Shown here: in pieces, positions 1 to 64,000 of the stretch
Layout of the letters: each line of letters starts with the position of its first letter
How positions within the stretch are numbered: the first letter of the stretch is position 1
Origin: a virus
IMG/VR virus record: IMGVR_UViG_3300044616_001452
Length of the DNA stretch: 64,000 nt
Reading direction: 5' to 3' (one strand)
Program-made: the position numbers and the translations under genes
Notes under the pieces: model-generated
The model's database searches: none
Told to the model about the DNA's origin: nothing
Seen by the model: the letters and a program-made list of their open reading frames with translations, nothing else

Positions 1-948
1 GCAACAACTAATGTTTTAGAAACTGGTGGAGGGGTTGTAACAAACGTTCAACGGGCAGCAGGTACGGAAACAGATCCATTGGAAAGAAGTCGAGCCACAG
101 CAATAGCGGCGGCTGGAGGTATACAAAAAATTGGAGGTTCTGTTGCAAATCTGGCCAAAACAGCCATTGCAGGAAACGGATCAAAAAGATATATCACAAG
201 CATTTTCCTATATGTTCCAGACACATTAAATGTTAACTATAATTCAACTTATGACGATATCAGTATCACTGATTCATTAGGTAAAGCCTATTTTATTGCG
301 CAGGCTGGTGCATCTTTGACAGACTTTGCTTTAGAAGGTTTGCGAGGAGGTTCGGCTTCAAACCTTGGAAATAAAATTTTAACCGATCCTGCATTAAGAT
401 ATATGGGATTGAATGCATTAGGAAATAAAGTCGGAATGTCAAATTTAGGTGATTTGGCATTACAAGGGGTGAATAAAGCTATAAACCCTCAACTTCAGGT
501 AATGTTTAGAGGTGTTGGATTTAGAACATTTCAGTTCGATTTTCTTTTAACACCGTATAACAAAAAAGAAGCAGACGATATTAAAAAAATAATACATCTT
601 TTTAAGTTTCATTCTGCACCTAGAATCTCAAAGGGGAACCAATATACAGGTCCCGAAAATGAAGCTGGTTATGGTATTGAAGGGCTTAATGGGGGATTCA
701 TACCAAACTCTCTAGGATCACCTTTTTTTGAAGTTCCTGAAACTTTTGAAATTGACTTTATGTACAAGGGAGCAAGAAATCCTAATGTAAATAGAATAGC
801 CGAGTCTGTTCTAACTTCAGTGAACGTTGATTATGCACCAACAGGTTGGGCAACACATAATGAAGGTGCACCGGTTCAAACTAGACTAACATTGCAGTTT
901 CAAGAAATACAAATCATCGATAAATCAAAAATTGTTGAAGGTTACTAA
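1..948 (+). CDS. gp48: Baseplate tail-tube cap protein (T4 gp48-like), 5'-truncated by window edge
   Basis: Frame is open from base 1. It carries the motifs LYVPDTLNVNY, INPQLQVMFRGVGFRTFQFDF, VLTSVNVDYAP and LTLQFQE typical of gp48, and lies directly upstream of gp53. Confidence 0.8.
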   Translation, partial: ATTNVLETGGGVVTNVQRAAGTETDPLERSRATAIAAAGGIQKIGGSVANLAKTAIAGNGSKRYITSIFLYVPDTLNVNYNSTYDDISITDSLGKAYFIAQAGASLTDFALEGLRGGSASNLGNKILTDPALRYMGLNALGNKVGMSNLGDLALQGVNKAINPQLQVMFRGVGFRTFQFDFLLTPYNKKEADDIKKIIHLFKFHSAPRISKGNQYTGPENEAGYGIEGLNGGFIPNSLGSPFFEVPETFEIDFMYKGARNPNVNRIAESVLTSVNVDYAPTGWATHNEGAPVQTRLTLQFQEIQIIDKSKIVEGY

Positions 949-1577
949 TGTTTTACTTCAATACACTACCAAAAATAATAACGCCAGACGAAAATGGTAA
1001 TTCAATATTACTTACAAATTTGGTAACGAGAGCCAGATTAATTGAACAATTACAAAATAATCCAATGCTCTTTTATGAATATGCAATTCAAGACGGTGAT
1101 ACTCCTGAAATAATTGCAGAAAAATATTATGGCGACCCGTTTCGTTATTGGATTATTTTGCTTTCAAATGAAATTTTTGACCCATTATGGGACTGGCCTC
1201 TGTCAGATCAAATGTTTTTACAGTACATTGATACGAAATATGCAACAGAAGCGGAAGACGCAGGGCAAACTCCTTTTGAATATACAAATACAACAATTTA
1301 CAAATATGAAAAAATAATCACTACAACAAACTCAGTATCAGGTGATGAAAATGTAGTAAAAGTATCTATCACACAAACACAGTACAATGCTCTTTCACCA
1401 TCTTCAACAACATTCAGTCTTCCCGATGGCACTTGTACAATAGATATCACAAAAGAACAAATTACTATTTTTGATTATGAATCCGATTTAAATCAGAGCA
1501 GAAGACAAATAAAAATACTAAACAATTCATATGTCGATGAAATGGAAAGAGTATTTAAAGATGTTATGGGGTCTTAA
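948..1577 (+). CDS. gp53: Baseplate wedge subunit with LysM-like motif (T4 gp53)
   Basis: MFYFNTLP start; YAIQDGDTPEIIAEKYYGDP..YWIILLSN..DWPL; C-terminal R.IKIL motif. Confidence 0.9.
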   Translation: MFYFNTLPKIITPDENGNSILLTNLVTRARLIEQLQNNPMLFYEYAIQDGDTPEIIAEKYYGDPFRYWIILLSNEIFDPLWDWPLSDQMFLQYIDTKYATEAEDAGQTPFEYTNTTIYKYEKIITTTNSVSGDENVVKVSITQTQYNALSPSSTTFSLPDGTCTIDITKEQITIFDYESDLNQSRRQIKILNNSYVDEMERVFKDVMGS

Positions 1578-1581
1578 TTAG

Positions 1582-2964
1582 ATGGCAAGTAATCAGATTG
1601 CAGAAAATCCTACTCCACAGTCAGTTGGCACTGGTGTTTTAAATCCAGACCAATTTATTCTGGAAGAATTACTTCTGTATACTGCAAATGATGTAACAGA
1701 TATTAAAAATATGATGGTAGAATTATCATATTATGAAGACATTGTAAATGGCTTTTGTAGTGGCAGTGTTCTTATTAAAGATGCCATTAAAATGATACCA
1801 AACTTAGGCATGTCAGGGTTTGAATACATCAAAGTAAATTTTAGAAAAACACAAAGAAATTCAAATAAATTTGTTTCTGTTAACAAATATTTTAGAATAT
1901 ACAGAGTGAGTGAAAGAGGCATTGTTAATTATGACACAGAATTATACACACTAAATTTTTGTACAGAAGAATTTTTCTTATCACAACAACTAAAAGTAAG
2001 TAAATCCTATCCCGGTAAAAAAATCAGTGATATCGTCACAGATATTCTTTTCAATGAACTACAAATAAAATCCGAATACATCAGAGTGCAGGAAACAAAT
2101 GGGCTTTATGATTTTGTAATACCCTATAAAAATCCATATGAAACAATTAAATGGTTGTCAAATTATGCTAGACCCATTGGAAAAGAAGGCGCCGATTTTC
2201 TCTTTTATGAAAATGCTGACGGAGTAAATTTCTTCTCTCTGCAAACAATTTTTAAACAGCAATCGTATAATAAATTTTCATACATTCCAAGAAATATAGG
2301 CACAGATTATCCTGAAATACAAAGAAATATAACAGGTATAAAATCGTATGTATTTTTAGATACCTTTGATTCTTTATACGGTGTAACGAAAGGTGTTTTT
2401 GCAAATAAATTAATTTCTGTTGATCCTCTGACAGGAACTTGGAGACAAACAGATTTCAATTTGAATGATTATTTAAAAAAGTCTCAAAACTTAAACAATT
2501 ACTCAATTGCACCACAAATAAAAAATAGAAAACGAAAACCTGTATATGAAGAATATTCATCCGTTTTGAAAATTGCTACTGGTAACTCAAGACAAAAATT
2601 TGCACAAGGTATAAATCCTTCTTCAGTTGCTAACGACATATACATTGAAGAATATTTACCAAAAAGAACAGCACAATTACCGCTTTCACATTATTCTAGA
2701 ATTAAATTATCACTTGCTGGTGATCCTAATATAACTGTTGGAATGATTATCGAAGTTTTTTTACCATCAACTGAAAGAGATGGTTTAACAAAAGGTGTGC
2801 TTGATGAATACAATTCTGGAAAATATATGGTTTCGGCTGTGCGTCACATTTTAGATAGCAATCAAAAATATGAAACTGTGGTTGAAGTTGTAAAAGACAC
2901 ATACAACAAAACAGTTAATAATTACAGAACATATAAACAATTAGAAGATGCTATCAGAGGCTAA
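1582..2964 (+). CDS. Baseplate hub protein (gp27/late-control-D-like)
   Basis: Lies between gp53 and gp5. ELSYYEDI, FLFYENADGVNFFSL, GDPNITVG and SGKYMVSAVRH are hub-like motifs. Confidence 0.65.
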   Translation: MASNQIAENPTPQSVGTGVLNPDQFILEELLLYTANDVTDIKNMMVELSYYEDIVNGFCSGSVLIKDAIKMIPNLGMSGFEYIKVNFRKTQRNSNKFVSVNKYFRIYRVSERGIVNYDTELYTLNFCTEEFFLSQQLKVSKSYPGKKISDIVTDILFNELQIKSEYIRVQETNGLYDFVIPYKNPYETIKWLSNYARPIGKEGADFLFYENADGVNFFSLQTIFKQQSYNKFSYIPRNIGTDYPEIQRNITGIKSYVFLDTFDSLYGVTKGVFANKLISVDPLTGTWRQTDFNLNDYLKKSQNLNNYSIAPQIKNRKRKPVYEEYSSVLKIATGNSRQKFAQGINPSSVANDIYIEEYLPKRTAQLPLSHYSRIKLSLAGDPNITVGMIIEVFLPSTERDGLTKGVLDEYNSGKYMVSAVRHILDSNQKYETVVEVVKDTYNKTVNNYRTYKQLEDAIRG

Positions 2965-2967
2965 AAT

Positions 2968-4005
2968 ATGAATACGGAAAATTTTGAAAATGTAATCGGG
3001 CATGATAATTTTGTTTGGTGGATCGGTGTAATTGAAGATCGATTTGATGACCAATTGACTGGTGGCATGAGATATAGGGTGAGGATTTTTAATGCACATA
3101 CTCCTGATCTGAATAAGATACCAACTAAAGATTTACCTTGGGCAATACCACTTTGTTCACCAAATGGTTCTTTCAGTACCTCCGCTGCAAGAGAGGGTGA
3201 TTGGGCATTTGGATTTTATACTGACGGAATGTCAAAACAAGCTCCAGTTGTGATTGGAATATTTCCTAGAATTGTACAACCACAAAACACATCAAATGGT
3301 GGCGCTTTTACAGACCAAGCAAAATTATATAACTCTAACATAACAGAAGATCAAGTAAAGAATACAACACCTGTAAGCCCAAGTTTTGCTCCTGCTACAA
3401 ATCCCAGAAGAATTGGTTTTTCAACGATACCAGCATTAAGTTATACATATACTGGCACAATGGTAGAATATTCCGATAATACTAGAGCACATGTATGTGA
3501 TATAACGAATGAAATTAGACTTAGCGCAGCTATTGAGTTTATTAAAAATTTGGAGATATTCACAACAATTAGAACTGCTCTAGAGGGTGCATCTAATGCG
3601 GCCGCTTCAAGCCCAATAGCAACTCAAATATTGTCTGCAATAAAATGTTTAAGACAATATTTAAAAACAGTCAGAGAGATTATTAAAATTGTTAACGTAG
3701 TTATAAATGAAATAATAGTTGTGTTGAGAATTATAAGAGCAATGATAGCATGGATTTTAAGTTTACCTGCAAGATTAATAGCTTTATTGCAAGCATGTTT
3801 GGCTGAATTGTATGCAGCAGTAGCATCCGCTGTCGGTTCAGCAGTTGGTGACACATCACAAACAGAAGTTGCTCAACAAGTTATTGGGCTTTATCAAGAT
3901 ACAGTTGCAACAGTAGGTGATGCTGTAAATGTTATAGCAGCATCAGAAACAACAATAAATGAAACGAAATCATTAGTAGATCCCAAATCATACGGAAGAC
4001 CTTAA
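2968..4005 (+). CDS. gp5: gp5 N-terminal part (OB-fold) plus amphipathic helical region; no lysozyme domain evident
   Basis: FVWWIGVIEDR..RYRVRIFNAH..DLPWA..EGDWAFGFYTDG..QAPVVIG is the gp5 OB domain. Confidence 0.8.
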   Translation: MNTENFENVIGHDNFVWWIGVIEDRFDDQLTGGMRYRVRIFNAHTPDLNKIPTKDLPWAIPLCSPNGSFSTSAAREGDWAFGFYTDGMSKQAPVVIGIFPRIVQPQNTSNGGAFTDQAKLYNSNITEDQVKNTTPVSPSFAPATNPRRIGFSTIPALSYTYTGTMVEYSDNTRAHVCDITNEIRLSAAIEFIKNLEIFTTIRTALEGASNAAASSPIATQILSAIKCLRQYLKTVREIIKIVNVVINEIIVVLRIIRAMIAWILSLPARLIALLQACLAELYAAVASAVGSAVGDTSQTEVAQQVIGLYQDTVATVGDAVNVIAASETTINETKSLVDPKSYGRP

Positions 4006-4007
4006 TT

Positions 4008-4778
4008 ATGACATCCATTAGAAAACAAGAAGAAGATTATTTAAAAACAAATCCAAAACCAGAGCCAGATTTTTCTTGGACAGAACCAGCTTCAGATTGG
4101 GACTCAAAACCACCTCTAAACAAAGTTATCGGTTCCGAATCTGGGCATTCAATAGAATTAGATGATACTCCCGGTGCAGAAAGAGTTCGAATTCAACATC
4201 GAACTGGTTCATTTACAGAAATACAATCAAATGGGCAAGAAATACACAAAATAGTTGGTGATAGTTATGAAATAATTGCTGGAGACAATAATGTTCTGAT
4301 TAAAGGAGTTTGCAATATTACCGTAGAGGGAACTTCTATTTTACATGTCAAAGGTGATGCGTATGCTCAAGTAGATGGCAAATCTTGGATAAAAAACAAA
4401 GGTGACGTTGAAGTTAGCGCAGAAAAAAATGTAGATGTTCGATGTGGAGGTGATATTAATTTATTTGCAGGAGCCATTGATGGTGGAGTTAATATATACT
4501 CTCCTGTTGCAGTAAATATTAATAGTGATTTAAATGTTGCTGGCACTATAACTGCAAAACAATCGATTTCTTCGGTGCAAAATGTCACAGCAGGAATGAA
4601 ATTATTTTCAAATCTTGGAGTTGAAACATTGGGACCAATAACCTCTGCGATCAGTGTTTGGTCACCACTTACTTCTGGGCTTATAGTTACAGATGTGAGA
4701 GGATCAATGGAATTGATAAGAATGATGTACAATATGCATGTACATCCAAGAACTGGAACACCTATACCATTAATGTGA
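4008..4778 (+). CDS. gp5 C-terminal part: beta-helical cell-puncturing spike
   Basis: SESGHSIELDDTPGAERVRIQHRTGSFTEI; V.G repeats; terminal HxH motif (MHVHP). Confidence 0.8.
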   Translation: MTSIRKQEEDYLKTNPKPEPDFSWTEPASDWDSKPPLNKVIGSESGHSIELDDTPGAERVRIQHRTGSFTEIQSNGQEIHKIVGDSYEIIAGDNNVLIKGVCNITVEGTSILHVKGDAYAQVDGKSWIKNKGDVEVSAEKNVDVRCGGDINLFAGAIDGGVNIYSPVAVNINSDLNVAGTITAKQSISSVQNVTAGMKLFSNLGVETLGPITSAISVWSPLTSGLIVTDVRGSMELIRMMYNMHVHPRTGTPIPLM

Positions 4779-4785
4779 GGCAAAA

Positions 4786-5610
4786 ATGTCTGGAATATTT
4801 GCAAAACTCGGCTTTAATTTTGACACCAATAGATTCGGTGACGGGCAATATTTAAGCCCGCCAGCAAAAGCATATTTAAATGCAGCACCAATACAACTAA
4901 GCTCATGGCAACAATCAGACATTGCAAATGGTAATGTTCAAACAACTAATTATTTCAAAAATCCTTTGGCAAATGATTTAATTATTTTAACAAATACTAC
5001 GAATTCTATAGTAAATTTTGCAAACACAAAACCATTTGATTTTTCTAATGGTAGTAATTCAACTCTGAAATATTCGTCGAGTGTGTTGGAAACTGAACTA
5101 AAAGCGTTTAAAAGTCATACAGACAACGTTTCGGGTGTAACACTTTTAACATCAAATACTGATACGATTCCAAGTTTCGATAATGCATCATCAATTGGTA
5201 ATTTTTTACTTAGAATTGTCAGCGCAACTGATAATATTCAAAATACCACACCCCTTCTAGGAAGTATGACAAGTTTATTTGTTGGTCCTGAAATAAATGC
5301 AAATGTTATTGTGGTTAACAGTGCCAATACGCTTCTAAATAATTCGGTAGCACCAAATGGAAATTGCTATCTGAGTGAGACACAAATTTTAACTATTAGC
5401 AACTCAATTAATGTTTTGAGCACATTTATAGCATATAGGAGAGTGTCCGATTGGAATTTCTTTGCTAATGCTACAAATATTGTGTTGGATACGATGAAAG
5501 TCAGTTCATTTAATAATCTTGGAAACACTCAATTGTATCTAATTAATAATGTAGTAGGTACGGACACATTAAAGAACAACCTTGCAAACACATCAAATAC
5601 AACAATTTAA
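4786..5610 (+). CDS. Hypothetical protein, probably virion-associated
   Basis: 274-aa N/S/T-rich ORF with a GAGG RBS, inside the baseplate operon. Confidence 0.55.
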   Translation: MSGIFAKLGFNFDTNRFGDGQYLSPPAKAYLNAAPIQLSSWQQSDIANGNVQTTNYFKNPLANDLIILTNTTNSIVNFANTKPFDFSNGSNSTLKYSSSVLETELKAFKSHTDNVSGVTLLTSNTDTIPSFDNASSIGNFLLRIVSATDNIQNTTPLLGSMTSLFVGPEINANVIVVNSANTLLNNSVAPNGNCYLSETQILTISNSINVLSTFIAYRRVSDWNFFANATNIVLDTMKVSSFNNLGNTQLYLINNVVGTDTLKNNLANTSNTTI

Positions 5611-5689
5611 GGAATTTCGAAAATCCTCGTTCCGGCCCAAAAATTTTTTGCGCTGGTCTGCGAGTTCCGAAAAGTCATTTTACTCCTAC

Positions 5690-5697
5690 GATAAATA
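5690..5697 (+). promoter_or_regulatory. T4-type late promoter variant (GATAAATA) upstream of gp25
   Basis: 7/8 match to TATAAATA, 6 nt before the ATG; the gp55 late sigma is encoded in the window. Confidence 0.6.
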
Positions 5698-5703
5698 ATA
5701 AAA

Positions 5704-6099
5704 ATGGCACAGACACTTAAAAGAAGATACTCGGACATAGACTTCGCGTTCAGAAGAACGCCTGGTAAGAATGATATTGCTTTGAGTTATGATGAAATGG
5801 CTGTCATTAGGGCTGTCAGGTACCTCCTGTTAACGAAAAAATATGAGAGACCCTTTCAGTCAAATATTGGTTCTAGACTTGAGCAAATGCTTTTTGAACC
5901 TATTTCTTTCACTACTGCATCGACAATAAAAACGGAGATAGAGACTACGATTAGAACATATGAACCTAGGGTTACTCTAGCTCAGGTCACCGTGGTTGAA
6001 AACATTGATAATAACGCATATAGTGTCAGTTTGCTTTTTTACATAGGTAATAATGTAGAACCGACTCAGATAAATTTAATTCTTGAGAGGACAAGATAA
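5704..6099 (+). CDS. gp25: Baseplate wedge subunit gp25
   Basis: YSDIDFAF, ERPFQSNIGS..LFEP, YEPRV motifs. Confidence 0.92.
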   Translation: MAQTLKRRYSDIDFAFRRTPGKNDIALSYDEMAVIRAVRYLLLTKKYERPFQSNIGSRLEQMLFEPISFTTASTIKTEIETTIRTYEPRVTLAQVTVVENIDNNAYSVSLLFYIGNNVEPTQINLILERTR

Positions 6100-8177
6100 T
6101 GGCATCTGCCAACTCAGGTTTACAAATAACCAATCTAGATTTTGGTGCAATCAAAACAAGTTTAAAATCTTTTTTAAAGCAACAGAACACTCTTCAAGAT
6201 TACGATTTTGACTCATCTGCGCTTTCAATTCTAATAGATTTACTTGCATATAATACACAATACAATGCATATTATTTGAATATGGTTGCAAATGAGATGT
6301 TTTTAGACTCAGCGGTTCAAAGAAATTCAGTAGTTTCTTTGGCAAAATTGTTGAACTACACTCCAACTTCTGCTGTCGCACCAAAAGCCGTAGTAAAATT
6401 AACTGTTAATGAAGTAAATACAGGCTCGTTAACTTTACCAAAATTTACAACATTTATATCAGATTCAGTCGATGGTGTAAACTATAATTTTCTAACAAAA
6501 GACGCCATGACGGTGAATGTTGTATCAAATAAAGCTGAATATGATGATTTGGAAATCTATCAAGGTGTTTCGGCTTCTTATAGTTATACCTATGATGCAT
6601 CTTCAAACCCTCAACAAATATTTGAAATACCAGATACAAATATAGACACAAGCACATTGACTGTATCTGTGCAAGTTTCAACATCAAATGTATATTCAAC
6701 AACATATAATTTAGCAACAGACTATTTTAAATTAACACCAACGAGTGAAGTTTTCTTCTTGCAAGAAGGTATGAATGGCAACTATCAAATATACTTTGGT
6801 GATAATGTACTAGGTAAAAAATTAAACAATAATAATATCGTAAATATTACTTACATAACAACTGATGGAACATCATCAGTAGGTGCAAATAATTTTACAG
6901 TTACAATGAGTATAGGTGGATTTTCAAATACTGTTGTCACACCTATAACAGCGGCGTACAACGGGGCAGAAAGAGAAACGATAGAATCAATTAAATATTC
7001 TGCACCAAAAGCATATGCTGCACAAGGTAGAGCAGTTACAAAAGAAGATTACATTTATTTAATTCAAAACAATACAAATTCAATACCTATTGATTCCGTT
7101 TCAGTATGGGGTGGGGAAGAAAATGATCCTCCGGTCTATGGGCAATTATTTTGCGCAATAAAACCTTCAGGTGCATACTCATTAACACCTACTCAAAAAG
7201 AAAGATTGATTGAAGAAGTAATTAAACCAATCAGTGTTCTTACCGTAACACCAGTCATCGTTGACCCCGATTATAATTACCTTCTCTTAACTACAAAAAT
7301 ACTCTACGATCCAAGAAAAACAACTATAACATCTGGGCAATTAAAGAATCAAGTAATCACGGCAATTTATAATTTTGGTGAAAATACTTTAAATACTTTT
7401 AATTCTACATTTAAATTACCAGAATTGACTACAGCAATACAAACTGTAAATCCTTCCATCATTACAAATGAAACAACAGTTAGAGTACAAAAGAAAATTT
7501 ATCCTTCACTGACAAGTTCTACCACATATTTTTTAAATTTTGGTTTTAAATTAAAAAGAAATTATTTTAACGCAGGTATAACATCTTACCCTGGAATAAC
7601 CGTTCGTGATACAACTTCAAACTCTTTAACAAGATCAAATGTTTTCTTTGAAGAAGTTCCAACACTGACGGGAGGTGTTGCATCTGTAAGCATTGTTAAT
7701 CAAGGATTTGGCTACACAAAAACACCCTCTGTAACTATAACAGGTGATGGTAAAGGTGCAACAGCATATGCAGTATTAGCTGGAACTAGAGTGGTAAATA
7801 TTGTAATAACCAATCCCGGTGGTGGTTATACAGAAGCCATAGTAAAAATTACTCCGGCTGATGGTGATACAATTGGTAGTTTTGCTTCGGCTATTGCAGA
7901 ATTAGAAGGTAAACTAGGAACATTGCGAACATATTATTATGATACAAATAATTTGAAAGTTATATTAAATCCTAGCGCAGGCACCGTAGACTACGATACG
8001 GGATTGGTCGTACTTAACAACTTTTCTCCTGTAGAAATAGATGATCCTCTTGGGCAGTTCACACTATCTGTAGTTCCAGACTCCACAATCATATCCTCTA
8101 CATACAATAAAATAGTTGCATTAGATGAATTTGATACTGGATCAGTTTCAGTAACAGTTAACTCTACGACACAATAA
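6099..8177 (+). CDS. gp6: Baseplate wedge subunit gp6
   Basis: LDFGAIKTSLK..DYDFDSSALSILIDLLAYNT..NEMFLDSA; QGRAVTKEDY; VWGGEENDPPVYG. Confidence 0.93.
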   Translation: MASANSGLQITNLDFGAIKTSLKSFLKQQNTLQDYDFDSSALSILIDLLAYNTQYNAYYLNMVANEMFLDSAVQRNSVVSLAKLLNYTPTSAVAPKAVVKLTVNEVNTGSLTLPKFTTFISDSVDGVNYNFLTKDAMTVNVVSNKAEYDDLEIYQGVSASYSYTYDASSNPQQIFEIPDTNIDTSTLTVSVQVSTSNVYSTTYNLATDYFKLTPTSEVFFLQEGMNGNYQIYFGDNVLGKKLNNNNIVNITYITTDGTSSVGANNFTVTMSIGGFSNTVVTPITAAYNGAERETIESIKYSAPKAYAAQGRAVTKEDYIYLIQNNTNSIPIDSVSVWGGEENDPPVYGQLFCAIKPSGAYSLTPTQKERLIEEVIKPISVLTVTPVIVDPDYNYLLLTTKILYDPRKTTITSGQLKNQVITAIYNFGENTLNTFNSTFKLPELTTAIQTVNPSIITNETTVRVQKKIYPSLTSSTTYFLNFGFKLKRNYFNAGITSYPGITVRDTTSNSLTRSNVFFEEVPTLTGGVASVSIVNQGFGYTKTPSVTITGDGKGATAYAVLAGTRVVNIVITNPGGGYTEAIVKITPADGDTIGSFASAIAELEGKLGTLRTYYYDTNNLKVILNPSAGTVDYDTGLVVLNNFSPVEIDDPLGQFTLSVVPDSTIISSTYNKIVALDEFDTGSVSVTVNSTTQ

Positions 8178-11100
8178 TGACAACAGATTTTGCAAAAAGA
8201 ATATCGCTAAAGGTAGCCGAACAGCTACCTGAATTTATCAGAAGTGAAACGAATTATCAAACATTCGTTGCATTCATTCAAGCTTACTATGAATGGATGG
8301 AAGAATACAATATTGCAAGTGGTAAAGAAGGTGCGATTAGAGGTTCACAGAACTTATTAAACTATAGAAATATTGATTTTATAAATCCGGGAGAAACATA
8401 TAATAAATTTATTGACTACTATGTCAATGACTTTTTACCTAATTTTCCAAAAGATGCATTATCAGATAAAGCAAAACTGGTAAAAATAGCAAAAGAATTA
8501 TATAACAAAAAGGGTACGCCCGCATCATACGAATTTCTATTCAGAGCATTATATAATTCAGATTCAGAAATATTTTTGACAAGAGAAGCGGTTTTCAAAG
8601 CCTCAGATGGTAAATGGTACGTATCGAAAAGTTTACGTCTTGCAAGTAATGATGAGCAATGGTTATCAACGGATAATTTAAGAATCTTTGGTAATACATC
8701 GAAATCATTTGCAACAATTGAAAGAGGGCTATACGTTGGAAATAGAATAGAACTTTACATATCAAACATTCAAAGATTGTTTGAATCGGGAGAATTGGTA
8801 ACAGTGGTCGATCAAAACAATCTCCCACTTTATTTTAAAGACAGTAAAATAGTACCAGAGGGCACCTCAGGTTCAACTACACTAACAGCAAAAATATTAG
8901 GTTCTATTTCATCGGTTAATATTAATCCTCAAAAGCGAGGGCAACTTTATAAAACAGGGGATCCTGTAATTTTTTATGGTGGATTAAATTCTACTGATGG
9001 TGTGGGGGCAATTGCATATGTAAATGAAGTTACATCCGGTTCTATACGAGCAGTTGATGTGATTGATGGTGGCTATGGTTATAGGGAGGACCCTAACACA
9101 TACATAAGATTTATTGGTGGTGGAGGTTCAGGTGCAATAGCAAATGTTACTACTGTAGATCCTGCTGGGCTAATAAATGTTAATTTTATTCCTACAGATT
9201 GGTTAGGTAATTATATGCGTTCAACAAGAATAGGAGGTTCATCACTTGTTGAATTTATCATTCGTGATTATTCTGCTAATGCAACAATAATAACAGGTAA
9301 TGTTGTCAGTACAACAGGTCTATCAACGGGTGACACTCTTAATATTGTAGGATCAAATACAAACTTAAATTTGAATGGTACATATACTGTAACTGTAGCC
9401 AATTCAAATTATTTTTTCATAAACAATTTAAATTCAACACTCACTGGTGTTTGGTCCGGTTTAGCAAATACTGGGCTTGCTTACAAAGGAACTGTAACTA
9501 ACTATGCTTTCTTACCTGCAAATACTGTTGCAACATTATATGCCAATTTAGCAAGCTCACTTTCTTTTGTAACTCTAGAAACTTATCCAATCGATACGAT
9601 AGAAGTTAACAATGGTGGAGGAGGTTTTACTTCTCTACCAACAGTTGAAGCGTTTGCATTATATGATACACTTGATCCAGAACCAAATCAAAATTTAAAA
9701 GTAAAAGGATTATTAGGAAATCTGGGTATTTTAGGTCCAATAGAAATTATTAAACCAGGAATTGGTTATTCAAATGGAGATAAAATAGTATTTACCGGTG
9801 GAACGGGTGTTGGTGCAAATGCAAATGTCACAGTTAATGTTGGAGGTTCAATAACATCGGTAGAATATTCATATTCGAACACAAGTTCACAAACGATAAC
9901 ATATCCAAAAGGTGGATTGGGTTATAGAAAAAGTAATTTACCGACTCTTTCAGTTGTAAAATCAGACGGTACACCAGCAAGCGGTAGTGGAGCCGAATTG
10001 TCCATCTCTGGTATATTAGGTGATAGCGCAGTTCTAGAAGGGACACCTGATGAAAGAGGTATCGGTGCAATTACTTCCTTCTTCATTGAAAATTATGGTG
10101 AAGATTATATTTCAGCACCAAACGTATCGCTTCGTGTTCGTGATATCGTTGTAAAAAATGTTTCTATCAATGACTTGGTTAAAACAGATGAAATTGTTTA
10201 TCAAGGTTCATCTTTACAGTCATCCGTTTTCAGAGCAAACGTGGCATCAATTAATCTTCTTGAATCGGATGGTAATCCCTTAGATTCAAAATATATTTTG
10301 AGAGTGTATAATTATACATCAAATACCAAAACAGACTTACAATTGAAAGTGACGGATAGATTAGAAGGATTACCAAATTTATATTTGGATCTCGTCACCA
10401 GTTATGAGACATTTGATCCATCAGGTTCACACATTTTCAAAAATGGTATACGAACATATGGTAATGGTGCTGCAATAGCAACAGCTAGATTCTTGAACGG
10501 CCTGATTGTCGGGCAAGGGCAATATTTAAATGACGATGGCTTTCCAAGTTCATTCCAAGTTCTAGAAAATGAGGACTATAATAGTTTTTCATATCAATTA
10601 ATTGTAGAAAAATCGTTCAGCGCATACAAAGAAATACTGTACAGTCTACTACATCCATCAGGAACAAAAGTAATACCAATTAATTTACTTAAAGCTAACA
10701 GTAAAATAGACACATCAGAAGAAGTACATTATTCAAATACACATACATTATATTACTATACAGGAAATGCAGGGACAACTGGCAATTTTTATGCATCATT
10801 TGATAAACCAAGTAATAACATTATAAAATTTATCGGGCTTTCAGGTGCAAATTTAAGCAATATAATGCCAGTTGGAACCACAATTTCTTTAACCTCACAA
10901 AATGGACCAAATGTAATATCTGAAATATATTCTGTCAATGATGTAAGTGGTACGGCTGTTATTAAAGATAATGTGTTCTTATCTTTTGCAAATGTTGCTA
11001 CAGCAAACGTTACTGTATCCAATAATAGAATAAATATATTATCATTCACAAATCAATATGATTTAATTAACAATGGTGAATATAGTAACAATCAAAATAA

Positions 11101-11389
11101 ATTATTGGACATTGCATATGCTGGCGACAATGTTTTCGTTTCAAATGGTGTCAGTGAATTTTATGGGCATATTACATATGTTAGCTATGCGAATGGGGTT
11201 ATTTTTGCAAACACAACAATACCATTCTCATCAAATACGGCCAATGTATCGATAAGAAGAAACTTAACCGTAGCAGCAGAAGATGTTCTAATTTATAATT
11301 ATCTTGGTCAGAGTTATGATTCTGAATTGGTAACACAAGGTGGGCAAACACTTATTACGCAGAGTGGTGACACTCTTATCATAGGATAA
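8177..11389 (+). CDS. gp7: Baseplate wedge initiator (gp7-like)
   Basis: QLPEFI..FIQAYYEWME, YNKKGTPASYEFLFRALYN, YNSFSYQL..LHPSGTK; follows gp6. Confidence 0.75.
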   Translation: MTTDFAKRISLKVAEQLPEFIRSETNYQTFVAFIQAYYEWMEEYNIASGKEGAIRGSQNLLNYRNIDFINPGETYNKFIDYYVNDFLPNFPKDALSDKAKLVKIAKELYNKKGTPASYEFLFRALYNSDSEIFLTREAVFKASDGKWYVSKSLRLASNDEQWLSTDNLRIFGNTSKSFATIERGLYVGNRIELYISNIQRLFESGELVTVVDQNNLPLYFKDSKIVPEGTSGSTTLTAKILGSISSVNINPQKRGQLYKTGDPVIFYGGLNSTDGVGAIAYVNEVTSGSIRAVDVIDGGYGYREDPNTYIRFIGGGGSGAIANVTTVDPAGLINVNFIPTDWLGNYMRSTRIGGSSLVEFIIRDYSANATIITGNVVSTTGLSTGDTLNIVGSNTNLNLNGTYTVTVANSNYFFINNLNSTLTGVWSGLANTGLAYKGTVTNYAFLPANTVATLYANLASSLSFVTLETYPIDTIEVNNGGGGFTSLPTVEAFALYDTLDPEPNQNLKVKGLLGNLGILGPIEIIKPGIGYSNGDKIVFTGGTGVGANANVTVNVGGSITSVEYSYSNTSSQTITYPKGGLGYRKSNLPTLSVVKSDGTPASGSGAELSISGILGDSAVLEGTPDERGIGAITSFFIENYGEDYISAPNVSLRVRDIVVKNVSINDLVKTDEIVYQGSSLQSSVFRANVASINLLESDGNPLDSKYILRVYNYTSNTKTDLQLKVTDRLEGLPNLYLDLVTSYETFDPSGSHIFKNGIRTYGNGAAIATARFLNGLIVGQGQYLNDDGFPSSFQVLENEDYNSFSYQLIVEKSFSAYKEILYSLLHPSGTKVIPINLLKANSKIDTSEEVHYSNTHTLYYYTGNAGTTGNFYASFDKPSNNIIKFIGLSGANLSNIMPVGTTISLTSQNGPNVISEIYSVNDVSGTAVIKDNVFLSFANVATANVTVSNNRINILSFTNQYDLINNGEYSNNQNKLLDIAYAGDNVFVSNGVSEFYGHITYVSYANGVIFANTTIPFSSNTANVSIRRNLTVAAEDVLIYNYLGQSYDSELVTQGGQTLITQSGDTLIIG

Positions 11390-11392
11390 AAA

Positions 11393-12778
11393 ATGTCAAC
11401 AGTTAAATTAACAGAATTACCACTAATTACATCTCTTGATGTAAATGAAAGTAATACAATTTTCGTTGTTGTCGATACAGACTCAGACACTACGGCAAAA
11501 ATAACTTTGTCAACACTTTATTCTAATGTAAATTCTTATTTGACTTCAAATGCAGCTTCAGCAAACGCAGTTATCAATAGTAGAATTACTGCTAACGCTG
11601 ATTCAGCGAATTCAGTTATTAATACCAGAATCACTGCGAATGTGGCAACATTGCGTGGCGAAATTACTGCTAACGCTGATTCAGCGAATTCAGTTATTAA
11701 TACCAGAATCACTGCGAATGTGGCAACATTACGTGGTGAGATTACCGCCAATGCAGCTTCAGCCAATTCGGTTATCAATACAAACATTTCGGCTAATGTT
11801 GCGACATTACGTGGTGAGATCACTGCTAACGCTGATTCAGCGAATTCAGTTATTAATACCAGAATCACGGCTAATGCTACAAGTACAAATGCATTTGCAA
11901 ACCTTGCTTTTACTAAAGCAAATAACGCAATAGCAAATACTGGTGGCGTATACACAGCAGGAGATTTTTACATTTCAGGTGATGGTTTTGTAAACGGTAC
12001 ATTCACATTAGCCAATTCAAATTTTGGTGCAACAGAATCAGCAATGACAATCACTGCAACAGGAACAGTTCAAACTGTTTCTCAAGCAGGAACAATGTTA
12101 CATATTACTGGAAAAGCAAACACTCCTTCAAGGATTATTTTTGATTCTTTTAGCACAGACGGTTCAGCATATAGCATAGTTGCAGGAAGAACCGCTCGTG
12201 GTACTGTTGTATCTCCGACAGCAACACAGAACAATGACGTTCTAATGCGTTTTGCAGGTAACGGTTGGGGTACAACAGGATTTGCACCTCTTGGTGTTGC
12301 GCGTATTGATATTGTTGCATCAGAAAATTACACTGATTCAGCTCGTGGATCGAGAATTCTATTTTATAATATAGCAAATGGTTCAAACACTGTACACGAG
12401 ATTGCTTCTTTCAATGCGGAGACGGTGCAATTTGATGGTACGGTTCAACCCAACAAAGGTTTCATTTATGTTCCAACAATTTTAGAGGGATCGCAAACTG
12501 CATTTACGATTAATTTTTCGACAACATCATTAATCAAATGTAATATTGCAGCAGATTGCGCGATAACGCTTTCCAATTATGTACATGGTAAAGTTGTAGA
12601 AGTTTGGATTACAAATACCTCTGGCTCAAATAGAACAGTTACACATGGTTGTATGGCAATAAATTCTACGGTAAATTCTACAACCGTTACGGTACCTTCA
12701 ACAAGTTCAGCTTACTTACGTTACTTTAGTATTGATGGTGATAATGCAAACACTTTTGTTGCCATTCAAAGTGCATAA
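11393..12778 (+). CDS. Fibre-like structural protein with coiled-coil repeats
   Basis: N-terminal VKLTELP motif; 26-aa tandem repeats; beta-rich C-terminus. Confidence 0.6.
   Translation: MSTVKLTELPLITSLDVNESNTIFVVVDTDSDTTAKITLSTLYSNVNSYLTSNAASANAVINSRITANADSANSVINTRITANVATLRGEITANADSANSVINTRITANVATLRGEITANAASANSVINTNISANVATLRGEITANADSANSVINTRITANATSTNAFANLAFTKANNAIANTGGVYTAGDFYISGDGFVNGTFTLANSNFGATESAMTITATGTVQTVSQAGTMLHITGKANTPSRIIFDSFSTDGSAYSIVAGRTARGTVVSPTATQNNDVLMRFAGNGWGTTGFAPLGVARIDIVASENYTDSARGSRILFYNIANGSNTVHEIASFNAETVQFDGTVQPNKGFIYVPTILEGSQTAFTINFSTTSLIKCNIAADCAITLSNYVHGKVVEVWITNTSGSNRTVTHGCMAINSTVNSTTVTVPSTSSAYLRYFSIDGDNANTFVAIQSA
11540..11880 (+). repeat. 78-bp (26-aa) tandem repeat, about 4 copies: ITANADSANSVINTRITANVATLRGE
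   Basis: Unit starts at 11585, 11663, 11741 and 11819. Confidence 0.9.
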
Positions 12779-12790
12779 TAGGAAATAAAA

Positions 12791-14158
12791 ATGACACAGC
12801 TACTAACAATATACAATGGGCGTTTTAATACTGGTTCAATATACTATGCTCCAACGGCGACGATACCAGTGACAGGCGATGTTGTAGGTTCAATATATTG
12901 TTTTCTATCAAAAGTTTTACCATGGCCTAATGAGGCTTCACCACAAACACCCACTCAAGATCAAAAATATTTGAAGTCTGTTTTTAAAAACATGTTCGCA
13001 GCTAAACATGTCACGACAAATAACATATCTTTAGTTTTAGAGAGAATAAATTGGGCAACTGGTACAGTATATTCCTATTATCGTGATGACCAAAATATGT
13101 TTGAGTTGGACAACAATGGTTTTCTTGTTAAAAAATTCTATATTAAAAATAGATTTGATCAAGTCTTTAAGTGTTTGTGGAACAACGATGGTGGGCAATC
13201 TACGGTAGAACCATACTTCCAACCGGGAACATTTAATGCCAATCAAATATTTCAGGGCGCAGATGATTACAAATGGAAGTACATGTATACCATAACATCT
13301 GGTAACAAACTTAAATTTATGGATGATGATTGGATGCCAGTTCCAATTGGAACAAATATACCAAATCCAGTCAGTACATTTGCAGGTTCAGGAAGTATTG
13401 ATGTTATTAATGTGACCAATGCAGGCTCAGGTTATGATCCAACAAATACAACTGTCACTGTAACCGTAACTGGTGATGGTAGATTTGCTTCTGCAAATGC
13501 AGTATTTTCGGGTAACAATTTAATAGATGTAGCCGTTTCAAACACAGGTTCAAATTATAATTATGCCAATGTAATCATCAGTTCTTCTATCGGCTCAGGT
13601 GCCACTGCTGTTGCATACACTTCTCCACCTGGTGGGCATGGGTATGATCCTGCATCAGAATTAGGTGCAAGAAATGTAATGTTAACAGCCACTTTTAATA
13701 AAGGTGAAAGCGGGAAATTACCCACTGATATAGATTTTAGACAAGTAGGTGTTCTTGTAAATCCTTTTGCATACTATGGTACAACAGTTGACATTGCAAA
13801 TTCTGATTTTTATGATACATCAACCAATTTTACTGTATCACAAGGTTTCGGAGAATATTCACCAGATGAAATAGTATATCAAACTGCAAATAACTCAATC
13901 GACGGTGCCACCTTTACTGCTACGGTTTTAAGTTTTAATACAACTACCAACACATTAAAGCTACTAAATACATTTGGAACGGCAAACAATAATCAAATTT
14001 TATACGGGCAGACAACTCAAACAGCAAGAGTTGTTTTGCAACAACAAACTTCAGAATTTATACCATTTTCAGGTTACTTAATTTACTTGGAAAATAGAGA
14101 GCCTGTAGTAAGAAATGAAGATGGTTCCGAACTCTTCAAGTTAGTTTTAGGATATTAA
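12791..14158 (+). CDS. gp8: Baseplate wedge subunit gp8
   Basis: RINWATGTVYSYY, VFKCLWNN, DDYKWKYMYTI, PPGGHGYD..ELGA, DFRQVG, YLENREPVVR. Confidence 0.88.
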   Translation: MTQLLTIYNGRFNTGSIYYAPTATIPVTGDVVGSIYCFLSKVLPWPNEASPQTPTQDQKYLKSVFKNMFAAKHVTTNNISLVLERINWATGTVYSYYRDDQNMFELDNNGFLVKKFYIKNRFDQVFKCLWNNDGGQSTVEPYFQPGTFNANQIFQGADDYKWKYMYTITSGNKLKFMDDDWMPVPIGTNIPNPVSTFAGSGSIDVINVTNAGSGYDPTNTTVTVTVTGDGRFASANAVFSGNNLIDVAVSNTGSNYNYANVIISSSIGSGATAVAYTSPPGGHGYDPASELGARNVMLTATFNKGESGKLPTDIDFRQVGVLVNPFAYYGTTVDIANSDFYDTSTNFTVSQGFGEYSPDEIVYQTANNSIDGATFTATVLSFNTTTNTLKLLNTFGTANNNQILYGQTTQTARVVLQQQTSEFIPFSGYLIYLENREPVVRNEDGSELFKLVLGY

Positions 14159-14167
14159 AGGACAGAA

Positions 14168-17100
14168 ATGCTTAACTTCAACGTTGATCCTTATTACGAC
14201 GATTTCGATCCCAATAAGAATTACCATAGAATTCTTTTTAAACCTGGTCGTGCAGTTCAAGCAAGAGAATTAACACAGTCACAGACTATACTACAAGATC
14301 AGATAACAAAATTTGCAAACCATATTTTTAAACAAAATACTCCTGTCACTGGTGGGCAAGTAACTGTCAATAATAATTCAATCTATATAAAACTAAACTC
14401 AACTTATAATGATAATGACGTTGTTGCAGCGGACTTTTTAAATCAAATTATTACTGATTCAACAGGTACCATATTTGCAAAAGTTGTTGCTATAGAAGAA
14501 GCCACATCAGCCGATCCTCCTACTTTGTATGTAACGTATCTTTCTGGGCGACAATTCTCAGCCTCAGATGTAATTATTACCACAACAACCTCAGTTAGCG
14601 CAGAGATTGCTCCTTCTAATTTTACTGGCTTTGCAACAACAGCATCTATAGCAGAGGGTGTTTTCTATATTATTAATGGCTATACCTTTTCAGACATACA
14701 AAACGAAGATGGTACCTATTCAAAATATTCTATAGGTAATTTTGTTTCGGTTCAACCTCAAACAATTGTTGTTCAAAAATATTCCAATACTCCAACAAAA
14801 AGAGTTGGCTTAGATATTTCAGAATACATTTCTGATTACATTAGTGATTCTTCATTGTTAGATCCAGCCGTAGGTGCAACTAATTACCAAGCTCCCGGTG
14901 CAGATCGCTATACAATTAAATTAAGTCTGACAACAAAAGAAATTACTGATTCTAACGACAGTAATTTCATTGAGCTTGTAAGAATTACAAATGGTATTAT
15001 ACAAAGACTTGTTAATGGAACAGTTTATGCAACGATTGATGATTATTTTGCAAAACGTACCTATGATACCAATGGTGATTTCATTGTCAGCGACTTCAAA
15101 TTAACACCAAAAGCTAACACGAGCAACAGTAGCACCTATCAGGTTCAAGTTGGAGCAGGTGTTGCATACGTAAAAGGCTACAGAGTAGAATCTTATCTGG
15201 ATACAACTCTAGAAACCTCTAGAGCAAGAACAACAGAGACTTTAAATAATGCAAGAATTACTACAGATTATGGTAATTATGTTTATGTTAATAACATAGA
15301 CGGGGTTTTTGATGTAACCAAAGTTATTTCTGTAGATTTTCATGCAATTAATGTTAACTCAGCTATTGTAACTACAAATACAACAACATACAACTCAACA
15401 AAAGTTGGCTCTGCTTTACTTCGTGGTTTAGAATTTGAAAATGCGTCAGACAATGCAAACACACAAACATATATTTACAAGGCATACTTGTCTGAAATAC
15501 AAACAAACACTCTCAGCACAAATGCTGCATCGGCAACTGTTAGTACGATAACATTATTTGATCAGAATGGCAAATTTACCTCTCATGCAAATGCTTATTA
15601 CGATTCAACAGTCACAATAGATTCTGGACCTTCAGCAGGCGATTCACGTAAAGTTGTTTCATATAACGGTTCAACAAAAACTATTACTGTTAGCCCTGCG
15701 TTTAGTGTTTTGCCAACAACTGCGTCGAATTTAACTTTTAGATTTGCTGTAAGTGATTTTGATCTGATGGCAGCGCCAACAACAAGTGGCTTTGCAGTAG
15801 AATCAACCGCAGGTATTGATCCATCAAGTAAAACAGATGGTATTATCACTGGCGTATCTAATTTCCCCACAGTCATATCAAACCCAACAACACCAGAACT
15901 TATATTCCCTGTGGGATTTAATTATGTAAGTGGTTTAGATGACGAGAGTTATAATTCTTGGAAGATGAGCAGAAATGTCAACTTCGCAACTGGTGTTGCT
16001 TCATTCAATTTAACTGGATCTGATCTCACTTTTGCTGGAACTGTAGGCACTCAAAGCGCATCTGATGCAAAAGATAATTGGCTCGTTGTTGTGACTGTTG
16101 CTGGAGGTTCTTTTAGTGTTGGTGATGTTATTAGTTTTACAAGCACAAATACAATATCATTAGATGCAAATAAAAAAATTGCAACTCTTACGGCAGGTGG
16201 TACAACATTTAGTGGCACTATCTTAGCGAGAACTATTATAAATGATGCAGGAACATCAGATGCATTAAAGATAAAAAATCTTTTTGAAGCAAATACAACA
16301 GGTGTAAATTTAACTGGAACAAATGTTGGTGGTGTAAGAGTTGATTTGACAGAAGCACAAGTTTATATTCCAAATGCAAACATAGTAACACCAGGCAACA
16401 AACAATCTCTTTACATTTCAGACGTTAAAAGAATTGTTAAAATAATTGACACGGGAGAACGATCTACTGCTCCAACAGATGCAATGTTAACGAATAGCGC
16501 GTATGATGTTACGAACAATTATAGTTTTGACAATGGGCAAAATGATGCTTACTATGGGCATGGATCTATTACTCTTCGAACTGGTGCACCTAAACCATCA
16601 GGAGCGTTACTAGTATTACTTGATTACTATCAACATGCTGGAGGTGACGGTTACTTTAGCGTGAAGTCATACTTGGGAGCAGGTGATGGTGGTGATTCTA
16701 CCAGCCCAGAAAATTATTCTGAAATTGGAACATACACAAGTAAAGCAGGTGTGACATACGAACTAAGAGATTGTATAGATTTCAGGCTTTCAGCTAAAAA
16801 TGCTCAAGCAGCATTAGAGTTTAGATATTCAACCTCAGTAACCGGAACGGGTGGAGCATTAATACCAGTTGATAGAGGTGATTTTGTAACAGATTATTCA
16901 CATTATCTAGGAAGAAACGATATCATTGTTTTAACTAAAGATAATACATTTAAATTACTAACAGGAAAACCATCTAATGTACCAACCTTTCCTTTACAAC
17001 CAGATGGAAGTTTACTCCTTGCTCAATTAACTTTGGATCCTTACACATCATATTTACCTGGTGAGGAGACTGGTAAACTAACAAATCTTTCAATGGTAAA

Positions 17101-20100
17101 AGTTCAACATCGTCGTTGGAGAATGCAGGATATTTCAGGGCTTCAATCTAGAGTAAGCAATATTGAATATTATACTTCATTAAGTTTACTTGAAAAACAA
17201 GCAGCCGACTTACAAGTGCCAGATTCTAATGGGCTAAACAGATTTAAAAATGGTATTCTTGTAGATAATTTTACAGGATTCTCCACTGCATTTACGGACA
17301 GTGAATATTATAATGCAAAAATTAACAAACGTTTAACAACAATGAGTTCAACCGAATGGATGTTAAACGTACCTCTTGTCTCAAAAGATATATTAAATTC
17401 ATATGGCAACTTATCAACTAGCGCACAGAGCAATCTAAGTTATAGATATCATAGTAAAACTGGAGGTGCGTCATCTGTATTTACTTTGCCATATACGAGT
17501 GCAAATTTAGTTATACAAAAACTTGCAAGCAGTACGGTAAGTTTAAATCCTTTTGCAGTCGCAATTAGTGAGGGTGTATTAAATATTAATCCTCCGATGG
17601 ATATGTGGGTTTCGGCAGGAAAGGATCCAGATGTTCTAATTGTTTTACCAGGAGCCACCTTATATCAACAAGGCACAACTTTAAATAAATTATCTGCGTC
17701 CGATTGGCAAGGTGTATCAGGTACAACATATACAAGCACCACATCATCAGGTCGAACAGTAACAGTTCAGACATACCAAGATCAACAGAGAAGTACGTTA
17801 ACAGGTTATTATGACCAAGTTAATTCAATCAATGGTAATTTTATTACAGATGTTTCTATTCAACCATATATCAGGTCTCAAAATTTAATATTGAGAGGCA
17901 AGGGCTTAAAAATTAATACACCTGTGTCCGTCTATTTCGATGAACAAAAAGTTGATCAGTATCTAATTCAACCTAATATTATCAATCTTACTAATGTCAC
18001 TGGAACTTTTGAAGAAGGTGAAACTATAGGTTACTTTACAGGTGGTACATTTTATCCGACAGGGCGTATTGTCACAGTAACAAAAACATCTTCTACGACT
18101 GTAAGATTATACGTTTCCTCAGATAAGTCAACAACTTCTTATAGCGCAACAAATACTTTACAAAATGCGAGATTCGATCAAAATGGTACCTATAGTGGTT
18201 TTACTGCATCAGGATCATATACGAGTGCAGCCGCACAATTAATTTCATTAAGCGGTAAGATGCAAACTTACACAGGTGGTTCATCAACAAGCTTCGATGG
18301 TGGAGGGCAATATGCAAGTGGTGTAACTTCCATTACTTTACAAGCAACTGCATCTGCAACAAATAATTTTTATAATGGATCAACCATTCGATTCACAACA
18401 TATAAACAAACCGCAATTACAACAACTGTGGCTGGGCGAGGTTGGATAGTAGTATGCGTTGGTGAAGAATCTTGTTGGTGGACGTATGAAGAAGATACAA
18501 CAACAACTCGTTATGAATTAGTAACTGAAACTTATACAGCAGTTATTAGTGCATATAATGGCACAACTAAAGTTGCAACATTATCAACTTCAGTCAATGT
18601 TTCATTAGGTATTAATAATGGTAGTGATATCACATCATTATATTCCATTAACGGTACAACTTATTTAATGACACAGGCATTTTCATCAGCAGCAGCTCCA
18701 AGATTATCAACAGATGAAAATGGAAACTTTGCTGCAATTTTACAATTGCCAAACTCTACATTTAGAACTGGTGACAGAGTTGTAAGAATAGACAACAGAA
18801 CAACAGATGATGATCCTGATACAGCAACAACCTTTGCGCAAGCCATTTTTACGGCATCTTCTTTATCTACAAAAAGTCAGAGTTTAAATTTTGGTGGTAC
18901 AATACAAGCTGCCGCAAAAAGTACAGTATTTTCATCAATTGAACAAAGAAATAATATCCTTATTGATCAATATTCATACACTGTTGATCCAATAGCACAA
19001 ACATTTATGATTGATAACGATACGTATCCAAATGGAGCTTTCTTAAAATCTATAAAAGTTTTCTTTAAGAGTAAGCCATCTCAATCATCGGCAGTTCCAG
19101 TTAGGATGTTTATCGTTGACACACTTAATGGATATCCTAGTGGGCAAGTGTTAGACAATTCTCTTATTGTTAAAACAGTTCAAGAAATTAATACCTCTGA
19201 TACACCACATTATTTGAATGCAAACACTGCTACTGAATTTGAATTTGAATCGCCTGTTTACATAAGATCAGGTAATCTATACGCATTTGTTCTTCAGACA
19301 ACAAGCCCCGATTATGTAGTATGGCTAGCAACACAAAATGGTGAGGCTTTACCTTCAACAGTAAAAGCATTGCCAACTGATCCCACACCTTCAACTATTA
19401 CAAAAATAGGTGGTTCACCATATATTGGTGCATTATTTGAATCGCAAAATGGTATTACATGGACGGCGGATCAAACAAAAAATCTAATGTTCACAGTTGA
19501 AAACTGTATTTTTGATATTGCTGCTCAACCTACAATTCAATTTATTGTACCTAAAAAAATTCCTATGAGAAAAATGGTTGATGTTGATTTACAATATTTG
19601 GATAATGCAAATACTGTATCTGCTGTTAATGGTATTTTCCTTCGCAAAGATGTGGAATATGATGCGCTTAATATAACTACTGTAGACTTTGAACCTACCG
19701 ATACAAGTATTTCCTATACTTACACACCATCTTTATACTCTTCTTATTCATCAGATTCAACAAAGGTCGTTGAGCCTGGTAAATTTGCAACAACAATGAT
19801 AGATCAAATCTATCTTGATGATGGAAAAGGAACTAGAGTATTAGATTCAAATTCAAACACTTCGTTTATTTTAACAGCATCACTTACTACAACAGACAAG
19901 TATGTTTCTCCAGTAATATCAGATGATGGGCTTTCATTATATGTTGTAAAAAATGTTGTTAACGACATGAACATTTCTAATACTGATATTACGGTAACAA
20001 GCGGTAATGTTGCTGGAGTTACAGCCATATATACCACTGCGCCAGCGGTTACAATTTCTGCCCCAACCGCATCAGATGGAACACAAGCATATGCGACAGC

Positions 20101-20680
20101 AAATCTTTCACCGATAGGGTCCGGTAATTATATTGTTGATAAAATTAATGTAACAAGTGGTGGTTCTGGTTATATTACCACACCAACTATTACTATCGCA
20201 GCAAACGGAGGTGGTTATCTTGCTACTGCTTCAGTAGCAGGTGAAACCTCATCGCAGGGTGGTAACGGTTTAGCTAGATATATAACAAAGAATGTTGTTC
20301 TAACTCCAGAAAATGATTCGGGTGATCTAAGAGTGTACTATACTGCTTATAAACCTGTTGGTTCTAAGATATTGGTCTACTATAAGATATTGAATAGAAG
20401 TGATACTCAAAAATTTGATGATCAAAATTGGCAATTAATGACAGAAATAAATGCTGGTTCTAATTCATTCTCCTTGAATCGTGATGATCTGAGAGAATAT
20501 GTTTCCGCACCAGGTTCAGGTGGTGTGCCTGATAATTTTATAAGTTATACAAGTACAAGTGGTATTACATACAACAATTTCAGTCAGTTTGCAATTAAAA
20601 TAGTTCTTGCAACTTCGGATTCAACAAGAACCCCTGTGCTCCATGATTTAAGGGTATTAGCTCTTCCTTCTGGTGCTTAA
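14168..20680 (+). CDS. Large virion structural protein (VrlC/DUF4815-like)
   Basis: FNVDPYYDDFD..YHRILFKPGRAVQARELTQSQTILQ, APGADRY, NRFKNGILVDNF, DPIAQTF, C-terminal FAIKIVL..DLRVLAL; typical of T4-like cyanophage-group genomes after gp8. Confidence 0.8.
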   Translation: MLNFNVDPYYDDFDPNKNYHRILFKPGRAVQARELTQSQTILQDQITKFANHIFKQNTPVTGGQVTVNNNSIYIKLNSTYNDNDVVAADFLNQIITDSTGTIFAKVVAIEEATSADPPTLYVTYLSGRQFSASDVIITTTTSVSAEIAPSNFTGFATTASIAEGVFYIINGYTFSDIQNEDGTYSKYSIGNFVSVQPQTIVVQKYSNTPTKRVGLDISEYISDYISDSSLLDPAVGATNYQAPGADRYTIKLSLTTKEITDSNDSNFIELVRITNGIIQRLVNGTVYATIDDYFAKRTYDTNGDFIVSDFKLTPKANTSNSSTYQVQVGAGVAYVKGYRVESYLDTTLETSRARTTETLNNARITTDYGNYVYVNNIDGVFDVTKVISVDFHAINVNSAIVTTNTTTYNSTKVGSALLRGLEFENASDNANTQTYIYKAYLSEIQTNTLSTNAASATVSTITLFDQNGKFTSHANAYYDSTVTIDSGPSAGDSRKVVSYNGSTKTITVSPAFSVLPTTASNLTFRFAVSDFDLMAAPTTSGFAVESTAGIDPSSKTDGIITGVSNFPTVISNPTTPELIFPVGFNYVSGLDDESYNSWKMSRNVNFATGVASFNLTGSDLTFAGTVGTQSASDAKDNWLVVVTVAGGSFSVGDVISFTSTNTISLDANKKIATLTAGGTTFSGTILARTIINDAGTSDALKIKNLFEANTTGVNLTGTNVGGVRVDLTEAQVYIPNANIVTPGNKQSLYISDVKRIVKIIDTGERSTAPTDAMLTNSAYDVTNNYSFDNGQNDAYYGHGSITLRTGAPKPSGALLVLLDYYQHAGGDGYFSVKSYLGAGDGGDSTSPENYSEIGTYTSKAGVTYELRDCIDFRLSAKNAQAALEFRYSTSVTGTGGALIPVDRGDFVTDYSHYLGRNDIIVLTKDNTFKLLTGKPSNVPTFPLQPDGSLLLAQLTLDPYTSYLPGEETGKLTNLSMVKVQHRRWRMQDISGLQSRVSNIEYYTSLSLLEKQAADLQVPDSNGLNRFKNGILVDNFTGFSTAFTDSEYYNAKINKRLTTMSSTEWMLNVPLVSKDILNSYGNLSTSAQSNLSYRYHSKTGGASSVFTLPYTSANLVIQKLASSTVSLNPFAVAISEGVLNINPPMDMWVSAGKDPDVLIVLPGATLYQQGTTLNKLSASDWQGVSGTTYTSTTSSGRTVTVQTYQDQQRSTLTGYYDQVNSINGNFITDVSIQPYIRSQNLILRGKGLKINTPVSVYFDEQKVDQYLIQPNIINLTNVTGTFEEGETIGYFTGGTFYPTGRIVTVTKTSSTTVRLYVSSDKSTTSYSATNTLQNARFDQNGTYSGFTASGSYTSAAAQLISLSGKMQTYTGGSSTSFDGGGQYASGVTSITLQATASATNNFYNGSTIRFTTYKQTAITTTVAGRGWIVVCVGEESCWWTYEEDTTTTRYELVTETYTAVISAYNGTTKVATLSTSVNVSLGINNGSDITSLYSINGTTYLMTQAFSSAAAPRLSTDENGNFAAILQLPNSTFRTGDRVVRIDNRTTDDDPDTATTFAQAIFTASSLSTKSQSLNFGGTIQAAAKSTVFSSIEQRNNILIDQYSYTVDPIAQTFMIDNDTYPNGAFLKSIKVFFKSKPSQSSAVPVRMFIVDTLNGYPSGQVLDNSLIVKTVQEINTSDTPHYLNANTATEFEFESPVYIRSGNLYAFVLQTTSPDYVVWLATQNGEALPSTVKALPTDPTPSTITKIGGSPYIGALFESQNGITWTADQTKNLMFTVENCIFDIAAQPTIQFIVPKKIPMRKMVDVDLQYLDNANTVSAVNGIFLRKDVEYDALNITTVDFEPTDTSISYTYTPSLYSSYSSDSTKVVEPGKFATTMIDQIYLDDGKGTRVLDSNSNTSFILTASLTTTDKYVSPVISDDGLSLYVVKNVVNDMNISNTDITVTSGNVAGVTAIYTTAPAVTISAPTASDGTQAYATANLSPIGSGNYIVDKINVTSGGSGYITTPTITIAANGGGYLATASVAGETSSQGGNGLARYITKNVVLTPENDSGDLRVYYTAYKPVGSKILVYYKILNRSDTQKFDDQNWQLMTEINAGSNSFSLNRDDLREYVSAPGSGGVPDNFISYTSTSGITYNNFSQFAIKIVLATSDSTRTPVLHDLRVLALPSGA

Positions 20681-20683
20681 TAT

Positions 20684-20911
20684 ATGTTTGTAAATATAAA
20701 AGATGGTAATTATTTACGTGATACAAACTCTATGGCACTGATCAACAATGATCAAAAGGCTAAGCACGAATATTATGAAAAAGCTAGATTATTGAAGTCT
20801 CAAAAGGAAGAAATAAATAACCTTAAAAATGATTTAACTTCTGTAAAAGAAGATGTAAAAGAATTAAAAAATCTAATCATACAATTATTAGGTAAAGAAA
20901 CAAATGGCTAA
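20684..20911 (+). CDS. Small coiled-coil protein
   Basis: [11 protein letters not shown] followed by heptads; usual neighbour of the VrlC-like gene. Confidence 0.7.
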
Positions 20912-23900
20912 TCAAATTCCTCCGCTTGGGCTTGCGAACACTTTTGGTGATTGGATCGTAACTACCAATAGTGTTCTTAAAGAAACAAATGATCTTGCTG
21001 CAAATAATTATACAAAAGATTCCGGTTCACTTATCATACAATCTTCTGGAACGGGCTTACAAGTTGCTAATGATGCAATTGTACAAGGTTCATTTCAAGT
21101 TTCTGGTACGGGTTCTAGTGCAACAATACAAAACAATTTAACAGTTACACAGGGTTCAATTAGAGCTTCGAACACTACAGCTTTAGGTTTGAGAATTGAT
21201 GGCGTTGCAAACATTGCAAACCTTCAAATTATTGGGTCGGGATTAGGTAATGATAATCAGGGTCCCGCACTCTACGTTGGAAACAATACAGTTTTGGTTG
21301 GAAACGTTGCACTGTCTAATACAATTACTGTTTCTGGTAATGCTAGAGTCTTAGGTGTTAATGCTAATTCTTACATTACTGCGCCTAGTGTTTATGCAAC
21401 AAGTATTTTTTCTGGTGCTATCACGGCTAATACACAACTTAATGTTGGTGCAGCTAATGTTGTAAATGGAATTGACGCCGCTTTGGCTAGAATTGGTAAC
21501 ATTGTCGCTAACACAGGATTGATTGGTGGTGCAATCACCGCTAATACACAGCTTAATGTTGGAGCCGCTAACGTTGTTAATGGAATTGATGCTGGCTCCG
21601 CTAGAATTGGTAACATTGTTGCTAACACAGGATTGATTGGTGGTGCAATCACCGCTAATACACAGCTTAATGTTGGAGCCGCTAACGTTGTTAATGGAAT
21701 TGATGCTGGCTCCGCTAGAATTGGTAACATTGTTGCTAACACTAGTTTAATCGGAGGAACATTAACGGCTAATACACAGCTTAATGTTGGAGCCGCTAAC
21801 GTTGTTAATGGAATTGATGCTGGCTCCGCTAGAATTGGTAACATTATAGCAAATACATCTTTAGTAGGCGGTACAATCACTGCCAATACGCAATTAAACG
21901 TTGGAGCCGCTAACGTTGTTAATGGAATTGATGCTGGCTCCGCTAGAATTGGTAACATTATAGCAAATACAAGTTTGATTGGTGGAACATTAACAGCTAA
22001 TACTCAATTAAATGTTGGTGATGCTAACGTTGTGAATAGACTGGATGCATCTTCAGCCAGAATTGGTAACATTGTAGCAAATACATCTTTAGTTGGTGGT
22101 ACAATCACCGCTAATACACAACTTAATGTTGGTGCAGCTAATGTTGTAAATGGAATTGACGCCGCTTTGGCTAGAATTGGTAACATTGTCGCTAACACAG
22201 GATTGATTGGTGGTGCAATCACCGCTAATACACAGCTTAATGTTGGAGCAGCTAATGTTATAAACGGTATTGACGCCGCATCGGCTAGAATCGGTAGCAT
22301 TGTAGCAAATACAAGTTTAATTGGTGGCACTATCACTGCCAATACAACACTAAGTGGTGGTTCCGCTAACATTATCAATGCAATTAATGCCGCATCAGCC
22401 AATATTGTTGGTTTGATGAATGCTAATACAGGTAATGTTGGAACATTAAGTGCTGTCACAACAGTCGTTGCTGGTACAATCACCGCTAATACAACACTAA
22501 GTGGTGGTTCCGCTAACATTATCAATGCAATTAATGCCGCATCAGCCAATATTGTTGGTTTGATGAATGCTAATACCGCTAATGTAGGCACACTATCAGC
22601 CGTAACAACAGTTGTTGCTGGTACAATCACCGCTAATACAACACTAAGTGGTGGTTCCGCTAACATTATCAATGCAATTAATGCCGCATCAGCCAATATA
22701 GTCGGCATAGCCAATGCTAATACTGCTAATGTAGGCACATTAAGTGCTGTCACAACAGTCGTTGCTGGTACAATCACCGCTAATACAACACTAAGTGGTG
22801 GTTCCGCTAACATTATCAATGCAATTAATGCCGCATCAGCCAATATTGTTGGTTTGATGAATGCTAATACAGGTAATGTTGGAACATTATCAGCCGTAAC
22901 AACAGTTATTGGTGGAACAATTACTGCAAATACAATATTATCAGGTGGTTCCGCTAACATTATCAATGCAATTAATGCCGCTTCAGCCAATATTGTTGGT
23001 ATAGCTAATGCAAATACTGGAAATGTTGGCACATTAAGTGCTGTCACAACAGTTATTGGTGGAACAATTACTGCTAACACAATACTAAGTGGTGATTCAG
23101 CCAACATTGTTACTATAATGAATGCGAATACCGGAAATGTTGGAACATTATCAGCCGTAACAACAGTTATTGGTGGAACAATTACTGCTAACACAATACT
23201 AAGTGGTGGTTCAGCCAATATTTTTGGTATAGCTAATGCCAATACAGTTAACGTTGGCACATTAAGTGCAGTAACAAGAGTAATTGGTGGAACAATTACT
23301 GCTAATACACAACTTAATGTTGGTGCAGCTAATGTTATAAACGGTATTGATGCTGGTTCAGCCAGAATTGGTAACATAGTTGCTAACACTAATTTAATGG
23401 CTGGAAGCATTAATGCCAATAGTTATCTAACCATTGCAAATTCTCTTTATTCTGTAACAAGAAATAATGCAGTTACGGTCACATCATATACAGGAAATGG
23501 AACAACTTTTGTAACTGGAGTTGCCACAAACCATGGGTTGGCTAATGGTGAATTAATTTTTATTAATGGCGCTGCTGTCACACAAGCTCCATTAAATGGA
23601 GTGTGGGCTGTTGTTAACACCGGTGTCAATTCAATCATGTTTTCGATTGCTCCAGGAACACTTCCTGTTGGCACAAATACAACTGCTATAGGTTCAACAA
23701 CAGTAGCTCGTTCATTTAACTATGTCACTTCATTAAATTCCAATAGTTACATTACAACAACAGAAGCACAAGCAACAAGGTTACAAGCAGGAAATATTGT
23801 TGCTAACACCAGTTTAATTGGTGGTACAATCACCGCTAATACAACACTAAGTGGTGGTTCCGCTAACATTATCAATGCAATTAATGCCGCATCAGCCAAT

Positions 23901-26738
23901 ATTGTTGGTATAGCCAATGCAAATACAGTTAATGTTGGAACATTATCAGCCGTAACAACAGTTATTGGTGGAACAATTACTGCTAATACAACACTAAGTG
24001 GTGGTTCCGCTAACATTATCAATGCAATTAATGCTGCTTCAGCCAATATTGTTGGTATAGCCAATGCAAATACAGTTAATGTTGGAACATTATCAGCCGT
24101 AACAACAGTTATTGGTGAAACAATTACTGCAAATACAATATTATCAGGTGGTTCCGCTAACATTATCAATGCAATTAATGCCGCTTCAGCCAATATTGTT
24201 GGTATAGCCAATGCAAATACAGTTAATGTTGGAACATTATCAGCCGTAACTCAAGTCATAGCGGGTTCTATAACATCGAATGCTGGTATAACAGCAGCAT
24301 CAGCGTCGATTGGAGCAGGCGGGTTAACAGTATCAGGTAATTTTATAGTTACCGGAACAACAGTTAATGATTCTAATACAATAGTTCTTAGAACTTCATC
24401 TCCTCTCGCTCAATCTGATAAAGCATATTTCATGATTAATAGGGGCGAAAGAGCTACGGGCGCAACAGGTCCAACTGGTCCAAGAGCAAATGCTGAGATT
24501 AGATGGGATAATGCATCCAATACATGGCAAATAAGAGATGTTGCAGGCGCCGATTTCAGTGTATATCATAATATTGTTACTGAAAAATATACTGCAAACA
24601 CAACGAATGCGGGTATCGTACAACTTAATGATACGACAACAAGTACAAGCACCACTTTAGCACCAACAGCAGCAGCGGTTAATACTTTAAGACTTGCAGT
24701 TAATTCTTCTGTTACATCAAATGTTCTAAATTCTGGTGCAGCAGTAGTTGTTGCTCAGAATTTTGTGACAGCAGTTGATGATTCTGATCCAGGCAACGGT
24801 AACTTTAAGTTCAACAATGCCACTATTAGTTCGGCAACTTTTGCATACATGGATAACTTGGACACTTATGGAAATAGTATCACAGGTATTCTTGCAGCAT
24901 ATGCAGACTCAAATGGAGTTACAAAAGGGCATCTAAGATTCTCCGTATTTGGTGCGTCAACAACAAAATACGCAGTCTTCGCCGTGACAGGTTCAACAGC
25001 AGCATCAGGTTATTATAAAGTTGCATTGTCACATGTTTCAAGTGCAGGAACATTCGCTGCTTCTGATCTTGTTATGGTTCAATTTAGTAGAGCAGGTAAT
25101 ATTGGACCACAAGGACCAATCGGACCAATTGGACCACAAGGACCAATCGGACCAATTGGACCACAAGGACCAATCGGACCACAAGGACCAATCGGACCAA
25201 TCGGTCCACAAGGACCAATAGGACCAATCGGTCCACAAGGACCAATCGGACCACAAGGACCAATCGGACCAATTGGACCACAAGGACCAATCGGACCAAT
25301 CGGACCACAAGGACCAATCGGACCAATCGGACCACAAGGACCAATCGGACCACAAGGACCAATAGGACCAATTGGACCACAAGGACCAATCGGACCAATT
25401 GGACCACAAGGACCAATCGGACCAATCGGACCACAAGGACCAATCGGTCCACAAGGACCAATAGGACCACTTGGGCCAATAGGACCAATAGGACCACTTG
25501 GACCAATAGGACCAATAGGTCCACAAGGACCAATAGGACCAATAGGACCAGTAGGTACTTTAGATGCAAATAAAAATTTTGTTGTAATTGGTAGTGTTTG
25601 CGATCTAACAGCCACAGGTTGCCATAATACATTTATTGGGGATCTTGCTGGTCGCCGCACAACATTTGGAATATCAAACTTTTTCGTAGGTCGAGAGGCT
25701 GGTGCTTGCAACACCACTGGAGCCGATAACGTCTTCATTGGATTATGCGCTGGTGCTTGCAACATCACTGGATTCAATAACGTCTTCATTGGAAAATGTT
25801 CTGGAAGACAAAACGAAACGGGTAGTGCCAACATCTTTTTTGGAACTTATACTGGTTGTTTAAACACCGGTGGAAGCAATAACGTCTTAATTGGATCTCA
25901 AGCTGGTCGCTGCAATGGTACAGGGAGCGGTAATAATATCATTGGAAGCGGAGCGGGTAAGTCTAATACCAGTGGAAGCAATAACGTCTTCCTTGGTTCA
26001 AACGCCGGTAACTTTAATACCACCGCGGCGGACAACATCTTCATTGGTCGATGTGCTGGATTTAATAACACAACTGCTGGGTATAATGTCTTCATTGGCG
26101 GCTATGCCGGTTGCGGCAACACCACTGGATGCAGAAACATCGCTATTGGCAATCTTGCCGGTAGAGACAACACATTTGGCAACTGTAACTTATTTATTGG
26201 TGTATATGCCGGTCTTGTAAACACCACTGGTTGCAACAATACCTTCATAGGTCGAGCTGCGGGTGCCAGCAATACAAGAGGTTGTAATAATATTTTCGTA
26301 GGTTGTTACAGTGGCTCAGGCCTTAATGGGCTTGCGAACATAACAACTGAATCAGATCGTATTATTATGGGGAATAGCTCTCATACATGCGCGCAAATAC
26401 AAGTTGCATGGACAGCCGTTTCTGATATTCGTGATAAGTGCATATTTGGTAAAGTACCTCACGGTAAAGGATTCTTGAATCAAGTTAATCCTATCATATT
26501 CAGTTTCAAAGACCGTGAGACTGGTCAACTTACTGATGAAAAGAAACGTTACGGTTTCTCTGCTCAAGAAATCCTTGAACTTGAAGGTGATGAACCTGTT
26601 CTAGTAGGAAATGATAATCCAGAAAAACTTGGGCTAACGGCAGAATACATCATACCAATTCTTGTAAATGCTATTAATGAACTTTCAGCCGAACTAGAAA
26701 TCGTTAAATCGGAGATAGAAGAACTAAAAAGGAAATAA
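20904..26738 (+). CDS. Long tail fibre: repeat shaft, collagen segment, Cys-rich beta repeats, C-terminal intramolecular chaperone (peptidase S74-like)
   Basis: [13 protein letters not shown]-terminus; 38- and 49-aa repeats; (GPI/GPQ)n; [30 protein letters not shown] is the chaperone signature. Confidence 0.85.
21423..22334 (+). repeat. 114-bp (38-aa) tandem repeat, 8 copies
   Basis: Unit [38 protein letters not shown]; starts at 21423, 21537 and onward; one more copy near 23298. Confidence 0.92.
22335..24270 (+). repeat. 147-bp (49-aa) tandem repeat in two blocks (about 22335-23297, including two shortened units, and about 23832-24270)
   Basis: Unit [49 protein letters not shown]; starts at 22335, 22482, 22629, 22776 and 22923. 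Confidence 0.9.
25103..25555 (+). repeat. Collagen-like (G-P-I/G-P-Q)n coding repeat
   Basis: About 50 uninterrupted GGW CCA NNN triplets. Confidence 0.95.
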
Positions 26739-26746
26739 CCTGCTTT

Positions 26747-26754
26747 ACTAAATA
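26747..26754 (+). promoter_or_regulatory. Late promoter variant (ACTAAATA)
   Basis: Intergenic TAAATA core upstream of an AGGA RBS. Confidence 0.5.
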
Positions 26755-26776
26755 TACCGACTAGAAAGGAAAATTT

Positions 26777-27130
26777 ATGCCAGCAGGTTATTCTGAATTA
26801 TTTCTTGAGCAAGGAGCAGACTTTAACACATCAATTACTCTTGATGATGTGAGTGGTGTTGCATTCAATTTAGTAAATTATACAGCATCTTCACAAATGA
26901 GAAAGTCATATTACTCATCGAACGCTGCTGCTACGTTTACCGTTTCAACCGGGGCGGTACCTTCAGCAGGTGTAATTACATTGTCTTTAAATTCGGCAAA
27001 CACTGCTAACATATATCCTGGCAGATATGTATATGATGTTTACATTACCTCAAATGTGGGAAGAATTCGAGTATTGGAGGGTATAGTTAATGTAAGCCCA
27101 CAAGTTACTAAATTACCAGGAATGCTATAA
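26777..27130 (+). CDS. Small virion structural/adaptor protein
   Basis: LFLEQGADF..SQMRKSYYS..GRYVYDV..RVLEGIVNVSPQVT family, common in T4-like cyanophage-group fibre regions. Confidence 0.75.
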   Translation: MPAGYSELFLEQGADFNTSITLDDVSGVAFNLVNYTASSQMRKSYYSSNAAATFTVSTGAVPSAGVITLSLNSANTANIYPGRYVYDVYITSNVGRIRVLEGIVNVSPQVTKLPGML

Positions 27131-27354
27131 TGTCACAAACAATAGGTACAGTGAGTGTAAAGGTAAATAGCACTCCTTCTGTTAGAGTACAATCAATTCA
27201 ATATTTACCAAATCCAGCCGAGTATACTATTAAAGATGCTTCTGACTTGGAAATTTCAAATAATTTGACAGGGCGTGGAGTTTTAACCTACGACGAAACT
27301 AATCAAGAATTTGTCGTGCAAGATATACCAAGACTAAACGGAGGCACATTCTAA
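27130..27354 (+). CDS. Small structural protein ending LNGGTF
   Basis: Overlapping stop/start (TAATG); DASDL..GVLTYD..F motif. Confidence 0.65.
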   Translation: MSQTIGTVSVKVNSTPSVRVQSIQYLPNPAEYTIKDASDLEISNNLTGRGVLTYDETNQEFVVQDIPRLNGGTF

Positions 27355-27355
27355 A

Positions 27356-29092
27356 ATGGCTGGAGCAACCAATACAATCATTCAGATTTTACGTTCGAAC
27401 ACTACTGCATATCCTACCACTTTAGAGCCAGGTGAACAGGCGTATTCATACGTATCACAAAGACTTTTCATTGGTAATACTGATAATTCTGTTATTACAA
27501 TTGGCGGTAAATATTATGTTGATCTAATTGATAATGCGACTGCATCCAATACGGGCAACACTCTTGTTCGCCGTGATAATGCCGGCAATGTTGCGTTCAA
27601 AATGGTTTCTGTTGCAGACAATGCATCACAGTCTACAGATGTTGTCAATAAAAATTATCTAGATTCCAGAATCAATGCACTGTCATCAAATACAATTTAT
27701 GATGGTGCACCTATTGGTACAAATGGTTATTCTAATGTTCATGTAAATTCCGCAGTCGGTGGTGGGCAAGTTATTGTTGTTGCAAATAATACAACAGTTG
27801 CAACATTTACCAAAACAACTGCAACATTTGTACAAGATGTTGGTATTACAGGAAATCTTGTAGTCAGAGGCACAACATCTTATACGAATGTACAATCACT
27901 TCTTGTTTCAAACAATGACATTGTACTGAATGCAAACGCAGCAGGTTATCCATTAATCAATGCATACATTACAGTCAATCGTGGTGCAGCAGATAATTCT
28001 GCAATTATTTGGAATGAGGCTACAGATAGATGGCAAGTTGATAATGCCATAGGAACAAATTATGATATTGTTGACACAGGTGGTGGGCAATCGATTGGTG
28101 GTACAACAACACTTAATGCTGCATCAGTAACAAATGGTTTACATGCAGGCACATTAGAAGTTTCTGGGCATACAAATGTTGCATCACTGACAGCAAATAG
28201 CACAATTATTACCAATCAGTTGATCGTTGCATCAAACGTACAACTTGCGAACGTAGCAAACGTTGCGTATTACGGTAACGTAGTTGATGCGGCCACACCA
28301 GTGATTGGCAAACATTACATTATGATATCTGATGGCAATTCAGGTAACAACAGATTTCATGCAAATTCGTTACTTGCTTTTGATACCTCAAACACCACAT
28401 TTGCTGTTGGTTATTCTGCTTATACACCATTGCCTAATACATTGTACCAAGCAACTGGATCATCAATAGCATATATTCAAAACAATATACAAAATATAAA
28501 CAATGAGGGTTCTGGCGACTGGGTTGCTACAGCCGATAATGGTGATGACACAAAAGGTTACATCGATATGGGTATTGCCGGAGGCGCCTACACATATGAT
28601 GGTTTCCATAAACCTAATGACGGTTACTTGTTTGTTGCAGGCAACACTGGGCAAGGGCTAGGCAACTTATGGATTGGTACTGCTGTATCCAACACATTAA
28701 ACCAAACGATAGGTTCAATATACTTTCATTTAGGTTATGAGTCTTCATCAAATATAGTTGGTTACATTAGCCGTCAAGGCAATAATCCAGCAAACAATGC
28801 TACATGGGCAATAAACAAAACCACTGGCGCAAATCACAATTATTCACTTGATGTAAATGGTGCAGCGAATGTTTCTTCACTTTTCATAAACGGAACACAA
28901 GTTCTTGGGCAATCATTCGCACTTCCAGTTTCATTTGGTGGCACAGGGTTAACTTCTGTAACGGCAAATGCAGTTTTATTTGGTTCAGGATCAGGCACTT
29001 TAGGTGTCACAAATGCGCCAACAGCCGGGCAAGTTTTACAATATAGAACAGATGGTGTTAAATTTGGTGGGCTAGATGGAGGAACATTCTAA
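27356..29092 (+). CDS. Fibre protein with Mtd-N-like N-terminus, ending LDGGTF
   Basis: TIIQILRS..LEPGEQAYS..LFIG..IGGKYY; LPVSFGGTG repeat. Confidence 0.7.
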   Translation: MAGATNTIIQILRSNTTAYPTTLEPGEQAYSYVSQRLFIGNTDNSVITIGGKYYVDLIDNATASNTGNTLVRRDNAGNVAFKMVSVADNASQSTDVVNKNYLDSRINALSSNTIYDGAPIGTNGYSNVHVNSAVGGGQVIVVANNTTVATFTKTTATFVQDVGITGNLVVRGTTSYTNVQSLLVSNNDIVLNANAAGYPLINAYITVNRGAADNSAIIWNEATDRWQVDNAIGTNYDIVDTGGGQSIGGTTTLNAASVTNGLHAGTLEVSGHTNVASLTANSTIITNQLIVASNVQLANVANVAYYGNVVDAATPVIGKHYIMISDGNSGNNRFHANSLLAFDTSNTTFAVGYSAYTPLPNTLYQATGSSIAYIQNNIQNINNEGSGDWVATADNGDDTKGYIDMGIAGGAYTYDGFHKPNDGYLFVAGNTGQGLGNLWIGTAVSNTLNQTIGSIYFHLGYESSSNIVGYISRQGNNPANNATWAINKTTGANHNYSLDVNGAANVSSLFINGTQVLGQSFALPVSFGGTGLTSVTANAVLFGSGSGTLGVTNAPTAGQVLQYRTDGVKFGGLDGGTF

Positions 29093-29095
29093 ATA
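29088..29095 (+). promoter_or_regulatory. Late promoter variant (TCTAAATA)
   Basis: Overlaps the upstream stop codon; GAGG RBS follows. Confidence 0.45.
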
Positions 29096-29128
29096 ATATC
29101 ATGTTTACATTAATGATGAGGTTCGAAA

Positions 29129-29626
29129 ATGAATCAAGAAAAATTTATAAATTCGTATATAGAATTACTTAATTCAACATTAACTGAGGCTATACAAAAA
29201 AATATAACAATACTGGCTCAAAAAAATGTTTTAGAAAATGAATTAAATGAGTTTAAAAGTGTTGTAGATTCAAGTAAGAATACACTTAAAAACAATCTTG
29301 AACAGAAAGAGAAAGAAATTGTTGAATTAAAAAATCAATTAAATGATGCAAGAAGACAAAAAGATATTGCAGCAGTTGAATCGAATGAACTGAAAAAGAA
29401 TGCGCAACACATTGATACTTTTAAAAGTGAACTCATCAAAACAAGAAGTGAAATTGATAGGCTTAACAAAGAATTACAAGAAAAGGAAAATACGATTAAT
29501 AAATTAACAGAAGAAGTGGAAACATTAAAAAATGATTCTGTTAAAATTATTCCTGTGAAGAAGTCTGTCAAAAAAGCCGTTGAAATAAAAGAAACACCTC
29601 TTGTCAAGGATGCAGGTAACTTTTAA
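29129..29626 (+). CDS. Coiled-coil protein
   Basis: K/E-rich heptads; ends DAGNF. Confidence 0.7.
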
Positions 29627-31980
29627 TGTCAAACACAGTAATTCAAATAAAGAGATCATCAGCAACAGGTAATATTCCTGATACTGGTTCGATTATACAT
29701 GGTGAATTAGCAATTAACTATGCTGACGGTAAACTTTATTACAAGACGGACACCAACACCGTCGATTCCATTTACACACCAAATTTATATGAAACACTCA
29801 ATGTAAGTGGAACACTTCTAGTACCAACAACACCAACAGAAATTTTAAATATTATTGGTGCAAATGGTATTTCCGTATCTGGCAATTCAACAACAGATAC
29901 GATAAGAATCGATGAAACTCTAAGCCCAATAATCAATTCTGCATATGCTCAAGCAAATGCTGCTTTTAACTATGCAAATAACATTTCTCTTACTCCAGGT
30001 CCAACCGGTCCACAGGGACCAACTGGAGCCACAGGTCCAACAGGTCCCACTGGTGCAGCAGGCGACAAATATTCAACAACTAGTGCAACATCATATACAA
30101 TTCTTGGAAATGGAAATACAGCTTCAATAGTAATTGGAACGAGTTTAAATTATTCTGTCGGGCAAGCAATTCGAATTGCAAATACAGTCTCAATATACCA
30201 AGATGCAGACGTAACTTATTACGATTCAAGTAATGGCTTTTTACAATTCTTTACAATAGGTTTCAGTGGCTCAGGCACATACAATTTTTGGAACGTAAAT
30301 TTAGCCGGTGCGGTCGGTGCTGCTGGACCAACAGGACCACAGGGTCCAATTGGTCCAATAGGACCAACAGGTCCTCAAGGTCCAATTGGTCCAATAGGAC
30401 CAACAGGTCCTCAAGGACCAATCGGTCCAACAGGTCCACAAGGTCCAATTGGTACAATAGGACCAACAGGTCCACAAGGACCAATTGGTGATACGGGACC
30501 ACAGGGACCAATCGGTCCAATTGGACCACAAGGTCCGATAGGACCAATAGGTCCACAAGGTCCGATTGGACCCATCGGTCCGATTGGACCAACAGGTCCA
30601 CAGGGACCACAAGGAAATACAGGACCAACAGGTCCACAGGGGCCTCAAGGTGATACTGGACCGCAAGGTCCAATCGGTCCCATCGGTCCTATTGGTCCCA
30701 TTGGTCCACAAGGTCCCATTGGACCAATAGGTCCACAAGGTCCAATCGGTCCCATCGGTCCTATTGGTCCCATTGGTCCACAAGGTCCCATTGGACCAAT
30801 AGGTCCACAAGGTCCAATCGGTCCCATTGGACCAATCGGTCCAATTGGTCCTACTGGACCACAAGGTCCAATTGGACCAATAGGTCCAATCGGTCCCGTT
30901 GGTCCACAAGGTCCCATCGGTCCTATTGGGCCCATAGGTCCAATCGGTCCAATAGGACCAACAGGACCACAGGGGCCAATAGGACCAGGAGGTCCGGGCG
31001 GTCCAGGTGGACCAATCGGCCCCATAGGCCCCATCGGTCCAATTGGTCCTATTGGTCCAACAGGCCCACAAGGTCCAATTGGACCAGGAGGTCCAGGTGG
31101 TCCAATCGGTCCTATTGGGCCCATCGGCCCCATCGGTCCAATAGGTCCTACTGGTCCACAAGGTCCAATTGGACCAGGAGGTCCAGGTGGTCCAATCGGT
31201 CCTATTGGTCCAATCGGTCCAATTGGTCCTATTGGTCCAACAGGCCCACAAGGTCCAATTGGACCAGGAGGTCCAGGTGGTCCAATCGGTCCTATTGGGC
31301 CCATCGGCCCCATCGGTCCAATAGGTCCTACTGGTCCACAAGGTCCTATTGGTCCAGGTGGTCCAGGTGGTCCCATAGGTCCCATAGGTCCCATAGGTCC
31401 AATCGGTCCAATAGGTCCTACTGGTCCACAAGGTCCTATTGGTCCAGGTGGTCCAGGTGGTCCCATAGGTCCCATAGGTCCAATCGGTCCTATCGGCCCA
31501 TCCACAGCAATTAATGCAACAAACACAACTTCATCATTCAATAACTATCTGGTTGGTGTGCCTGCTGCCGGTTCTAATCAGACACCATATGTTTCTGTAA
31601 CAAATGCAGTCTATGTAAATCCAAGCACAGGTACACTGTTTGCTGTTGCTAAATCGTTCCGTATTCCACATCCAACAAAAACAGGTAAGATGTTGGTCTA
31701 TGGTTCGTTAGAAGGTCCAGAAAACGGTGTGTATGCTCGCGGTAGATTGACTGGTGGTAATGTCATTGAGTTACCAGATTATTGGGCACATCTTGTTCAT
31801 GACGATACAATCACTGTACAGCTAACAGCCATTGGTAGAAAACAAAATCTTTATGTTAAAAAAGTGGAAGGTAATATGATAACAATCGGCTACTCAGACA
31901 TGGAAGTTTCCGGTATCGACTGTTACTATTACATCATGGCTGAACGTAAAGATGTGGAGAAATTGGTAGTGGAGGAATAA
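29626..31980 (+). CDS. Collagen-containing fibre protein
   Basis: [24 protein letters not shown]-terminus; long collagen region; C-terminal [28 protein letters not shown] domain. Confidence 0.85.
30307..31500 (+). repeat. Collagen-like ([12 protein letters not shown])n repeat, about 130 triplets, with higher-order 90-bp units
   Basis: Continuous Gly-X-Y; the unit [30 protein letters not shown] is repeated. Confidence 0.95.
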
Positions 31981-31981
31981 A

Positions 31982-32734
31982 TTGGCAACTTTTTATAACC
32001 AAGAATTTTCTTTTGCTACAACCGCTAAGGATCTTCTTGCGAAATATCCCCTTACATATCAAAAAGATGGTTATTACATGTTGTATCCGAGCGGAAGAAC
32101 AGGCCCAGGACAAGTAGTTTATTGCGATATGACCACCGATGGAGGAGGATGGATGATGATAGCAAGAAGTCATCCATCCACAGTAAACTATAATGGTCAA
32201 AATTGGGGTTGGAGAGGAGGTCCTATAGGATCTATTAAAGACTTTTCTCAGGCATATCAAGCAGGTTGGTTGACATATTGGGATTCGATGGGTCAAACAT
32301 TTACAGAATTTATTTTCGGTAATAGAAGTAATATATACAACAACTCATGGGGGCCCTTCATTTATAAAAGAGGTATAACTTATACAGATTTGATTAACAG
32401 TGACACACAACAAGGTGGATCAACGTCCACTTTAAAATCAGATACGAATGTTTACGGCACAACATCTTTTCCAGGAATGCAAGGCGCTATAGGTTATCCT
32501 GTAACGGGCACCAGTAATAATATTTACTACATGCGAGATTGTTGCGGATTTGCTGGATATGGTGGAACAGCTACATCAATGGTAACCGTATATTGCGGCG
32601 CCAACTTCTATTATGCAGGTCCTTGGTGTGGTGGATCTACAACAGATGGTAGTGGCAACTTTCAAAATGGATCTTATGATTCGAATGGGCTAAGATTTGG
32701 TGGGACTAACCAATACATGATTATGGTGAGATAA
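31982..32734 (+). CDS. Fibrinogen C-terminal-like domain protein (putative adhesin/lectin)
   Basis: DGYYMLYP..VYCDMTTDGGGWMMI signature; ends MIMVR; TTG start after a GGAGG RBS. Confidence 0.75.
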   Translation: MATFYNQEFSFATTAKDLLAKYPLTYQKDGYYMLYPSGRTGPGQVVYCDMTTDGGGWMMIARSHPSTVNYNGQNWGWRGGPIGSIKDFSQAYQAGWLTYWDSMGQTFTEFIFGNRSNIYNNSWGPFIYKRGITYTDLINSDTQQGGSTSTLKSDTNVYGTTSFPGMQGAIGYPVTGTSNNIYYMRDCCGFAGYGGTATSMVTVYCGANFYYAGPWCGGSTTDGSGNFQNGSYDSNGLRFGGTNQYMIMVR

Positions 32735-32992
32735 ATGGAATATAGATTTCAAATTTTAACAAAAACTGGTATTATAGAATCTTTAGTGCAAAGTGAATCA
32801 GATTTTTCTTGTGCACCTTTTGGTTATGTTCCATACCGAGTTATATCGACATGCGAATGTGAACCACAAGTAATAGATGATTTTTGGAATTGTGTGGATA
32901 TTGTGCTTCAGAATAATAATGCAACAACTGACGATTATATAAGAGCCGTCAGAGCATATGTAGGTGATACAATTTACGGAGAACATGAATAA
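32735..32992 (+). CDS. Hypothetical protein
   Basis: Fills the operon gap exactly, abutting both neighbours. Confidence 0.55.
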   Translation: MEYRFQILTKTGIIESLVQSESDFSCAPFGYVPYRVISTCECEPQVIDDFWNCVDIVLQNNNATTDDYIRAVRAYVGDTIYGEHE

Positions 32993-35160
32993 TGGGTTTA
33001 GCGCATTCTTCAAGTATAGTCACTAATGGATTGGTTTTTTACTATGATATGAATAATATTAAAAAATCATGGAATGGAAAACCCGTAACAAACTATTATA
33101 CGAATGGACATTTTGCTGGTGGTCAACATGTAACCCAGGCTGCTAATGGTTCTTATTCTAATCCAACAAACACTGTAGTAGAAATGGCTAATCCTGGAGA
33201 CAGTCCATGGTGCTTACAAACAACTTCTGTTGGAGGATCTCCGTACACTGAATATGAATTATATTTGACAAATACGTTGACTACTAATACAACTTACTGT
33301 CTAAATTGTTGGTACGCTTTAACACCAGATTGGGATGGAAATAATACTGTATTTCATTCGAGATGGTTTAATCCTGATGGCAGTGAACAAGGCTCGTTAG
33401 GTGGTACAAGTTGGACTGTGGATCAAACACAAGTAATCGGTGGAATTACATGGAATAGAGTGTACACCACATTCACAACTGGAGCAACCACTAATGGGGC
33501 ACATAGTTGGTATGCAGGTTATCCTGCACAAAATACTAAAGGATATAGGTATTTTACAAATTTTCAAATTGAAGTGGGTTCAACACCCAGTAGATTTTCC
33601 AATGGCACAAGATATGCGAATTCAAACCTAGAATCTTCACCAAGTTATCCTTCATGGAATACACTCTCAGGGTCAAGTTATAGTGGTGGCACTCTAACAT
33701 TCACAGCAGGCTCTTACAACAGTAAAAGCGGATGGGACCTATACAAAACCTACAGTGGATTATCCACAGGTACAAATTATACATGGTCTGCTTTTGTTAA
33801 ATTAGGAACAGCAAGTAATCTAATTATTACAATGAATAACACTTCAGCATGGAACACTGGTCCATCGACTGTTGTGGCTGGTTTATCTAGCACGGATTGG
33901 ACAAGAGTGTATATCACCGGCACCACGAACACAGGATCATTTAATTTACATTTAGGTGCATCTTTCAATACAGAAGTGGCATCAACAGTTCAAAGTGCCG
34001 GCACAGTATTCATACAGGATGTTAGATTAGTTTTATCACAATCACAGACTGCTATTGCAGATATGATGGATAAAAATACGATTAACGCATCAAGTCTGAC
34101 ATATAACTCAGATGGAACTTTTAGTTTCAGTGGTAGTAATTCATTGACCATTTCAGCTAATCCAACAAGTTTTGATTTTAATAGTCAACAAACAATTATT
34201 TTATGGATGACAAATAAATCCACATCTGCAACTAGAAGAAATCCTTATAATCAAGCATATGCAGGTGGAGGAACAATCACACATGAAAACGATGCAGGAT
34301 TTAATTATTATTATGGAACAGGTGGAGGCGACAATGACCCATATACAAGTTTATATTCCTCTTTCAATGTGATTCAAGGTGAAAGAGCCATGATTGCTCT
34401 AACAAGAAACACTTCAACCACATCATGGTACAAGAATGGTGTGTTTAGTAATTCGCATGGTAATCCATACGGCACGGTTGTAACAGGAACAAATGCTATT
34501 ACAATTGGCTCCGGTTATACAACAGGTTTTGTTGGTGAAATACATGCAGTACAATTATATACTAGAGCACTTTCTGCTTCTGAGATTGCACAAAATTATT
34601 TTGCACTTTCAGAACGTTATTTTGGTTATCAGAGAATGAATTACGTTGCTTCTGGTAATGTGACATTAACTAATAACGGAACAGAAGAAGTTACAATGTT
34701 TAAAAATTCTGACAACAATAGTTGGAACGGAGAAGTTAGATCAACCGAAATGTTTACTGCACCCTGCACTATAGAATTTAGTAAAGATGCGGCCGATGGA
34801 GATAACGGAGCAAGTTATGCAATGATTGGATGGAATACTGATCCAACCGCAGATTCTAGTTATACTTCTCTAGACTATGCTTCATATCCATATCGCAAAG
34901 ATAATTATACGGTCTATCATAATGGAAATCAAGTAAATTTTTCAGGAACATGGGAATCTTCAAAACGATTTTATGTAGTTTACGATACAGACGGATATAT
35001 CCGTCATTACAACGGAAATAAATTGTTATACATCGTAAACTATGGAACAGGAAATAAAGTTTATTTTGACTCCTCATTTTATTCTGTTAATTCAACATTC
35101 GGTGGATTCTCAAACGTAAAAGTGTGTAGACGTTCATGGAATGGTTATACGTATGTTTAA
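32992..35160 (+). CDS. Multi-domain carbohydrate-binding/LamG (concanavalin A-like) virion protein
   Basis: IVTNGLVFYYD N-terminus; CBM-like beta-sandwiches (FQIEVGSTPSRF); LamG GEIHAVQLYTRALSASEIAQNY. Confidence 0.75.
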   Translation: MGLAHSSSIVTNGLVFYYDMNNIKKSWNGKPVTNYYTNGHFAGGQHVTQAANGSYSNPTNTVVEMANPGDSPWCLQTTSVGGSPYTEYELYLTNTLTTNTTYCLNCWYALTPDWDGNNTVFHSRWFNPDGSEQGSLGGTSWTVDQTQVIGGITWNRVYTTFTTGATTNGAHSWYAGYPAQNTKGYRYFTNFQIEVGSTPSRFSNGTRYANSNLESSPSYPSWNTLSGSSYSGGTLTFTAGSYNSKSGWDLYKTYSGLSTGTNYTWSAFVKLGTASNLIITMNNTSAWNTGPSTVVAGLSSTDWTRVYITGTTNTGSFNLHLGASFNTEVASTVQSAGTVFIQDVRLVLSQSQTAIADMMDKNTINASSLTYNSDGTFSFSGSNSLTISANPTSFDFNSQQTIILWMTNKSTSATRRNPYNQAYAGGGTITHENDAGFNYYYGTGGGDNDPYTSLYSSFNVIQGERAMIALTRNTSTTSWYKNGVFSNSHGNPYGTVVTGTNAITIGSGYTTGFVGEIHAVQLYTRALSASEIAQNYFALSERYFGYQRMNYVASGNVTLTNNGTEEVTMFKNSDNNSWNGEVRSTEMFTAPCTIEFSKDAADGDNGASYAMIGWNTDPTADSSYTSLDYASYPYRKDNYTVYHNGNQVNFSGTWESSKRFYVVYDTDGYIRHYNGNKLLYIVNYGTGNKVYFDSSFYSVNSTFGGFSNVKVCRRSWNGYTYV

Positions 35161-35169
35161 GGAAAAATT

Positions 35170-35598
35170 ATGGCACATTACGCAAAAGTAGAAAACGGAA
35201 TTGTTACACAAGTTATTGTAGCAGATCAAGAATTCATTGACTCAGGTGCATTGGGTGATCCTACACAATGGATTCAAACTAGTTACAATACATTTGGTGG
35301 TGTACACAGAAGTGGAGGTACCCCTCTCAGAAAAAACTATGCAGGTGTTGGATATTTGTACATGTCAGATATTGATGCATTTGTTCCACCAAAAGTATAT
35401 GAGAGTTGGGTTTTAAATACTGAGACAGGTTTATGGGATGCTCCTGTGCCTAGACCAGAAAATAAACAATATGTAGTTTGGGATGAAGAAATAAAAAATT
35501 GGAAAGAGACTCCAAGTATATTACCTCCTACTATCACAATCTTTGGAGCAACTCCAACTGAATCAATATCGAGTAACACAGTATTCGGAGAAAACTAA
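35170..35598 (+). CDS. Fibre-associated small protein (MAHYA family)
   Basis: MAHYAKVENGIVTQVIVA..WIQTSYNT..LRKNYAG..WDAPVPRP; commonly adjacent to Gly-rich adhesins. Confidence 0.7.
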   Translation: MAHYAKVENGIVTQVIVADQEFIDSGALGDPTQWIQTSYNTFGGVHRSGGTPLRKNYAGVGYLYMSDIDAFVPPKVYESWVLNTETGLWDAPVPRPENKQYVVWDEEIKNWKETPSILPPTITIFGATPTESISSNTVFGEN

Positions 35599-38081
35599 TG
35601 GGTGTATCCGCCGGACCAAATGTAGTAAGAGACAGTGATTACCAAGTACACGTTTGTACTGGTTCGGGATCTTTTGTACCCAACTTTACAGGAACAGTTG
35701 AGGTTCTTGTTGTTGCTGGCGGCGGTGGCGGTGGTATGGACATGGGTGGTGGAGGTGGAGGAGGTGGTGTTCTCACTAGCACAACCTATGCAGTCACATC
35801 AGGATCAGGCATAACTGTCACTGTCGGCGCTGGCGGTGTTGGAGCACCTTCAGGTGGACCTCCACAACCATGGGGGCATCAATTTACAGCTAGTGCAACC
35901 TCAGGTGGCAACTCAGTTTTTGGTTCACTAACTGCTGTTGGTGGTGGATACGGAGGAAGTTCTTATTTCGGGTATACTCCAAATAATGGTTATGGTGCAA
36001 ACGGTGGTTCAGGTGGAGGTGCTTCAGGTTATTCAGATGGTAGCACTGGCAGAAATGGATCGGGTACAGTAGGGCAAGGAAATGCAGGCGGCGGTAGCAT
36101 AGGGCAATATTATTCTGGGGGTGGAGGTGGTGCCGGTGCAGCAGGTTCAAACGGTGGCACTGCAAATGGTGGTGCAGGAGTTTTAAACAACATTTTAGGT
36201 GGTGGAAAAAACTATTATTGGGCCGGCGGAGGTGGCGGTTCAGGTTACAGCAGCGGCACTGGCGGGAACGGTGGGTTAGGTGGAGGTGGTGGCGGTACAC
36301 CAGGAGGAACATCTAACGGATTAGGTGACACAAACGGATTAAATCCTGGAAGAAATGGTGGTATGGGACCAGGGGGTAATTGGACTAATGTTCCAGGAGG
36401 TGATGGAGGTAAAAATACCGGTGGTGGCGGTGGTGGTGGGAACCATTATAATCGAAGCAATAGAGGAGGCAATGGTGGTTCAGGAATAGTAATCATACGC
36501 CATCTCAAGTCTTCCGGAACATCAACATTTAACGGGCTTGCAGACAATAGAAGCTCTATTATATTCAATATGGACCCAGCAAATATTGCAAAAGGAATGG
36601 CTGTAGAAGTTTTAGTTGTTGGAGGTGGCGGCGGTGGTGGTATGGACATGGGTGGTGGAGGTGGGGGAGGTGGTGTTGTATATAATCCAGCAATGAGAGT
36701 ACAATTAAATGCTGCTATGACTGTGATAGTCGGTGCAGGAGGCAATGGATCACCTGGTACTTATGGAAGTAATCCTGTGACTGGATTCACTGGAGGAAAT
36801 TCATCAGTTGGAGAAGTTGTTGGCTATGGTGGAGGTGGCGGTGGTTCTGGGCACTCATCAAGCCCAGGATATGCTGGAAATTACACAGGTTCAAGTGGAA
36901 ATGGTGGAGGAGCTGGCGGCGACGCTGCATACTCTGGTGGCGGTAGAGGAATGGGTAGTGATCCTGCACCATTAGATGTACCTCAAGGATATTCGGGAGG
37001 TTCGGCAAAACCATACGCATATGGAGCAGGTGGCGGTGGAGGATCCAATAGACCTGGTGCTGCTGGTAGATATCATGGGCAACAGTCTGGAGGTAATGGC
37101 GGAGACGGGGTATTTTCATCAATTGCTGGAACTGGATATTATTGGGGTGGCGGAGGAGGTGGTGCATCATGGGATGTCACCTCCGGAGGAAGCGGAGGTG
37201 CAGGTGGTGGAGGCGGAGGCAGTGTATACAATGGGTTTACGCCAGGTTCTGGAGATACTAACGGATATAATGCAGGAGGTAATGGAACAGCGGCATCCAG
37301 TTCTAATGGTGGTGCCGGTGGCGCTAACACCGGAGGTGGAGGAGGTGGTGGCACACACTCACACTCTGTTGGCGGAAATGGTGGTTCCGGAATTGTAATC
37401 ATTCGTTACTATGGTTCACAAAAAGCTACAGGTGGAACTATTACTTCTTCTGGTGGATATACAGTACACACGTTTACAAGCTCAGGAACATTTACACCTA
37501 CTGATAATATAGGTGCAAGGGATATGGGACCGTTTAATAATGGATTGACAGCAATTAGTGTCACATATAATGCATCAAATGGAGGATACTTTTCTTGGAG
37601 TGAAGGAGTGAATGCTAGAATACAAAGTTCAAATGCAAATTTTTCATTTGGTACTGGAGATTTTACTTTAGAATGTTGGATAAATCCTACTAATTTTAAT
37701 AATTATACACATATGATAGCACTTCCAGATCAAAACACATTTGCACTCAAAGCAAACGTAAATGATGGAGCAATATATTTTTATAGCCCAAGTTTCTCTA
37801 CTTATCCAACTTCGGGATGGACTCTGACTGCTGGTGTTTGGAACCATGTAGTAATGACCCGTGCTAGTAGTACGTCCTATAGTTATTTAAACGGTGTTCT
37901 TAAAGGATCGAAAGCAGGATTTACAAACTCGTTTGGTGAACAAATATTAAACATTGGTAATGGTTTTAGCAATGAATATACAGCAAAAAGTATAGCAGCG
38001 GTTAAAATATATAACAAAGCACTAACCGCCGATGAAGTGTATCAGAATTTCGTATCCATGCGTGGGCGTTATGGAATATAA
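35598..38081 (+). CDS. Glycine-rich (polyglycine) adhesin with duplicated domain and C-terminal LamG
   Basis: Two VEVLVV.GGGGGGMDMGGGGGGGGV domains ending GGSGIVIIR; FGTGDFTLECWINP..WNHVV..IYNKALTADEVYQNF. Confidence 0.8.
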   Translation: MGVSAGPNVVRDSDYQVHVCTGSGSFVPNFTGTVEVLVVAGGGGGGMDMGGGGGGGGVLTSTTYAVTSGSGITVTVGAGGVGAPSGGPPQPWGHQFTASATSGGNSVFGSLTAVGGGYGGSSYFGYTPNNGYGANGGSGGGASGYSDGSTGRNGSGTVGQGNAGGGSIGQYYSGGGGGAGAAGSNGGTANGGAGVLNNILGGGKNYYWAGGGGGSGYSSGTGGNGGLGGGGGGTPGGTSNGLGDTNGLNPGRNGGMGPGGNWTNVPGGDGGKNTGGGGGGGNHYNRSNRGGNGGSGIVIIRHLKSSGTSTFNGLADNRSSIIFNMDPANIAKGMAVEVLVVGGGGGGGMDMGGGGGGGGVVYNPAMRVQLNAAMTVIVGAGGNGSPGTYGSNPVTGFTGGNSSVGEVVGYGGGGGGSGHSSSPGYAGNYTGSSGNGGGAGGDAAYSGGGRGMGSDPAPLDVPQGYSGGSAKPYAYGAGGGGGSNRPGAAGRYHGQQSGGNGGDGVFSSIAGTGYYWGGGGGGASWDVTSGGSGGAGGGGGGSVYNGFTPGSGDTNGYNAGGNGTAASSSNGGAGGANTGGGGGGGTHSHSVGGNGGSGIVIIRYYGSQKATGGTITSSGGYTVHTFTSSGTFTPTDNIGARDMGPFNNGLTAISVTYNASNGGYFSWSEGVNARIQSSNANFSFGTGDFTLECWINPTNFNNYTHMIALPDQNTFALKANVNDGAIYFYSPSFSTYPTSGWTLTAGVWNHVVMTRASSTSYSYLNGVLKGSKAGFTNSFGEQILNIGNGFSNEYTAKSIAAVKIYNKALTADEVYQNFVSMRGRYGI

Positions 38082-38087
38082 TAAATA
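38080..38087 (+). promoter_or_regulatory. Late promoter variant (AATAAATA)
   Basis: At the upstream stop codon, 21 nt before the next start. Confidence 0.5.
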
Positions 38088-38108
38088 TAATTAAAAACAG
38101 GAACATAG

Positions 38109-40508
38109 ATGGCAAATTCAGATAAAAATTTAGTTATCACACCTAATATAAGTTCATCATCAGATGATCCAAAGGTTGTATTCAGCGCCGCTAATACATC
38201 TGGAGGTCCTTTCAACATCACTGCTCGCGCATATCCGACCTCGAACGGAACTCTTTCTTTTGAAGGATCCGCAGGGCAGCTATTCTCGATTACGAACAGT
38301 CTGACGGGAACACTTTTCTCCGTCAATGACATTTCTGGTATTCCATCTATCGAAGTTCTTGATTCTGGTGCAGTCAAACTTGCACAATATTCGGGTAATG
38401 TGTTAGTGGGTGGCACAACCACCGACGGTGTAAGTAAACTTCAAGTTACAGGTTCAGCTAACGTATCTTCTCTAAGAATACAAGGATACGGGCAAGTCAT
38501 CAGCAGTTCAGGTACATGGACAGGACCAAATAGTGGATTGATTGGACCACAAGGTCCAATTGGACCAATCGGACCTATAGGACCCATAGGTCCTATTGGT
38601 CCAACAGGCCCACAAGGTCCAATAGGACCAGGAGGTCCGGGCGGTCCAGGTGGTCCAATCGGTCCTATTGGGCCCATAGGTCCAATCGGTCCTATTGGTC
38701 CAACAGGCCCACAAGGTCCAATTGGACCAGGAGGTCCGGGCGGTCCAGGTGGACCAATCGGCCCCATAGGCCCCATCGGTCCAATTGGTCCTATTGGTCC
38801 AACAGGCCCACAAGGTCCAATAGGACCAGGAGGTCCAGGTGGTCCAATCGGTCCTATTGGGCCCATCGGCCCCATCGGTCCAATAGGTCCTACTGGTCCA
38901 CAAGGTCCAATAGGACCAATAGGACCAATAGGACCAGGTGGACCAATAGGTCCAATTGGTCCCATAGGACCAACAGGCCCACAAGGTCCAATAGGACCGA
39001 TTGGACCAATAGGACCAGGAGGTCCGGGCGGTCCAGGTGGTCCAGGTGGTCCTATTGGGCCCATTGGTCCAATTGGTCCAGTAGGCACTCTAACTGCTCA
39101 GAAAAACTTTGTCGTTACAGATACTAATGTACTTGGAGCATCTGCTTGCTGGAACACATTAATTGGGCAAGGTGCAGGATGCGCGCTTTCATCAGGTGAT
39201 GGAAATGTTTTTATAGGAAAACAAGCAGGAAGATATAATAACGGGCAAGAAAATGTATTTTTAGGTTCATATGCTGGTTACAAATACACAGGAAATTATA
39301 ATATAGCTTTTGGAATTGCAAGTGCTATATGTGCTCAAGGAGCAAATCATAATGTAACTATGGGGTGTAGTGCAGGTAGATATCTTACAACAGGTAGTTA
39401 TAATATTTTCATAGGGAGATTGTCTGGTTTTTATAGTTCAATTGGAACCAGTAATGTTTTTATAGGTGATCAGGCAGGTTTCTGCGCCGGAAATTCTGCT
39501 GTAAAAACTAATAATGTTTTTATAGGTAGAAGGGCAGGATACGCAGGAGCCGGCCGACAATCTATTTTCATAGGGCAATATTCGGGAGAATTTGGTGCAG
39601 GGTCATTACCAAATGCAATTGGAATAGGCAACCAAGCAATGAGGCGTACTCAAGGTACTGCCGCTATTGCCATAGGACATTATGCTGGTGGTTGCTGTTC
39701 AGGAACTTGCGTAATTTCAATTGGTGCAAATGCTGGCATGTATAATGGTGGGCTAGGTAACGTGAATATTGGGCATTGTGCTGGTTGGTGCGCTTCATCC
39801 GGATTAAATGTAATGGTTGGTTATTTGACCGGGCTAATCAACACCGCAGCATGTAATAATTTTTTTGGTTACAACACAGGAAGATTTAACACAACAGGAA
39901 CTATTAATTCTTTTTTTGGCACATTTGCAGGTTACAATAATGCTTCGGGCTCTTGCAACACCGCATTTGGTTCATTTGCGGGTTGCAATATGTCTACCGG
40001 CTCGAATGTAACCACAATTGGATACGACGCGCAACCAAGTTCTGGAACAGTATCAAACGAAGTTACAATAGGAAATGGTGCAGTTACAAGCACAAGATTG
40101 AGGGGGCTAGTTGCAACAGGCAGTGCAATTTTAGAAACTTTTGTTACAGTTGGCGCGGCGACCGGAACAATAAATTATGATGTGTTTTCCCAGAGTGTTT
40201 ATTGGTCAAATTCAAACGCTACAGGAAACTGGACTTTAAACATAAGAGGAAATTCTACCACATCACTTAATAGCGTATTAGCCGTAAATCAAAGCATTTC
40301 TATCGCATTTATAGCACAACAAGGTGCAACAGCATATTATCAAACAGGTTTTCAAATAGACGGGTCGGCGGTAACTCCAAAATGGCAAACAGGTGTGGCA
40401 CCTGCCAGCGGAAATGCAAACTCAAATGATATGTATGTCATCACGATCTTAAAAACTGGATCGGCAGCGTATACTGTATTTGAAACACAGACTAAATTTG
40501 GATTATAA
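38109..40508 (+). CDS. Collagen-containing fibre with Cys-rich NxFIG..AG repeats and C-terminal adaptor domain
   Basis: [26 protein letters not shown]; collagen region; repeats; [20 protein letters not shown]. Confidence 0.8.
38544..39086 (+). repeat. Collagen-like repeat, about 60 triplets
   Basis: Continuous Gly-Pro-Y. Confidence 0.95.
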
Positions 40509-40510
40509 TC

Positions 40511-41191
40511 ATGCCATCATTTGGTAATTTTTCCTCACGAGGGCTAGGGCAAGCAATTTTAATGTATAGATTGCAACTTGGCACCAAAGCTCCAACTTTA
40601 GGTGCAAGTGGAGCAAGTTGGACGCCTTCTGGTTGGACAAGTCTTCAAAACGCATCTGTTGATGATAGTTTTGTTAGTGTTACAATTCCTTCATTTGTCA
40701 TGGGTAGTGCATCTTTTACAACAGCATATATTGGATCCAATACATATATAACTTTTAGTAGCGGATCTACTGTCTTTAGCGGTTTAAATGGGGGCAATCC
40801 AGTATTAAACAAAATTCATTTAGGTGCAGCCGATAATTCATATCAACGAGTTGCTTATAGAAATTCTCCACGTTCTGGTGCATATACTAGAATACGTTAC
40901 GAAGGTACCGCTTCCACGAGTGGAACCGCAGGATCACCAAATATTGTATATGAAGCAACATTTTTTAATATAGCGGACACTGGAGGAATATCAGTTGTAG
41001 AAGTATTATTTGGAACTCATGGTCGTACAAGTGGTGCAGCAGGTATAGCCGGTTTCAATTCATATTACGCAACACCTTCACCTGCTGGATTTTATTCTGC
41101 AAATCAAAGTTACGTTTTCATGGCAAATAACACATCAGGTACGTCTTGGACAATATATACTGGTTATTACTTAGCAGGGACGGATTATTAA
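40511..41191 (+). CDS. Hypothetical fibre-tip/receptor-binding protein
   Basis: S/T/G-rich beta protein directly after the adaptor-bearing fibre. Confidence 0.5.
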   Translation: MPSFGNFSSRGLGQAILMYRLQLGTKAPTLGASGASWTPSGWTSLQNASVDDSFVSVTIPSFVMGSASFTTAYIGSNTYITFSSGSTVFSGLNGGNPVLNKIHLGAADNSYQRVAYRNSPRSGAYTRIRYEGTASTSGTAGSPNIVYEATFFNIADTGGISVVEVLFGTHGRTSGAAGIAGFNSYYATPSPAGFYSANQSYVFMANNTSGTSWTIYTGYYLAGTDY

Positions 41192-41192
41192 A

Positions 41193-41675
41193 ATGTATGC
41201 AAAAATTTTAAACAATGCGGTTGTAAAATACCCCTTCACTTTAGTTGAATTAGAACAAGAAAATCCATATACGAAATATAATATGGATGTGGATTTGATT
41301 GATATCTATCCGAAAACAGAAACAGGAACAAGAGAAAATTCTTTTTTGGTTGAAGTGCATTCTTCAACACCTCCGTCTTTTAATCCTGCATTGGAAAAAA
41401 TAGTCGAATCGAATCCAGTCCTAAGCAATGGGCAATGGGTACAAAATTGGGTCATTGAACAGTTAACAGAGGAAGAAAGGCTTCAAGCAGAAGAAGAAAA
41501 ATCTTCCGAAATTAGAAAACAAAGAAACGAACTTCTATCTGATACTGATTGGACACAATTGAATGATGTTTCTTCAACCGTATCTCAACAATATGCGAAT
41601 TATAGACAAGCATTAAGAGATATGCCACAACAATCAGGATTTCCTTGGAACATTACATGGCCAAATGTGACATGA
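41193..41675 (+). CDS. Tail fibre assembly chaperone
   Basis: IRKQRNELLSDTDWTQLND..YRQALRDMPQQSGFPWNITWP. Confidence 0.85.
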   Translation: MYAKILNNAVVKYPFTLVELEQENPYTKYNMDVDLIDIYPKTETGTRENSFLVEVHSSTPPSFNPALEKIVESNPVLSNGQWVQNWVIEQLTEEERLQAEEEKSSEIRKQRNELLSDTDWTQLNDVSSTVSQQYANYRQALRDMPQQSGFPWNITWPNVT

Positions 41676-41681
41676 TAAATA
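41674..41681 (+). promoter_or_regulatory. Late promoter variant (GATAAATA) heading the glycosyl/sulfotransferase cassette
   Basis: 7/8 match to TATAAATA, 21 nt upstream of the ATG, with an AAGGTG RBS. Confidence 0.6.
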
Positions 41682-41702
41682 TTATTTTTATGAAGGTGAA
41701 TT

Positions 41703-42344
41703 ATGAAACGTATATTAATTGCTACACCATGTCTTTATGGTAAAGTTGACGCATATTATGTACACAGTTTATGCGAATCAATTAAACTAGGGCTTAAACA
41801 CTCCTTAGCCATCAATGCAATTTTTCTCGCAGAAGAAAGTATACTCACAATTGCAAGAAATGAACTTATCAATTTAGCATATCGAGATGAATATGATGCT
41901 ATGGTCTTTATTGATGATGATGAACTTTGGGCTCCAGAAGCATTGATTGAAATTATTCTTTCAGAAAAGGATGTGGTTGGAGTTCCTGTTGTAAATAAAG
42001 GCGATGCTAAAGTAGAATATAATGTTTCTTATGATAAAAATAAAGTGTATAAAGATAAAGATGATGAGTATATCAAAGTCAGAAGTGTTGGTACAGGTTT
42101 CCTAAAATTATCCAGAAAAGTCATCGTTGATCTGTGTGAATCAAATTCGGAAATTATTTTCAGAAACAAAAAATTAAAAAATGTATTTGAATTTAATTAT
42201 ATAAACGGTGCATTTATAGGTGAAGATATAATGCTATGTCGAAAACTACATGAATTGGGGTATGGTATATGGATTAATCCAAAACATACCGTTTCACATA
42301 TGGGTGTAAAAATGTATAAAGGTGACTTTCAAAAAAATATTTAA
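41703..42344 (+). CDS. GT-A fold glycosyltransferase (GT2-like)
   Basis: ILIATP, ARNELI, VFIDDD (DxD), GTGFLKL, GEDIMLC..H.G. Confidence 0.75.
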   Translation: MKRILIATPCLYGKVDAYYVHSLCESIKLGLKHSLAINAIFLAEESILTIARNELINLAYRDEYDAMVFIDDDELWAPEALIEIILSEKDVVGVPVVNKGDAKVEYNVSYDKNKVYKDKDDEYIKVRSVGTGFLKLSRKVIVDLCESNSEIIFRNKKLKNVFEFNYINGAFIGEDIMLCRKLHELGYGIWINPKHTVSHMGVKMYKGDFQKNI

Positions 42345-42346
42345 TC

Positions 42347-43108
42347 ATGAAAAATAAAATTGATGTTGTTATACCAACAATGTGGGCATATGAGCCTTTT
42401 CCTAAAATTTTAGAAAAATATTCAAAGTTTGAATCTATCAATAATATTTTTTTAATTGACAATTCACTACATTCAAAAAATAAAAAAACAATCAAACATA
42501 TTGACAAAGTTGTTGAGATTTGCTATGGTAGAAACATTTATGTGAATTCAGCATGGAATGAAGGCTATCATAGATCAAAGGCTGATATACTGTGTCTGCT
42601 TAATGATGATATTTCAGTTGATGAAAGTATATTTGATAAAATGTCAGAGTTAGATTTCTCTGAAATAGATGTTATTGGAGTACATCTAAAAGGTAGTATT
42701 GATAATTATCATATTGTCGAACATGAAACTATTGAGGATGAATTGATAAAACTTAATGTTGATAAAACAAAAGCAATCGGTGGGCAAAGTTATGCTTTTG
42801 GTGTCTGCATGTTCATCAAACGTTCCTCTTATAGAGTTATACCAAGTTTATATAAAATTTGGTATGGAGATGACTACTTAATTCAAAAATGTAAAAACAT
42901 TTATGCTTTGAAAACCAGCAAAATAAAAGGAGAAATTTCAAAAACTATCACTGCATTCGATAAAGACAGTGACATACAAAAACGAATAGAACTGGATTCA
43001 AAAAATGCATACAAGTTTTTTTACCCTGCAAAAAATTGGGATTTAGTACAGAGCTATGCATTGAAAGAACAAAAAACTATACCATTTTTAGAAAGAAGGA
43101 AATATTGA
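42347..43108 (+). CDS. Glycosyltransferase family 2-like
   Basis: DVVIPTMW, LIDN, VNSAWNEG, LLNDDI, WYGDDYL. Confidence 0.75.
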   Translation: MKNKIDVVIPTMWAYEPFPKILEKYSKFESINNIFLIDNSLHSKNKKTIKHIDKVVEICYGRNIYVNSAWNEGYHRSKADILCLLNDDISVDESIFDKMSELDFSEIDVIGVHLKGSIDNYHIVEHETIEDELIKLNVDKTKAIGGQSYAFGVCMFIKRSSYRVIPSLYKIWYGDDYLIQKCKNIYALKTSKIKGEISKTITAFDKDSDIQKRIELDSKNAYKFFYPAKNWDLVQSYALKEQKTIPFLERRKY

Positions 43109-43110
43109 TT

Positions 43111-44007
43111 ATGAAATATAGTATTTTTCATTTGCAAGGTGGAATTGGAAAGCATATCGCAGCAACGGCCGTTGCGAAAACAATTAAAAATAATCATCCT
43201 GATAGGAAATTAATTGTTGTCTGCGCCTACCCAGAAATTTTTATTAATCTAAATTTTGTTGATAGAGTTTTTACATTAGGAAATACAAGTTATTTTTATC
43301 AAGAATATATTCAGGATAAAGACTCAATCATCTTTCATCATGAGCCATACTACACCACTAATCACATTCATAAAAGAAAAAAACTTATACCAAACTGGTG
43401 TGAAATGTATGGTTTGAATTACAATAATGAATGGCCAGAACTGAAGTTCAATAAATTGCAATATGATTTATCTAAAAGGCATTGGCTAAGAAAAAAACCC
43501 ATCATGTTAATTCATACCAATGGCGGTATGATGACAATTGATGCAAAATCATATGCATGGACAAGAGATATGCCAGAAAGCATAGCTCAAGAACTGGTCG
43601 ATCACTATAAAAAAGATTATCATATCTATCAAATTACTAAATTGAATTCACCAAAATTAAACGGTGCTGAACATATTTTTGCCACTCAACAACAATCATT
43701 GACACTGATGGAACTGTTTAGTTTAATACTACACAGTAAAAAAAGAATCTTTATTGATTCTTGTATGCAACATGCAGCAGCCGCAATGAAAAGGAAATCA
43801 ACAGTTCTTTGGAATGGCACCAGCCCTAAAGTTTTTGGATATGATGTACATGACAATATAAGCACAGAAATTCCATACGACTTCAAATTACCAGGAAGTT
43901 ATCTTTTTGATTTCGACTTTAATGGTAATGAATTAGAATATCCGTTTACTGATGATGTTAAATTATTCGATATAAATAAAATCATCGAGTCTGTTGATAA
44001 ACAATAG
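43111..44007 (+). CDS. GT-B fold glycosyltransferase (GT9/heptosyltransferase-like)
   Basis: GGIGKHIAATAV N-terminal motif; IFIDSCMQHAAAAM..STVLW.GT.P..FGY. Start moved to ATG 43111, behind an AAGGA RBS. Confidence 0.7.
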   Translation: MKYSIFHLQGGIGKHIAATAVAKTIKNNHPDRKLIVVCAYPEIFINLNFVDRVFTLGNTSYFYQEYIQDKDSIIFHHEPYYTTNHIHKRKKLIPNWCEMYGLNYNNEWPELKFNKLQYDLSKRHWLRKKPIMLIHTNGGMMTIDAKSYAWTRDMPESIAQELVDHYKKDYHIYQITKLNSPKLNGAEHIFATQQQSLTLMELFSLILHSKKRIFIDSCMQHAAAAMKRKSTVLWNGTSPKVFGYDVHDNISTEIPYDFKLPGSYLFDFDFNGNELEYPFTDDVKLFDINKIIESVDKQ

Positions 44008-44017
44008 AGGTAAAAAA

Positions 44018-44938
44018 ATGAGCGCAATTGAAAGAAAATATTATTTTATGTCTGGATTACCAAGATCGGGAAGCACTTTGCTTTCGTCATTGTTAAATCA
44101 GAATCCTAGATTTCATTCTGGGCCTAGTTCTCCTGTGGTTCCAACAATTTTAGCTTTGGAAAATTCTTTGTCTCAAGATGAATTATACCTTGCATATCCT
44201 AAACCAGAACAGGCAAGAAGACTTATCGCAAGTGTTTTACAAATCTATTATTCAGATGTAGAAAGACCTGTAATTTTTGATAAAAACAGGTCATGGGTTG
44301 ACAGAATGAATTATATTGAAGGGTATTTTGGTATTCAACCAAAAATTTTATACCCAGTTAGAAACATCGACGAAATTTTAGCCTCATTTATTTCTATGTA
44401 TCGCCGTAATCCATACACAGGAGAAGGTAAAATATCTTTTATGGATGAAATGTTGATTAAAAGTAATCAACCACTAAATGATGATTCTCGTTGTCAAATG
44501 CTTGCCGGTCCAATGGGTATTCTTGGGCAAAGTTACAATGGCTTAAAAACAGTTTTTGAGCAGGGAAAACAAAACTCAATTCATCTTATTGAGTATGATG
44601 AATTGATTAATCAACCAAAAGAAACTATGGAAAAAATATATGACTTCTTAGAAGAAAAATATTTTGAACATGATTATCAGAACATAGAAAATCTGCACAG
44701 AGAAAGAGACAAAGAAGTATATGGGCTTGCTGATATGCATGAAGTTAGAAAATCTCTAGGTAAGTCCTCATTAGATCCTAAAGAATTATTATCAGAAAAT
44801 ATTTTAAACTTATGTAAAGGTGTTGAATTCTGGAGGGACGTGAAAGAATTTGATCCCGCAGAACACGAAGAAGATGAAAACGAAATTAATTTCTTAAACA
44901 GTAACTTTGACAACAACGAAAAAATAATAGGAGCATAA
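44018..44938 (+). CDS. PAPS-dependent sulfotransferase
   Basis: GLPRSGSTLL (5'-PSB loop), DKNRSW, VRNIDEILASF (3'-PB), IEYDELI..PKETMEKIYDFL. Start ATG 44018 after GAGG. Confidence 0.88.
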   Translation: MSAIERKYYFMSGLPRSGSTLLSSLLNQNPRFHSGPSSPVVPTILALENSLSQDELYLAYPKPEQARRLIASVLQIYYSDVERPVIFDKNRSWVDRMNYIEGYFGIQPKILYPVRNIDEILASFISMYRRNPYTGEGKISFMDEMLIKSNQPLNDDSRCQMLAGPMGILGQSYNGLKTVFEQGKQNSIHLIEYDELINQPKETMEKIYDFLEEKYFEHDYQNIENLHRERDKEVYGLADMHEVRKSLGKSSLDPKELLSENILNLCKGVEFWRDVKEFDPAEHEEDENEINFLNSNFDNNEKIIGA

Positions 44939-44939
44939 C

Positions 44940-45239
44940 ATGACTTTAGAGGAAGAAGTGGAACAAAGAGAAGCACACATCAAATCCATAGAAGGAATTA
45001 GAGAAACTATACTACGAGCAAAAGATTCAGTGTGGGTTATCAATAATGAAATTGATAAAAAAAATAATTCAGCAGATGGAAAATTAACTAAAGAAGGAAA
45101 GGGCAACGTTGAAAGAAATGTTGGGCATCTAGAAATTATTTTGGCCACCCAATATATTGCTGAGTCGGGAGAGGACCTTTCTGAATTACAAGCAGCGGTC
45201 GTAACAGGAAAGGCATTACTTGCAGAAGAAACGGAATAA
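44940..45239 (+). CDS. Hypothetical helical protein
   Basis: AGGAG RBS; sits within the cassette. Confidence 0.6.
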   Translation: MTLEEEVEQREAHIKSIEGIRETILRAKDSVWVINNEIDKKNNSADGKLTKEGKGNVERNVGHLEIILATQYIAESGEDLSELQAAVVTGKALLAEETE

Positions 45240-45241
45240 TT

Positions 45242-46096
45242 ATGAAAAAGATTTTGATTATGGGTCTTCCTGGTTCAGGTAAGACATACTTTGCAGAAAG
45301 ATTGAAAAAATACTTGGAAGAAAATAGTAATTTACATAATGCTCCAGACGGTGCACTATCGAATTATGAAACCGTTCCAATGCACTGGAAGGCAAAAGTA
45401 GATTGGTTCAATGCAGACGAGGTAAGAAAACGTTATAATGATTGGGATTTTAGCCATGAAGGTAGAATTAGGCAAAGCCTGAGAATGGCAGAGTTTGCTT
45501 TAAAGTGTAAAGGTGACTATGTAATCTGTGACTTTGTTGCACCTTTAGTTGAGATGAGAAACAACTTTAAAGCCGATTGGACAATCTGGATGGACACCAT
45601 AGATGCAGGGCGGTTTGAGGATACTAATAAGGTATTCGTATCTCCTGAAGTATATGATTTCCGAATAAACGAAATGAATGCTGAAAAATGGGTTTCTTTT
45701 GTTGGTGAACATATACTAGAAAATAAAAGGCGTCCAAACTTTGACTGGAAAAAAGAAACAGTACAGATGCTAGGTAGATGGCAACCATGGCATGCTGGGC
45801 ACCGTGCGCTTTTTGAACGTGCCATACAGAAAACTGGGCAAGTTGTCATTCAAATTCGTGATTGCCAAGGGTGGCAAGGTACTAATCCATTTGCTATCGA
45901 GCAGGTTAAAAACTACATTCGAAAAGATTTAGACTTGCAATACCAAGGAATGTATACGATTCAAGTTGTTCCAAATATCGTAAATATTACTTATGGAAGA
46001 GATGTTGGTTATAAAATTGAGCAAGAAGTGTTTGAACAATCTATACATGATATCAGTGCAACAAAAATTAGAAAAGGAATGGGTTTCGATAAATAA
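45242..46096 (+). CDS. cysC: Adenylylsulfate kinase (CysC-like) fused to an HxGH nucleotidyltransferase (putative minimal PAPS synthase)
   Basis: P-loop GLPGSGKT, NADEVR..DFSHEGRIRQ, DFVAP; C-terminal GRWQPWHAGH, YGRDVG, ISATKIR. Confidence 0.8.
   Translation: MKKILIMGLPGSGKTYFAERLKKYLEENSNLHNAPDGALSNYETVPMHWKAKVDWFNADEVRKRYNDWDFSHEGRIRQSLRMAEFALKCKGDYVICDFVAPLVEMRNNFKADWTIWMDTIDAGRFEDTNKVFVSPEVYDFRINEMNAEKWVSFVGEHILENKRRPNFDWKKETVQMLGRWQPWHAGHRALFERAIQKTGQVVIQIRDCQGWQGTNPFAIEQVKNYIRKDLDLQYQGMYTIQVVPNIVNITYGRDVGYKIEQEVFEQSIHDISATKIRKGMGFDK
46088..46095 (+). promoter_or_regulatory. Late promoter variant (GATAAATA) upstream of gp13
   Basis: 7/8 match to TATAAATA. Confidence 0.55.
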
Positions 46097-46123
46097 TCCA
46101 TTATATCCTAAAAGGGCAGAAAA

Positions 46124-46900
46124 ATGCCAGCAGTAACTAATAGAAACACATTTAAAGACTATTGTTTACGCAGACTGGGATTTCCTACCATTGAGATAAA
46201 CGTTGATGATGATCAGGTAGAAGATCGTATCGATGACGCTTTACAATATTGGCAAGATTACCACTTTGATGCTTTACAGAAGGTTTATTATATTCGTGCA
46301 TTAAATGCTACGGATATGACAAACAAATATATAAATTTAAGCCCTTCTGTAACGCTAGACACAAGTGGTAACTCAGTTAATATTATTGGCGTTACTCGTG
46401 TATTTCCAATCTCAGACTCAATCAACCAAAACAATATGTTCGACCTCAGATACCAATTACGTCTGAACGAACTGTATGATTTTACGTCTGCATCCTATAT
46501 CAATTATACTTTGACAATGCAGCACCTCCGTTCATTGGAACTTCTATTTACGGGTGAAGTTCCAATACGATTCCAACGTCATATGCACCGTTTGTACTGT
46601 GACTGGGGATGGGGATCCGCTGTTCAACAAGGTACAGTTGTTATCGCAGAATGTTTTGCTCTCATTAAACCTGAAGATTACATCTCTGTATGGAATGACC
46701 GTTGGCTAAAAGAATATGCCACCTCATTAATCAAAAGGAACTGGGGTAGTAACCTTAAAAAGTTTGCAGGAGTTCAATTGCCCGGAGGAGTAATGCTCAA
46801 TGGGCAGGTAATTTATGATGAAGCCGTCGAAGAAATAAAGGGCTTAGAACAAGAAATGCAAAGCAAATATGAACTTCCAGTGGACTTTTATCTAAACTAA
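46124..46900 (+). CDS. gp13: Neck protein gp13
   Basis: YCLRRLGFPTIEINVDDDQVEDRIDDALQY; WLKEYATSLIKRNWGSNLKKF.GVQLPGG. Confidence 0.93.
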   Translation: MPAVTNRNTFKDYCLRRLGFPTIEINVDDDQVEDRIDDALQYWQDYHFDALQKVYYIRALNATDMTNKYINLSPSVTLDTSGNSVNIIGVTRVFPISDSINQNNMFDLRYQLRLNELYDFTSASYINYTLTMQHLRSLELLFTGEVPIRFQRHMHRLYCDWGWGSAVQQGTVVIAECFALIKPEDYISVWNDRWLKEYATSLIKRNWGSNLKKFAGVQLPGGVMLNGQVIYDEAVEEIKGLEQEMQSKYELPVDFYLN

Positions 46901-47772
46901 TGGCTACCAATCTATATTTTAATAACTTTAATTCAAGCCCAGAACAAAGACTTGTTGAGGACTTGATGATCGAAACCATTAAAATTAATGGTGTCGATTG
47001 CTATTACATTCCAAACATAAATGAAGCGGCTAGGGATCTTCTTTATGGTGAAGATCCACTTAAAAAATTTACTGCTGCTTATCCGCTTGAACTCTATATT
47101 ACAAATGTAGACGGTTACGAAGGCGAAAGAGAGTTCTTCTCGAAATTTGGTTTAGAAATTCGTAACAACATGTCGGTAATTATATCAAAAAGATCATTTG
47201 CTCGTTGGGTTCCACAGACATATCACCGCCCAAGAGAGGGTGATTTAATTTACATACCCTTCTTTGCTCAGACTGGTGAAATGTATGAGATTAAATATGT
47301 GAATTTCTCAGAAGCATTCTATGTTTTGGGTAACAAGTATCCATATTTCTATAAACTTGAACTAGAGAAATTCAAATACTCACAAGAAACTATCGATGTT
47401 GGCATTCCAATTATCGATGAATTGGTTTATCAGGATGCTTACTCAATAGAATTAACAATAAACAAAGCAACTGGCAACGGAAACTTTATACGTGGCGAAT
47501 CTATACATAACACATCGAATACAGTGTACGGAACTGTGACAGATTGGAATGCAAACACAGGCATTATAAAAGTAACCGATCTGTATGGAACTTTTGCTAA
47601 CAGTATGCTTCTGCGTGGAAATACAAGTAATGCTTCCTACACAACGACAGCAGCACCAGATGAATTAAAAGATAATCAAATACGAGAAATGTACGATAAC
47701 AAAGTAATTCAAAACGAAGCTGATGTTATCATAGACACAACAGAAACAAATCCTTTTGGTAGAATATCATGA
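46900..47772 (+). CDS. gp14: Neck/head completion protein gp14
   Basis: EQRLVEDLMIETIKINGVDCYYIP, FSKFGLEI, RPREGDLIY, ETNPFG. Confidence 0.93.
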   Translation: MATNLYFNNFNSSPEQRLVEDLMIETIKINGVDCYYIPNINEAARDLLYGEDPLKKFTAAYPLELYITNVDGYEGEREFFSKFGLEIRNNMSVIISKRSFARWVPQTYHRPREGDLIYIPFFAQTGEMYEIKYVNFSEAFYVLGNKYPYFYKLELEKFKYSQETIDVGIPIIDELVYQDAYSIELTINKATGNGNFIRGESIHNTSNTVYGTVTDWNANTGIIKVTDLYGTFANSMLLRGNTSNASYTTTAAPDELKDNQIREMYDNKVIQNEADVIIDTTETNPFGRIS

Positions 47773-48773
47773 CTACAAACTATTCTTACCATAGAATTAT
47801 CAGAAAGATAATTGTAGCTTTCGGTGATATGTTCAATAGCGTTAAAATTGGAAGATATGACGCTAATGGCAATGAGCTTGAAAAATTTCTTGTTCCTTTG
47901 TTATACGGTGGTAAAGAAAAATATGTCTCCCGTTTAGAAGGTGATCCAGAACTCGACAAAAAGGTTCAGATTACTCTTCCAGTTATGTCTTACGAAATGA
48001 CAAACATGTCATATGATGCAGGAAGAAAACTGAATTCGAATTTCAAAAATATCGGATCAAGTTATTCGCAAAATGCGGCTTTAGCAGTTTATAATCCAGT
48101 GCCATTTGATTTCGATTTTTCTCTTTTTGCTTATGTTCGTAACTTTGAAGATGGTGCTCAAATCATGGAAAAAATTCTTCCATATTTTACACCAGATTAT
48201 ACAATAAATGTAAATTTAATACCAGAATTAGGTATAATTAAACAACTTCCAATCGTACTAAAGAGTGTATCACACGAAAATGATTATGAAGGTGCTTATG
48301 ATTCAGATGTTAGAAGAATAATTTGGACTTTAAACTTTACGGTTAAGGGTTACATATATGGTCCGATATCTGAACCAAAGATTATTAGAACTTCAATTAC
48401 GAATATATTAGATGACAATACATTGAATCAAGAAAGTGTCGTAGGTATAACCATGAATTCTGGAGGGTTTGGTAATTACCAACTATCGGAAACAGTATAT
48501 CAAGGTTACTCGTTTGAAACATCGACAGCTAGTGCAGCCGTAACTAATTGGAATTCCACAACTAAAACTTTGACGATTGGTAAACCGACAGGGCATTTTA
48601 TTAGTGGGCAGAACGTCATTGGATTAACCACGCACTCAACTTGGACAGCCAATACATTCAGTATAAATCCATCGGATCTTGTAACTATCACCATAACACC
48701 AAATCCTTCCAATGTTATTCTTCCAAATAACTATACATATACAACCGTAATAACTGAATTTCCAAATACATAA
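47769..48773 (+). CDS. gp15: Tail sheath stabilizer/terminator gp15
   Basis: YHRIIRKIIVAFGDMFN, LPVMSYEM, QIMEKILPYFTP, IIWTLNFTVKGYIYGP. Confidence 0.93.
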   Translation: MTTNYSYHRIIRKIIVAFGDMFNSVKIGRYDANGNELEKFLVPLLYGGKEKYVSRLEGDPELDKKVQITLPVMSYEMTNMSYDAGRKLNSNFKNIGSSYSQNAALAVYNPVPFDFDFSLFAYVRNFEDGAQIMEKILPYFTPDYTINVNLIPELGIIKQLPIVLKSVSHENDYEGAYDSDVRRIIWTLNFTVKGYIYGPISEPKIIRTSITNILDDNTLNQESVVGITMNSGGFGNYQLSETVYQGYSFETSTASAAVTNWNSTTKTLTIGKPTGHFISGQNVIGLTTHSTWTANTFSINPSDLVTITITPNPSNVILPNNYTYTTVITEFPNT

Positions 48774-49196
48774 ATGTCAAACTTTGAAAAAAATATGGCT
48801 GAAATTTTTGATGTAGTGCCAGTCGAAAAACCAAATTTACCAGTCGCAAAACAAACACCAAGCACAGAAGGTTTGGAAATAGACCTAGATGCCGACTATC
48901 TAGAATCCAGACAAACATACAAAGAGCTTATTGAAAAGGGCAATCAAGCTATTGACCACCTCCTTGCAATCGCATCAGAGACAGAACACCCAAGAGCATT
49001 TGAAGTTGTAGCCACACTCATTAAAAACACCACTGAGGCAAACGAAAAACTTCTAACTATGCAGAAAATGATGCGAGAAATGAAAGGTATGAAATCTAAT
49101 GATCAAAATAAGGTTTCTGTAGATAAAGCTATATTCATCGGATCGACTGCTGAACTGTCAAAACTGATAAAAGGTAAGAAATCTCTTGATGAATAA
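48774..49196 (+). CDS. gp16: Terminase small subunit gp16
   Basis: DYLESR, EHPRAFEVVATLIK, IFIGSTAEL. Confidence 0.93.
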   Translation: MSNFEKNMAEIFDVVPVEKPNLPVAKQTPSTEGLEIDLDADYLESRQTYKELIEKGNQAIDHLLAIASETEHPRAFEVVATLIKNTTEANEKLLTMQKMMREMKGMKSNDQNKVSVDKAIFIGSTAELSKLIKGKKSLDE

Positions 49197-50835
49197 AGAT
49201 TCTTATAGAGATAATCCTCTACTAAAACGTGCAGGAGTACAGCACAATTATACAGAAGAAGAGATTAAAGAATATATTACGTGTTCGAAAGATCCCGTTT
49301 ACTTTGCGGAAAAATATATCAAAATCGTGAACGTTGATAAAGGTTTGATACCGTTTGATATGTGGCCGTTTCAAAAAGATATGATTCGGTTGTTTCATGA
49401 AAACAGATTTGTAATTACAAAATGCCCCCGACAGGTCGGTAAAACAACCACATCAGTAGGTTACCTTCTTTGGCTAACACTCTTTTCTGATTCTCAAAAC
49501 ATTGCCGTTCTTGCAAATAAAGGTTCTTTAGCTAGAGACATTCTATCCAAGTATCAACTTGCGTATGAGAATTTACCTATGTGGTTGCAACAAGGTGTTG
49601 TGACCTGGAACAAAGGTAACGTCGAACTGGAAAACGGTTCAAAGATTATTGCTGCTTCAACCTCATCTTCTGCCATTCGAGGTGGAGCTTTCAACGTGGT
49701 TTTCTTGGACGAATTTGCGTTCGTTCCAGCCAATATTGCAAACGAATTCTTCAACTCTGTTTACCCTGTTATTTCGTCTGGTAAATCCACAAAAATCATT
49801 ATAGTTTCCACACCAAACGGTATGAATCTGTTCTACAAGCTTTGGATGGATGCTATAGGCAAGAAAAACGGATACAAACCTTTCCAAATTCATTGGTCCA
49901 TGGTGCCAGGTAGAGATGAAAAATGGAGAGAAGAAACAATCAAGAACACGTCCGAAGAACAATTTAGACAAGAGTTTGAATGTGAATTCTTAGGTTCAAC
50001 AAATACACTAATCTCTGGCTCAAAACTTGCGCAACTTGTGTATAGTGAGCCAGTTATTCGGCATGAATTGCTTCATATCTATGAGCCTCCAGTCAAAGGT
50101 GATGATGAAAAAACAAAAGATCATATATATGCTATATGCGTAGACCCTTCAGAGGGTAATAATCTAGACGATTCTGCATTTTCTGTCTTCGATATTTCAA
50201 CGGTACCATATAAGCAAGTAGCAAAATACAACAGTTCTTCTATTTCACCTCTTCTCTTCCCCACGGTAATCTACAATACAGCAAAACTATATAATGATGC
50301 ATATGTTTTAGTGGAGATTAACAATACTCCTCAAATAGCAGACACGTTACATCGTGATTTTGAATATGAAAATGTTGTAAAAGTTGAAACAGGAAATAAA
50401 AAAGCACAATCAATTGGTACGGGTTTTGGTAGAGGTGTACAACTTGGTGTGAAAATGTCTGCGCAGGTGAAAAGAATTGGTTGTTCAAATTTGAAAACAC
50501 TGATTGAATCCAATAAATTAATCATACAAGACTTTGACACGATCTCGCAATTAACAACATTTGTTTCGGCTCATAACAGTTTTAGAGCAGAAGAAGGTTC
50601 GAATGATGATATTGTTATGACACTCGTTATGTTTGCATGGATGACCACTCAGCAATATTTCAAAGAAATCGTAAATCATGATTTAAGAAAACAGATGCAA
50701 TTGGAAATGATGAATCAAAAGGACGAAGAAATACCCTCCTTTGGTTTATATGATGACGGAAAACAAGAAAAATACATCGTTGAAGGTGGTGATGTATGGC
50801 TAGTAAAGGAAGAAGAATCACTATTTAGATTCTGA
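49189..50835 (+). CDS. gp17: Terminase large subunit gp17
   Basis: Walker A PRQVGKTT, Walker B VFLDEFAF, IIIVSTPNG, nuclease domain (VDPSEG..DDIVMTL). An alternative TTG start lies at 49186. Confidence 0.96.
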   Translation: MNKDSYRDNPLLKRAGVQHNYTEEEIKEYITCSKDPVYFAEKYIKIVNVDKGLIPFDMWPFQKDMIRLFHENRFVITKCPRQVGKTTTSVGYLLWLTLFSDSQNIAVLANKGSLARDILSKYQLAYENLPMWLQQGVVTWNKGNVELENGSKIIAASTSSSAIRGGAFNVVFLDEFAFVPANIANEFFNSVYPVISSGKSTKIIIVSTPNGMNLFYKLWMDAIGKKNGYKPFQIHWSMVPGRDEKWREETIKNTSEEQFRQEFECEFLGSTNTLISGSKLAQLVYSEPVIRHELLHIYEPPVKGDDEKTKDHIYAICVDPSEGNNLDDSAFSVFDISTVPYKQVAKYNSSSISPLLFPTVIYNTAKLYNDAYVLVEINNTPQIADTLHRDFEYENVVKVETGNKKAQSIGTGFGRGVQLGVKMSAQVKRIGCSNLKTLIESNKLIIQDFDTISQLTTFVSAHNSFRAEEGSNDDIVMTLVMFAWMTTQQYFKEIVNHDLRKQMQLEMMNQKDEEIPSFGLYDDGKQEKYIVEGGDVWLVKEEESLFRF

Positions 50836-50852
50836 CTCTAAAATCACCATTT

Positions 50853-50860
50853 CATAAATA
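50853..50860 (+). promoter_or_regulatory. Late promoter (CATAAATA) for gp18
   Basis: Intergenic, followed by an AGGAG RBS. Confidence 0.65.
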
Positions 50861-50909
50861 TACCATAGGTTAAATTGCCAAAGCAAGATCATATAACAAG
50901 GAGATAAAA

Positions 50910-52838
50910 ATGGCATTTCAGATTTCTCCAGGCGTAAACGTTTCCGAGGTCGACCTAACTACAGTCGTACCTGCGGTTTCTACTACTGCTGGTGCTTTCG
51001 TTGGACCATTTCAATGGGGTCCAGTCAATAAAAGAACACTTGTTACAAGCGAATCTGCGCTTGTAAATACTTTCGGTAAGCCTGACGGAAACACAGCAAC
51101 TTCTTTCTTTTCCGCAGCTAACTTTTTGGCATATGGAAACAATCTTCAAGTTGTTCGTGTGGCTAACACAGGTTCAAATAACGCCATCATTGCAGCCAAT
51201 GTTTCTTTGCAAACTGCGAATTTGGATTCTCTGTTTTATCCAAATGCAAATAATGCTAATGCAGTAGCCAATCTACTTTCAAATCTTTATAGTTACATAA
51301 CTACTTTAAACAATGAAGATGTTTACGATATAAATTATCAAACAGATTCATATTTGGCAACTTTTGCAGCAAGATATCCTGGTGTTTTAGGTAACAGCTT
51401 AAAAGTTGTAGTTTGGGATGCTAACGTTTCAACATCTCAAATTTATACTTCAAATACACAATTACCTTCTGATACTATTACTGGCGGAAATACACAAGCA
51501 CTTCTTGCAAATACTAATACTGCTCCTCAAATATTTTCATCTTGGGCATATAAAAATTATTTCTCGGGTGCTCCGTCTACATCTTCGTACACTAGTGCAA
51601 GAAATGGAGCTAACGATCAGTTTCATATGGTTGTTCTTGATGAAGGTGGTATATTTACTGGGACTAAAGGTGCGATACTAGAAACTTTCCCCTTCTTATC
51701 AAAAGCAGTGGATTGTATTAATGATGATGGTTCTTCAGCATACTATAGAACAGTAATTAGAGATCAATCACGTTATATCTATGCTTTAGGTCCTATGGAA
51801 ACTAGACCACAGGCTAACATTGCAAATGGTGTTACAGCGTTTTCTTCTAGCATCACCAACTGGGGCAATTCAGCCGCCGGCACAAGCTTTATTGGTGCCG
51901 CCATGGGCGCTGCCAATACTGGAGCAGCATTCTCATTCGCCGGCGGTAGATCACTAGCTGTTAACAACGGAACAAAACAATCGGGATATGATTTGTTTGA
52001 TAATCCAGATGAAGTTGATATTTCATTAATTGTAACCGCTGATGCAAACACATCTGTACAACAAACTGCAATTGATTTAGCAGGTTCTAGAAAAGATTGT
52101 ATAGCTTTTGTATCTCCAGAATATGTAAATGTTGTCAACACTGCAACGCCGGCAACCAGTATTGCCACTTGGGCAAGCACACTGTCAAGAGCATCAACTT
52201 ATGCAGTCGCAGATTCGGGTTGGAAATATCAATTCGATAAGTACAATAATGTTTATCGTTGGATACCATTAAATGGTGACATTGCTGGTTTGTGTGCAAG
52301 AACGGATCAAACAAATGATCCTTGGTTCTCTCCTGCTGGTGTAAATCGTGGTGCAATTAAAAATGTCGTAAAACTGGCATGGAATCCAACACAAGCAGAT
52401 CGTGATAATATTTACTCTATCGGTGTAAACCCTGTTGTATCCTTACCAGGGCAAGGCACCATTCTGTATGGCGATAAAACACTAACAACACAGCCCTCTG
52501 CTTTCAGTAGAATTAATGTTCGCCGCCTGTTTATTGTACTTGAAAAAGCAATTTCAACTGCTGCCAAATTCTCACTGTTTGAACTGAACGATGAATTTAC
52601 TAGAGCGCAATTTGTAGCAATCGTTGAGCCATACTTACGTGACGTTAAAGGTCGCCGTGGTATTTACGATTATCGTGTTGTTTGCGATACAACTAATAAT
52701 ACTCCACAAGTAATTGACTCGAACCAGTTTGTTGGTGACATTTACATCAAGCCTGCTCGTTCTATCAACTATATTCAGTTGAACTTCATAGCAGTGCGTA
52801 GTGGTGTAAGCTTCAGTGAAATCGTCGGTTCTGTCTAA
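50910..52838 (+). CDS. gp18: Tail sheath protein gp18
   Basis: SPGVNVSEVDLT, WFSPAGVNRG, SAFSRINVRRLF, IKPARSINYIQLNF. Confidence 0.97.
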   Translation: MAFQISPGVNVSEVDLTTVVPAVSTTAGAFVGPFQWGPVNKRTLVTSESALVNTFGKPDGNTATSFFSAANFLAYGNNLQVVRVANTGSNNAIIAANVSLQTANLDSLFYPNANNANAVANLLSNLYSYITTLNNEDVYDINYQTDSYLATFAARYPGVLGNSLKVVVWDANVSTSQIYTSNTQLPSDTITGGNTQALLANTNTAPQIFSSWAYKNYFSGAPSTSSYTSARNGANDQFHMVVLDEGGIFTGTKGAILETFPFLSKAVDCINDDGSSAYYRTVIRDQSRYIYALGPMETRPQANIANGVTAFSSSITNWGNSAAGTSFIGAAMGAANTGAAFSFAGGRSLAVNNGTKQSGYDLFDNPDEVDISLIVTADANTSVQQTAIDLAGSRKDCIAFVSPEYVNVVNTATPATSIATWASTLSRASTYAVADSGWKYQFDKYNNVYRWIPLNGDIAGLCARTDQTNDPWFSPAGVNRGAIKNVVKLAWNPTQADRDNIYSIGVNPVVSLPGQGTILYGDKTLTTQPSAFSRINVRRLFIVLEKAISTAAKFSLFELNDEFTRAQFVAIVEPYLRDVKGRRGIYDYRVVCDTTNNTPQVIDSNQFVGDIYIKPARSINYIQLNFIAVRSGVSFSEIVGSV

Positions 52839-52844
52839 TAAATA
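52837..52844 (+). promoter_or_regulatory. Late promoter variant (AATAAATA) for gp19
   Basis: At the gp18 stop codon, before an AGGAG RBS. Confidence 0.55.
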
Positions 52845-52864
52845 ATAGGAAATAGGAGAAAACA

Positions 52865-53407
52865 ATGGCTTTTAATGTAGCAGAGTTCAGAGCAAATCTT
52901 GTAGGAGATGGTGCTCGTCCAAATCTGTTCCAAGTCACAATGACTTTTCCAACATTTAGTACAGAGGCCGCATCTTCTGCACAAGCACTGACATTTTTAT
53001 GTAAGAGCGCACAGTTGCCAGGTTCAACACTTGGCACTGTACCACTGTTCTACTTTGGGCGCGAATTGAAATTTGCTGGAAATAGAAATTTTGCTGACTG
53101 GACGATTACAATAATCAACGATGAAAACTTTAAAGTTCGTAAAGCTTTTGAATCTTGGATGAACGGTATTAATTCACATACAACTAATTTGAGAAACGGA
53201 GTTGCAGGAACACCAGCAGGTTATTCTGTCGATGCGAAAGTAAATCAGTATGATAAAGGTGGAAATATTATTAAAGCATATAACTTTGTAGGTGCATTCC
53301 CTGTTGACTTAGCACCAATTGATCTTGACTGGGGTTCGAATGATGCAATCGAAGAATTTTCGGTGACCCTAGCATATCAGTGGTGGGAATCGGATACTAC
53401 TTCTTAA
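52865..53407 (+). CDS. gp19: Tail tube protein gp19
   Basis: GARPNLFQV, FLCKSAQLPGS, GRELKFAGNRNFADWTITIIND, IEEFSVTLAYQWW. Confidence 0.96.
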   Translation: MAFNVAEFRANLVGDGARPNLFQVTMTFPTFSTEAASSAQALTFLCKSAQLPGSTLGTVPLFYFGRELKFAGNRNFADWTITIINDENFKVRKAFESWMNGINSHTTNLRNGVAGTPAGYSVDAKVNQYDKGGNIIKAYNFVGAFPVDLAPIDLDWGSNDAIEEFSVTLAYQWWESDTTS

Positions 53408-53411
53408 TATA

Positions 53412-53438
53412 GAGGGGCTTATGCTCCTCATTATGTTT
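53412..53438 (+). terminator. Hairpin after gp19 (possible weak terminator)
   Basis: GAGGGGC-TTAT-GCTCCTC stem with one G:U pair and a weak T tract. Confidence 0.5.
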
Positions 53439-53461
53439 AATTTGAAAAGAAAGAGAAATCA

Positions 53462-55153
53462 ATGGCTTTGAACTTGTTCGGCTTTCAAATCTCAAGACAA
53501 AAGACTGAAGTACAACAACAGTCTGAGAAAACTTTTGCCGTCCCATCTAATGAGGACGGTGCATTAACTATTTCTGCCGCAGCATATTATGGCACGTATG
53601 TTGATTTAGACGGTACAGCAAAAAACGAGGTCGAATTAATTTCTCGTTATCGAGAAATGGCAATGCAGCCAGAAATCGAATCGGCGATTGATGATATTGT
53701 CAACGAAGCAATTGTTCAAAACGACAATGGGCAATCGATTCGAATTATTATGGACGATCTAAAGCAACCAGACAGAATCAAAAAAGCCATCGAAGAAGAA
53801 TTCAAAATTATATTAAGAGTATTGAATTATAATAACATGGCCACGGATATTTTCCGTAGATTCTATGTTGATGGTAGATTGTTCTATCACATCATTATAG
53901 ACCAAGAAAATCCACAGTCTGGTATTAAAGCACTTAGATATATTGATCCAAGAAAAATACGAAAAGTTCGTGAAGTTAAAAAAGAAAAAGATAAATCAAC
54001 AGCAGCGGATGTGGTAACAACTGTAAATGAATATTACATTTACAATGACAAAGTAGTTTCAGGCACTTCATCCAGTTATGGACCTGTAGGCGTTCGTATT
54101 GCAAAAGACTCTATCATCAATATCAATTCAGGATTGATGGATTCTCGTCGTGCAGTTGTGCTTTCATATCTTCATAAGGCAATCAAACCACTCAATCAGT
54201 TACGTATGATTGAAGATGCTACAGTAATTTACCGTATATCAAGAGCACCAGAACGTAGAATTTTCTATATCGATGTAGGCAATTTGCCTAAGTTAAAGGC
54301 TGAACAATACCTACGCGACATTATGGTCAAGTATAAAAATAAACTTGTCTATGATGCTCAGACAGGTGAGGTCCGTGATGATAGAAAATTCCTGTCAATG
54401 ATGGAAGATTTCTGGTTACCTCGCCGAGAAGGCGGTAAAGGTACAGAAATTACAACATTACCTGGTGGGCAGAATCTAGGTGAACTAGAAGACGTTAAAT
54501 ACTTTGAAAAGAAATTGTACAAAGCATTAAATGTTCCAGTGTCACGTTTAGATCCAAATCAAACTGGGTTTTCACTTGGCAGAGTTGGTGAAATTACACG
54601 TGATGAAGTAAAGTTTTCAAAGTTTGTTGATCGCCAAAGACAAAAGTTTGCAGAAGTTTTCGATCAAGCACTGCGTGTGCAATGTGTACTAAAAGGTATT
54701 TGTACATCTGATGAGTTCGACGAATTTAAAGAGTACATATACTACGATTTCTTAAAAGACAATAATTTTGCCGAATTAAAAGAAGCAGAATTGGTAAGAG
54801 AACGTCTGTCACTTCTTGGTTCCGTAGACCCATATGTCGGGCGCTATTATTCGATGGAGTGGATACAAAGAAATGTATTGAGAATGACGGATGAAGATAT
54901 CAAAGAAATGCGTGAACAAATTGATGATGAAAAAGAAGCAGGATTAATTTTAGATCCAATGCAAATAGCACAGCAGGGTCAAGCAGAATTAGCTGCTGAT
55001 GCGGCCGATGCAAAAACTGGAAATGCTCCAACATCTCCTGCAATTTCAAATGCTTCACCAGTATCCGGAGATACAGCAGATAATAAACCAATAAAAGGTG
55101 ATTTGAGTTTGAAAGAATCTCTCGCATTGCGTATGCTGAAAAGAGTGGTATAA
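53462..55153 (+). CDS. gp20: Portal protein gp20
   Basis: YLHKAIKPLNQLRMIEDATVIYRISRAPERRIFYIDVGNLPK; EDFWLPRREGGKGTEITTLPGGQNLG. Confidence 0.97.
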   Translation: MALNLFGFQISRQKTEVQQQSEKTFAVPSNEDGALTISAAAYYGTYVDLDGTAKNEVELISRYREMAMQPEIESAIDDIVNEAIVQNDNGQSIRIIMDDLKQPDRIKKAIEEEFKIILRVLNYNNMATDIFRRFYVDGRLFYHIIIDQENPQSGIKALRYIDPRKIRKVREVKKEKDKSTAADVVTTVNEYYIYNDKVVSGTSSSYGPVGVRIAKDSIININSGLMDSRRAVVLSYLHKAIKPLNQLRMIEDATVIYRISRAPERRIFYIDVGNLPKLKAEQYLRDIMVKYKNKLVYDAQTGEVRDDRKFLSMMEDFWLPRREGGKGTEITTLPGGQNLGELEDVKYFEKKLYKALNVPVSRLDPNQTGFSLGRVGEITRDEVKFSKFVDRQRQKFAEVFDQALRVQCVLKGICTSDEFDEFKEYIYYDFLKDNNFAELKEAELVRERLSLLGSVDPYVGRYYSMEWIQRNVLRMTDEDIKEMREQIDDEKEAGLILDPMQIAQQGQAELAADAADAKTGNAPTSPAISNASPVSGDTADNKPIKGDLSLKESLALRMLKRVV

Positions 55154-55156
55154 ATA
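55149..55156 (+). promoter_or_regulatory. T4 late promoter TATAAATA
   Basis: Perfect consensus upstream of the prohead core genes. Confidence 0.8.
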
Positions 55157-55181
55157 ATTTATATTTAATGGAGAAAAAATA

Positions 55182-55439
55182 ATGCCAGATGAAAATATTC
55201 AAGCAGTGGTTGACAACGCTCTCGTCGATAACGCCACAGAAATGAGAGCTGCGTTTTATAATGCAATCAATGATAAAATTTTTGACGCTCTAGAACAACG
55301 TAAACAAGAGATGGCAAGAAACTTTATTTCTCAATATGATTCCGATAATGAAGAAGAATCAGAAGAACAAGAAGAAGATTCTGCTGAAGAAGGGCAAGAA
55401 GAACAAAATACGGAAGATTCAGAAGAAACGCAGCAATGA
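55182..55439 (+). CDS. gp67: Acidic prohead core protein (gp67-like)
   Basis: Small protein with an E/D-rich tail, directly after the portal gene. Confidence 0.65.
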   Translation: MPDENIQAVVDNALVDNATEMRAAFYNAINDKIFDALEQRKQEMARNFISQYDSDNEEESEEQEEDSAEEGQEEQNTEDSEETQQ

Positions 55440-56143
55440 AAAGATTAAAAGACTTTCTTCAAACAAAGATTGACGAAGATGGTTCTCCTGATGTAGACGG
55501 AGATGGTTGGCTTTCACCATCAGAATTACATCAGCATTTAGATATTCAGAAAAGAGGAAAAGTCGATCTTGGTGATTATGCTGCGCATGTAATGTTTCAT
55601 GCTCACCACCCAGAATACCTTGCACCATATGTCGCATCATTTAATGATGTGCAAAAAAGGCACGCTGAAGGTCAACACATGTGTGACCACGATCCGGTCT
55701 TCAAAAAATTAATCAACAAGGATTCTTTGGTTGCAACAAATTATCCTGTATATGAAGGAAGAGAAGCTGGGCATTCCGAGCAAGATCCTCCAGCGGTTTT
55801 AATTATGAGAAGAAAATCTATTCGTTTATTCCCGAATGGGCAAAAAGTTGCTTTGTATTACGTTGATAAAATTAACAAGTATGTCACTGTGCCATATGAC
55901 GGTATTATGCAACTGTCTACCGAAGAAACGATATTAGATAAAATTAAAATTGTTGCAGAACAAAAACAAAAAATGGTTGTTGAACATTTAGATGGTTCAA
56001 CATCCGAAATCACTCCAGAAATAGCAAACAATATAATGGCTGTTTATAAAAAAATCAATGAGGCAAACAAAGAAAAAATGGCCGATATGCTAGAAGCTAG
56101 TGCAAAACATTTTCAAACTATAGTTAAGTTTTCCAAGGAATAA
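55436..56143 (+). CDS. Prohead-cluster protein with EF-hand-like motifs
   Basis: DVDGDGWLSPSE loop; C-terminal DPPAVLIMRRKSIRLFPNGQKVALYY domain. Confidence 0.6.
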   Translation: MKRLKDFLQTKIDEDGSPDVDGDGWLSPSELHQHLDIQKRGKVDLGDYAAHVMFHAHHPEYLAPYVASFNDVQKRHAEGQHMCDHDPVFKKLINKDSLVATNYPVYEGREAGHSEQDPPAVLIMRRKSIRLFPNGQKVALYYVDKINKYVTVPYDGIMQLSTEETILDKIKIVAEQKQKMVVEHLDGSTSEITPEIANNIMAVYKKINEANKEKMADMLEASAKHFQTIVKFSKE

Positions 56144-56145
56144 AA

Positions 56146-56691
56146 ATGGCAAACAAATTCTCATATCAAGTTTTAAAAGACGATACGCAACACGCCGTTA
56201 TTAAACTTACGGCAGATTTCGATGGATCAGGGCAAGAAGATAATGTTGCAAGAATTAAAGCTAATTCTTTATATGGTGCATTGGCAACAAACGGATTCCC
56301 TGTTGCAAACGTCTGGGGCGGTTCTGCTAACACTACTCTATCGTATTACGGTTTAACCGTAAATAGAATTTGGTATGACACATACGGCACTGGTGGTACA
56401 GTTCAACTATATTGGTCAAACACAGAATTTCAAACAGCAAACAGTGGTGTGCCACTTTTCTTCTTACATGGAAATGGAGAATATGATGGCGAGGGCAATT
56501 GGATTACAGTAAAAAATACTTCAGTTGGAGAAAACAATAACGGTGATATAGGAATTTATACTAAAGGTCAAATTGCAAATTCTAGCTATAGCATTGTTAT
56601 TGAACTGAGAAAAGATAATACTTATTATCAGCGCGGGCAATTTAATGATCCTGCTGCATTTAACTATGGTGCATTTTCACTTAAACCATAA
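56146..56691 (+). CDS. Hypothetical head-cluster structural protein
   Basis: 181-aa beta-rich ORF with an AAGGA RBS. Confidence 0.6.
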   Translation: MANKFSYQVLKDDTQHAVIKLTADFDGSGQEDNVARIKANSLYGALATNGFPVANVWGGSANTTLSYYGLTVNRIWYDTYGTGGTVQLYWSNTEFQTANSGVPLFFLHGNGEYDGEGNWITVKNTSVGENNNGDIGIYTKGQIANSSYSIVIELRKDNTYYQRGQFNDPAAFNYGAFSLKP

Positions 56692-57014
56692 TGTCAATAA
56701 TTAAAGAAAGAATTGAGCGTTTATTTGAAAAGAAGTTGCTCGAATTAAATGAGGGCAACGTACAAAAATTTGGTAGAACAAAATTAGTAAAAGTGAGAGT
56801 ACGAGGCGGTAAGGTACAAAGAAGAAGAAAGTTTTCTAGCGTTCCAGGTTATACAATTAGAGGTGGCAGACTTGTTAGAATGTCACCTCAAGAAAGACGA
56901 AGAAGAAAGATGGGTGCTAGAAAAGCTAAGATTAAACGTAAAGGCAAATTAAACACAATTCTTCGTAAAAGAAGAATGTCACTTAGAAGAAGGGCGTCTT
57001 TGGGGGTAAGATGA
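56691..57014 (+). CDS. gp68: Basic prohead core protein (gp68-like)
   Basis: Extremely R/K-rich; immediately before gp21. Confidence 0.65.
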   Translation: MSIIKERIERLFEKKLLELNEGNVQKFGRTKLVKVRVRGGKVQRRRKFSSVPGYTIRGGRLVRMSPQERRRRKMGARKAKIKRKGKLNTILRKRRMSLRRRASLGVR

Positions 57015-57655
57015 AATTAATAAAAGAAATCACAGAATCGGTACAATACCTTACAGAAGAAAAGGACGGAAAGAAGTCACTTTTTATTGAAGGTCCTTTC
57101 CTTGTAGCCGAGAGACAAAATAAAAATAAACGCCTCTACGAATACAATACTTTGAAAAAAGAAGTAGATCGTTATACCCAAGAATATATCAATAAGAATC
57201 GAGCTTTTGGTGAATTAGGGCATCCTGATTCACCAACTATTAATCTGGATCGCGTATCACATATGGTTACCGGTTTGAGAGAAGATGGTACGCAATGGGT
57301 TGGTAAAGCAAAGATTCTCGATACACCAATGGGTAACATTGCAAGAAATCTAATCGAAGGTGGAGCTATGCTAGGAGTTTCATCAAGAGGTATGGGTTCT
57401 CTTAAAATGGTCAACGGTGTCAATGTTGTACAACCCGATTTTTATCTAGCCACAGCGGCAGATATTGTGGCCGACCCTTCTGCACCAGGTGCATTTGTGC
57501 AGGGAATTATGGAAGGCAAAGAATGGATGTTAGTAGAGGGTAAATGGACTGAAGTTCATCTTCAAGAGGCAACGAAAGAAATTCGTAAGGCTTCGAGAAA
57601 ACAAATTGAACAAGTAAGTTTACAAATATTCGAAAACTTCATTAAAAAATTATAA
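57011..57655 (+). CDS. gp21: Prohead protease gp21
   Basis: AFGELGHPD, ILDTPMG, GVSSRGMGSL, ADIVADPSAPGAFV. Confidence 0.96.
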   Translation: MKLIKEITESVQYLTEEKDGKKSLFIEGPFLVAERQNKNKRLYEYNTLKKEVDRYTQEYINKNRAFGELGHPDSPTINLDRVSHMVTGLREDGTQWVGKAKILDTPMGNIARNLIEGGAMLGVSSRGMGSLKMVNGVNVVQPDFYLATAADIVADPSAPGAFVQGIMEGKEWMLVEGKWTEVHLQEATKEIRKASRKQIEQVSLQIFENFIKKL

Positions 57656-57658
57656 TAT

Positions 57659-57666
57659 TATAAATA
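57659..57666 (+). promoter_or_regulatory. T4 late promoter TATAAATA for gp22
   Basis: Perfect consensus; AGGAG RBS downstream. Confidence 0.8.
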
Positions 57667-57694
57667 TTCCACATATAACCAAGGAGATTTCCAA

Positions 57695-58891
57695 ATGGGT
57701 AAGAAGTTCAATTTATCTGAAGCTGCCGCTGAAATTCTAAACAAAAGTATCAGCACAGCTAAAAAAGATGCGCCAGGCCGTCTGCCAACCTCAGTCGTTT
57801 CTGGTCAAAAAGAAGTAGGTGACATTGGCACCGAAGTTACAAAAACTACAGATGGTGGTCCAGATGCAACTAAAGGTGTTCCAACAGCAACACCTCCAGG
57901 TGCAACACCTCCAGTTGGTGCTGAGCCAATGAAAAAACTAAAAGGTCAACCTGCTGAACAAGGTTCCGTTGAAAGCCCAGAAGGAAAATCAGGGCGTCAA
58001 ATGATGGACAAAAACAAAGGTGCCACATTTCAATCGTATGGTGGGCAGCACGAAGAAGTTGATGCTGATGAAGAAGATATGATTGAAGAAGAAAAAGAAG
58101 AAGGACATGAAGATGAGAAAGAAGATAAGAAGCTCATGAAAAAAATGGTCAAAAAAGATAGCATGAAAGAAGATATTGATGCGCTTATGCAAGGTGAAGA
58201 CTTGTCTGAAGAATTCGTTCAAAAAGCAACAACAATTTTTGAAGCAGCGGTTATGTCTCGCGTACAGGAAATTGTTGAAGAAATGGAAACAGAATATGAA
58301 GAACAATTCGATTCTGCTCTTACCGAACTCAGAGAAGATTTTGCAACAAAGATTGATGACTATCTGAACTATATGGTTCAAGAATGGATGGAAGAAAATC
58401 AACTTGCCATCGAATCTGGGCTTCGTTCAGAAATCGTAGAAGACTTTATCGTTGGTCTACGCAACCTGTTTGCTGAACACTACATTGACATTCCAGAGGA
58501 AAAAGTTGATGCAGTGGAAGAACTTGCTGGTAAAGTTGAAGAATTGGAAGAAGAACTTAACGAACAGATTCAACGTTCTGTTGAGCTTTCCAAAACAATT
58601 AATGAATACAAAAAAATTCAGGCCGTGCAAGCAGTTTGCGAAGGCCTAACGCAGACTCAGGTAGAGAAACTTAAATCACTCGCAGAGAGTGTCGAGTTCA
58701 CTTCTGAGGAAGATTTCACCGAAAAGCTTAATACGCTGAAAGAAGCATATGCTCCTTCAACAGTTAAAGCTGGTGAAAAGTCTGCCCTAGAAGAAGGCGT
58801 TGAAGTACCAGAAGACAAACCAACAAAGTTGTCATCTGACCCACTCGTAGACGCTGTAGCAAAAACAATCTCAAAATCGGTATTAAAATAA
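57695..58891 (+). CDS. gp22: Prohead scaffold protein gp22
   Basis: LSEEFVQKATTIFEAAV, DDYLNYMVQEWMEENQLAIESGLRSEI. Confidence 0.93.
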   Translation: MGKKFNLSEAAAEILNKSISTAKKDAPGRLPTSVVSGQKEVGDIGTEVTKTTDGGPDATKGVPTATPPGATPPVGAEPMKKLKGQPAEQGSVESPEGKSGRQMMDKNKGATFQSYGGQHEEVDADEEDMIEEEKEEGHEDEKEDKKLMKKMVKKDSMKEDIDALMQGEDLSEEFVQKATTIFEAAVMSRVQEIVEEMETEYEEQFDSALTELREDFATKIDDYLNYMVQEWMEENQLAIESGLRSEIVEDFIVGLRNLFAEHYIDIPEEKVDAVEELAGKVEELEEELNEQIQRSVELSKTINEYKKIQAVQAVCEGLTQTQVEKLKSLAESVEFTSEEDFTEKLNTLKEAYAPSTVKAGEKSALEEGVEVPEDKPTKLSSDPLVDAVAKTISKSVLK

Positions 58892-58894
58892 ATA
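58887..58894 (+). promoter_or_regulatory. Late promoter variant (AATAAATA) for gp23
   Basis: At the gp22 stop codon, before an AGGAG RBS. Confidence 0.6.
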
Positions 58895-58924
58895 ATACCA
58901 TAATTAACACATAGGAGTATTTAA

Positions 58925-60274
58925 ATGTACCTATCTGAAGAAATTCAATCAAAATGGAAACCAGTTCTTGAGCATCCAGAGCTGGAAGCAATTAAGGATC
59001 CATATCGTAAAGCCGTCACTGCAATGGTTCTTGAGAACCAGTCACAGGCAATGGCATCTGATCGCGCTCAAATGGGCATGCTTACAGAAACAACAAGCGT
59101 AGGACCAACAAACGTTACTGGTTCTGGCGTTCAGAACTTTGACCCTATTCTTATTAGCCTGGTTCGCCGTGCGCTTCCTAACCTGATCGCTTATGACGTT
59201 GCTGGCGTTCAGCCAATGACAGGTCCCACTGGTCTTATTTTTGCAATGCGCGCACGTTATGGTCAGAACATGACTTCTGGTTCAGAAGCCTTCTTCAATG
59301 AAGCTAATACACAGTTCTCTGGTATCGGTTCAGATACAAACCGTTTCGGTTTCGCCAACAACACAACTGGTGACACAATCACCAATCCAGTTGGTAACGG
59401 TTTTACAACTGCTAATACCTTCACAACTGGTATCGGTATGCCAACTGCTACTGCTGAATTCTTGGGTTCTGAAAGCAACACAGCATTTGGTCAAATGGCA
59501 TTCTCAATTGAGAAAGTTACTGTTACTGCACAAAGCCGTGCGCTGAAAGCTGAATACTCACTAGAACTTGCACAAGACCTGAAAGCAATTCACGGGCTTG
59601 ATGCTGAGACAGAACTTTCAAACATTCTGTCAACAGAAATTCTTGCTGAGATCAACCGTGAAGTTATCCGTACAATCTACACTGTTGCTAAGAACGGTGC
59701 TCAGTATGGTACGACAACCGCTGGTGTATTTGACCTTGACACAGATTCAAATGGTCGTTGGTCAGTTGAGCGTTTCAAAGGTCTGATTTTCCAGATCGAA
59801 CGTGATGCTAACGTTATTGCTAAAGAAACTCGTCGTGGTAAAGGTAACGTTCTGATCGTTTCTTCAGACGTTGCTTCTGCAATGGCCATGGCTGGTGTTC
59901 TTCAGTACACACCTGCTCTGTCAGCCGATCTACAAGTTGATGACACTGGTAACACTTTTGCAGGTCTTCTGCATGGTCGTATCAAGGTTTACATCGATCC
60001 ATACTTCGGTGGCTATACAAGCAATCAAGAGCTTGTTACAATCGGTTATAAGGGTTCTTCACCTTATGACGCTGGTCTGTTCTACTGCCCATACGTTCCT
60101 CTCCAGATGGTTCGTGCGGTTGATCAGTATACCTTCCAGCCAAAGATTGGTTTCAAGACTCGTTACGGCATGGTAGCAAACCCATTTGCTGGTGGTCCTA
60201 ACGCTGATCTGGGTCAGTTGTACTCTAAGCGTAACACATACTACCGCATCTTCCGTGTTGCTAACCTGATGTAA
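58925..60274 (+). CDS. gp23: Major capsid protein gp23
   Basis: GVQPMTGPTGLIFAMR, SRALKAEYSLELAQDLKAIHGLDAETEL, FQPKIGFKTRYG. Confidence 0.98.
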   Translation: MYLSEEIQSKWKPVLEHPELEAIKDPYRKAVTAMVLENQSQAMASDRAQMGMLTETTSVGPTNVTGSGVQNFDPILISLVRRALPNLIAYDVAGVQPMTGPTGLIFAMRARYGQNMTSGSEAFFNEANTQFSGIGSDTNRFGFANNTTGDTITNPVGNGFTTANTFTTGIGMPTATAEFLGSESNTAFGQMAFSIEKVTVTAQSRALKAEYSLELAQDLKAIHGLDAETELSNILSTEILAEINREVIRTIYTVAKNGAQYGTTTAGVFDLDTDSNGRWSVERFKGLIFQIERDANVIAKETRRGKGNVLIVSSDVASAMAMAGVLQYTPALSADLQVDDTGNTFAGLLHGRIKVYIDPYFGGYTSNQELVTIGYKGSSPYDAGLFYCPYVPLQMVRAVDQYTFQPKIGFKTRYGMVANPFAGGPNADLGQLYSKRNTYYRIFRVANLM

Positions 60275-60313
60275 TAGTAGTATCGATAAAACCACCGTTA
60301 AGAGTGGTCTTTC

Positions 60314-60341
60314 AGAGGAGCCTTCGGGCTCCTCTTTTTTT
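60314..60341 (+). terminator. Rho-independent terminator with C(UUCG)G tetraloop after gp23
   Basis: AGAGGAGCC-TTCG-GGCTCCTCT followed by a T run. Confidence 0.92.
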
Positions 60342-60344
60342 ATT

Positions 60345-60352
60345 CCTAAATA
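60345..60352 (+). promoter_or_regulatory. Late promoter variant (CCTAAATA) for gp3
   Basis: Directly after the terminator, before an AGGAGG RBS. Confidence 0.55.
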
Positions 60353-60370
60353 GTAGATAAGGAGGAAACT

Positions 60371-60853
60371 ATGAGTGGGCTAATCACAAAACCTAAGAAT
60401 ACTAATCTATTACAACCTACCAAATATTCTGTTAGTTTTCCAGAAATTTCAGATACGATTTATTTTTGCCAAAAAGTAAATTTACCTGGTGTTCAAGTCA
60501 GTGAATTACCACATGTAACTCCTAATCTCGATCTTTTTGTAGCTGGTACCAAAATCACATATGGTTCTTTTGATATAGAATTTTTGGTAAATGAGGATTT
60601 GACCTCGTGGCTGTATATTCATAATTGGATAAAAGGTATTACGACAGACATGAACTATCGATCATTTCCAAAAGTTCAAGCCATATTAACCATTTATTCT
60701 AATCAAAACAATCCAAAATTCAGAATAAAATATAATGATATTTTTCCATTAAATTTGGGGGACATAGAATTCGATACCACTTTATCGGCTGAAGACCATC
60801 TAATATCTAGTGCATCTTTCCGTTTTAATTATTTTGACATTGAAAGACTTTAA
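60371..60853 (+). CDS. gp3: Tail completion protein gp3
   Basis: NLLQPTKY, YFCQKVNLPG, FLVNEDL..IHNWI, FPLNLGDIEFD. Confidence 0.85.
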   Translation: MSGLITKPKNTNLLQPTKYSVSFPEISDTIYFCQKVNLPGVQVSELPHVTPNLDLFVAGTKITYGSFDIEFLVNEDLTSWLYIHNWIKGITTDMNYRSFPKVQAILTIYSNQNNPKFRIKYNDIFPLNLGDIEFDTTLSAEDHLISSASFRFNYFDIERL

Positions 60854-60862
60854 TGTTAAAAT
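60834..60862 (+). promoter_or_regulatory. Sigma70-type early/middle promoter for uvsY-uvsW
   Basis: TTGACA (60834-39), 17-nt spacer, TAAAAT (60857-62) with an extended -10 TG. Confidence 0.75.
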
Positions 60863-60885
60863 AAAGGTTTATAAATGGATTAGTC

Positions 60886-61326
60886 ATGGAAAATCTTGAA
60901 CAAATTATGAAGTTGTGGGAAGAAGACTCTATCATTGACTCGACTGAACCTGGTAAAGAACTTCTTAAAATACCAACTCTGCACAATAAGTATTTGAAAA
61001 TATTAGTGAAACATAGAATCTCAAATAAAAAACTTAATTTTGATTATTCTAGGCAAAGAAAGATCAAAGAAGAATACTACAATGGTAGTCTGTCTCAAGA
61101 AGAACTAGAAGAATATGGCTGGGAACCTTTTCTTCTTAACATTAAAACGAAGCAAGGCATAGAACGATATATAGATTCAGACAAAGATTTAATTAGATTA
61201 CTAGAAAAAAAGATGCATCATGAAGAATGCATTTCAGTATGCGAATCTATTCTTCAAGAATTGAAAAGTAGAACTTATCAACTAAGAGATTATATTTCAT
61301 GGGAAAGATTTATAGGTGGAAACTAA
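60886..61326 (+). CDS. uvsY: Recombination mediator UvsY
   Basis: WEEDSIID..KIPTLHNKYL..EYYNG..YIDSDKDL..R.YQLRDYISWERF. Confidence 0.9.
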   Translation: MENLEQIMKLWEEDSIIDSTEPGKELLKIPTLHNKYLKILVKHRISNKKLNFDYSRQRKIKEEYYNGSLSQEELEEYGWEPFLLNIKTKQGIERYIDSDKDLIRLLEKKMHHEECISVCESILQELKSRTYQLRDYISWERFIGGN

Positions 61327-62845
61327 AATAATAGTTAAAAAGAGTAACGAAGCCTACGTTAAAGTAGAGTGTGATCGTAGCACAGCACAAGAACTATCCG
61401 ACTATTTCACGTTCTTTGTTCCAGGATTTCAATTTACACCAGCTTTTAGAAATAAAATTTGGGACGGTAAGATAAGGTTGTTCGATCAAAGAAGTAATGA
61501 ACTATATCATGGGTTATATTCATTAATTGAAACATTTGCAAGTGAAAGAGATTATTCTGTAGAATACAGGGATCCACGCCCAGACCTCGTTGATGATTTT
61601 TCAGAATACTTAGCAGACAAATATATACAACAGTTAAACGCACATTCAAGAGGCCAAAAGTTAACTGTAGATTCTCATCAAAAAACTGCATTTATACATG
61701 CAATGAGAAAAAGAAGATGCTTACTACTTTCTCCGACAGCATCAGGCAAATCATTAATCATGTACATGATTGTACGCCAATTATTAGACTATCACTGCAA
61801 AAAAGGTCTGATAATTGTACCAAGAACATCTTTGGTTGAACAACTTTATTCTGATTTTGCCGACTATTCTTCAGAGAACGAATGGGATGTATCAAACACA
61901 ATACATAAAATTTACCAGGGCAAAGAAAAAACAACACAACTACCTTTGATAATAACAACTTGGCAATCAATCTATCAATTTCCTAAAGAATATTTCGAAC
62001 AATTTGATTTTGTTATAGGTGATGAAGCTCACCTTTTCAAATCACAATCGTTAACATCAATACTGACCAAGTGTATCAATGCAAAATATAGAGTAGGTTT
62101 GACAGGTAGTTTAGATGGCACTAAAACCCATAAGTTAGTTTTAGAGGGGCTTTTTGGTCTAGCCGAAAGAGTTGCCACCACAAAAGAACTGATGGACAAA
62201 AACAGACTTGCAGAGTTTGAAATCAAATGTTTGGTTCTAAAACATAATGATGAAATTTGTGAGTTAATGAAAAAAACTACGTACCAAGAAGAAATTGAAT
62301 ACCTGATATTGAATGAAACGAGAAACAAATTCATCAAAAATTTAGCGGTATCATTAAAAGGTAATACACTCATATTGTACCAATACGTTGACAAACATGG
62401 GAAAATACTATATGATCTTATCACCAATACAAAAAATATTGGTGACAGAAAAGTTTTCTTCATATATGGAAAAACAGATGTTGAAACGAGGGAGAATGTC
62501 CGCAGTATAACAGAAAAAGAAGAAAATGCAATCATTATCGCATCGTATGGTACGTTCTCTACCGGTATTAATATTAGAAATTTGCATAATGTGATTTTTG
62601 CTTCACCATCAAAGTCTAGAGTACGTAATCTTCAATCGATAGGTAGGGCACTTAGAATAGGTGATAAAAAAGAAAAAGCAATATTATATGATATAGCAGA
62701 TGATTTGAGATACAAAAACCATATGAATTATACACTCAAACATTTCGTGGAAAGAACAAAGATATATAATGAAGAGAAGTTTGTTTACAAACTCTATAAA
62801 ATAGGACTAAAAAATGGAAAGAGTTCAAGTAATCAAGTTGTATAA
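61316..62845 (+). CDS. uvsW: DNA helicase UvsW
   Basis: WDGKIRLF, SPTASGKS, GDEAHLFK, YGTFSTGINIRNLHN, LQSIGRALR. Confidence 0.96.
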   Translation: METKIIVKKSNEAYVKVECDRSTAQELSDYFTFFVPGFQFTPAFRNKIWDGKIRLFDQRSNELYHGLYSLIETFASERDYSVEYRDPRPDLVDDFSEYLADKYIQQLNAHSRGQKLTVDSHQKTAFIHAMRKRRCLLLSPTASGKSLIMYMIVRQLLDYHCKKGLIIVPRTSLVEQLYSDFADYSSENEWDVSNTIHKIYQGKEKTTQLPLIITTWQSIYQFPKEYFEQFDFVIGDEAHLFKSQSLTSILTKCINAKYRVGLTGSLDGTKTHKLVLEGLFGLAERVATTKELMDKNRLAEFEIKCLVLKHNDEICELMKKTTYQEEIEYLILNETRNKFIKNLAVSLKGNTLILYQYVDKHGKILYDLITNTKNIGDRKVFFIYGKTDVETRENVRSITEKEENAIIIASYGTFSTGINIRNLHNVIFASPSKSRVRNLQSIGRALRIGDKKEKAILYDIADDLRYKNHMNYTLKHFVERTKIYNEEKFVYKLYKIGLKNGKSSSNQVV

Positions 62846-63188
62846 TGGTGACCAAATCATTTGCTATGCCGAAGAGGAAAAAGAACAGATTGTTGTTAAA
62901 AAGCCCCTTCAATTCTTTCTAAAAATTGATAGAAGTGGTGCGCATAATATTTCAATGGACTTTTGGTTACCCTACCCAGTCACTAAATCAAATACTGCTT
63001 CTATTAAACGGGATCAGATTATTGCTGTGCTTGATCCTTCTGATGACTTTGAAGAATACTATGAGAATGCATTAGATGCTCTTGAGAAATCTAGAGAAAG
63101 TGATTCATCTTTTGAAGATGAAAATGAAGATAAGTTGAAAGTATTACTGGAGGCACTCCAGATACCTAAGGAAAGATTTATTAATTAA
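62814..63188 (+). CDS. Hypothetical protein (possible Sm-like fold) between uvsW and gp55
   Basis: VIKLYNGDQII..WLPY pattern; usual position in this phage group. Confidence 0.6.
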   Translation: MERVQVIKLYNGDQIICYAEEEKEQIVVKKPLQFFLKIDRSGAHNISMDFWLPYPVTKSNTASIKRDQIIAVLDPSDDFEEYYENALDALEKSRESDSSFEDENEDKLKVLLEALQIPKERFIN

Positions 63189-63246
63189 CATGCAGAGGGT
63201 ACATAGTGGAGTGTAGACCTTTGTCAAGTGGAAATCAATACTTATT

Positions 63247-63795
63247 ATGGTGAACAATATGACAAATACCAAAAAACATTACATAAACAATGCTGATTTT
63301 TGCAAAGCATTGGTCGATTACAAAGAAGCGGTAGCTCTTGCAAAAAAAGAGAGACAACCAAAACCTATTATTCCAAATTACATTGGTGAGTGTTTCATGA
63401 AGATTGCTGAAGGGCTTTCTCACAAACCAAACTTCATCAACTATACCTATCGTGATGAAATGATCGCAGATGGTATTGAAAACTGTCTGATGTATTTTGA
63501 AAACTTTGACCCTCAAAAATCCAATAACGCATTTGCCTATTTTACTCAAATCATATATTATGCTTTTCTCAGGAGAATACAGAAAGAGAAAAAACAACTC
63601 TATGTCAAATACAAATCAACTGAAAATTTTGGTATTCTAGATGAGTCTGAACTCATGGGTTTCGATGAAATTAATTCCAAACCATTTGAACTGTACGACA
63701 ATATATCAGAGTTTATTGAAAATTTCGAAGAGACCAAAAAGAAAAAGAAAATCGTGAAAAAAGAAAAGGGTATTGAAAAATTTCTTGAAGACTAA
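63247..63795 (+). CDS. gp55: Late-transcription sigma factor gp55
   Basis: HYINNADF, YIGECFMKIAEGLSHKPNFINYTYRDEMIADGIENC, AFAYFTQIIYYAFLRRIQKEKKQ. The start may be ATG 63259. Confidence 0.96.
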   Translation: MVNNMTNTKKHYINNADFCKALVDYKEAVALAKKERQPKPIIPNYIGECFMKIAEGLSHKPNFINYTYRDEMIADGIENCLMYFENFDPQKSNNAFAYFTQIIYYAFLRRIQKEKKQLYVKYKSTENFGILDESELMGFDEINSKPFELYDNISEFIENFEETKKKKKIVKKEKGIEKFLED

Positions 63796-63797
63796 TT

Positions 63798-64000
63798 ATG
63801 AAAATAGCATTGATAACTGACCAGCACTTCGGTGCAAGAAACGATTCACTTCATTTCCTAGATTTCTATGAAAAATTTTATAATCTTTTTTTCTTAGAAA
63901 TCGATGATAGAGGTATCGACACCGTTGTAATATTGGGAGACACATTCGACCGTCGCAAGTATGTAAACTTTTATACCTTGCAGAGGTCAAAGAAAATGTT
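63798..64000 (+). CDS. gp47: Recombination endonuclease subunit gp47 (Mre11/SbcD-like), 3'-truncated
   Basis: Manual translation MKIALITDQHFGARNDS...VILGDTFDRRKYVNF shows the DxH and GD metallophosphoesterase motifs. Confidence 0.92.
   Translation, partial: MKIALITDQHFGARNDSLHFLDFYEKFYNLFFLEIDDRGIDTVVILGDTFDRRKYVNFYTLQRSKKM

Follow-up and report, generated by a model that had tools for sequence, protein, structure and literature searches.

The stretch of DNA analysed here, which we call the window, is 64,000 nucleotides long and comes from an uncultured lake T4-like phage. A short sequence motif has left its mark on third codon positions across nearly all of its genes, and the features needed to follow the argument are these:

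1..64000, both strands: footprint GGAC[A/G/T] to GGGC[A/G/T], on the other strand [A/C/T]GTCC to [A/C/T]GCCC, at synonymous third positions (from codon counts and a synonymous shuffle)
10511..10522, + strand: tandem GGG CAA GGG CAA, an example of the footprint
28649..28660, + strand: GGG CAA GGG CTA, an example of the footprint
46936..46941, + strand: AGC CCA (Ser-Pro), the reverse-complement form; further cases at 3376, 3610, 4855 and 57974
5731..5736, + strand: TCG GAC, a surviving GGAC whose A is non-synonymous; further cases at 10571 and 46957
58925..60274, + strand: gp23 major capsid gene; before C[AGT], GGT 9, GGG 1, GGA 0
31982..35160, + strand: tail-fibre-region genes, almost footprint-free; before C[AGT], GGA 2, GGG 1, GGT 3; one AGT CCA
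20904..26738, + strand: collagen-like Gly-Pro-rich structural gene; others at 29626-31980 and 38109-40508

A preliminary description of this DNA had claimed, by eye, that GGG takes the place of GGA before C[A/G/T]. Counting bears this out, and the effect is far stronger than had been judged. Before C[AGT] the window holds 5 GGA, 6 GGC, 99 GGG and 34 GGT codons; before CC the numbers are 101, 15, 11 and 148 in the same order, and in all other contexts 463, 215, 53 and 876. The GGG:GGA ratio is 99:5 before C[AGT] and 53:463 elsewhere (odds ratio, OR, 173; p 2e-68). The observed-versus-expected comparison of codon pairs and 5-mers that the same description had proposed also gives a clear excess, with GGGC observed 154 times and expected 78 times under synonymous shuffling (z 11). 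GGT and GGC before C[AGT] are displaced as well, so the footprint is more than the plain GGA/GGG swap first described. All 16 of the 16 coordinates cited earlier match the sequence, the sites are scattered over nearly all genes of the window, and they are not repeats.

The shift said to occur in the reverse-complement context is likewise present, [A/C/T]GC:[A/C/T]GT being 18:3 before CC and 161:461 elsewhere in the window (OR 17, p 3e-8), with a split before CC of AGC:AGT 14:1, TGC:TGT 2:0 and CGC:CGT 2:2. This shift runs opposite to a general avoidance in the window of NNC before C. GGACC/GGTCC had been described as spared, and the GGG share before CC is 10%, equal to background; the 249 GGA/GGT-CCN pairs that make up this spared class lie mostly in the collagen-like gene at 20904..26738. 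A weaker GCAC→GCGC trend, also suspected earlier, stood on the coding strand, where it is lineage-specific (OR 2-3.3 vs 0.5-0.6 in relatives, z about 5), and did not stand equally on the reverse complement, where it is only faint. The gene for gp23 does contain a sole GGG, at 59594, and uses GGT otherwise; here strong codon selection overrides the drift to GGG, yet GGA is still missing.

The genome of the lineage was tiled from near-identical public contigs via 12 protein look-ups, giving a circle of about 168 kb. The four codon families are concordant over about 150 kb of the phage, and the bias is found all round the genome, early genes included. Across some 140 kb of coding sequence, GGG:GGA is 115:7 before CA, 67:9 before CT and 29:0 before CG, but 15:111 before CC. 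The motif is sharply bounded on its other side too, since before C[AGT] the OR is about 90-170 for the prefix GG, about 3 for AG, GC and CG, and about 1 for all remaining prefixes. Both strands are affected: before CC, the tiled genome has AGC:AGT 23:5, TGC:TGT 23:4, CGC:CGT 13:2 and GGC:GGT 18:170, and the reverse-complement counts in diverged clade members are 33:3 (G006), 17:0 (G007), 12:0 (G005), 11:0 (L207) and 9:0 (L212).

No evidence was found in support of a sequencing or assembly artefact, such as methylation-dependent miscalling of A as G. The effect respects the reading frame, and the same sequence or bias recurs in independent assemblies from JGI, ENA (k141-named contigs), NCBI and Logan. 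Twenty lake metagenome runs carry 98-100% of the 31-mers, and contigs match without a difference across 5.2 and 2.9 kb. In addition, the bias is common to clade members at 66-88% amino-acid identity. The preliminary description had called for such an artefact to be excluded, and independent Illumina assemblies are concordant at the contig level; the phage was not present in raw-read runs X21-X23, and it is contig identity alone that is confirmed. The artefact reading, to which we attach next to no probability, is refuted.

The change has a direction. It had been claimed that GGAC persists where its A is non-synonymous and that the silent GAC→GAT escape goes unused, and both statements hold. 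Frames 2 and 3 of the window retain 55 GGAC[AGT], 26 and 29 in the respective frames, and unbiased relatives have 26 and 28 per 64 kb; 20 of the 26 sites in frame 2 are unavoidable TGG-ACD. After a G-ending codon, GAC:GAT is 29:48 vs 195:591 in the window and 66:139 vs 442:1462 in the tiled genome. Avoidance of GGAC[A/G/T] as a restriction or nuclease site would deplete the site in all frames, through whichever silent changes are available. The lineage does shun other sites (CTGCAG 0 observed, 15 expected; AGATCT 0 observed, 8 expected; AGCT and GGCC depleted), and restriction-site avoidance in phages resembles the present case in being a short-motif skew that differs among related phages. Here, however, a single route is taken, the sites left stand at exactly the relatives' density, and the silent GAC→GAT and nnG→nnA escapes are unused, whereas genuine GATC avoidance takes every route: the sister genomes G001, G009 and G010, which serve as a positive control, avoid GATC via all three silent routes (OR 0.18, 0.07 and 0.48). 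Site avoidance is refuted by this route analysis, and we consider it extremely improbable. The earlier argument for a directional DNA-level process in place of restriction-site avoidance is supported by the routes and the GATC control, and also by the complementary-strand codon families, by non-coding DNA and by non-synonymous footprints.

In strictly defined non-coding DNA, with both strands counted, GGGC[D]:GGAC[D] is 15:6, while unbiased genomes have 5:23 (OR 11.5, p 3e-4); a looser definition was dropped because unannotated genes contaminated it (15 of 17 hits on the + strand). Amino acids are partly affected as well, the non-synonymous products being enriched in the motif context for Asp→Gly (z 3.9), Thr→Ala (2.9), Ser→Pro (3.5) and Val→Ala (1.4). 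The ortholog-based comparison has no power for Asp→Gly (0/30 sites) and gives 4/26 vs 3.4% for Thr→Ala, and polymorphisms at motif sites among close relatives, six sites, are too few to polarise.

These results bear on translational codon-pair selection, in which GGA-C[AGT] and AGT/TGT/CGT-CCN would be poorly decoded, perhaps in connection with the phage tRNA set. Such selection predicts a bias in the coding frame only, lacking reverse-complement symmetry and leaving non-coding DNA unaffected. The in-frame signal is indeed the strongest, but the four codon families correspond exactly to one 5-mer read on either strand, non-coding DNA is shifted, and non-synonymous products are enriched. An OR above 100 lies well above usual codon-pair effects, and gp23, the most highly expressed gene, does not use the supposedly optimal GGG pair. 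Codon-pair selection is largely refuted, and its probability is in our judgement very low.

The taxa with the bias group together as a single monophyletic clade of uncultured T4-like lake phages, and the bias is graded among relatives (OR 1, 4, 8, 15, 25 and 60-280), inversely to GATC avoidance. The signal climbs as the restriction-avoidance profile of the clade changes, with GATC avoidance lost and CTGCAG absent, a joint change that suggests a host shift in the clade. The hosts are probably Comamonadaceae, judging from the phage PstS gene. Vsr is found in 2 of 5 Comamonadaceae genomes, and a host-encoded Vsr copy is possible. No comparable footprint was found in any candidate host DNA sampled, about 1 Mb of Comamonadaceae sequence around pstS (Limnohabitans, Hydrogenophaga, Acidovorax, Polaromonas and others), where the OR is only 1.3-2.3.

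Positive selection for GGGC[A/G/T] as a DNA signal, for example in recombination, packaging or self-recognition, would fit the displacement of GGT and GGC by GGG. It would also fit the shift of other silent routes to the product motif relative to unbiased genomes, which is 1.7-3.9-fold (nn[G/A] before GGC-D, OR 1.8 vs 0.46; GGC/GGT after nnG, 1.08 vs 0.65). These routes are, however, 25-100 times weaker than A→G, GGG or AGG before GCD is unenriched (OR 0.95 and 1.3), and the motif lies on either strand with no preferred orientation. Moreover, the basal member of the clade, G004, loses GGA mainly to GGT instead of gaining the motif. Selection for the product is quite improbable as the main cause, while selection for GGGC[D] may make a minor contribution, as may GC-biased conversion of a broader kind.

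The preliminary description had envisaged a methylase with Vsr-like repair, or a base-modification system, acting on the lineage; a phage-borne gene of this kind did not emerge. Pfam annotation of the genes called round the entire tiled circle gave no hit to Vsr (PF03852), a T:G repair endonuclease (PMC2715241), to a C5, N4 or N6 DNA methyltransferase, to Dam or to a mismatch glycosylase. Five related records searched for PF00145 gave no hit, and the methyltransferase domains in the phage are of sugar or small-molecule types only. The Pfam annotations of the tiled genome contained no hypermodification genes (hydroxymethylase, DpdA/Que, Mom and related transferases), the lone hint of base modification being a weak dNMP-kinase-like hit. 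A deaminase adjoining the tRNA array was rejected as a TadA-like adenine deaminase, its best PDB matches, 4p9c and 1vq2, both being deposited as deoxycytidylate deaminase.

A gene-content search gave about 50 ORFs missing from unbiased complete genomes. Two of them match the phyletic pattern best. One is a 110-aa protein whose N-terminus, judged by eye, looks hydrophobic and membrane-spanning, which makes it unlikely to be a DNA enzyme. The other, resembling a heme oxidative N-demethylase (E 0.023 to 5LTE), occurs in the pseudo-genome, G006 and G007 and not in four complete relatives. Because the clade is monophyletic, such a correlation of gene presence is not evidence for cause. Pfam, PHROGs and PADLOC scans of the unknown proteins yielded nothing relevant to DNA repair, no solved structural relative was found for a DUF6445 protein, and no account of such a footprint was found in the literature.

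The reading that we favour, with a probability of roughly 0.45, is a direction-specific, DNA-level A:T→G:C conversion of the third base of GGAC[A/G/T] (T→C in [A/C/T]GTCC) by T:G correction of the very-short-patch type. A one-way outcome of the T:G→C:G type, within a fixed short motif on both strands, is a feature of such repair, seen here as a sequence footprint. T:G mismatches would arise in recombination heteroduplexes and from replication errors, and a nickase or glycosylase of the very-short-patch type would resolve them to C:G. In a heavily recombining T4-like phage this correction would amount to strong biased gene conversion, which purifying selection would allow to reach completion solely at silent sites. 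Probable recent imports lack the conversion; the tail-fibre-region genes at 31982..35160, for which no homologue was found in the unbiased genome G001, are probably such an import, with conversion still pending. The enzyme may be host-encoded, since no methylase or Vsr gene is recognisable in the phage and the signal tracks the change in restriction avoidance. Against T:G correction stand the lack, by Pfam, of a Vsr, methyltransferase or mismatch glycosylase in the tiled genome, the footprint-free candidate host DNA, and the exemption of GGACC/GGTCC, for which it does not account. The displacement of GGT and GGC further requires either a sink effect (T→A, then A→G) or that G be favoured over every base.

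Motif-specific mutagenesis, through a hotspot of the lineage polymerase (e.g., dislocation misinsertion of C opposite the A of template GGAC) or a miscoding altered A or T (adenine deamination, N6-oxidation or a modified base), accounts equally for the directionality, the strand symmetry and the non-coding and non-synonymous footprints. The graded, heritable strength among relatives fits an evolving property of a polymerase or enzyme, the phage replicates by its own polymerase, and the clade has specific genes of unknown role, such as that for the demethylase-like protein, although shared descent explains these equally well. Polymerase hotspots, however, are seldom so discrete (5 bp; about 100-fold for GG, at most 3-fold for one-base variants and none for GGACC), and the phage has an ordinary dCMP deaminase and ThyX with no known hypermodification genes. 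Repair bias and a mutational hotspot are inseparable in these data; we infer that mismatch correction is the driver, and hold mutagenesis to be somewhat unlikely. It is also possible, though rather doubtful, that the lineage or its host has an undescribed 5-bp-specific enzyme acting on the A:T of GGAC[A/G/T], either a methylase-independent T:G nickase or glycosylase or an adenine editor (deamination or N6-oxidation) that causes A to be read as G. We know of no sequence-specific DNA adenine-directed enzyme that would give such an A:T→G:C change. If real, it would be a natural sequence-specific A:T→G:C converter, powerful enough to alter >90% of the sites at which change is permissible in the 168-kb genome.

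To our knowledge, sequence-specific one-way base conversion in bacteria is known essentially only as Dcm/Vsr repair. E. coli Vsr was discovered through the marker effects that it causes when phage lambda is crossed; it repairs T:G mismatches within Dcm-site contexts, and skewed oligonucleotide counts in E. coli are attributed to it (CTAG and CTWGG depleted, CCWGG enriched), the genomic footprint being modest. The present case shares with Dcm/Vsr a fixed 5-bp context, a one-way T:G→C:G change, an enriched product with a depleted T-variant and a weaker effect on one-base variants, and Vsr also works on phage heteroduplexes, as in the lambda crosses. It differs in that the motif is asymmetric and not a known methylase site, with palindromic GGWCC exempt, in that neither a methyltransferase/Vsr gene in the phage nor a comparable footprint in the candidate host family accompanies it, and in an effect of about two orders of magnitude. 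APOBEC3-type editing, seen as TC depletion in animal viruses, similarly removes a motif by the enzyme's own route, mostly at silent sites and in specific lineages, but it is a C-to-T change made by known eukaryotic host deaminases, whereas A:T→G:C in a bacteriophage is seen here. GC-biased gene conversion likewise favours G:C alleles regardless of coding, resembles selection and scales with recombination; known cases, however, are without pentanucleotide specificity.

A footprint of about 100-fold on a 5-mer has thus rewritten synonymous sites, non-coding DNA and some amino acids throughout a clade, with no recognisable enzyme. The agent, if found, would be either a mismatch-correcting or base-editing activity of a new kind, with an unusual, asymmetric specificity, or very-short-patch-type repair by the host; the latter would be the first clear example of such repair moulding the genome of a virulent phage through biased gene conversion. 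The footprint also carries a caution, namely that DNA-level processes can dominate phage codon-pair statistics. As a heritable, time-integrating marker it tells resident from recently imported genes, and, read alongside restriction-avoidance profiles, it follows what appears to be a host shift among uncultured phages of lakes.

In the window, GGG takes the place of GGA before codons beginning with CA, CG or CT, as the preliminary description had proposed; every coordinate cited there read as claimed, and the GGG:GGA odds ratio (OR) was 173 (p 2e-68). Writing D for A, G or T and H for A, C or T, the glycine codons before C[D] were GGA 5, GGC 6, GGG 99 and GGT 34, compared with GGA 101, GGC 15, GGG 11 and GGT 148 before CC and GGA 463, GGC 215, GGG 53 and GGT 876 in the remaining contexts. 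The top six of 461 combinations of codon family and next dinucleotide include GG[G/A]CA, GG[G/A]CT, GG[G/A]CG and AG[C/T]CC. Against a within-gene shuffle of synonymous codons, GGGC was observed 154 times with 78 expected (z 11) and GGGCA 85 times with 30 expected. The sites are dispersed through almost all genes of the window, which rules out repeats as the cause.

The window contains the structural module of a T4-like phage, with all long ORFs on the + strand. In the most highly expressed gene, gp23, GGT stands before C[D] at 9 of 10 sites, and the site at 60074 is GGA-CT in some close relatives, so that codon selection visibly competes with drift. Gly-Pro codon pairs number 275 in the window, and most lie in three large structural genes of collagen-like appearance, which explains the very high counts of GGACC/GGTCC.
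Window 58925-60274: gp23; DNA about 75% identical to cyanophage gp23
Window 20904-26738: large structural gene, collagen-like look, Gly-Pro pairs
Window 29626-31980: large structural gene, collagen-like look, Gly-Pro pairs
Window 38109-40508: large structural gene, collagen-like look, Gly-Pro pairs

Public contigs that match the window exactly or almost exactly were tiled, first to 151.5 kb and then until they closed into a circle of about 168 kb, and genome-wide counts cover about 140 kb of coding DNA of this tiled genome. Here GGG:GGA was 115:7 before CA, 67:9 before CT and 29:0 before CG, but 15:111 before CC. The expected reverse-complement shift was found in three codon families before CC (AGC:AGT 23:5, TGC:TGT 23:4 and CGC:CGT 13:2, with GGC:GGT at 18:170), and these codons rise although codons ending in C are generally avoided before C. 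The agreement of four codon families defines one pentamer and its complement, GGAC[D]→GGGC[D] and [H]GTCC→[H]GCCC. Palindromic GGWCC stays at background level, in line with the reported sparing of GGACC/GGTCC, and the bases flanking the pentamer had no influence. By prefix, the effect was about 100-fold for GG, about 3-fold for AG, GC and CG, and about 1 for the remainder; the weaker GCAC→GCGC trend that had been suspected is significant but minor, as GCAC[A/T]→GCGC[A/T], relative to unbiased relatives.

The bias respects the reading frame, is present in independent assemblies (JGI, ENA, NCBI and Logan, with Logan contigs matching the window identically over 5.2 and 2.9 kb), and is common to clade members diverged to 66-88% protein identity. 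It also extends beyond synonymous sites. In strict non-coding DNA (no ORF of at least 35 codons in any frame, tRNAs masked), the biased clade had 15 GGGC[D] (9 and 6 on the two strands) and 6 GGAC[D] (2 and 4), whereas unbiased genomes had 5 and 23 (OR 11.5, p 3e-4). GGAC had been described as persisting where its A is non-synonymous; it does persist, but partial conversion is measurable there too. Relative to unbiased genomes, the motif context was enriched in G|GGC|D over G|GAC|D (z 3.9), nGG|GCD over nGG|ACD (z 2.9) and nHG|CCC over nHG|TCC (z 3.5), with z 1.4 for H|GCC|C over H|GTC|C (vertical bars mark codon boundaries), these values being inflated by the common descent of the tiled genome and three other biased genomes (G005-G007). 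When the tiled genome alone was compared with one unbiased relative (G001), two non-synonymous ratios shifted about 1.5-fold, with estimated z of about 1.5 and 1.7. The effect is thus at the DNA level and not translational.

Avoidance of a restriction site would also deplete GGAC[D], by every silent route. By frame, GGAC[D] per 64 kb was 45/26/28 in unbiased relatives and 5/26/29 in the window. TGG-ACD, which cannot be changed silently, makes up 20 of the 26 frame-2 sites in the window, whereas a silent GAC→GAT change would abolish every one of the 29 frame-3 sites. After a codon ending in G, the share of GAC does not fall and tends, if anything, to be higher (GAC:GAT 29:48 against 195:591 elsewhere in the window; 66:139 against 442:1462 genome-wide). 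GATC in three complete unbiased sister genomes (G001, G009 and G010) served as positive control and was avoided very strongly, through all three silent routes: GAT→GAC before C (OR 0.18), ATC→ATT after nnG (OR 0.07; ATC:ATT 48:1236) and GGA→GGT before TC (OR 0.48). The route method can therefore detect true avoidance. With the GAC→GAT escape unused and off-frame GGAC[D] at the level of the relatives, the directional process favored in the preliminary description holds over site avoidance. Artefact of sequencing or assembly, translation and avoidance are largely excluded as causes.

Classic palindrome avoidance is a separate signal in these phages. CTGCAG (the PstI site) was absent from the window (15 expected), from about 294 kb of clade genomes and from every biased or intermediate genome; AGATCT was also absent from the window (8 expected), and AGCT, GGCC and TGGCCA were depleted. 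GATC avoidance declines along the series of growing GGGC footprint until the window's clade hardly avoids GATC, pointing to a possible change of host or restriction environment.

Among 80 lake relatives collected by terminase, the bias was limited to those with at least 87% identity, which form a single supported clade (100/99) in the terminase tree. A second sample, collected by DNA polymerase, gave the same pattern, and both halves of the signal co-occur: HGC:HGT before CC was 20:2, 11:0 and 9:0 in three contigs (L205, L207 and L212) and 0-3:2-10 in the others. The bias was absent from S-RIM12, S-PM2 and P-SSM2. The OR was about 1 in the three sister genomes, then graded through 3.9 (G008), 7.9 (G002), 14.7 (G004), 25 (G007) and 62 (G006) to 89 in the tiled genome and 281 in G005. 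Outside two mosaic tail-fibre genes, the basal member G004 is depleted of GGA before C[D], with GGT as the main replacement. In G002 and G008 the excess of GGG before C[D] is intermediate in size and evenly dispersed, and the reverse-complement shift is weak (OR 2.2 and 1.6); in both lineages the process may act less strongly or have started later. Between the window and a related contig (L015), GGG before C[D] was conserved at 14 of 16 sites, while other glycine third positions were saturated.

The terminase protein is about 55% identical to the nearest cultured phages, and 98-100% of words sampled from window 54000-63000 were present in each of 20 lake-water metagenome runs. A lake time series contains the phage at a depth of about 15x per run. 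A PstS gene lies about 55 kb past the window's end, and its matches (Limnohabitans, Hydrogenophaga, Acidovorax and Polaromonas) indicate that the host is probably a betaproteobacterium rather than a cyanobacterium. Judging from sequence likeness, this cyanophage-like T4 relative of 37% G+C probably infects freshwater Comamonadaceae (56-65% G+C).
L099:16427-17434: PstS, 72-78% identical to freshwater Comamonadaceae PstS
L092:5405-6778: DruA-domain protein (Druantia DUF4338; PADLOC E 9e-21)
L323:7975-8472: Tad3-family protein (Pfam PF25185)
L092:19266-20153: heme oxidative N-demethylase-like protein, adjoining the tRNA array

The footprint amounts to a one-way change of A:T to G:C in a single asymmetric pentamer; it arises at the level of DNA, and purifying and codon selection work against it. 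As its driver we tentatively favor a very-short-patch-type T:G→C:G correction (probability about 0.45). Very-short-patch repair is the best known analogue, being a T:G-specific nick in fixed context that is always resolved to C:G. Its substrates here would be replication errors and the heteroduplexes of a phage recombining as much as T4-like phages do, and the correction would then behave as strong biased gene conversion. The data are equally compatible with a motif-specific mutational hotspot, caused by the polymerase or by an altered base that miscodes, which is a possible but less likely source. A sink, in which T would change to A at the ordinary rate and A to G immediately after, could account for the displacement of GGT and GGC; a rough rate comparison leaves room for an extra advantage of G. 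Other silent routes to the product motif GGGC[D] shift 1.7-3.9-fold, against roughly 100-fold for the main A→G route; selection for the motif can therefore be no more than a minor contributor, and it is an improbable explanation of the footprint.

The methylase, Vsr-like or base-modification genes proposed earlier did not appear in Pfam annotations of every called gene of the circle, which contained no C5, N4 or N6 DNA methyltransferase and no Vsr, UDG, HhH glycosylase or hypermodification gene; PF00145 was not found in five related records. Nucleotide metabolism genes were ordinary (dCMP deaminase, ThyX and NrdAB). The best correlated clade-specific genes encode the heme oxidative N-demethylase-like protein and a small protein that by eye looks membrane-anchored; since the trait has a single origin, gene-trait correlations within the clade carry no weight. 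Comamonadaceae DNA shows a weak tendency toward the footprint (OR 1.3-2.3), and Vsr homologues were found in some of the Comamonadaceae genomes examined.

We found no description of a footprint of this kind in the searchable literature. It belongs with the footprints of context-specific one-way repair or editing, and its effect is unusually large. Two blocks with little or no footprint are probably recent imports; near-identical contigs differ in the second block, which some carry and others lack in part (L093 against L094/L095).
Window 31982-35160: low-footprint genes, seemingly a recent import
L093:11163-16261, minus strand: low-footprint polymorphic island adjoining the polymerase gene
Because these probable imports carry little of it, the footprint could date gene residence. 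Together with the phylogenetic distribution, this argues for a lasting, time-integrating pressure whose onset lay at or before the base of the clade and may have accompanied a change of host.

Follow-up and report, generated by a model that had tools for sequence, protein, structure and literature searches.

ATP sulfurylase is the entry point for all sulfate activation and, to our knowledge, only two types are known, Sat and CysDN. A lake-water T4-like phage carries, near a sulfotransferase gene, a 284-aa fusion of a kinase-like domain and a small HxGH nucleotidyltransferase (NT) domain. Does this fusion synthesize PAPS for the sulfotransferase and, if so, which kind of enzyme is its NT domain? 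A first, sequence-only reading of this DNA had answered that the protein may be a minimal PAPS synthase with animal-type domain order, its C-terminal domain being a stripped-down Sat-type ATP sulfurylase. We examined this proposal in the 64,000-nucleotide stretch of DNA that contains the gene (the window), and in relatives of the fusion from phages and bacteria.

The fusion gene and its locus

The features of the locus, all on the plus strand, are as follows.

41703..44007 (+): set of three glycosyltransferase-like genes preceding the sulfation genes on the same strand (sub-threshold Pfam matches for the first and third)
41703-42344 (+): weak GT2 gene (sub-threshold Glycos_transf_2)
42347-43108 (+): gene without match
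43036-44007 (+): weak GT9 gene (sub-threshold Glyco_transf_9; PHROG match)
43971..43978 (+): TATAAATA, T4 late-promoter consensus, 40 nt before ATG 44018 (pattern search)
43994..44938 (+): sulfotransferase, presumed consumer of the product; likely start ATG 44018 (Pfam, PHROG)
44060-44083 (+): PRSGSTLL loop of the sulfotransferase
44940..45239 (+): 99-aa ORF between sulfotransferase and fusion (ORF list)
45242..46096 (+): fusion of an APS-kinase-like domain and a minimal HxGH adenylyltransferase domain, candidate PAPS synthase (ORF, AlphaFold2, PHROG)
45242..45721 (+): APS-kinase-type P-loop kinase domain, residues 1 to ~160 (Pfam, PDB profile, Foldseek, CysC alignment)
45263-45286 (+): P-loop, G8LPGSGKT15
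45749..46093 (+): minimal HxGH nucleotidyltransferase, residues ~170-284, candidate non-orthologous ATP sulfurylase (Pfam, NCBIfam, PDB profile, VIA-align)
45773-45802 (+): G178RWQPWHAGH187
45854-45862 (+): IRD motif of the NT domain
45884-45892 (+): NPF motif of the NT domain (N215-P-F)
45992-46012 (+): Y251GRDVGY257
46052-46072 (+): I271SATKIR277

The open ORF at 45242-46096 and its translation confirmed the 284-aa protein with GRWQPWHAGH, YGRDVGY and ISATKIR. PHROG 10255, annotated as 'kinase', matches it at 1e-45, and AlphaFold2 yielded a confident two-domain model (pLDDT 93.7, pTM 0.85). The motifs are not chance strings, because K14, R62, G178, R179, Q181, H184, H187, G252, R253, G256 and R277 are invariant in a fusion-family alignment of 49 sequences with identity down to 35%. 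The adjacent sulfotransferase is equally real: the 43994-44938 product matches Sulfotransfer_3 at 8.5e-16 (59 bits), Sulfotransfer_1 at 9.3e-12 and PHROG 27463 at 8e-76, and contains PRSGSTLL, which we take to be the 5'-phosphosulfate-binding loop. The intervening 99-aa ORF, for which neither a Pfam nor a PHROG match was found, ends with a stop codon located 2 nt ahead of the fusion ATG. The late-promoter consensus TATAAATA is suggestive by position only, since it occurs 3 times in the window versus 7.5 expected by chance; with no enrichment within the window, it was set aside as a late promoter.

The N-terminal half is of the APS-kinase type

The assignment of the N-terminal half to the APS-kinase type was borne out by Pfam, by PDB profile matches and by the predicted fold. 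Pfam APS_kinase (PF01583) matches the fusion protein at 27.3 bits (cut-off 21.1), over profile positions 32-94 of 152 only, and is matched by 46 of the 62 relatives scanned (alignment A2). When the fusion-family profile was compared with the PDB, the top 12 matches, and 17 of the top 18, were APS kinases (best 1.5e-15). Likewise, the first ~20 Foldseek matches listed for the pLDDT-93.7 model were APS kinases or PAPS synthetases, with target-normalised TM scores of up to 0.72. The substrate motifs read N57-A-D59-E-V-R62 and D69-F70-S-H-E-G-R75; in an alignment with the canonical CysC sequences of the relatives P0221 and P0271, D59, R62, F70 and R75 fall on the DGDxxR and GFSxxDR motifs. K14, D59, R62 and R75 are invariant between the fusion and canonical CysC, F70 is nearly so, and the first Asp of the DGD motif is replaced by Asn (N57). 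That the N-terminal domain would phosphorylate the 3'-OH of APS to yield PAPS is, from these sequence comparisons, well supported.

Compared with the CysC domains of P0221 and P0271, ~18 residues of the mobile lid (KGLYKKAR...FTG) are missing from the window kinase. This deletion is counted against the PAPS-synthase reading.

The C-terminal domain resembles archaeal NMNAT and NadM

The case for a Sat-type sulfurylase had been built on motifs. The Sat motif is Q-x-R-N-P-x-H-x-x-H, i.e., an RNP loop followed by HxxH. The RNP loop is not present in the window NT domain, in which H184 and H187 are preceded by G-R-W-Q-P-W, the NMNAT pattern; in a histidine-anchored alignment, the Gln and Arg positions of Sat are occupied by Gly and Trp. 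The GRD loop (G252-R253-D254) and I271-SATKIR are both present at a 14-residue spacing, with IS[GA]T being superfamily-wide. No PUA-like domain I of Sat precedes the NT domain: the kinase precedes it instead, and the whole NT module spans ~115 aa. The motif argument therefore did not hold, as the pattern found is G-R-[FW]-Q-P-[FW]-H-x-G-H of NMNAT, and HxxH and ISxT are common to the superfamily. The missing Q-x-R-N-P loop and Sat N-terminal domain are counted against the PAPS-synthase reading.

Profile searches gave a similar picture. Pfam CTP_transf_like (PF01467) matches the isolated NT domain at 21.9 bits (cut-off 21) and is matched by 61 of 62 relatives scanned. No match of the ATP-sulfurylase family PF01747 to the window protein was found at E<=0.1, and PF01747 is absent from the 25 families matched by most of the 62 relatives. 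The fusion-family profile matched archaeal NMNAT 1f9a at 3e-11, and NadM too, whereas the Sat domain of 2gks obtained insignificant scores (2.6 and -3.4 bits). NCBIfam NMNAT/NadM models match the domain at 1e-6, far under their cut-offs: the archaeal models TIGR01527 and PRK01153 reach 26-28 bits versus cut-offs of 127-418. The archaeal NMNAT/NadM signature is present (GRWQPWHAGH, NPF and ISATKIR). Judged by sequence, the closest relatives of the NT domain are archaeal NMNAT and NadM, not Sat, and homology to Sat in the sense of the sequence-only reading was not recovered. These nearest relatives too are counted against the PAPS-synthase reading.

A kinase joined to an NMNAT-like domain recalls NadR with its domains swapped, i.e., a ribosylnicotinamide kinase plus an NMN adenylyltransferase that would replenish NAD+ in the course of infection, perhaps to counter NAD-depleting defences. 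The best matches of the C-terminal domain are archaeal NMNAT, NadM and NadR, with GRFQPxHxGH, NPF and ISxTxIR in common, and one relative is named 'nicotinamide riboside kinase' in its JGI record. However, the kinase is of the APS-kinase type (1e-15) rather than NadR/Nrk, with Nrk1 and NadR at 1e-3 or worse. The NT domain is also ~50 residues shorter than MjNMNAT (120 versus 168 aa): only its first 70-79 residues align well in HMMER and Foldseek, the 1f9a alignment ending after ~70 residues, and the NMNAT equivalog scores stay far below cut-off as given above. In archaeal NMNAT and NadM, the complete core has ~170 aa and holds the nicotinamide site in the segment between strands 3 and 4. NAD salvage is thus quite improbable.

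The comparison of structures with Sat on one side and NMNAT, PPAT and TagD on the other, which had been suggested as a check, supported the HxGH fold and gave no clear preference among these enzymes. In VIA-align, the model of the NT domain alone (pLDDT 92.9) obtained Z scores of 9.6 with PPAT, 9.6 with MjNMNAT, 9.4 with NadM and 8.7 with Thermus ATP sulfurylase (1v47), the latter over 116 aligned residues and less than 1 Z unit behind PPAT and NMNAT. Foldseek and VIA-align agree on a fold matching PPAT, NMNAT, TagD and CCT; Foldseek with the NT domain alone returned no match at E<=1e-3, its top rows (PPAT, NadM and TagD) extending over only ~76 columns. With these predicted models, NMNAT, PPAT and Sat are not distinguishable by fold, which is also counted against the PAPS-synthase reading.

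PPAT, which shares the highest structural Z score (9.6), brings in a CoA-synthase analogue, in which a PPAT-like adenylyltransferase would be coupled to a 3'-OH kinase acting on dephospho-CoA, or the pair would make another 3'-phospho-adenylyl compound. APS kinase and dephospho-CoA kinase both phosphorylate an adenylate at its 3'-OH, and a CoA-binding protein and an enoyl-CoA hydratase are encoded nearby in SAR11. However, pantothenate-pathway genes were seen in none of the contexts, and the fusion with canonical CysC and the linkages to aprBA and to sulfotransferases (see below) would be left unexplained. We consider this option very remote.

The same generic matches leave room for a third alternative: the kinase half alone would act in sulfur metabolism, converting host-made APS to PAPS for the sulfotransferase, and the NT domain would either serve another phosphorylated acceptor for a glycan pathway, in the manner of HldE, TagD or LicC, or be a nucleotide-binding regulatory module. 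The match to generic CTP_transf_like and the structural tie with PPAT, TagD, HldC and CCT relatives speak for it. However, the catalytic HxGH and ISxT residues are all invariant, which makes a purely regulatory NT domain unlikely.

Architectures and phage and bacterial loci

The fusion family comprises at least 8000 clusters at 90% identity, with 2040 representatives at E<=1e-3. In P0221, an NT domain 46% identical to that of the window lies N-terminal to a full canonical CysC (PF01583, 212 bits), opposite to the order in the window, and nearly all of the 120 clusters (90% identity) with the best scores have this ~310-aa NT-CysC architecture. P0200 likewise has the NT domain first, followed by a kinase-like domain, and in SAR11 the NT and kinase are encoded by two overlapping genes (10001-10411 and 10408-10782 in locus L143). 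The attachment or adjacency of the NT domain to APS kinases in three architectures, canonical CysC fusion included, argues against an NT domain unrelated to sulfate. The large unannotated proteins flanking the NT-CysC fusion in two loci (L181 and L184) had no significant Pfam match (best E 0.04).

In phage loci, the commonest neighbour of the fusion is a sulfotransferase (27/83). Where at least 5 kb is available on both sides, a sulfotransferase lies near the fusion in 12 of 38 loci, always on the same strand; in about two thirds of these well-flanked loci none was found within 5 kb, which weighs against a PAPS synthase. Bacterial neighbourhoods also show the association: the NT-family gene is directly flanked by TPR-sulfotransferases in Bradyrhizobium and its relatives, and by arylsulfotransferase-like genes in Inquilinus and one Rhodospirillaceae genome. 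In other Alphaproteobacteria, no conserved synteny was found around the NT-family gene except recurring sulfotransferases.

Homologues 32-39% identical are present in the cultured phages Sano, DLP6 and Bacata, in which neither a sulfotransferase nor a PAPS reductase was detected; this too is against the PAPS-synthase reading. Their homologue is located among early genes, beside a COG3236-annotated gene, and the proximity of this gene and of a MazG gene in Sano-type phages favours NAD salvage. Against the latter, among the loci examined the context was sulfotransferase, aprBA or CysC, and never nadV or Nudix. The window and related loci abound in genes for glycosyltransferases, HAD phosphatases, carbamoyltransferases and epimerases, together with another cytidylyltransferase-like gene, in keeping with an NT domain devoted to a glycan pathway.

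The NT domain in SAR11 and SAR86

SAR11 is the most abundant marine heterotroph. According to the literature, it is without sat and cysDN (PMC5069961, PMC10356861); its aprBA genes are under strong purifying selection, and it has repeatedly been described as having no ATP sulfurylase and incomplete sulfate pathways (PMC5069961, PMC10356861, PMC12636525). Among 151 Pelagibacterales genomes, the NT domain is present in 122 and AprA in 123 (both in 117, NT only in 5, AprA only in 6, neither in 23), these being raw counts uncorrected for shared ancestry, with many genomes incomplete. The two genes lie 360-1424 bp apart, i.e., within 1.5 kb, in 23 genomes; in four of these, NT is co-directional inside the aprBA cluster. 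In one such cluster (L188), genes for a TenA-like protein, NT (126 aa, 3710-4090), a membrane protein, AprB, AprA, a 116-aa ORF and TauE follow one another on one strand. The only PF01747 signal among the SAR11 NTs in such clusters is 17 bits on one of them, below the cut-off of 24.3. In Allochromatium vinosum, sat is co-transcribed with aprMBA (PMC3779200). By analogy, the aprBA-cluster position of the small NT is the slot held by sat in sat-aprMBA operons.

None of the four genomes with an aprBA-clustered NT yielded an APS-kinase match above the Pfam cut-off. This occurrence of NT without any above-cut-off kinase is difficult to reconcile with a kinase acting alone in sulfur metabolism. In five SAR11 genomes checked, Sat and CysD were not detected, Sulfotransfer_3 genes are present in all five, and in two the sole APS-kinase homologue is the kinase of the fusion family. 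In SAR11, APS could come from AprBA without a sulfurylase, a possibility counted against the PAPS-synthase reading and in favour of the kinase acting alone. However, in five SAR86/gammaproteobacterial genomes with the NT-kinase pair, Sat, CysD and AprA were not detected as an APS source, and strong sulfotransferases are present in four of them. Taken with the evidence above, the kinase-alone alternative is unlikely.

The SAR11 genomes also encode CoaE together with two canonical PF01467 enzymes (167 and 176 aa), presumably CoaD and NadD; these other roles thus look taken, which is counted for the PAPS-synthase reading. As CoaE and both canonical enzymes are already there, the CoA-synthase reading (CoaE and the 167-aa enzyme) and the NAD-salvage reading (the 176-aa enzyme) are rated low. 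In most SAR11, the NT-kinase pair lies among genes of osmolyte and C1 catabolism rather than sulfur genes, which is against the PAPS-synthase reading. The predicted complex of the split SAR11 kinase (A5) and NT (A4) scored 0.00, giving no verdict either way.

Proposed function

The fusions, the operon context and the pathway holes suggest an ATP-sulfurylase role for the small domain. We favour, with a probability of roughly 0.6, the reading of the fusion as a compact PAPS synthase that supplies the neighbouring phage sulfotransferase. The initial proposal of a minimal PAPS synthase is thus substantially supported by those three lines of evidence, as a predicted activity, and not by the motifs on which it had been based. 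The C-terminal 115-aa HxGH domain would convert ATP and sulfate to APS and PPi, and the kinase domain would convert APS to PAPS, thereby pulling the unfavourable sulfurylase step. PAPS would be consumed by the sulfotransferase, the second gene upstream in a block of closely spaced, co-directional genes. Because this block holds glycosyltransferase-like genes among virion genes, the sulfate would probably be added to a glycan of the virion or of a cell-surface structure. Within the nucleotidyltransferase superfamily, the NT domain probably derives from the archaeal-NMNAT/NadM branch, and not from Sat or CysD. In free-living SAR11, the small domain, alone or with the kinase, may act beside APS reductase in the reaction APS + PPi <-> ATP + sulfate.

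A broader proposal, to which we give even odds, joins these elements: the 115-aa HxGH domain would be a third class of ATP sulfurylase, NMNAT-derived and independent of Sat and CysDN; alone, it would be the 'missing sat' working with AprBA in most SAR11; with APS kinase, it would form the sole route to PAPS in SAR11 and SAR86; and the phage fusion would supply its own virion-glycan sulfation where the host has no known sulfate activation. No description of the fusion family was found in the literature on phage PAPS synthesis and on an alternative SAR11 sulfurylase. If the proposal is correct, a 115-125-aa sulfurylase fills the SAR11 gap and changes the sulfur-cycle annotation of SAR11, SAR86 and many metagenomes, and the supply of sulfotransferases in SAR11 and SAR86 cells and in their phages is explained. 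The domain would also be part of the smallest known sulfate-activating module, useful for enzymatic PAPS regeneration, and sulfated virion glycans would be a widespread, self-supplied phage modification.

Comparison with known systems

Metazoan PAPSS1/2 (1x6v) resemble the fusion in the proposed two-step chemistry and in domain order, and the kinase halves are homologous. However, PAPSS has ~620 aa and a Sat-type sulfurylase with a PUA-like and a large catalytic domain, whereas the second domain of the fusion is a 115-aa member of the NMNAT/NadM branch with no PF01747 match, and the kinase lid is truncated. The animal-type label therefore fits the order of the domains, the sulfurylase-like parts being homologous only at the superfamily level. 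Sat-CysC fusions (Aquifex aeolicus 2gks and Penicillium 1i2d) and CysN/CysC also combine a sulfate-activating enzyme with an APS kinase, and the P0221-type relatives resemble the Sat-CysC fusions even in having a canonical CysC. Unlike the fusion family, these systems use Sat (PF01747) or CysD with the CysN GTPase; the Sat domain of 2gks aligns with the family at PxHxxH and ISGTEIR only, with insignificant scores.

The nearest relatives of the C-terminal domain in sequence and fold are the archaeal NMNAT 1f9a (M. jannaschii) and the Francisella NadM 2qjt, with which it has in common GR[FW]QP[FW]HxGH, NPF and IS[AG]TxIR, at 22-29% identity and Z scores of 9.4-9.6. In contrast to these enzymes, it is ~50 residues shorter, scores far under the family cut-offs and has an invariant G-R-[DNG]-V-G-Y loop and a nearly invariant R206 found in the fusion family only; the genomic context is that of APS/PAPS metabolism, unlike the NAD context of NMNAT/NadM. 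Finally, compared with sat-aprMBA of the sulfur oxidiser A. vinosum, which serves sulfite oxidation, the small NT gene of some Pelagibacterales immediately precedes, on one strand, the genes for a membrane protein, AprB and AprA, and TauE follows, so that the sat slot is occupied by a gene for 126 aa versus the ~400 aa of Sat.

A fusion gene at the end of a co-directional block in a T4-like phage

The window comes from an uncultured T4-like myophage. It encodes a large terminase (49186-50835) that shares ~55% identity with those of cyanomyophages, and the target region is flanked by genes for tail-sheath, neck and collagen-like fibre proteins. The sequence-only reading had described an ORF at 45242-46096 with the motifs GRWQPWHAGH, YGRDVG and ISATKIR, and both the ORF and the three motifs were found at these positions and are strongly conserved. 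This 284-aa fusion of an APS-kinase-like domain with a small nucleotidyltransferase domain (NT) is encoded by the last gene of a co-directional, tightly packed run, its ATG lying 2 nt past the stop codon of the preceding ORF:

41703-44007, + strand, three glycosyltransferase-like genes
43994-44938, + strand, sulfotransferase (Sulfotransfer_3, 59 bits; PRSGSTLL loop)
between the sulfotransferase and the fusion gene, + strand, 99-aa ORF
45242-46096, + strand, kinase-NT fusion

The T4 late-promoter consensus TATAAATA, present in just 3 copies in the window (below chance expectation), occurs at 43971-43978, 40 nt 5' of a sulfotransferase ATG at 44018 with a GAGG Shine-Dalgarno in front of it. About 1.2 kb upstream of the glycosylation/sulfation block, a 799-aa protein (38109-40508) bears long G-P-[IT/Q] collagen-like repeats and is a plausible target of glycan decoration.

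Clustered at 90% identity, the family still comprises at least 8000 groups; at 50% identity it has 2040 representatives. Residues K14, R62, G178, R179, Q181, H184, H187, G252, R253, G256 and R277 are invariant in 49 fused relatives, at identities down to 35%. In one high-GC relative (P0162, 395 aa), a DUF4118 membrane domain precedes the fusion.

The N-terminal domain falls in the APS-kinase family

The N-terminal domain scores 27.3 bits with Pfam APS_kinase (cut-off 21.1), over only part of the profile. Against the PDB, APS kinases were the best matches of the family profile, from 1.5e-15, and filled the top 12 ranks and 17 of the top 18. The AlphaFold2 model of the fusion (pLDDT 93.7, pTM 0.85) gave APS kinases and PAPS synthetases as the first ~20 Foldseek matches listed. 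Alignment to canonical CysC from two relatives, P0221 and P0271, shows that the domain keeps the P-loop, D59 and R62 (DGDxxR), and F70 and R75 (GFSxxDR), but lacks ~18 residues of the lid. The Pfam, PDB-profile, fold and alignment evidence therefore places the N-terminal domain in the APS-kinase family, as a diverged member with a shortened lid.

The C-terminal domain belongs neither to Sat nor to bona fide NMNATs

By its sequence, NT is a minimal HxGH nucleotidyltransferase with archaeal NMNAT and NadM as nearest relatives: a single-sequence search matched PDB 2qjt at 2.7e-5, a profile search matched 1f9a at 3e-11, and the motif G-R-W-Q-P-W-H-A-G-H fits the NMNAT pattern. However, NCBIfam NMNAT models reached only ~1e-6, far below their cut-offs, and NT falls ~50 residues short of MjNMNAT; because of these scores and this truncation, NT is not a bona fide NMNAT. 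Sat enzymes carry the motif Q-x-R-N-P-x-H-x-x-H. NT lacks this pattern, and Pfam ATP-sulfurylase did not match the domain; since these defining features are missing, the fusion is not a Sat family member, and the Sat-type motifs offered as the basis for a stripped-down ATP sulfurylase are not supported. A separate model of NT alone (pLDDT 92.9) aligned with Z scores of 9.6 to PPAT, 9.6 to MjNMNAT, 9.4 to NadM, 8.8 to NadR and 8.7 to Thermus ATP sulfurylase, near-equal values from which the fold sets the superfamily and not the substrate. Among the residues conserved specifically in this family are R206, nearly invariant and located after strand 2, and two invariant positions of the G-R-D-V-G-Y loop, G252 and R253; the short domain and its conserved arginines would fit a small anionic acceptor.

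NT is repeatedly joined to APS kinases

In P0221 (311 aa), NT is N-terminal and followed by an entire canonical CysC (PF01583, 212 bits), an architecture shared by nearly all of the best-scoring 120 90%-identity clusters, from marine metagenomes. The order is likewise NT then kinase-like in the relative P0200. Chromosomes of SAR11 and SAR86 encode the two parts unfused, in overlapping genes for a 136-aa kinase and a 124-aa NT. Downstream of one NT-CysC fusion (L180, 10014-12191), a called gene of 725 residues has one in-frame stop (table 11), though it is listed as a single product.

NT is linked to APS reductase in Pelagibacterales

Among 151 Pelagibacterales genomes, NT occurred in 122 and AprA in 123: both in 117 (116 without the unpublished G086), NT only in 5, AprA only in 6 and neither in 23, as raw counts uncorrected for phylogeny and genome incompleteness. 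NT lies 360-1424 bp from aprA in 23 genomes, in two arrangements. The first (e.g., L186, L187) has kinase and NT genes convergent with aprB, aprA and a 116-aa ORF. In the second (L188, L189), genes for a TenA-like protein, NT, a 263-aa membrane protein, AprB, AprA, the 116-aa ORF and a TauE sulfite exporter follow on one strand with short gaps; the four genomes with this arrangement had no APS-kinase homologue above the Pfam cut-off. In Allochromatium vinosum, sat belongs to a sat-aprMBA operon (PMC3779200); NT stands in that slot in the second arrangement, where it probably works without a kinase partner. The 116-aa ORF has no Pfam match and is conserved directly 3' of aprA (L188 7341-7691, L186 5493-5843, L187 4498-4848); in L188 a TauE/SafE exporter follows it and a TenA/PQQC-like gene precedes NT.

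The kinase-NT pair coincides with pathway holes

According to published work, SAR11 lacks sat and cysDNCHIJ and retains aprBA, 'cysC' and cysQ, and most SAR11 lack ATP sulfurylase (PMC5069961, PMC10356861, PMC12636525). PF01747 and CysD were absent from five SAR11 genomes; each of the five has AprA plus between one and eight Sulfotransfer_3 matches, and in two the sole APS-kinase homologue is the kinase of the fusion family. AprBA could supply APS in SAR11; however, this source does not apply to the SAR86 genomes examined, as neither Sat, CysD nor AprA was found in five SAR86/other gammaproteobacterial genomes carrying the pair. Strong sulfotransferases (139-165 bits) are encoded in four of these five, and if they use PAPS, no route from sulfate other than the kinase-NT pair is apparent. 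SAR11 genomes also contain CoaE and two canonical PF01467 enzymes (167 and 176 aa), which we take to be CoaD and NadD, so that the competing roles appear to be filled.

In the main SAR11 clade, the pair shares a run with genes for an M24 hydrolase, a dimethylglycine-dehydrogenase-like protein and enoyl-CoA hydratase, which in streamlined genomes may not imply a common function. Variable SAR11 islands (L177 2865-7050 in genome G002; L178 3889-8958 in G001) hold a canonical CysC of 182 aa, or of 364 aa with an unknown C-terminal half, adjoining a 756-775-aa PPDK_N + PEP-utilizer protein, a class-I glutamine amidotransferase, a formyltransferase and a sugar nucleotidyltransferase, with a sulfotransferase ~6 kb from CysC in G001.

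Sulfotransferases are the commonest neighbours

Of 83 non-redundant phage loci, 27 have a sulfotransferase as a neighbour, more than for any other gene family. Where at least 5 kb was available on both flanks, a sulfotransferase lay within 5 kb in 12 of 38 phage loci, in each case on the strand of the fusion and in some directly adjoining it; two thirds of these loci had none within that distance. A TPR-Sulfotransfer_3 gene abuts the fusion in Bradyrhizobium and relatives, as does an arylsulfotransferase-like gene in Inquilinus and a Rhodospirillaceae genome. Cultured Xylella, Xanthomonas and Stenotrophomonas phages (Sano, Salvo, Bacata, DLP6) encode fusion proteins with 32-39% identity; the three genomes searched (Sano, Bacata, DLP6) yielded neither a sulfotransferase nor a PAPS reductase, and in Sano and Bacata the gene is placed among early genes.

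In these two siphophages (L001 5559-6732; L003 4559-5735), the fusion overlaps an upstream gene annotated COG3236/GTP cyclohydrolase II in Bacata and hypothetical in Sano, where genes for a MazG-like pyrophosphatase and a 'cysteine dioxygenase' are close by. In 10 phage and 2 cellular loci, a separate 158-aa cytidylyltransferase-like gene (PF01467, 5.5e-9; L017 9526-10002) is immediately 5' of the fusion; related loci also hold carbamoyltransferase, HAD phosphatase, TylF-like methyltransferase, epimerase, RCC1-repeat and radical-SAM genes.

A candidate variant of ATP sulfurylase and PAPS synthase

In HxGH enzymes, an oxyanion attacks the ATP alpha-phosphate and PPi is released. To our knowledge, no reaction of this type other than sulfate adenylylation neighbours APS kinase and APS reductase in metabolism, which leads us to propose a three-step scheme. 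The C-terminal domain would convert sulfate and ATP to APS and PPi; the N-terminal domain, in line with its homology, would convert APS and ATP to PAPS and ADP; and the neighbouring sulfotransferase, judged by its context, would consume PAPS. The fusions, the apr linkage, the pathway holes and the sulfotransferase neighbours support the role of minimal PAPS synthase given in the sequence-only reading, outside the Sat family. We consider the fusion a candidate PAPS synthase whose ATP sulfurylase would be of a non-Sat type, with a probability of roughly 0.6; our literature search found no publication describing this family. Its domain order is that of metazoan PAPS synthase, and it would function alike; the joining of the domains would help to drive the unfavourable sulfate adenylylation, as it does in the PAPS synthases already known.
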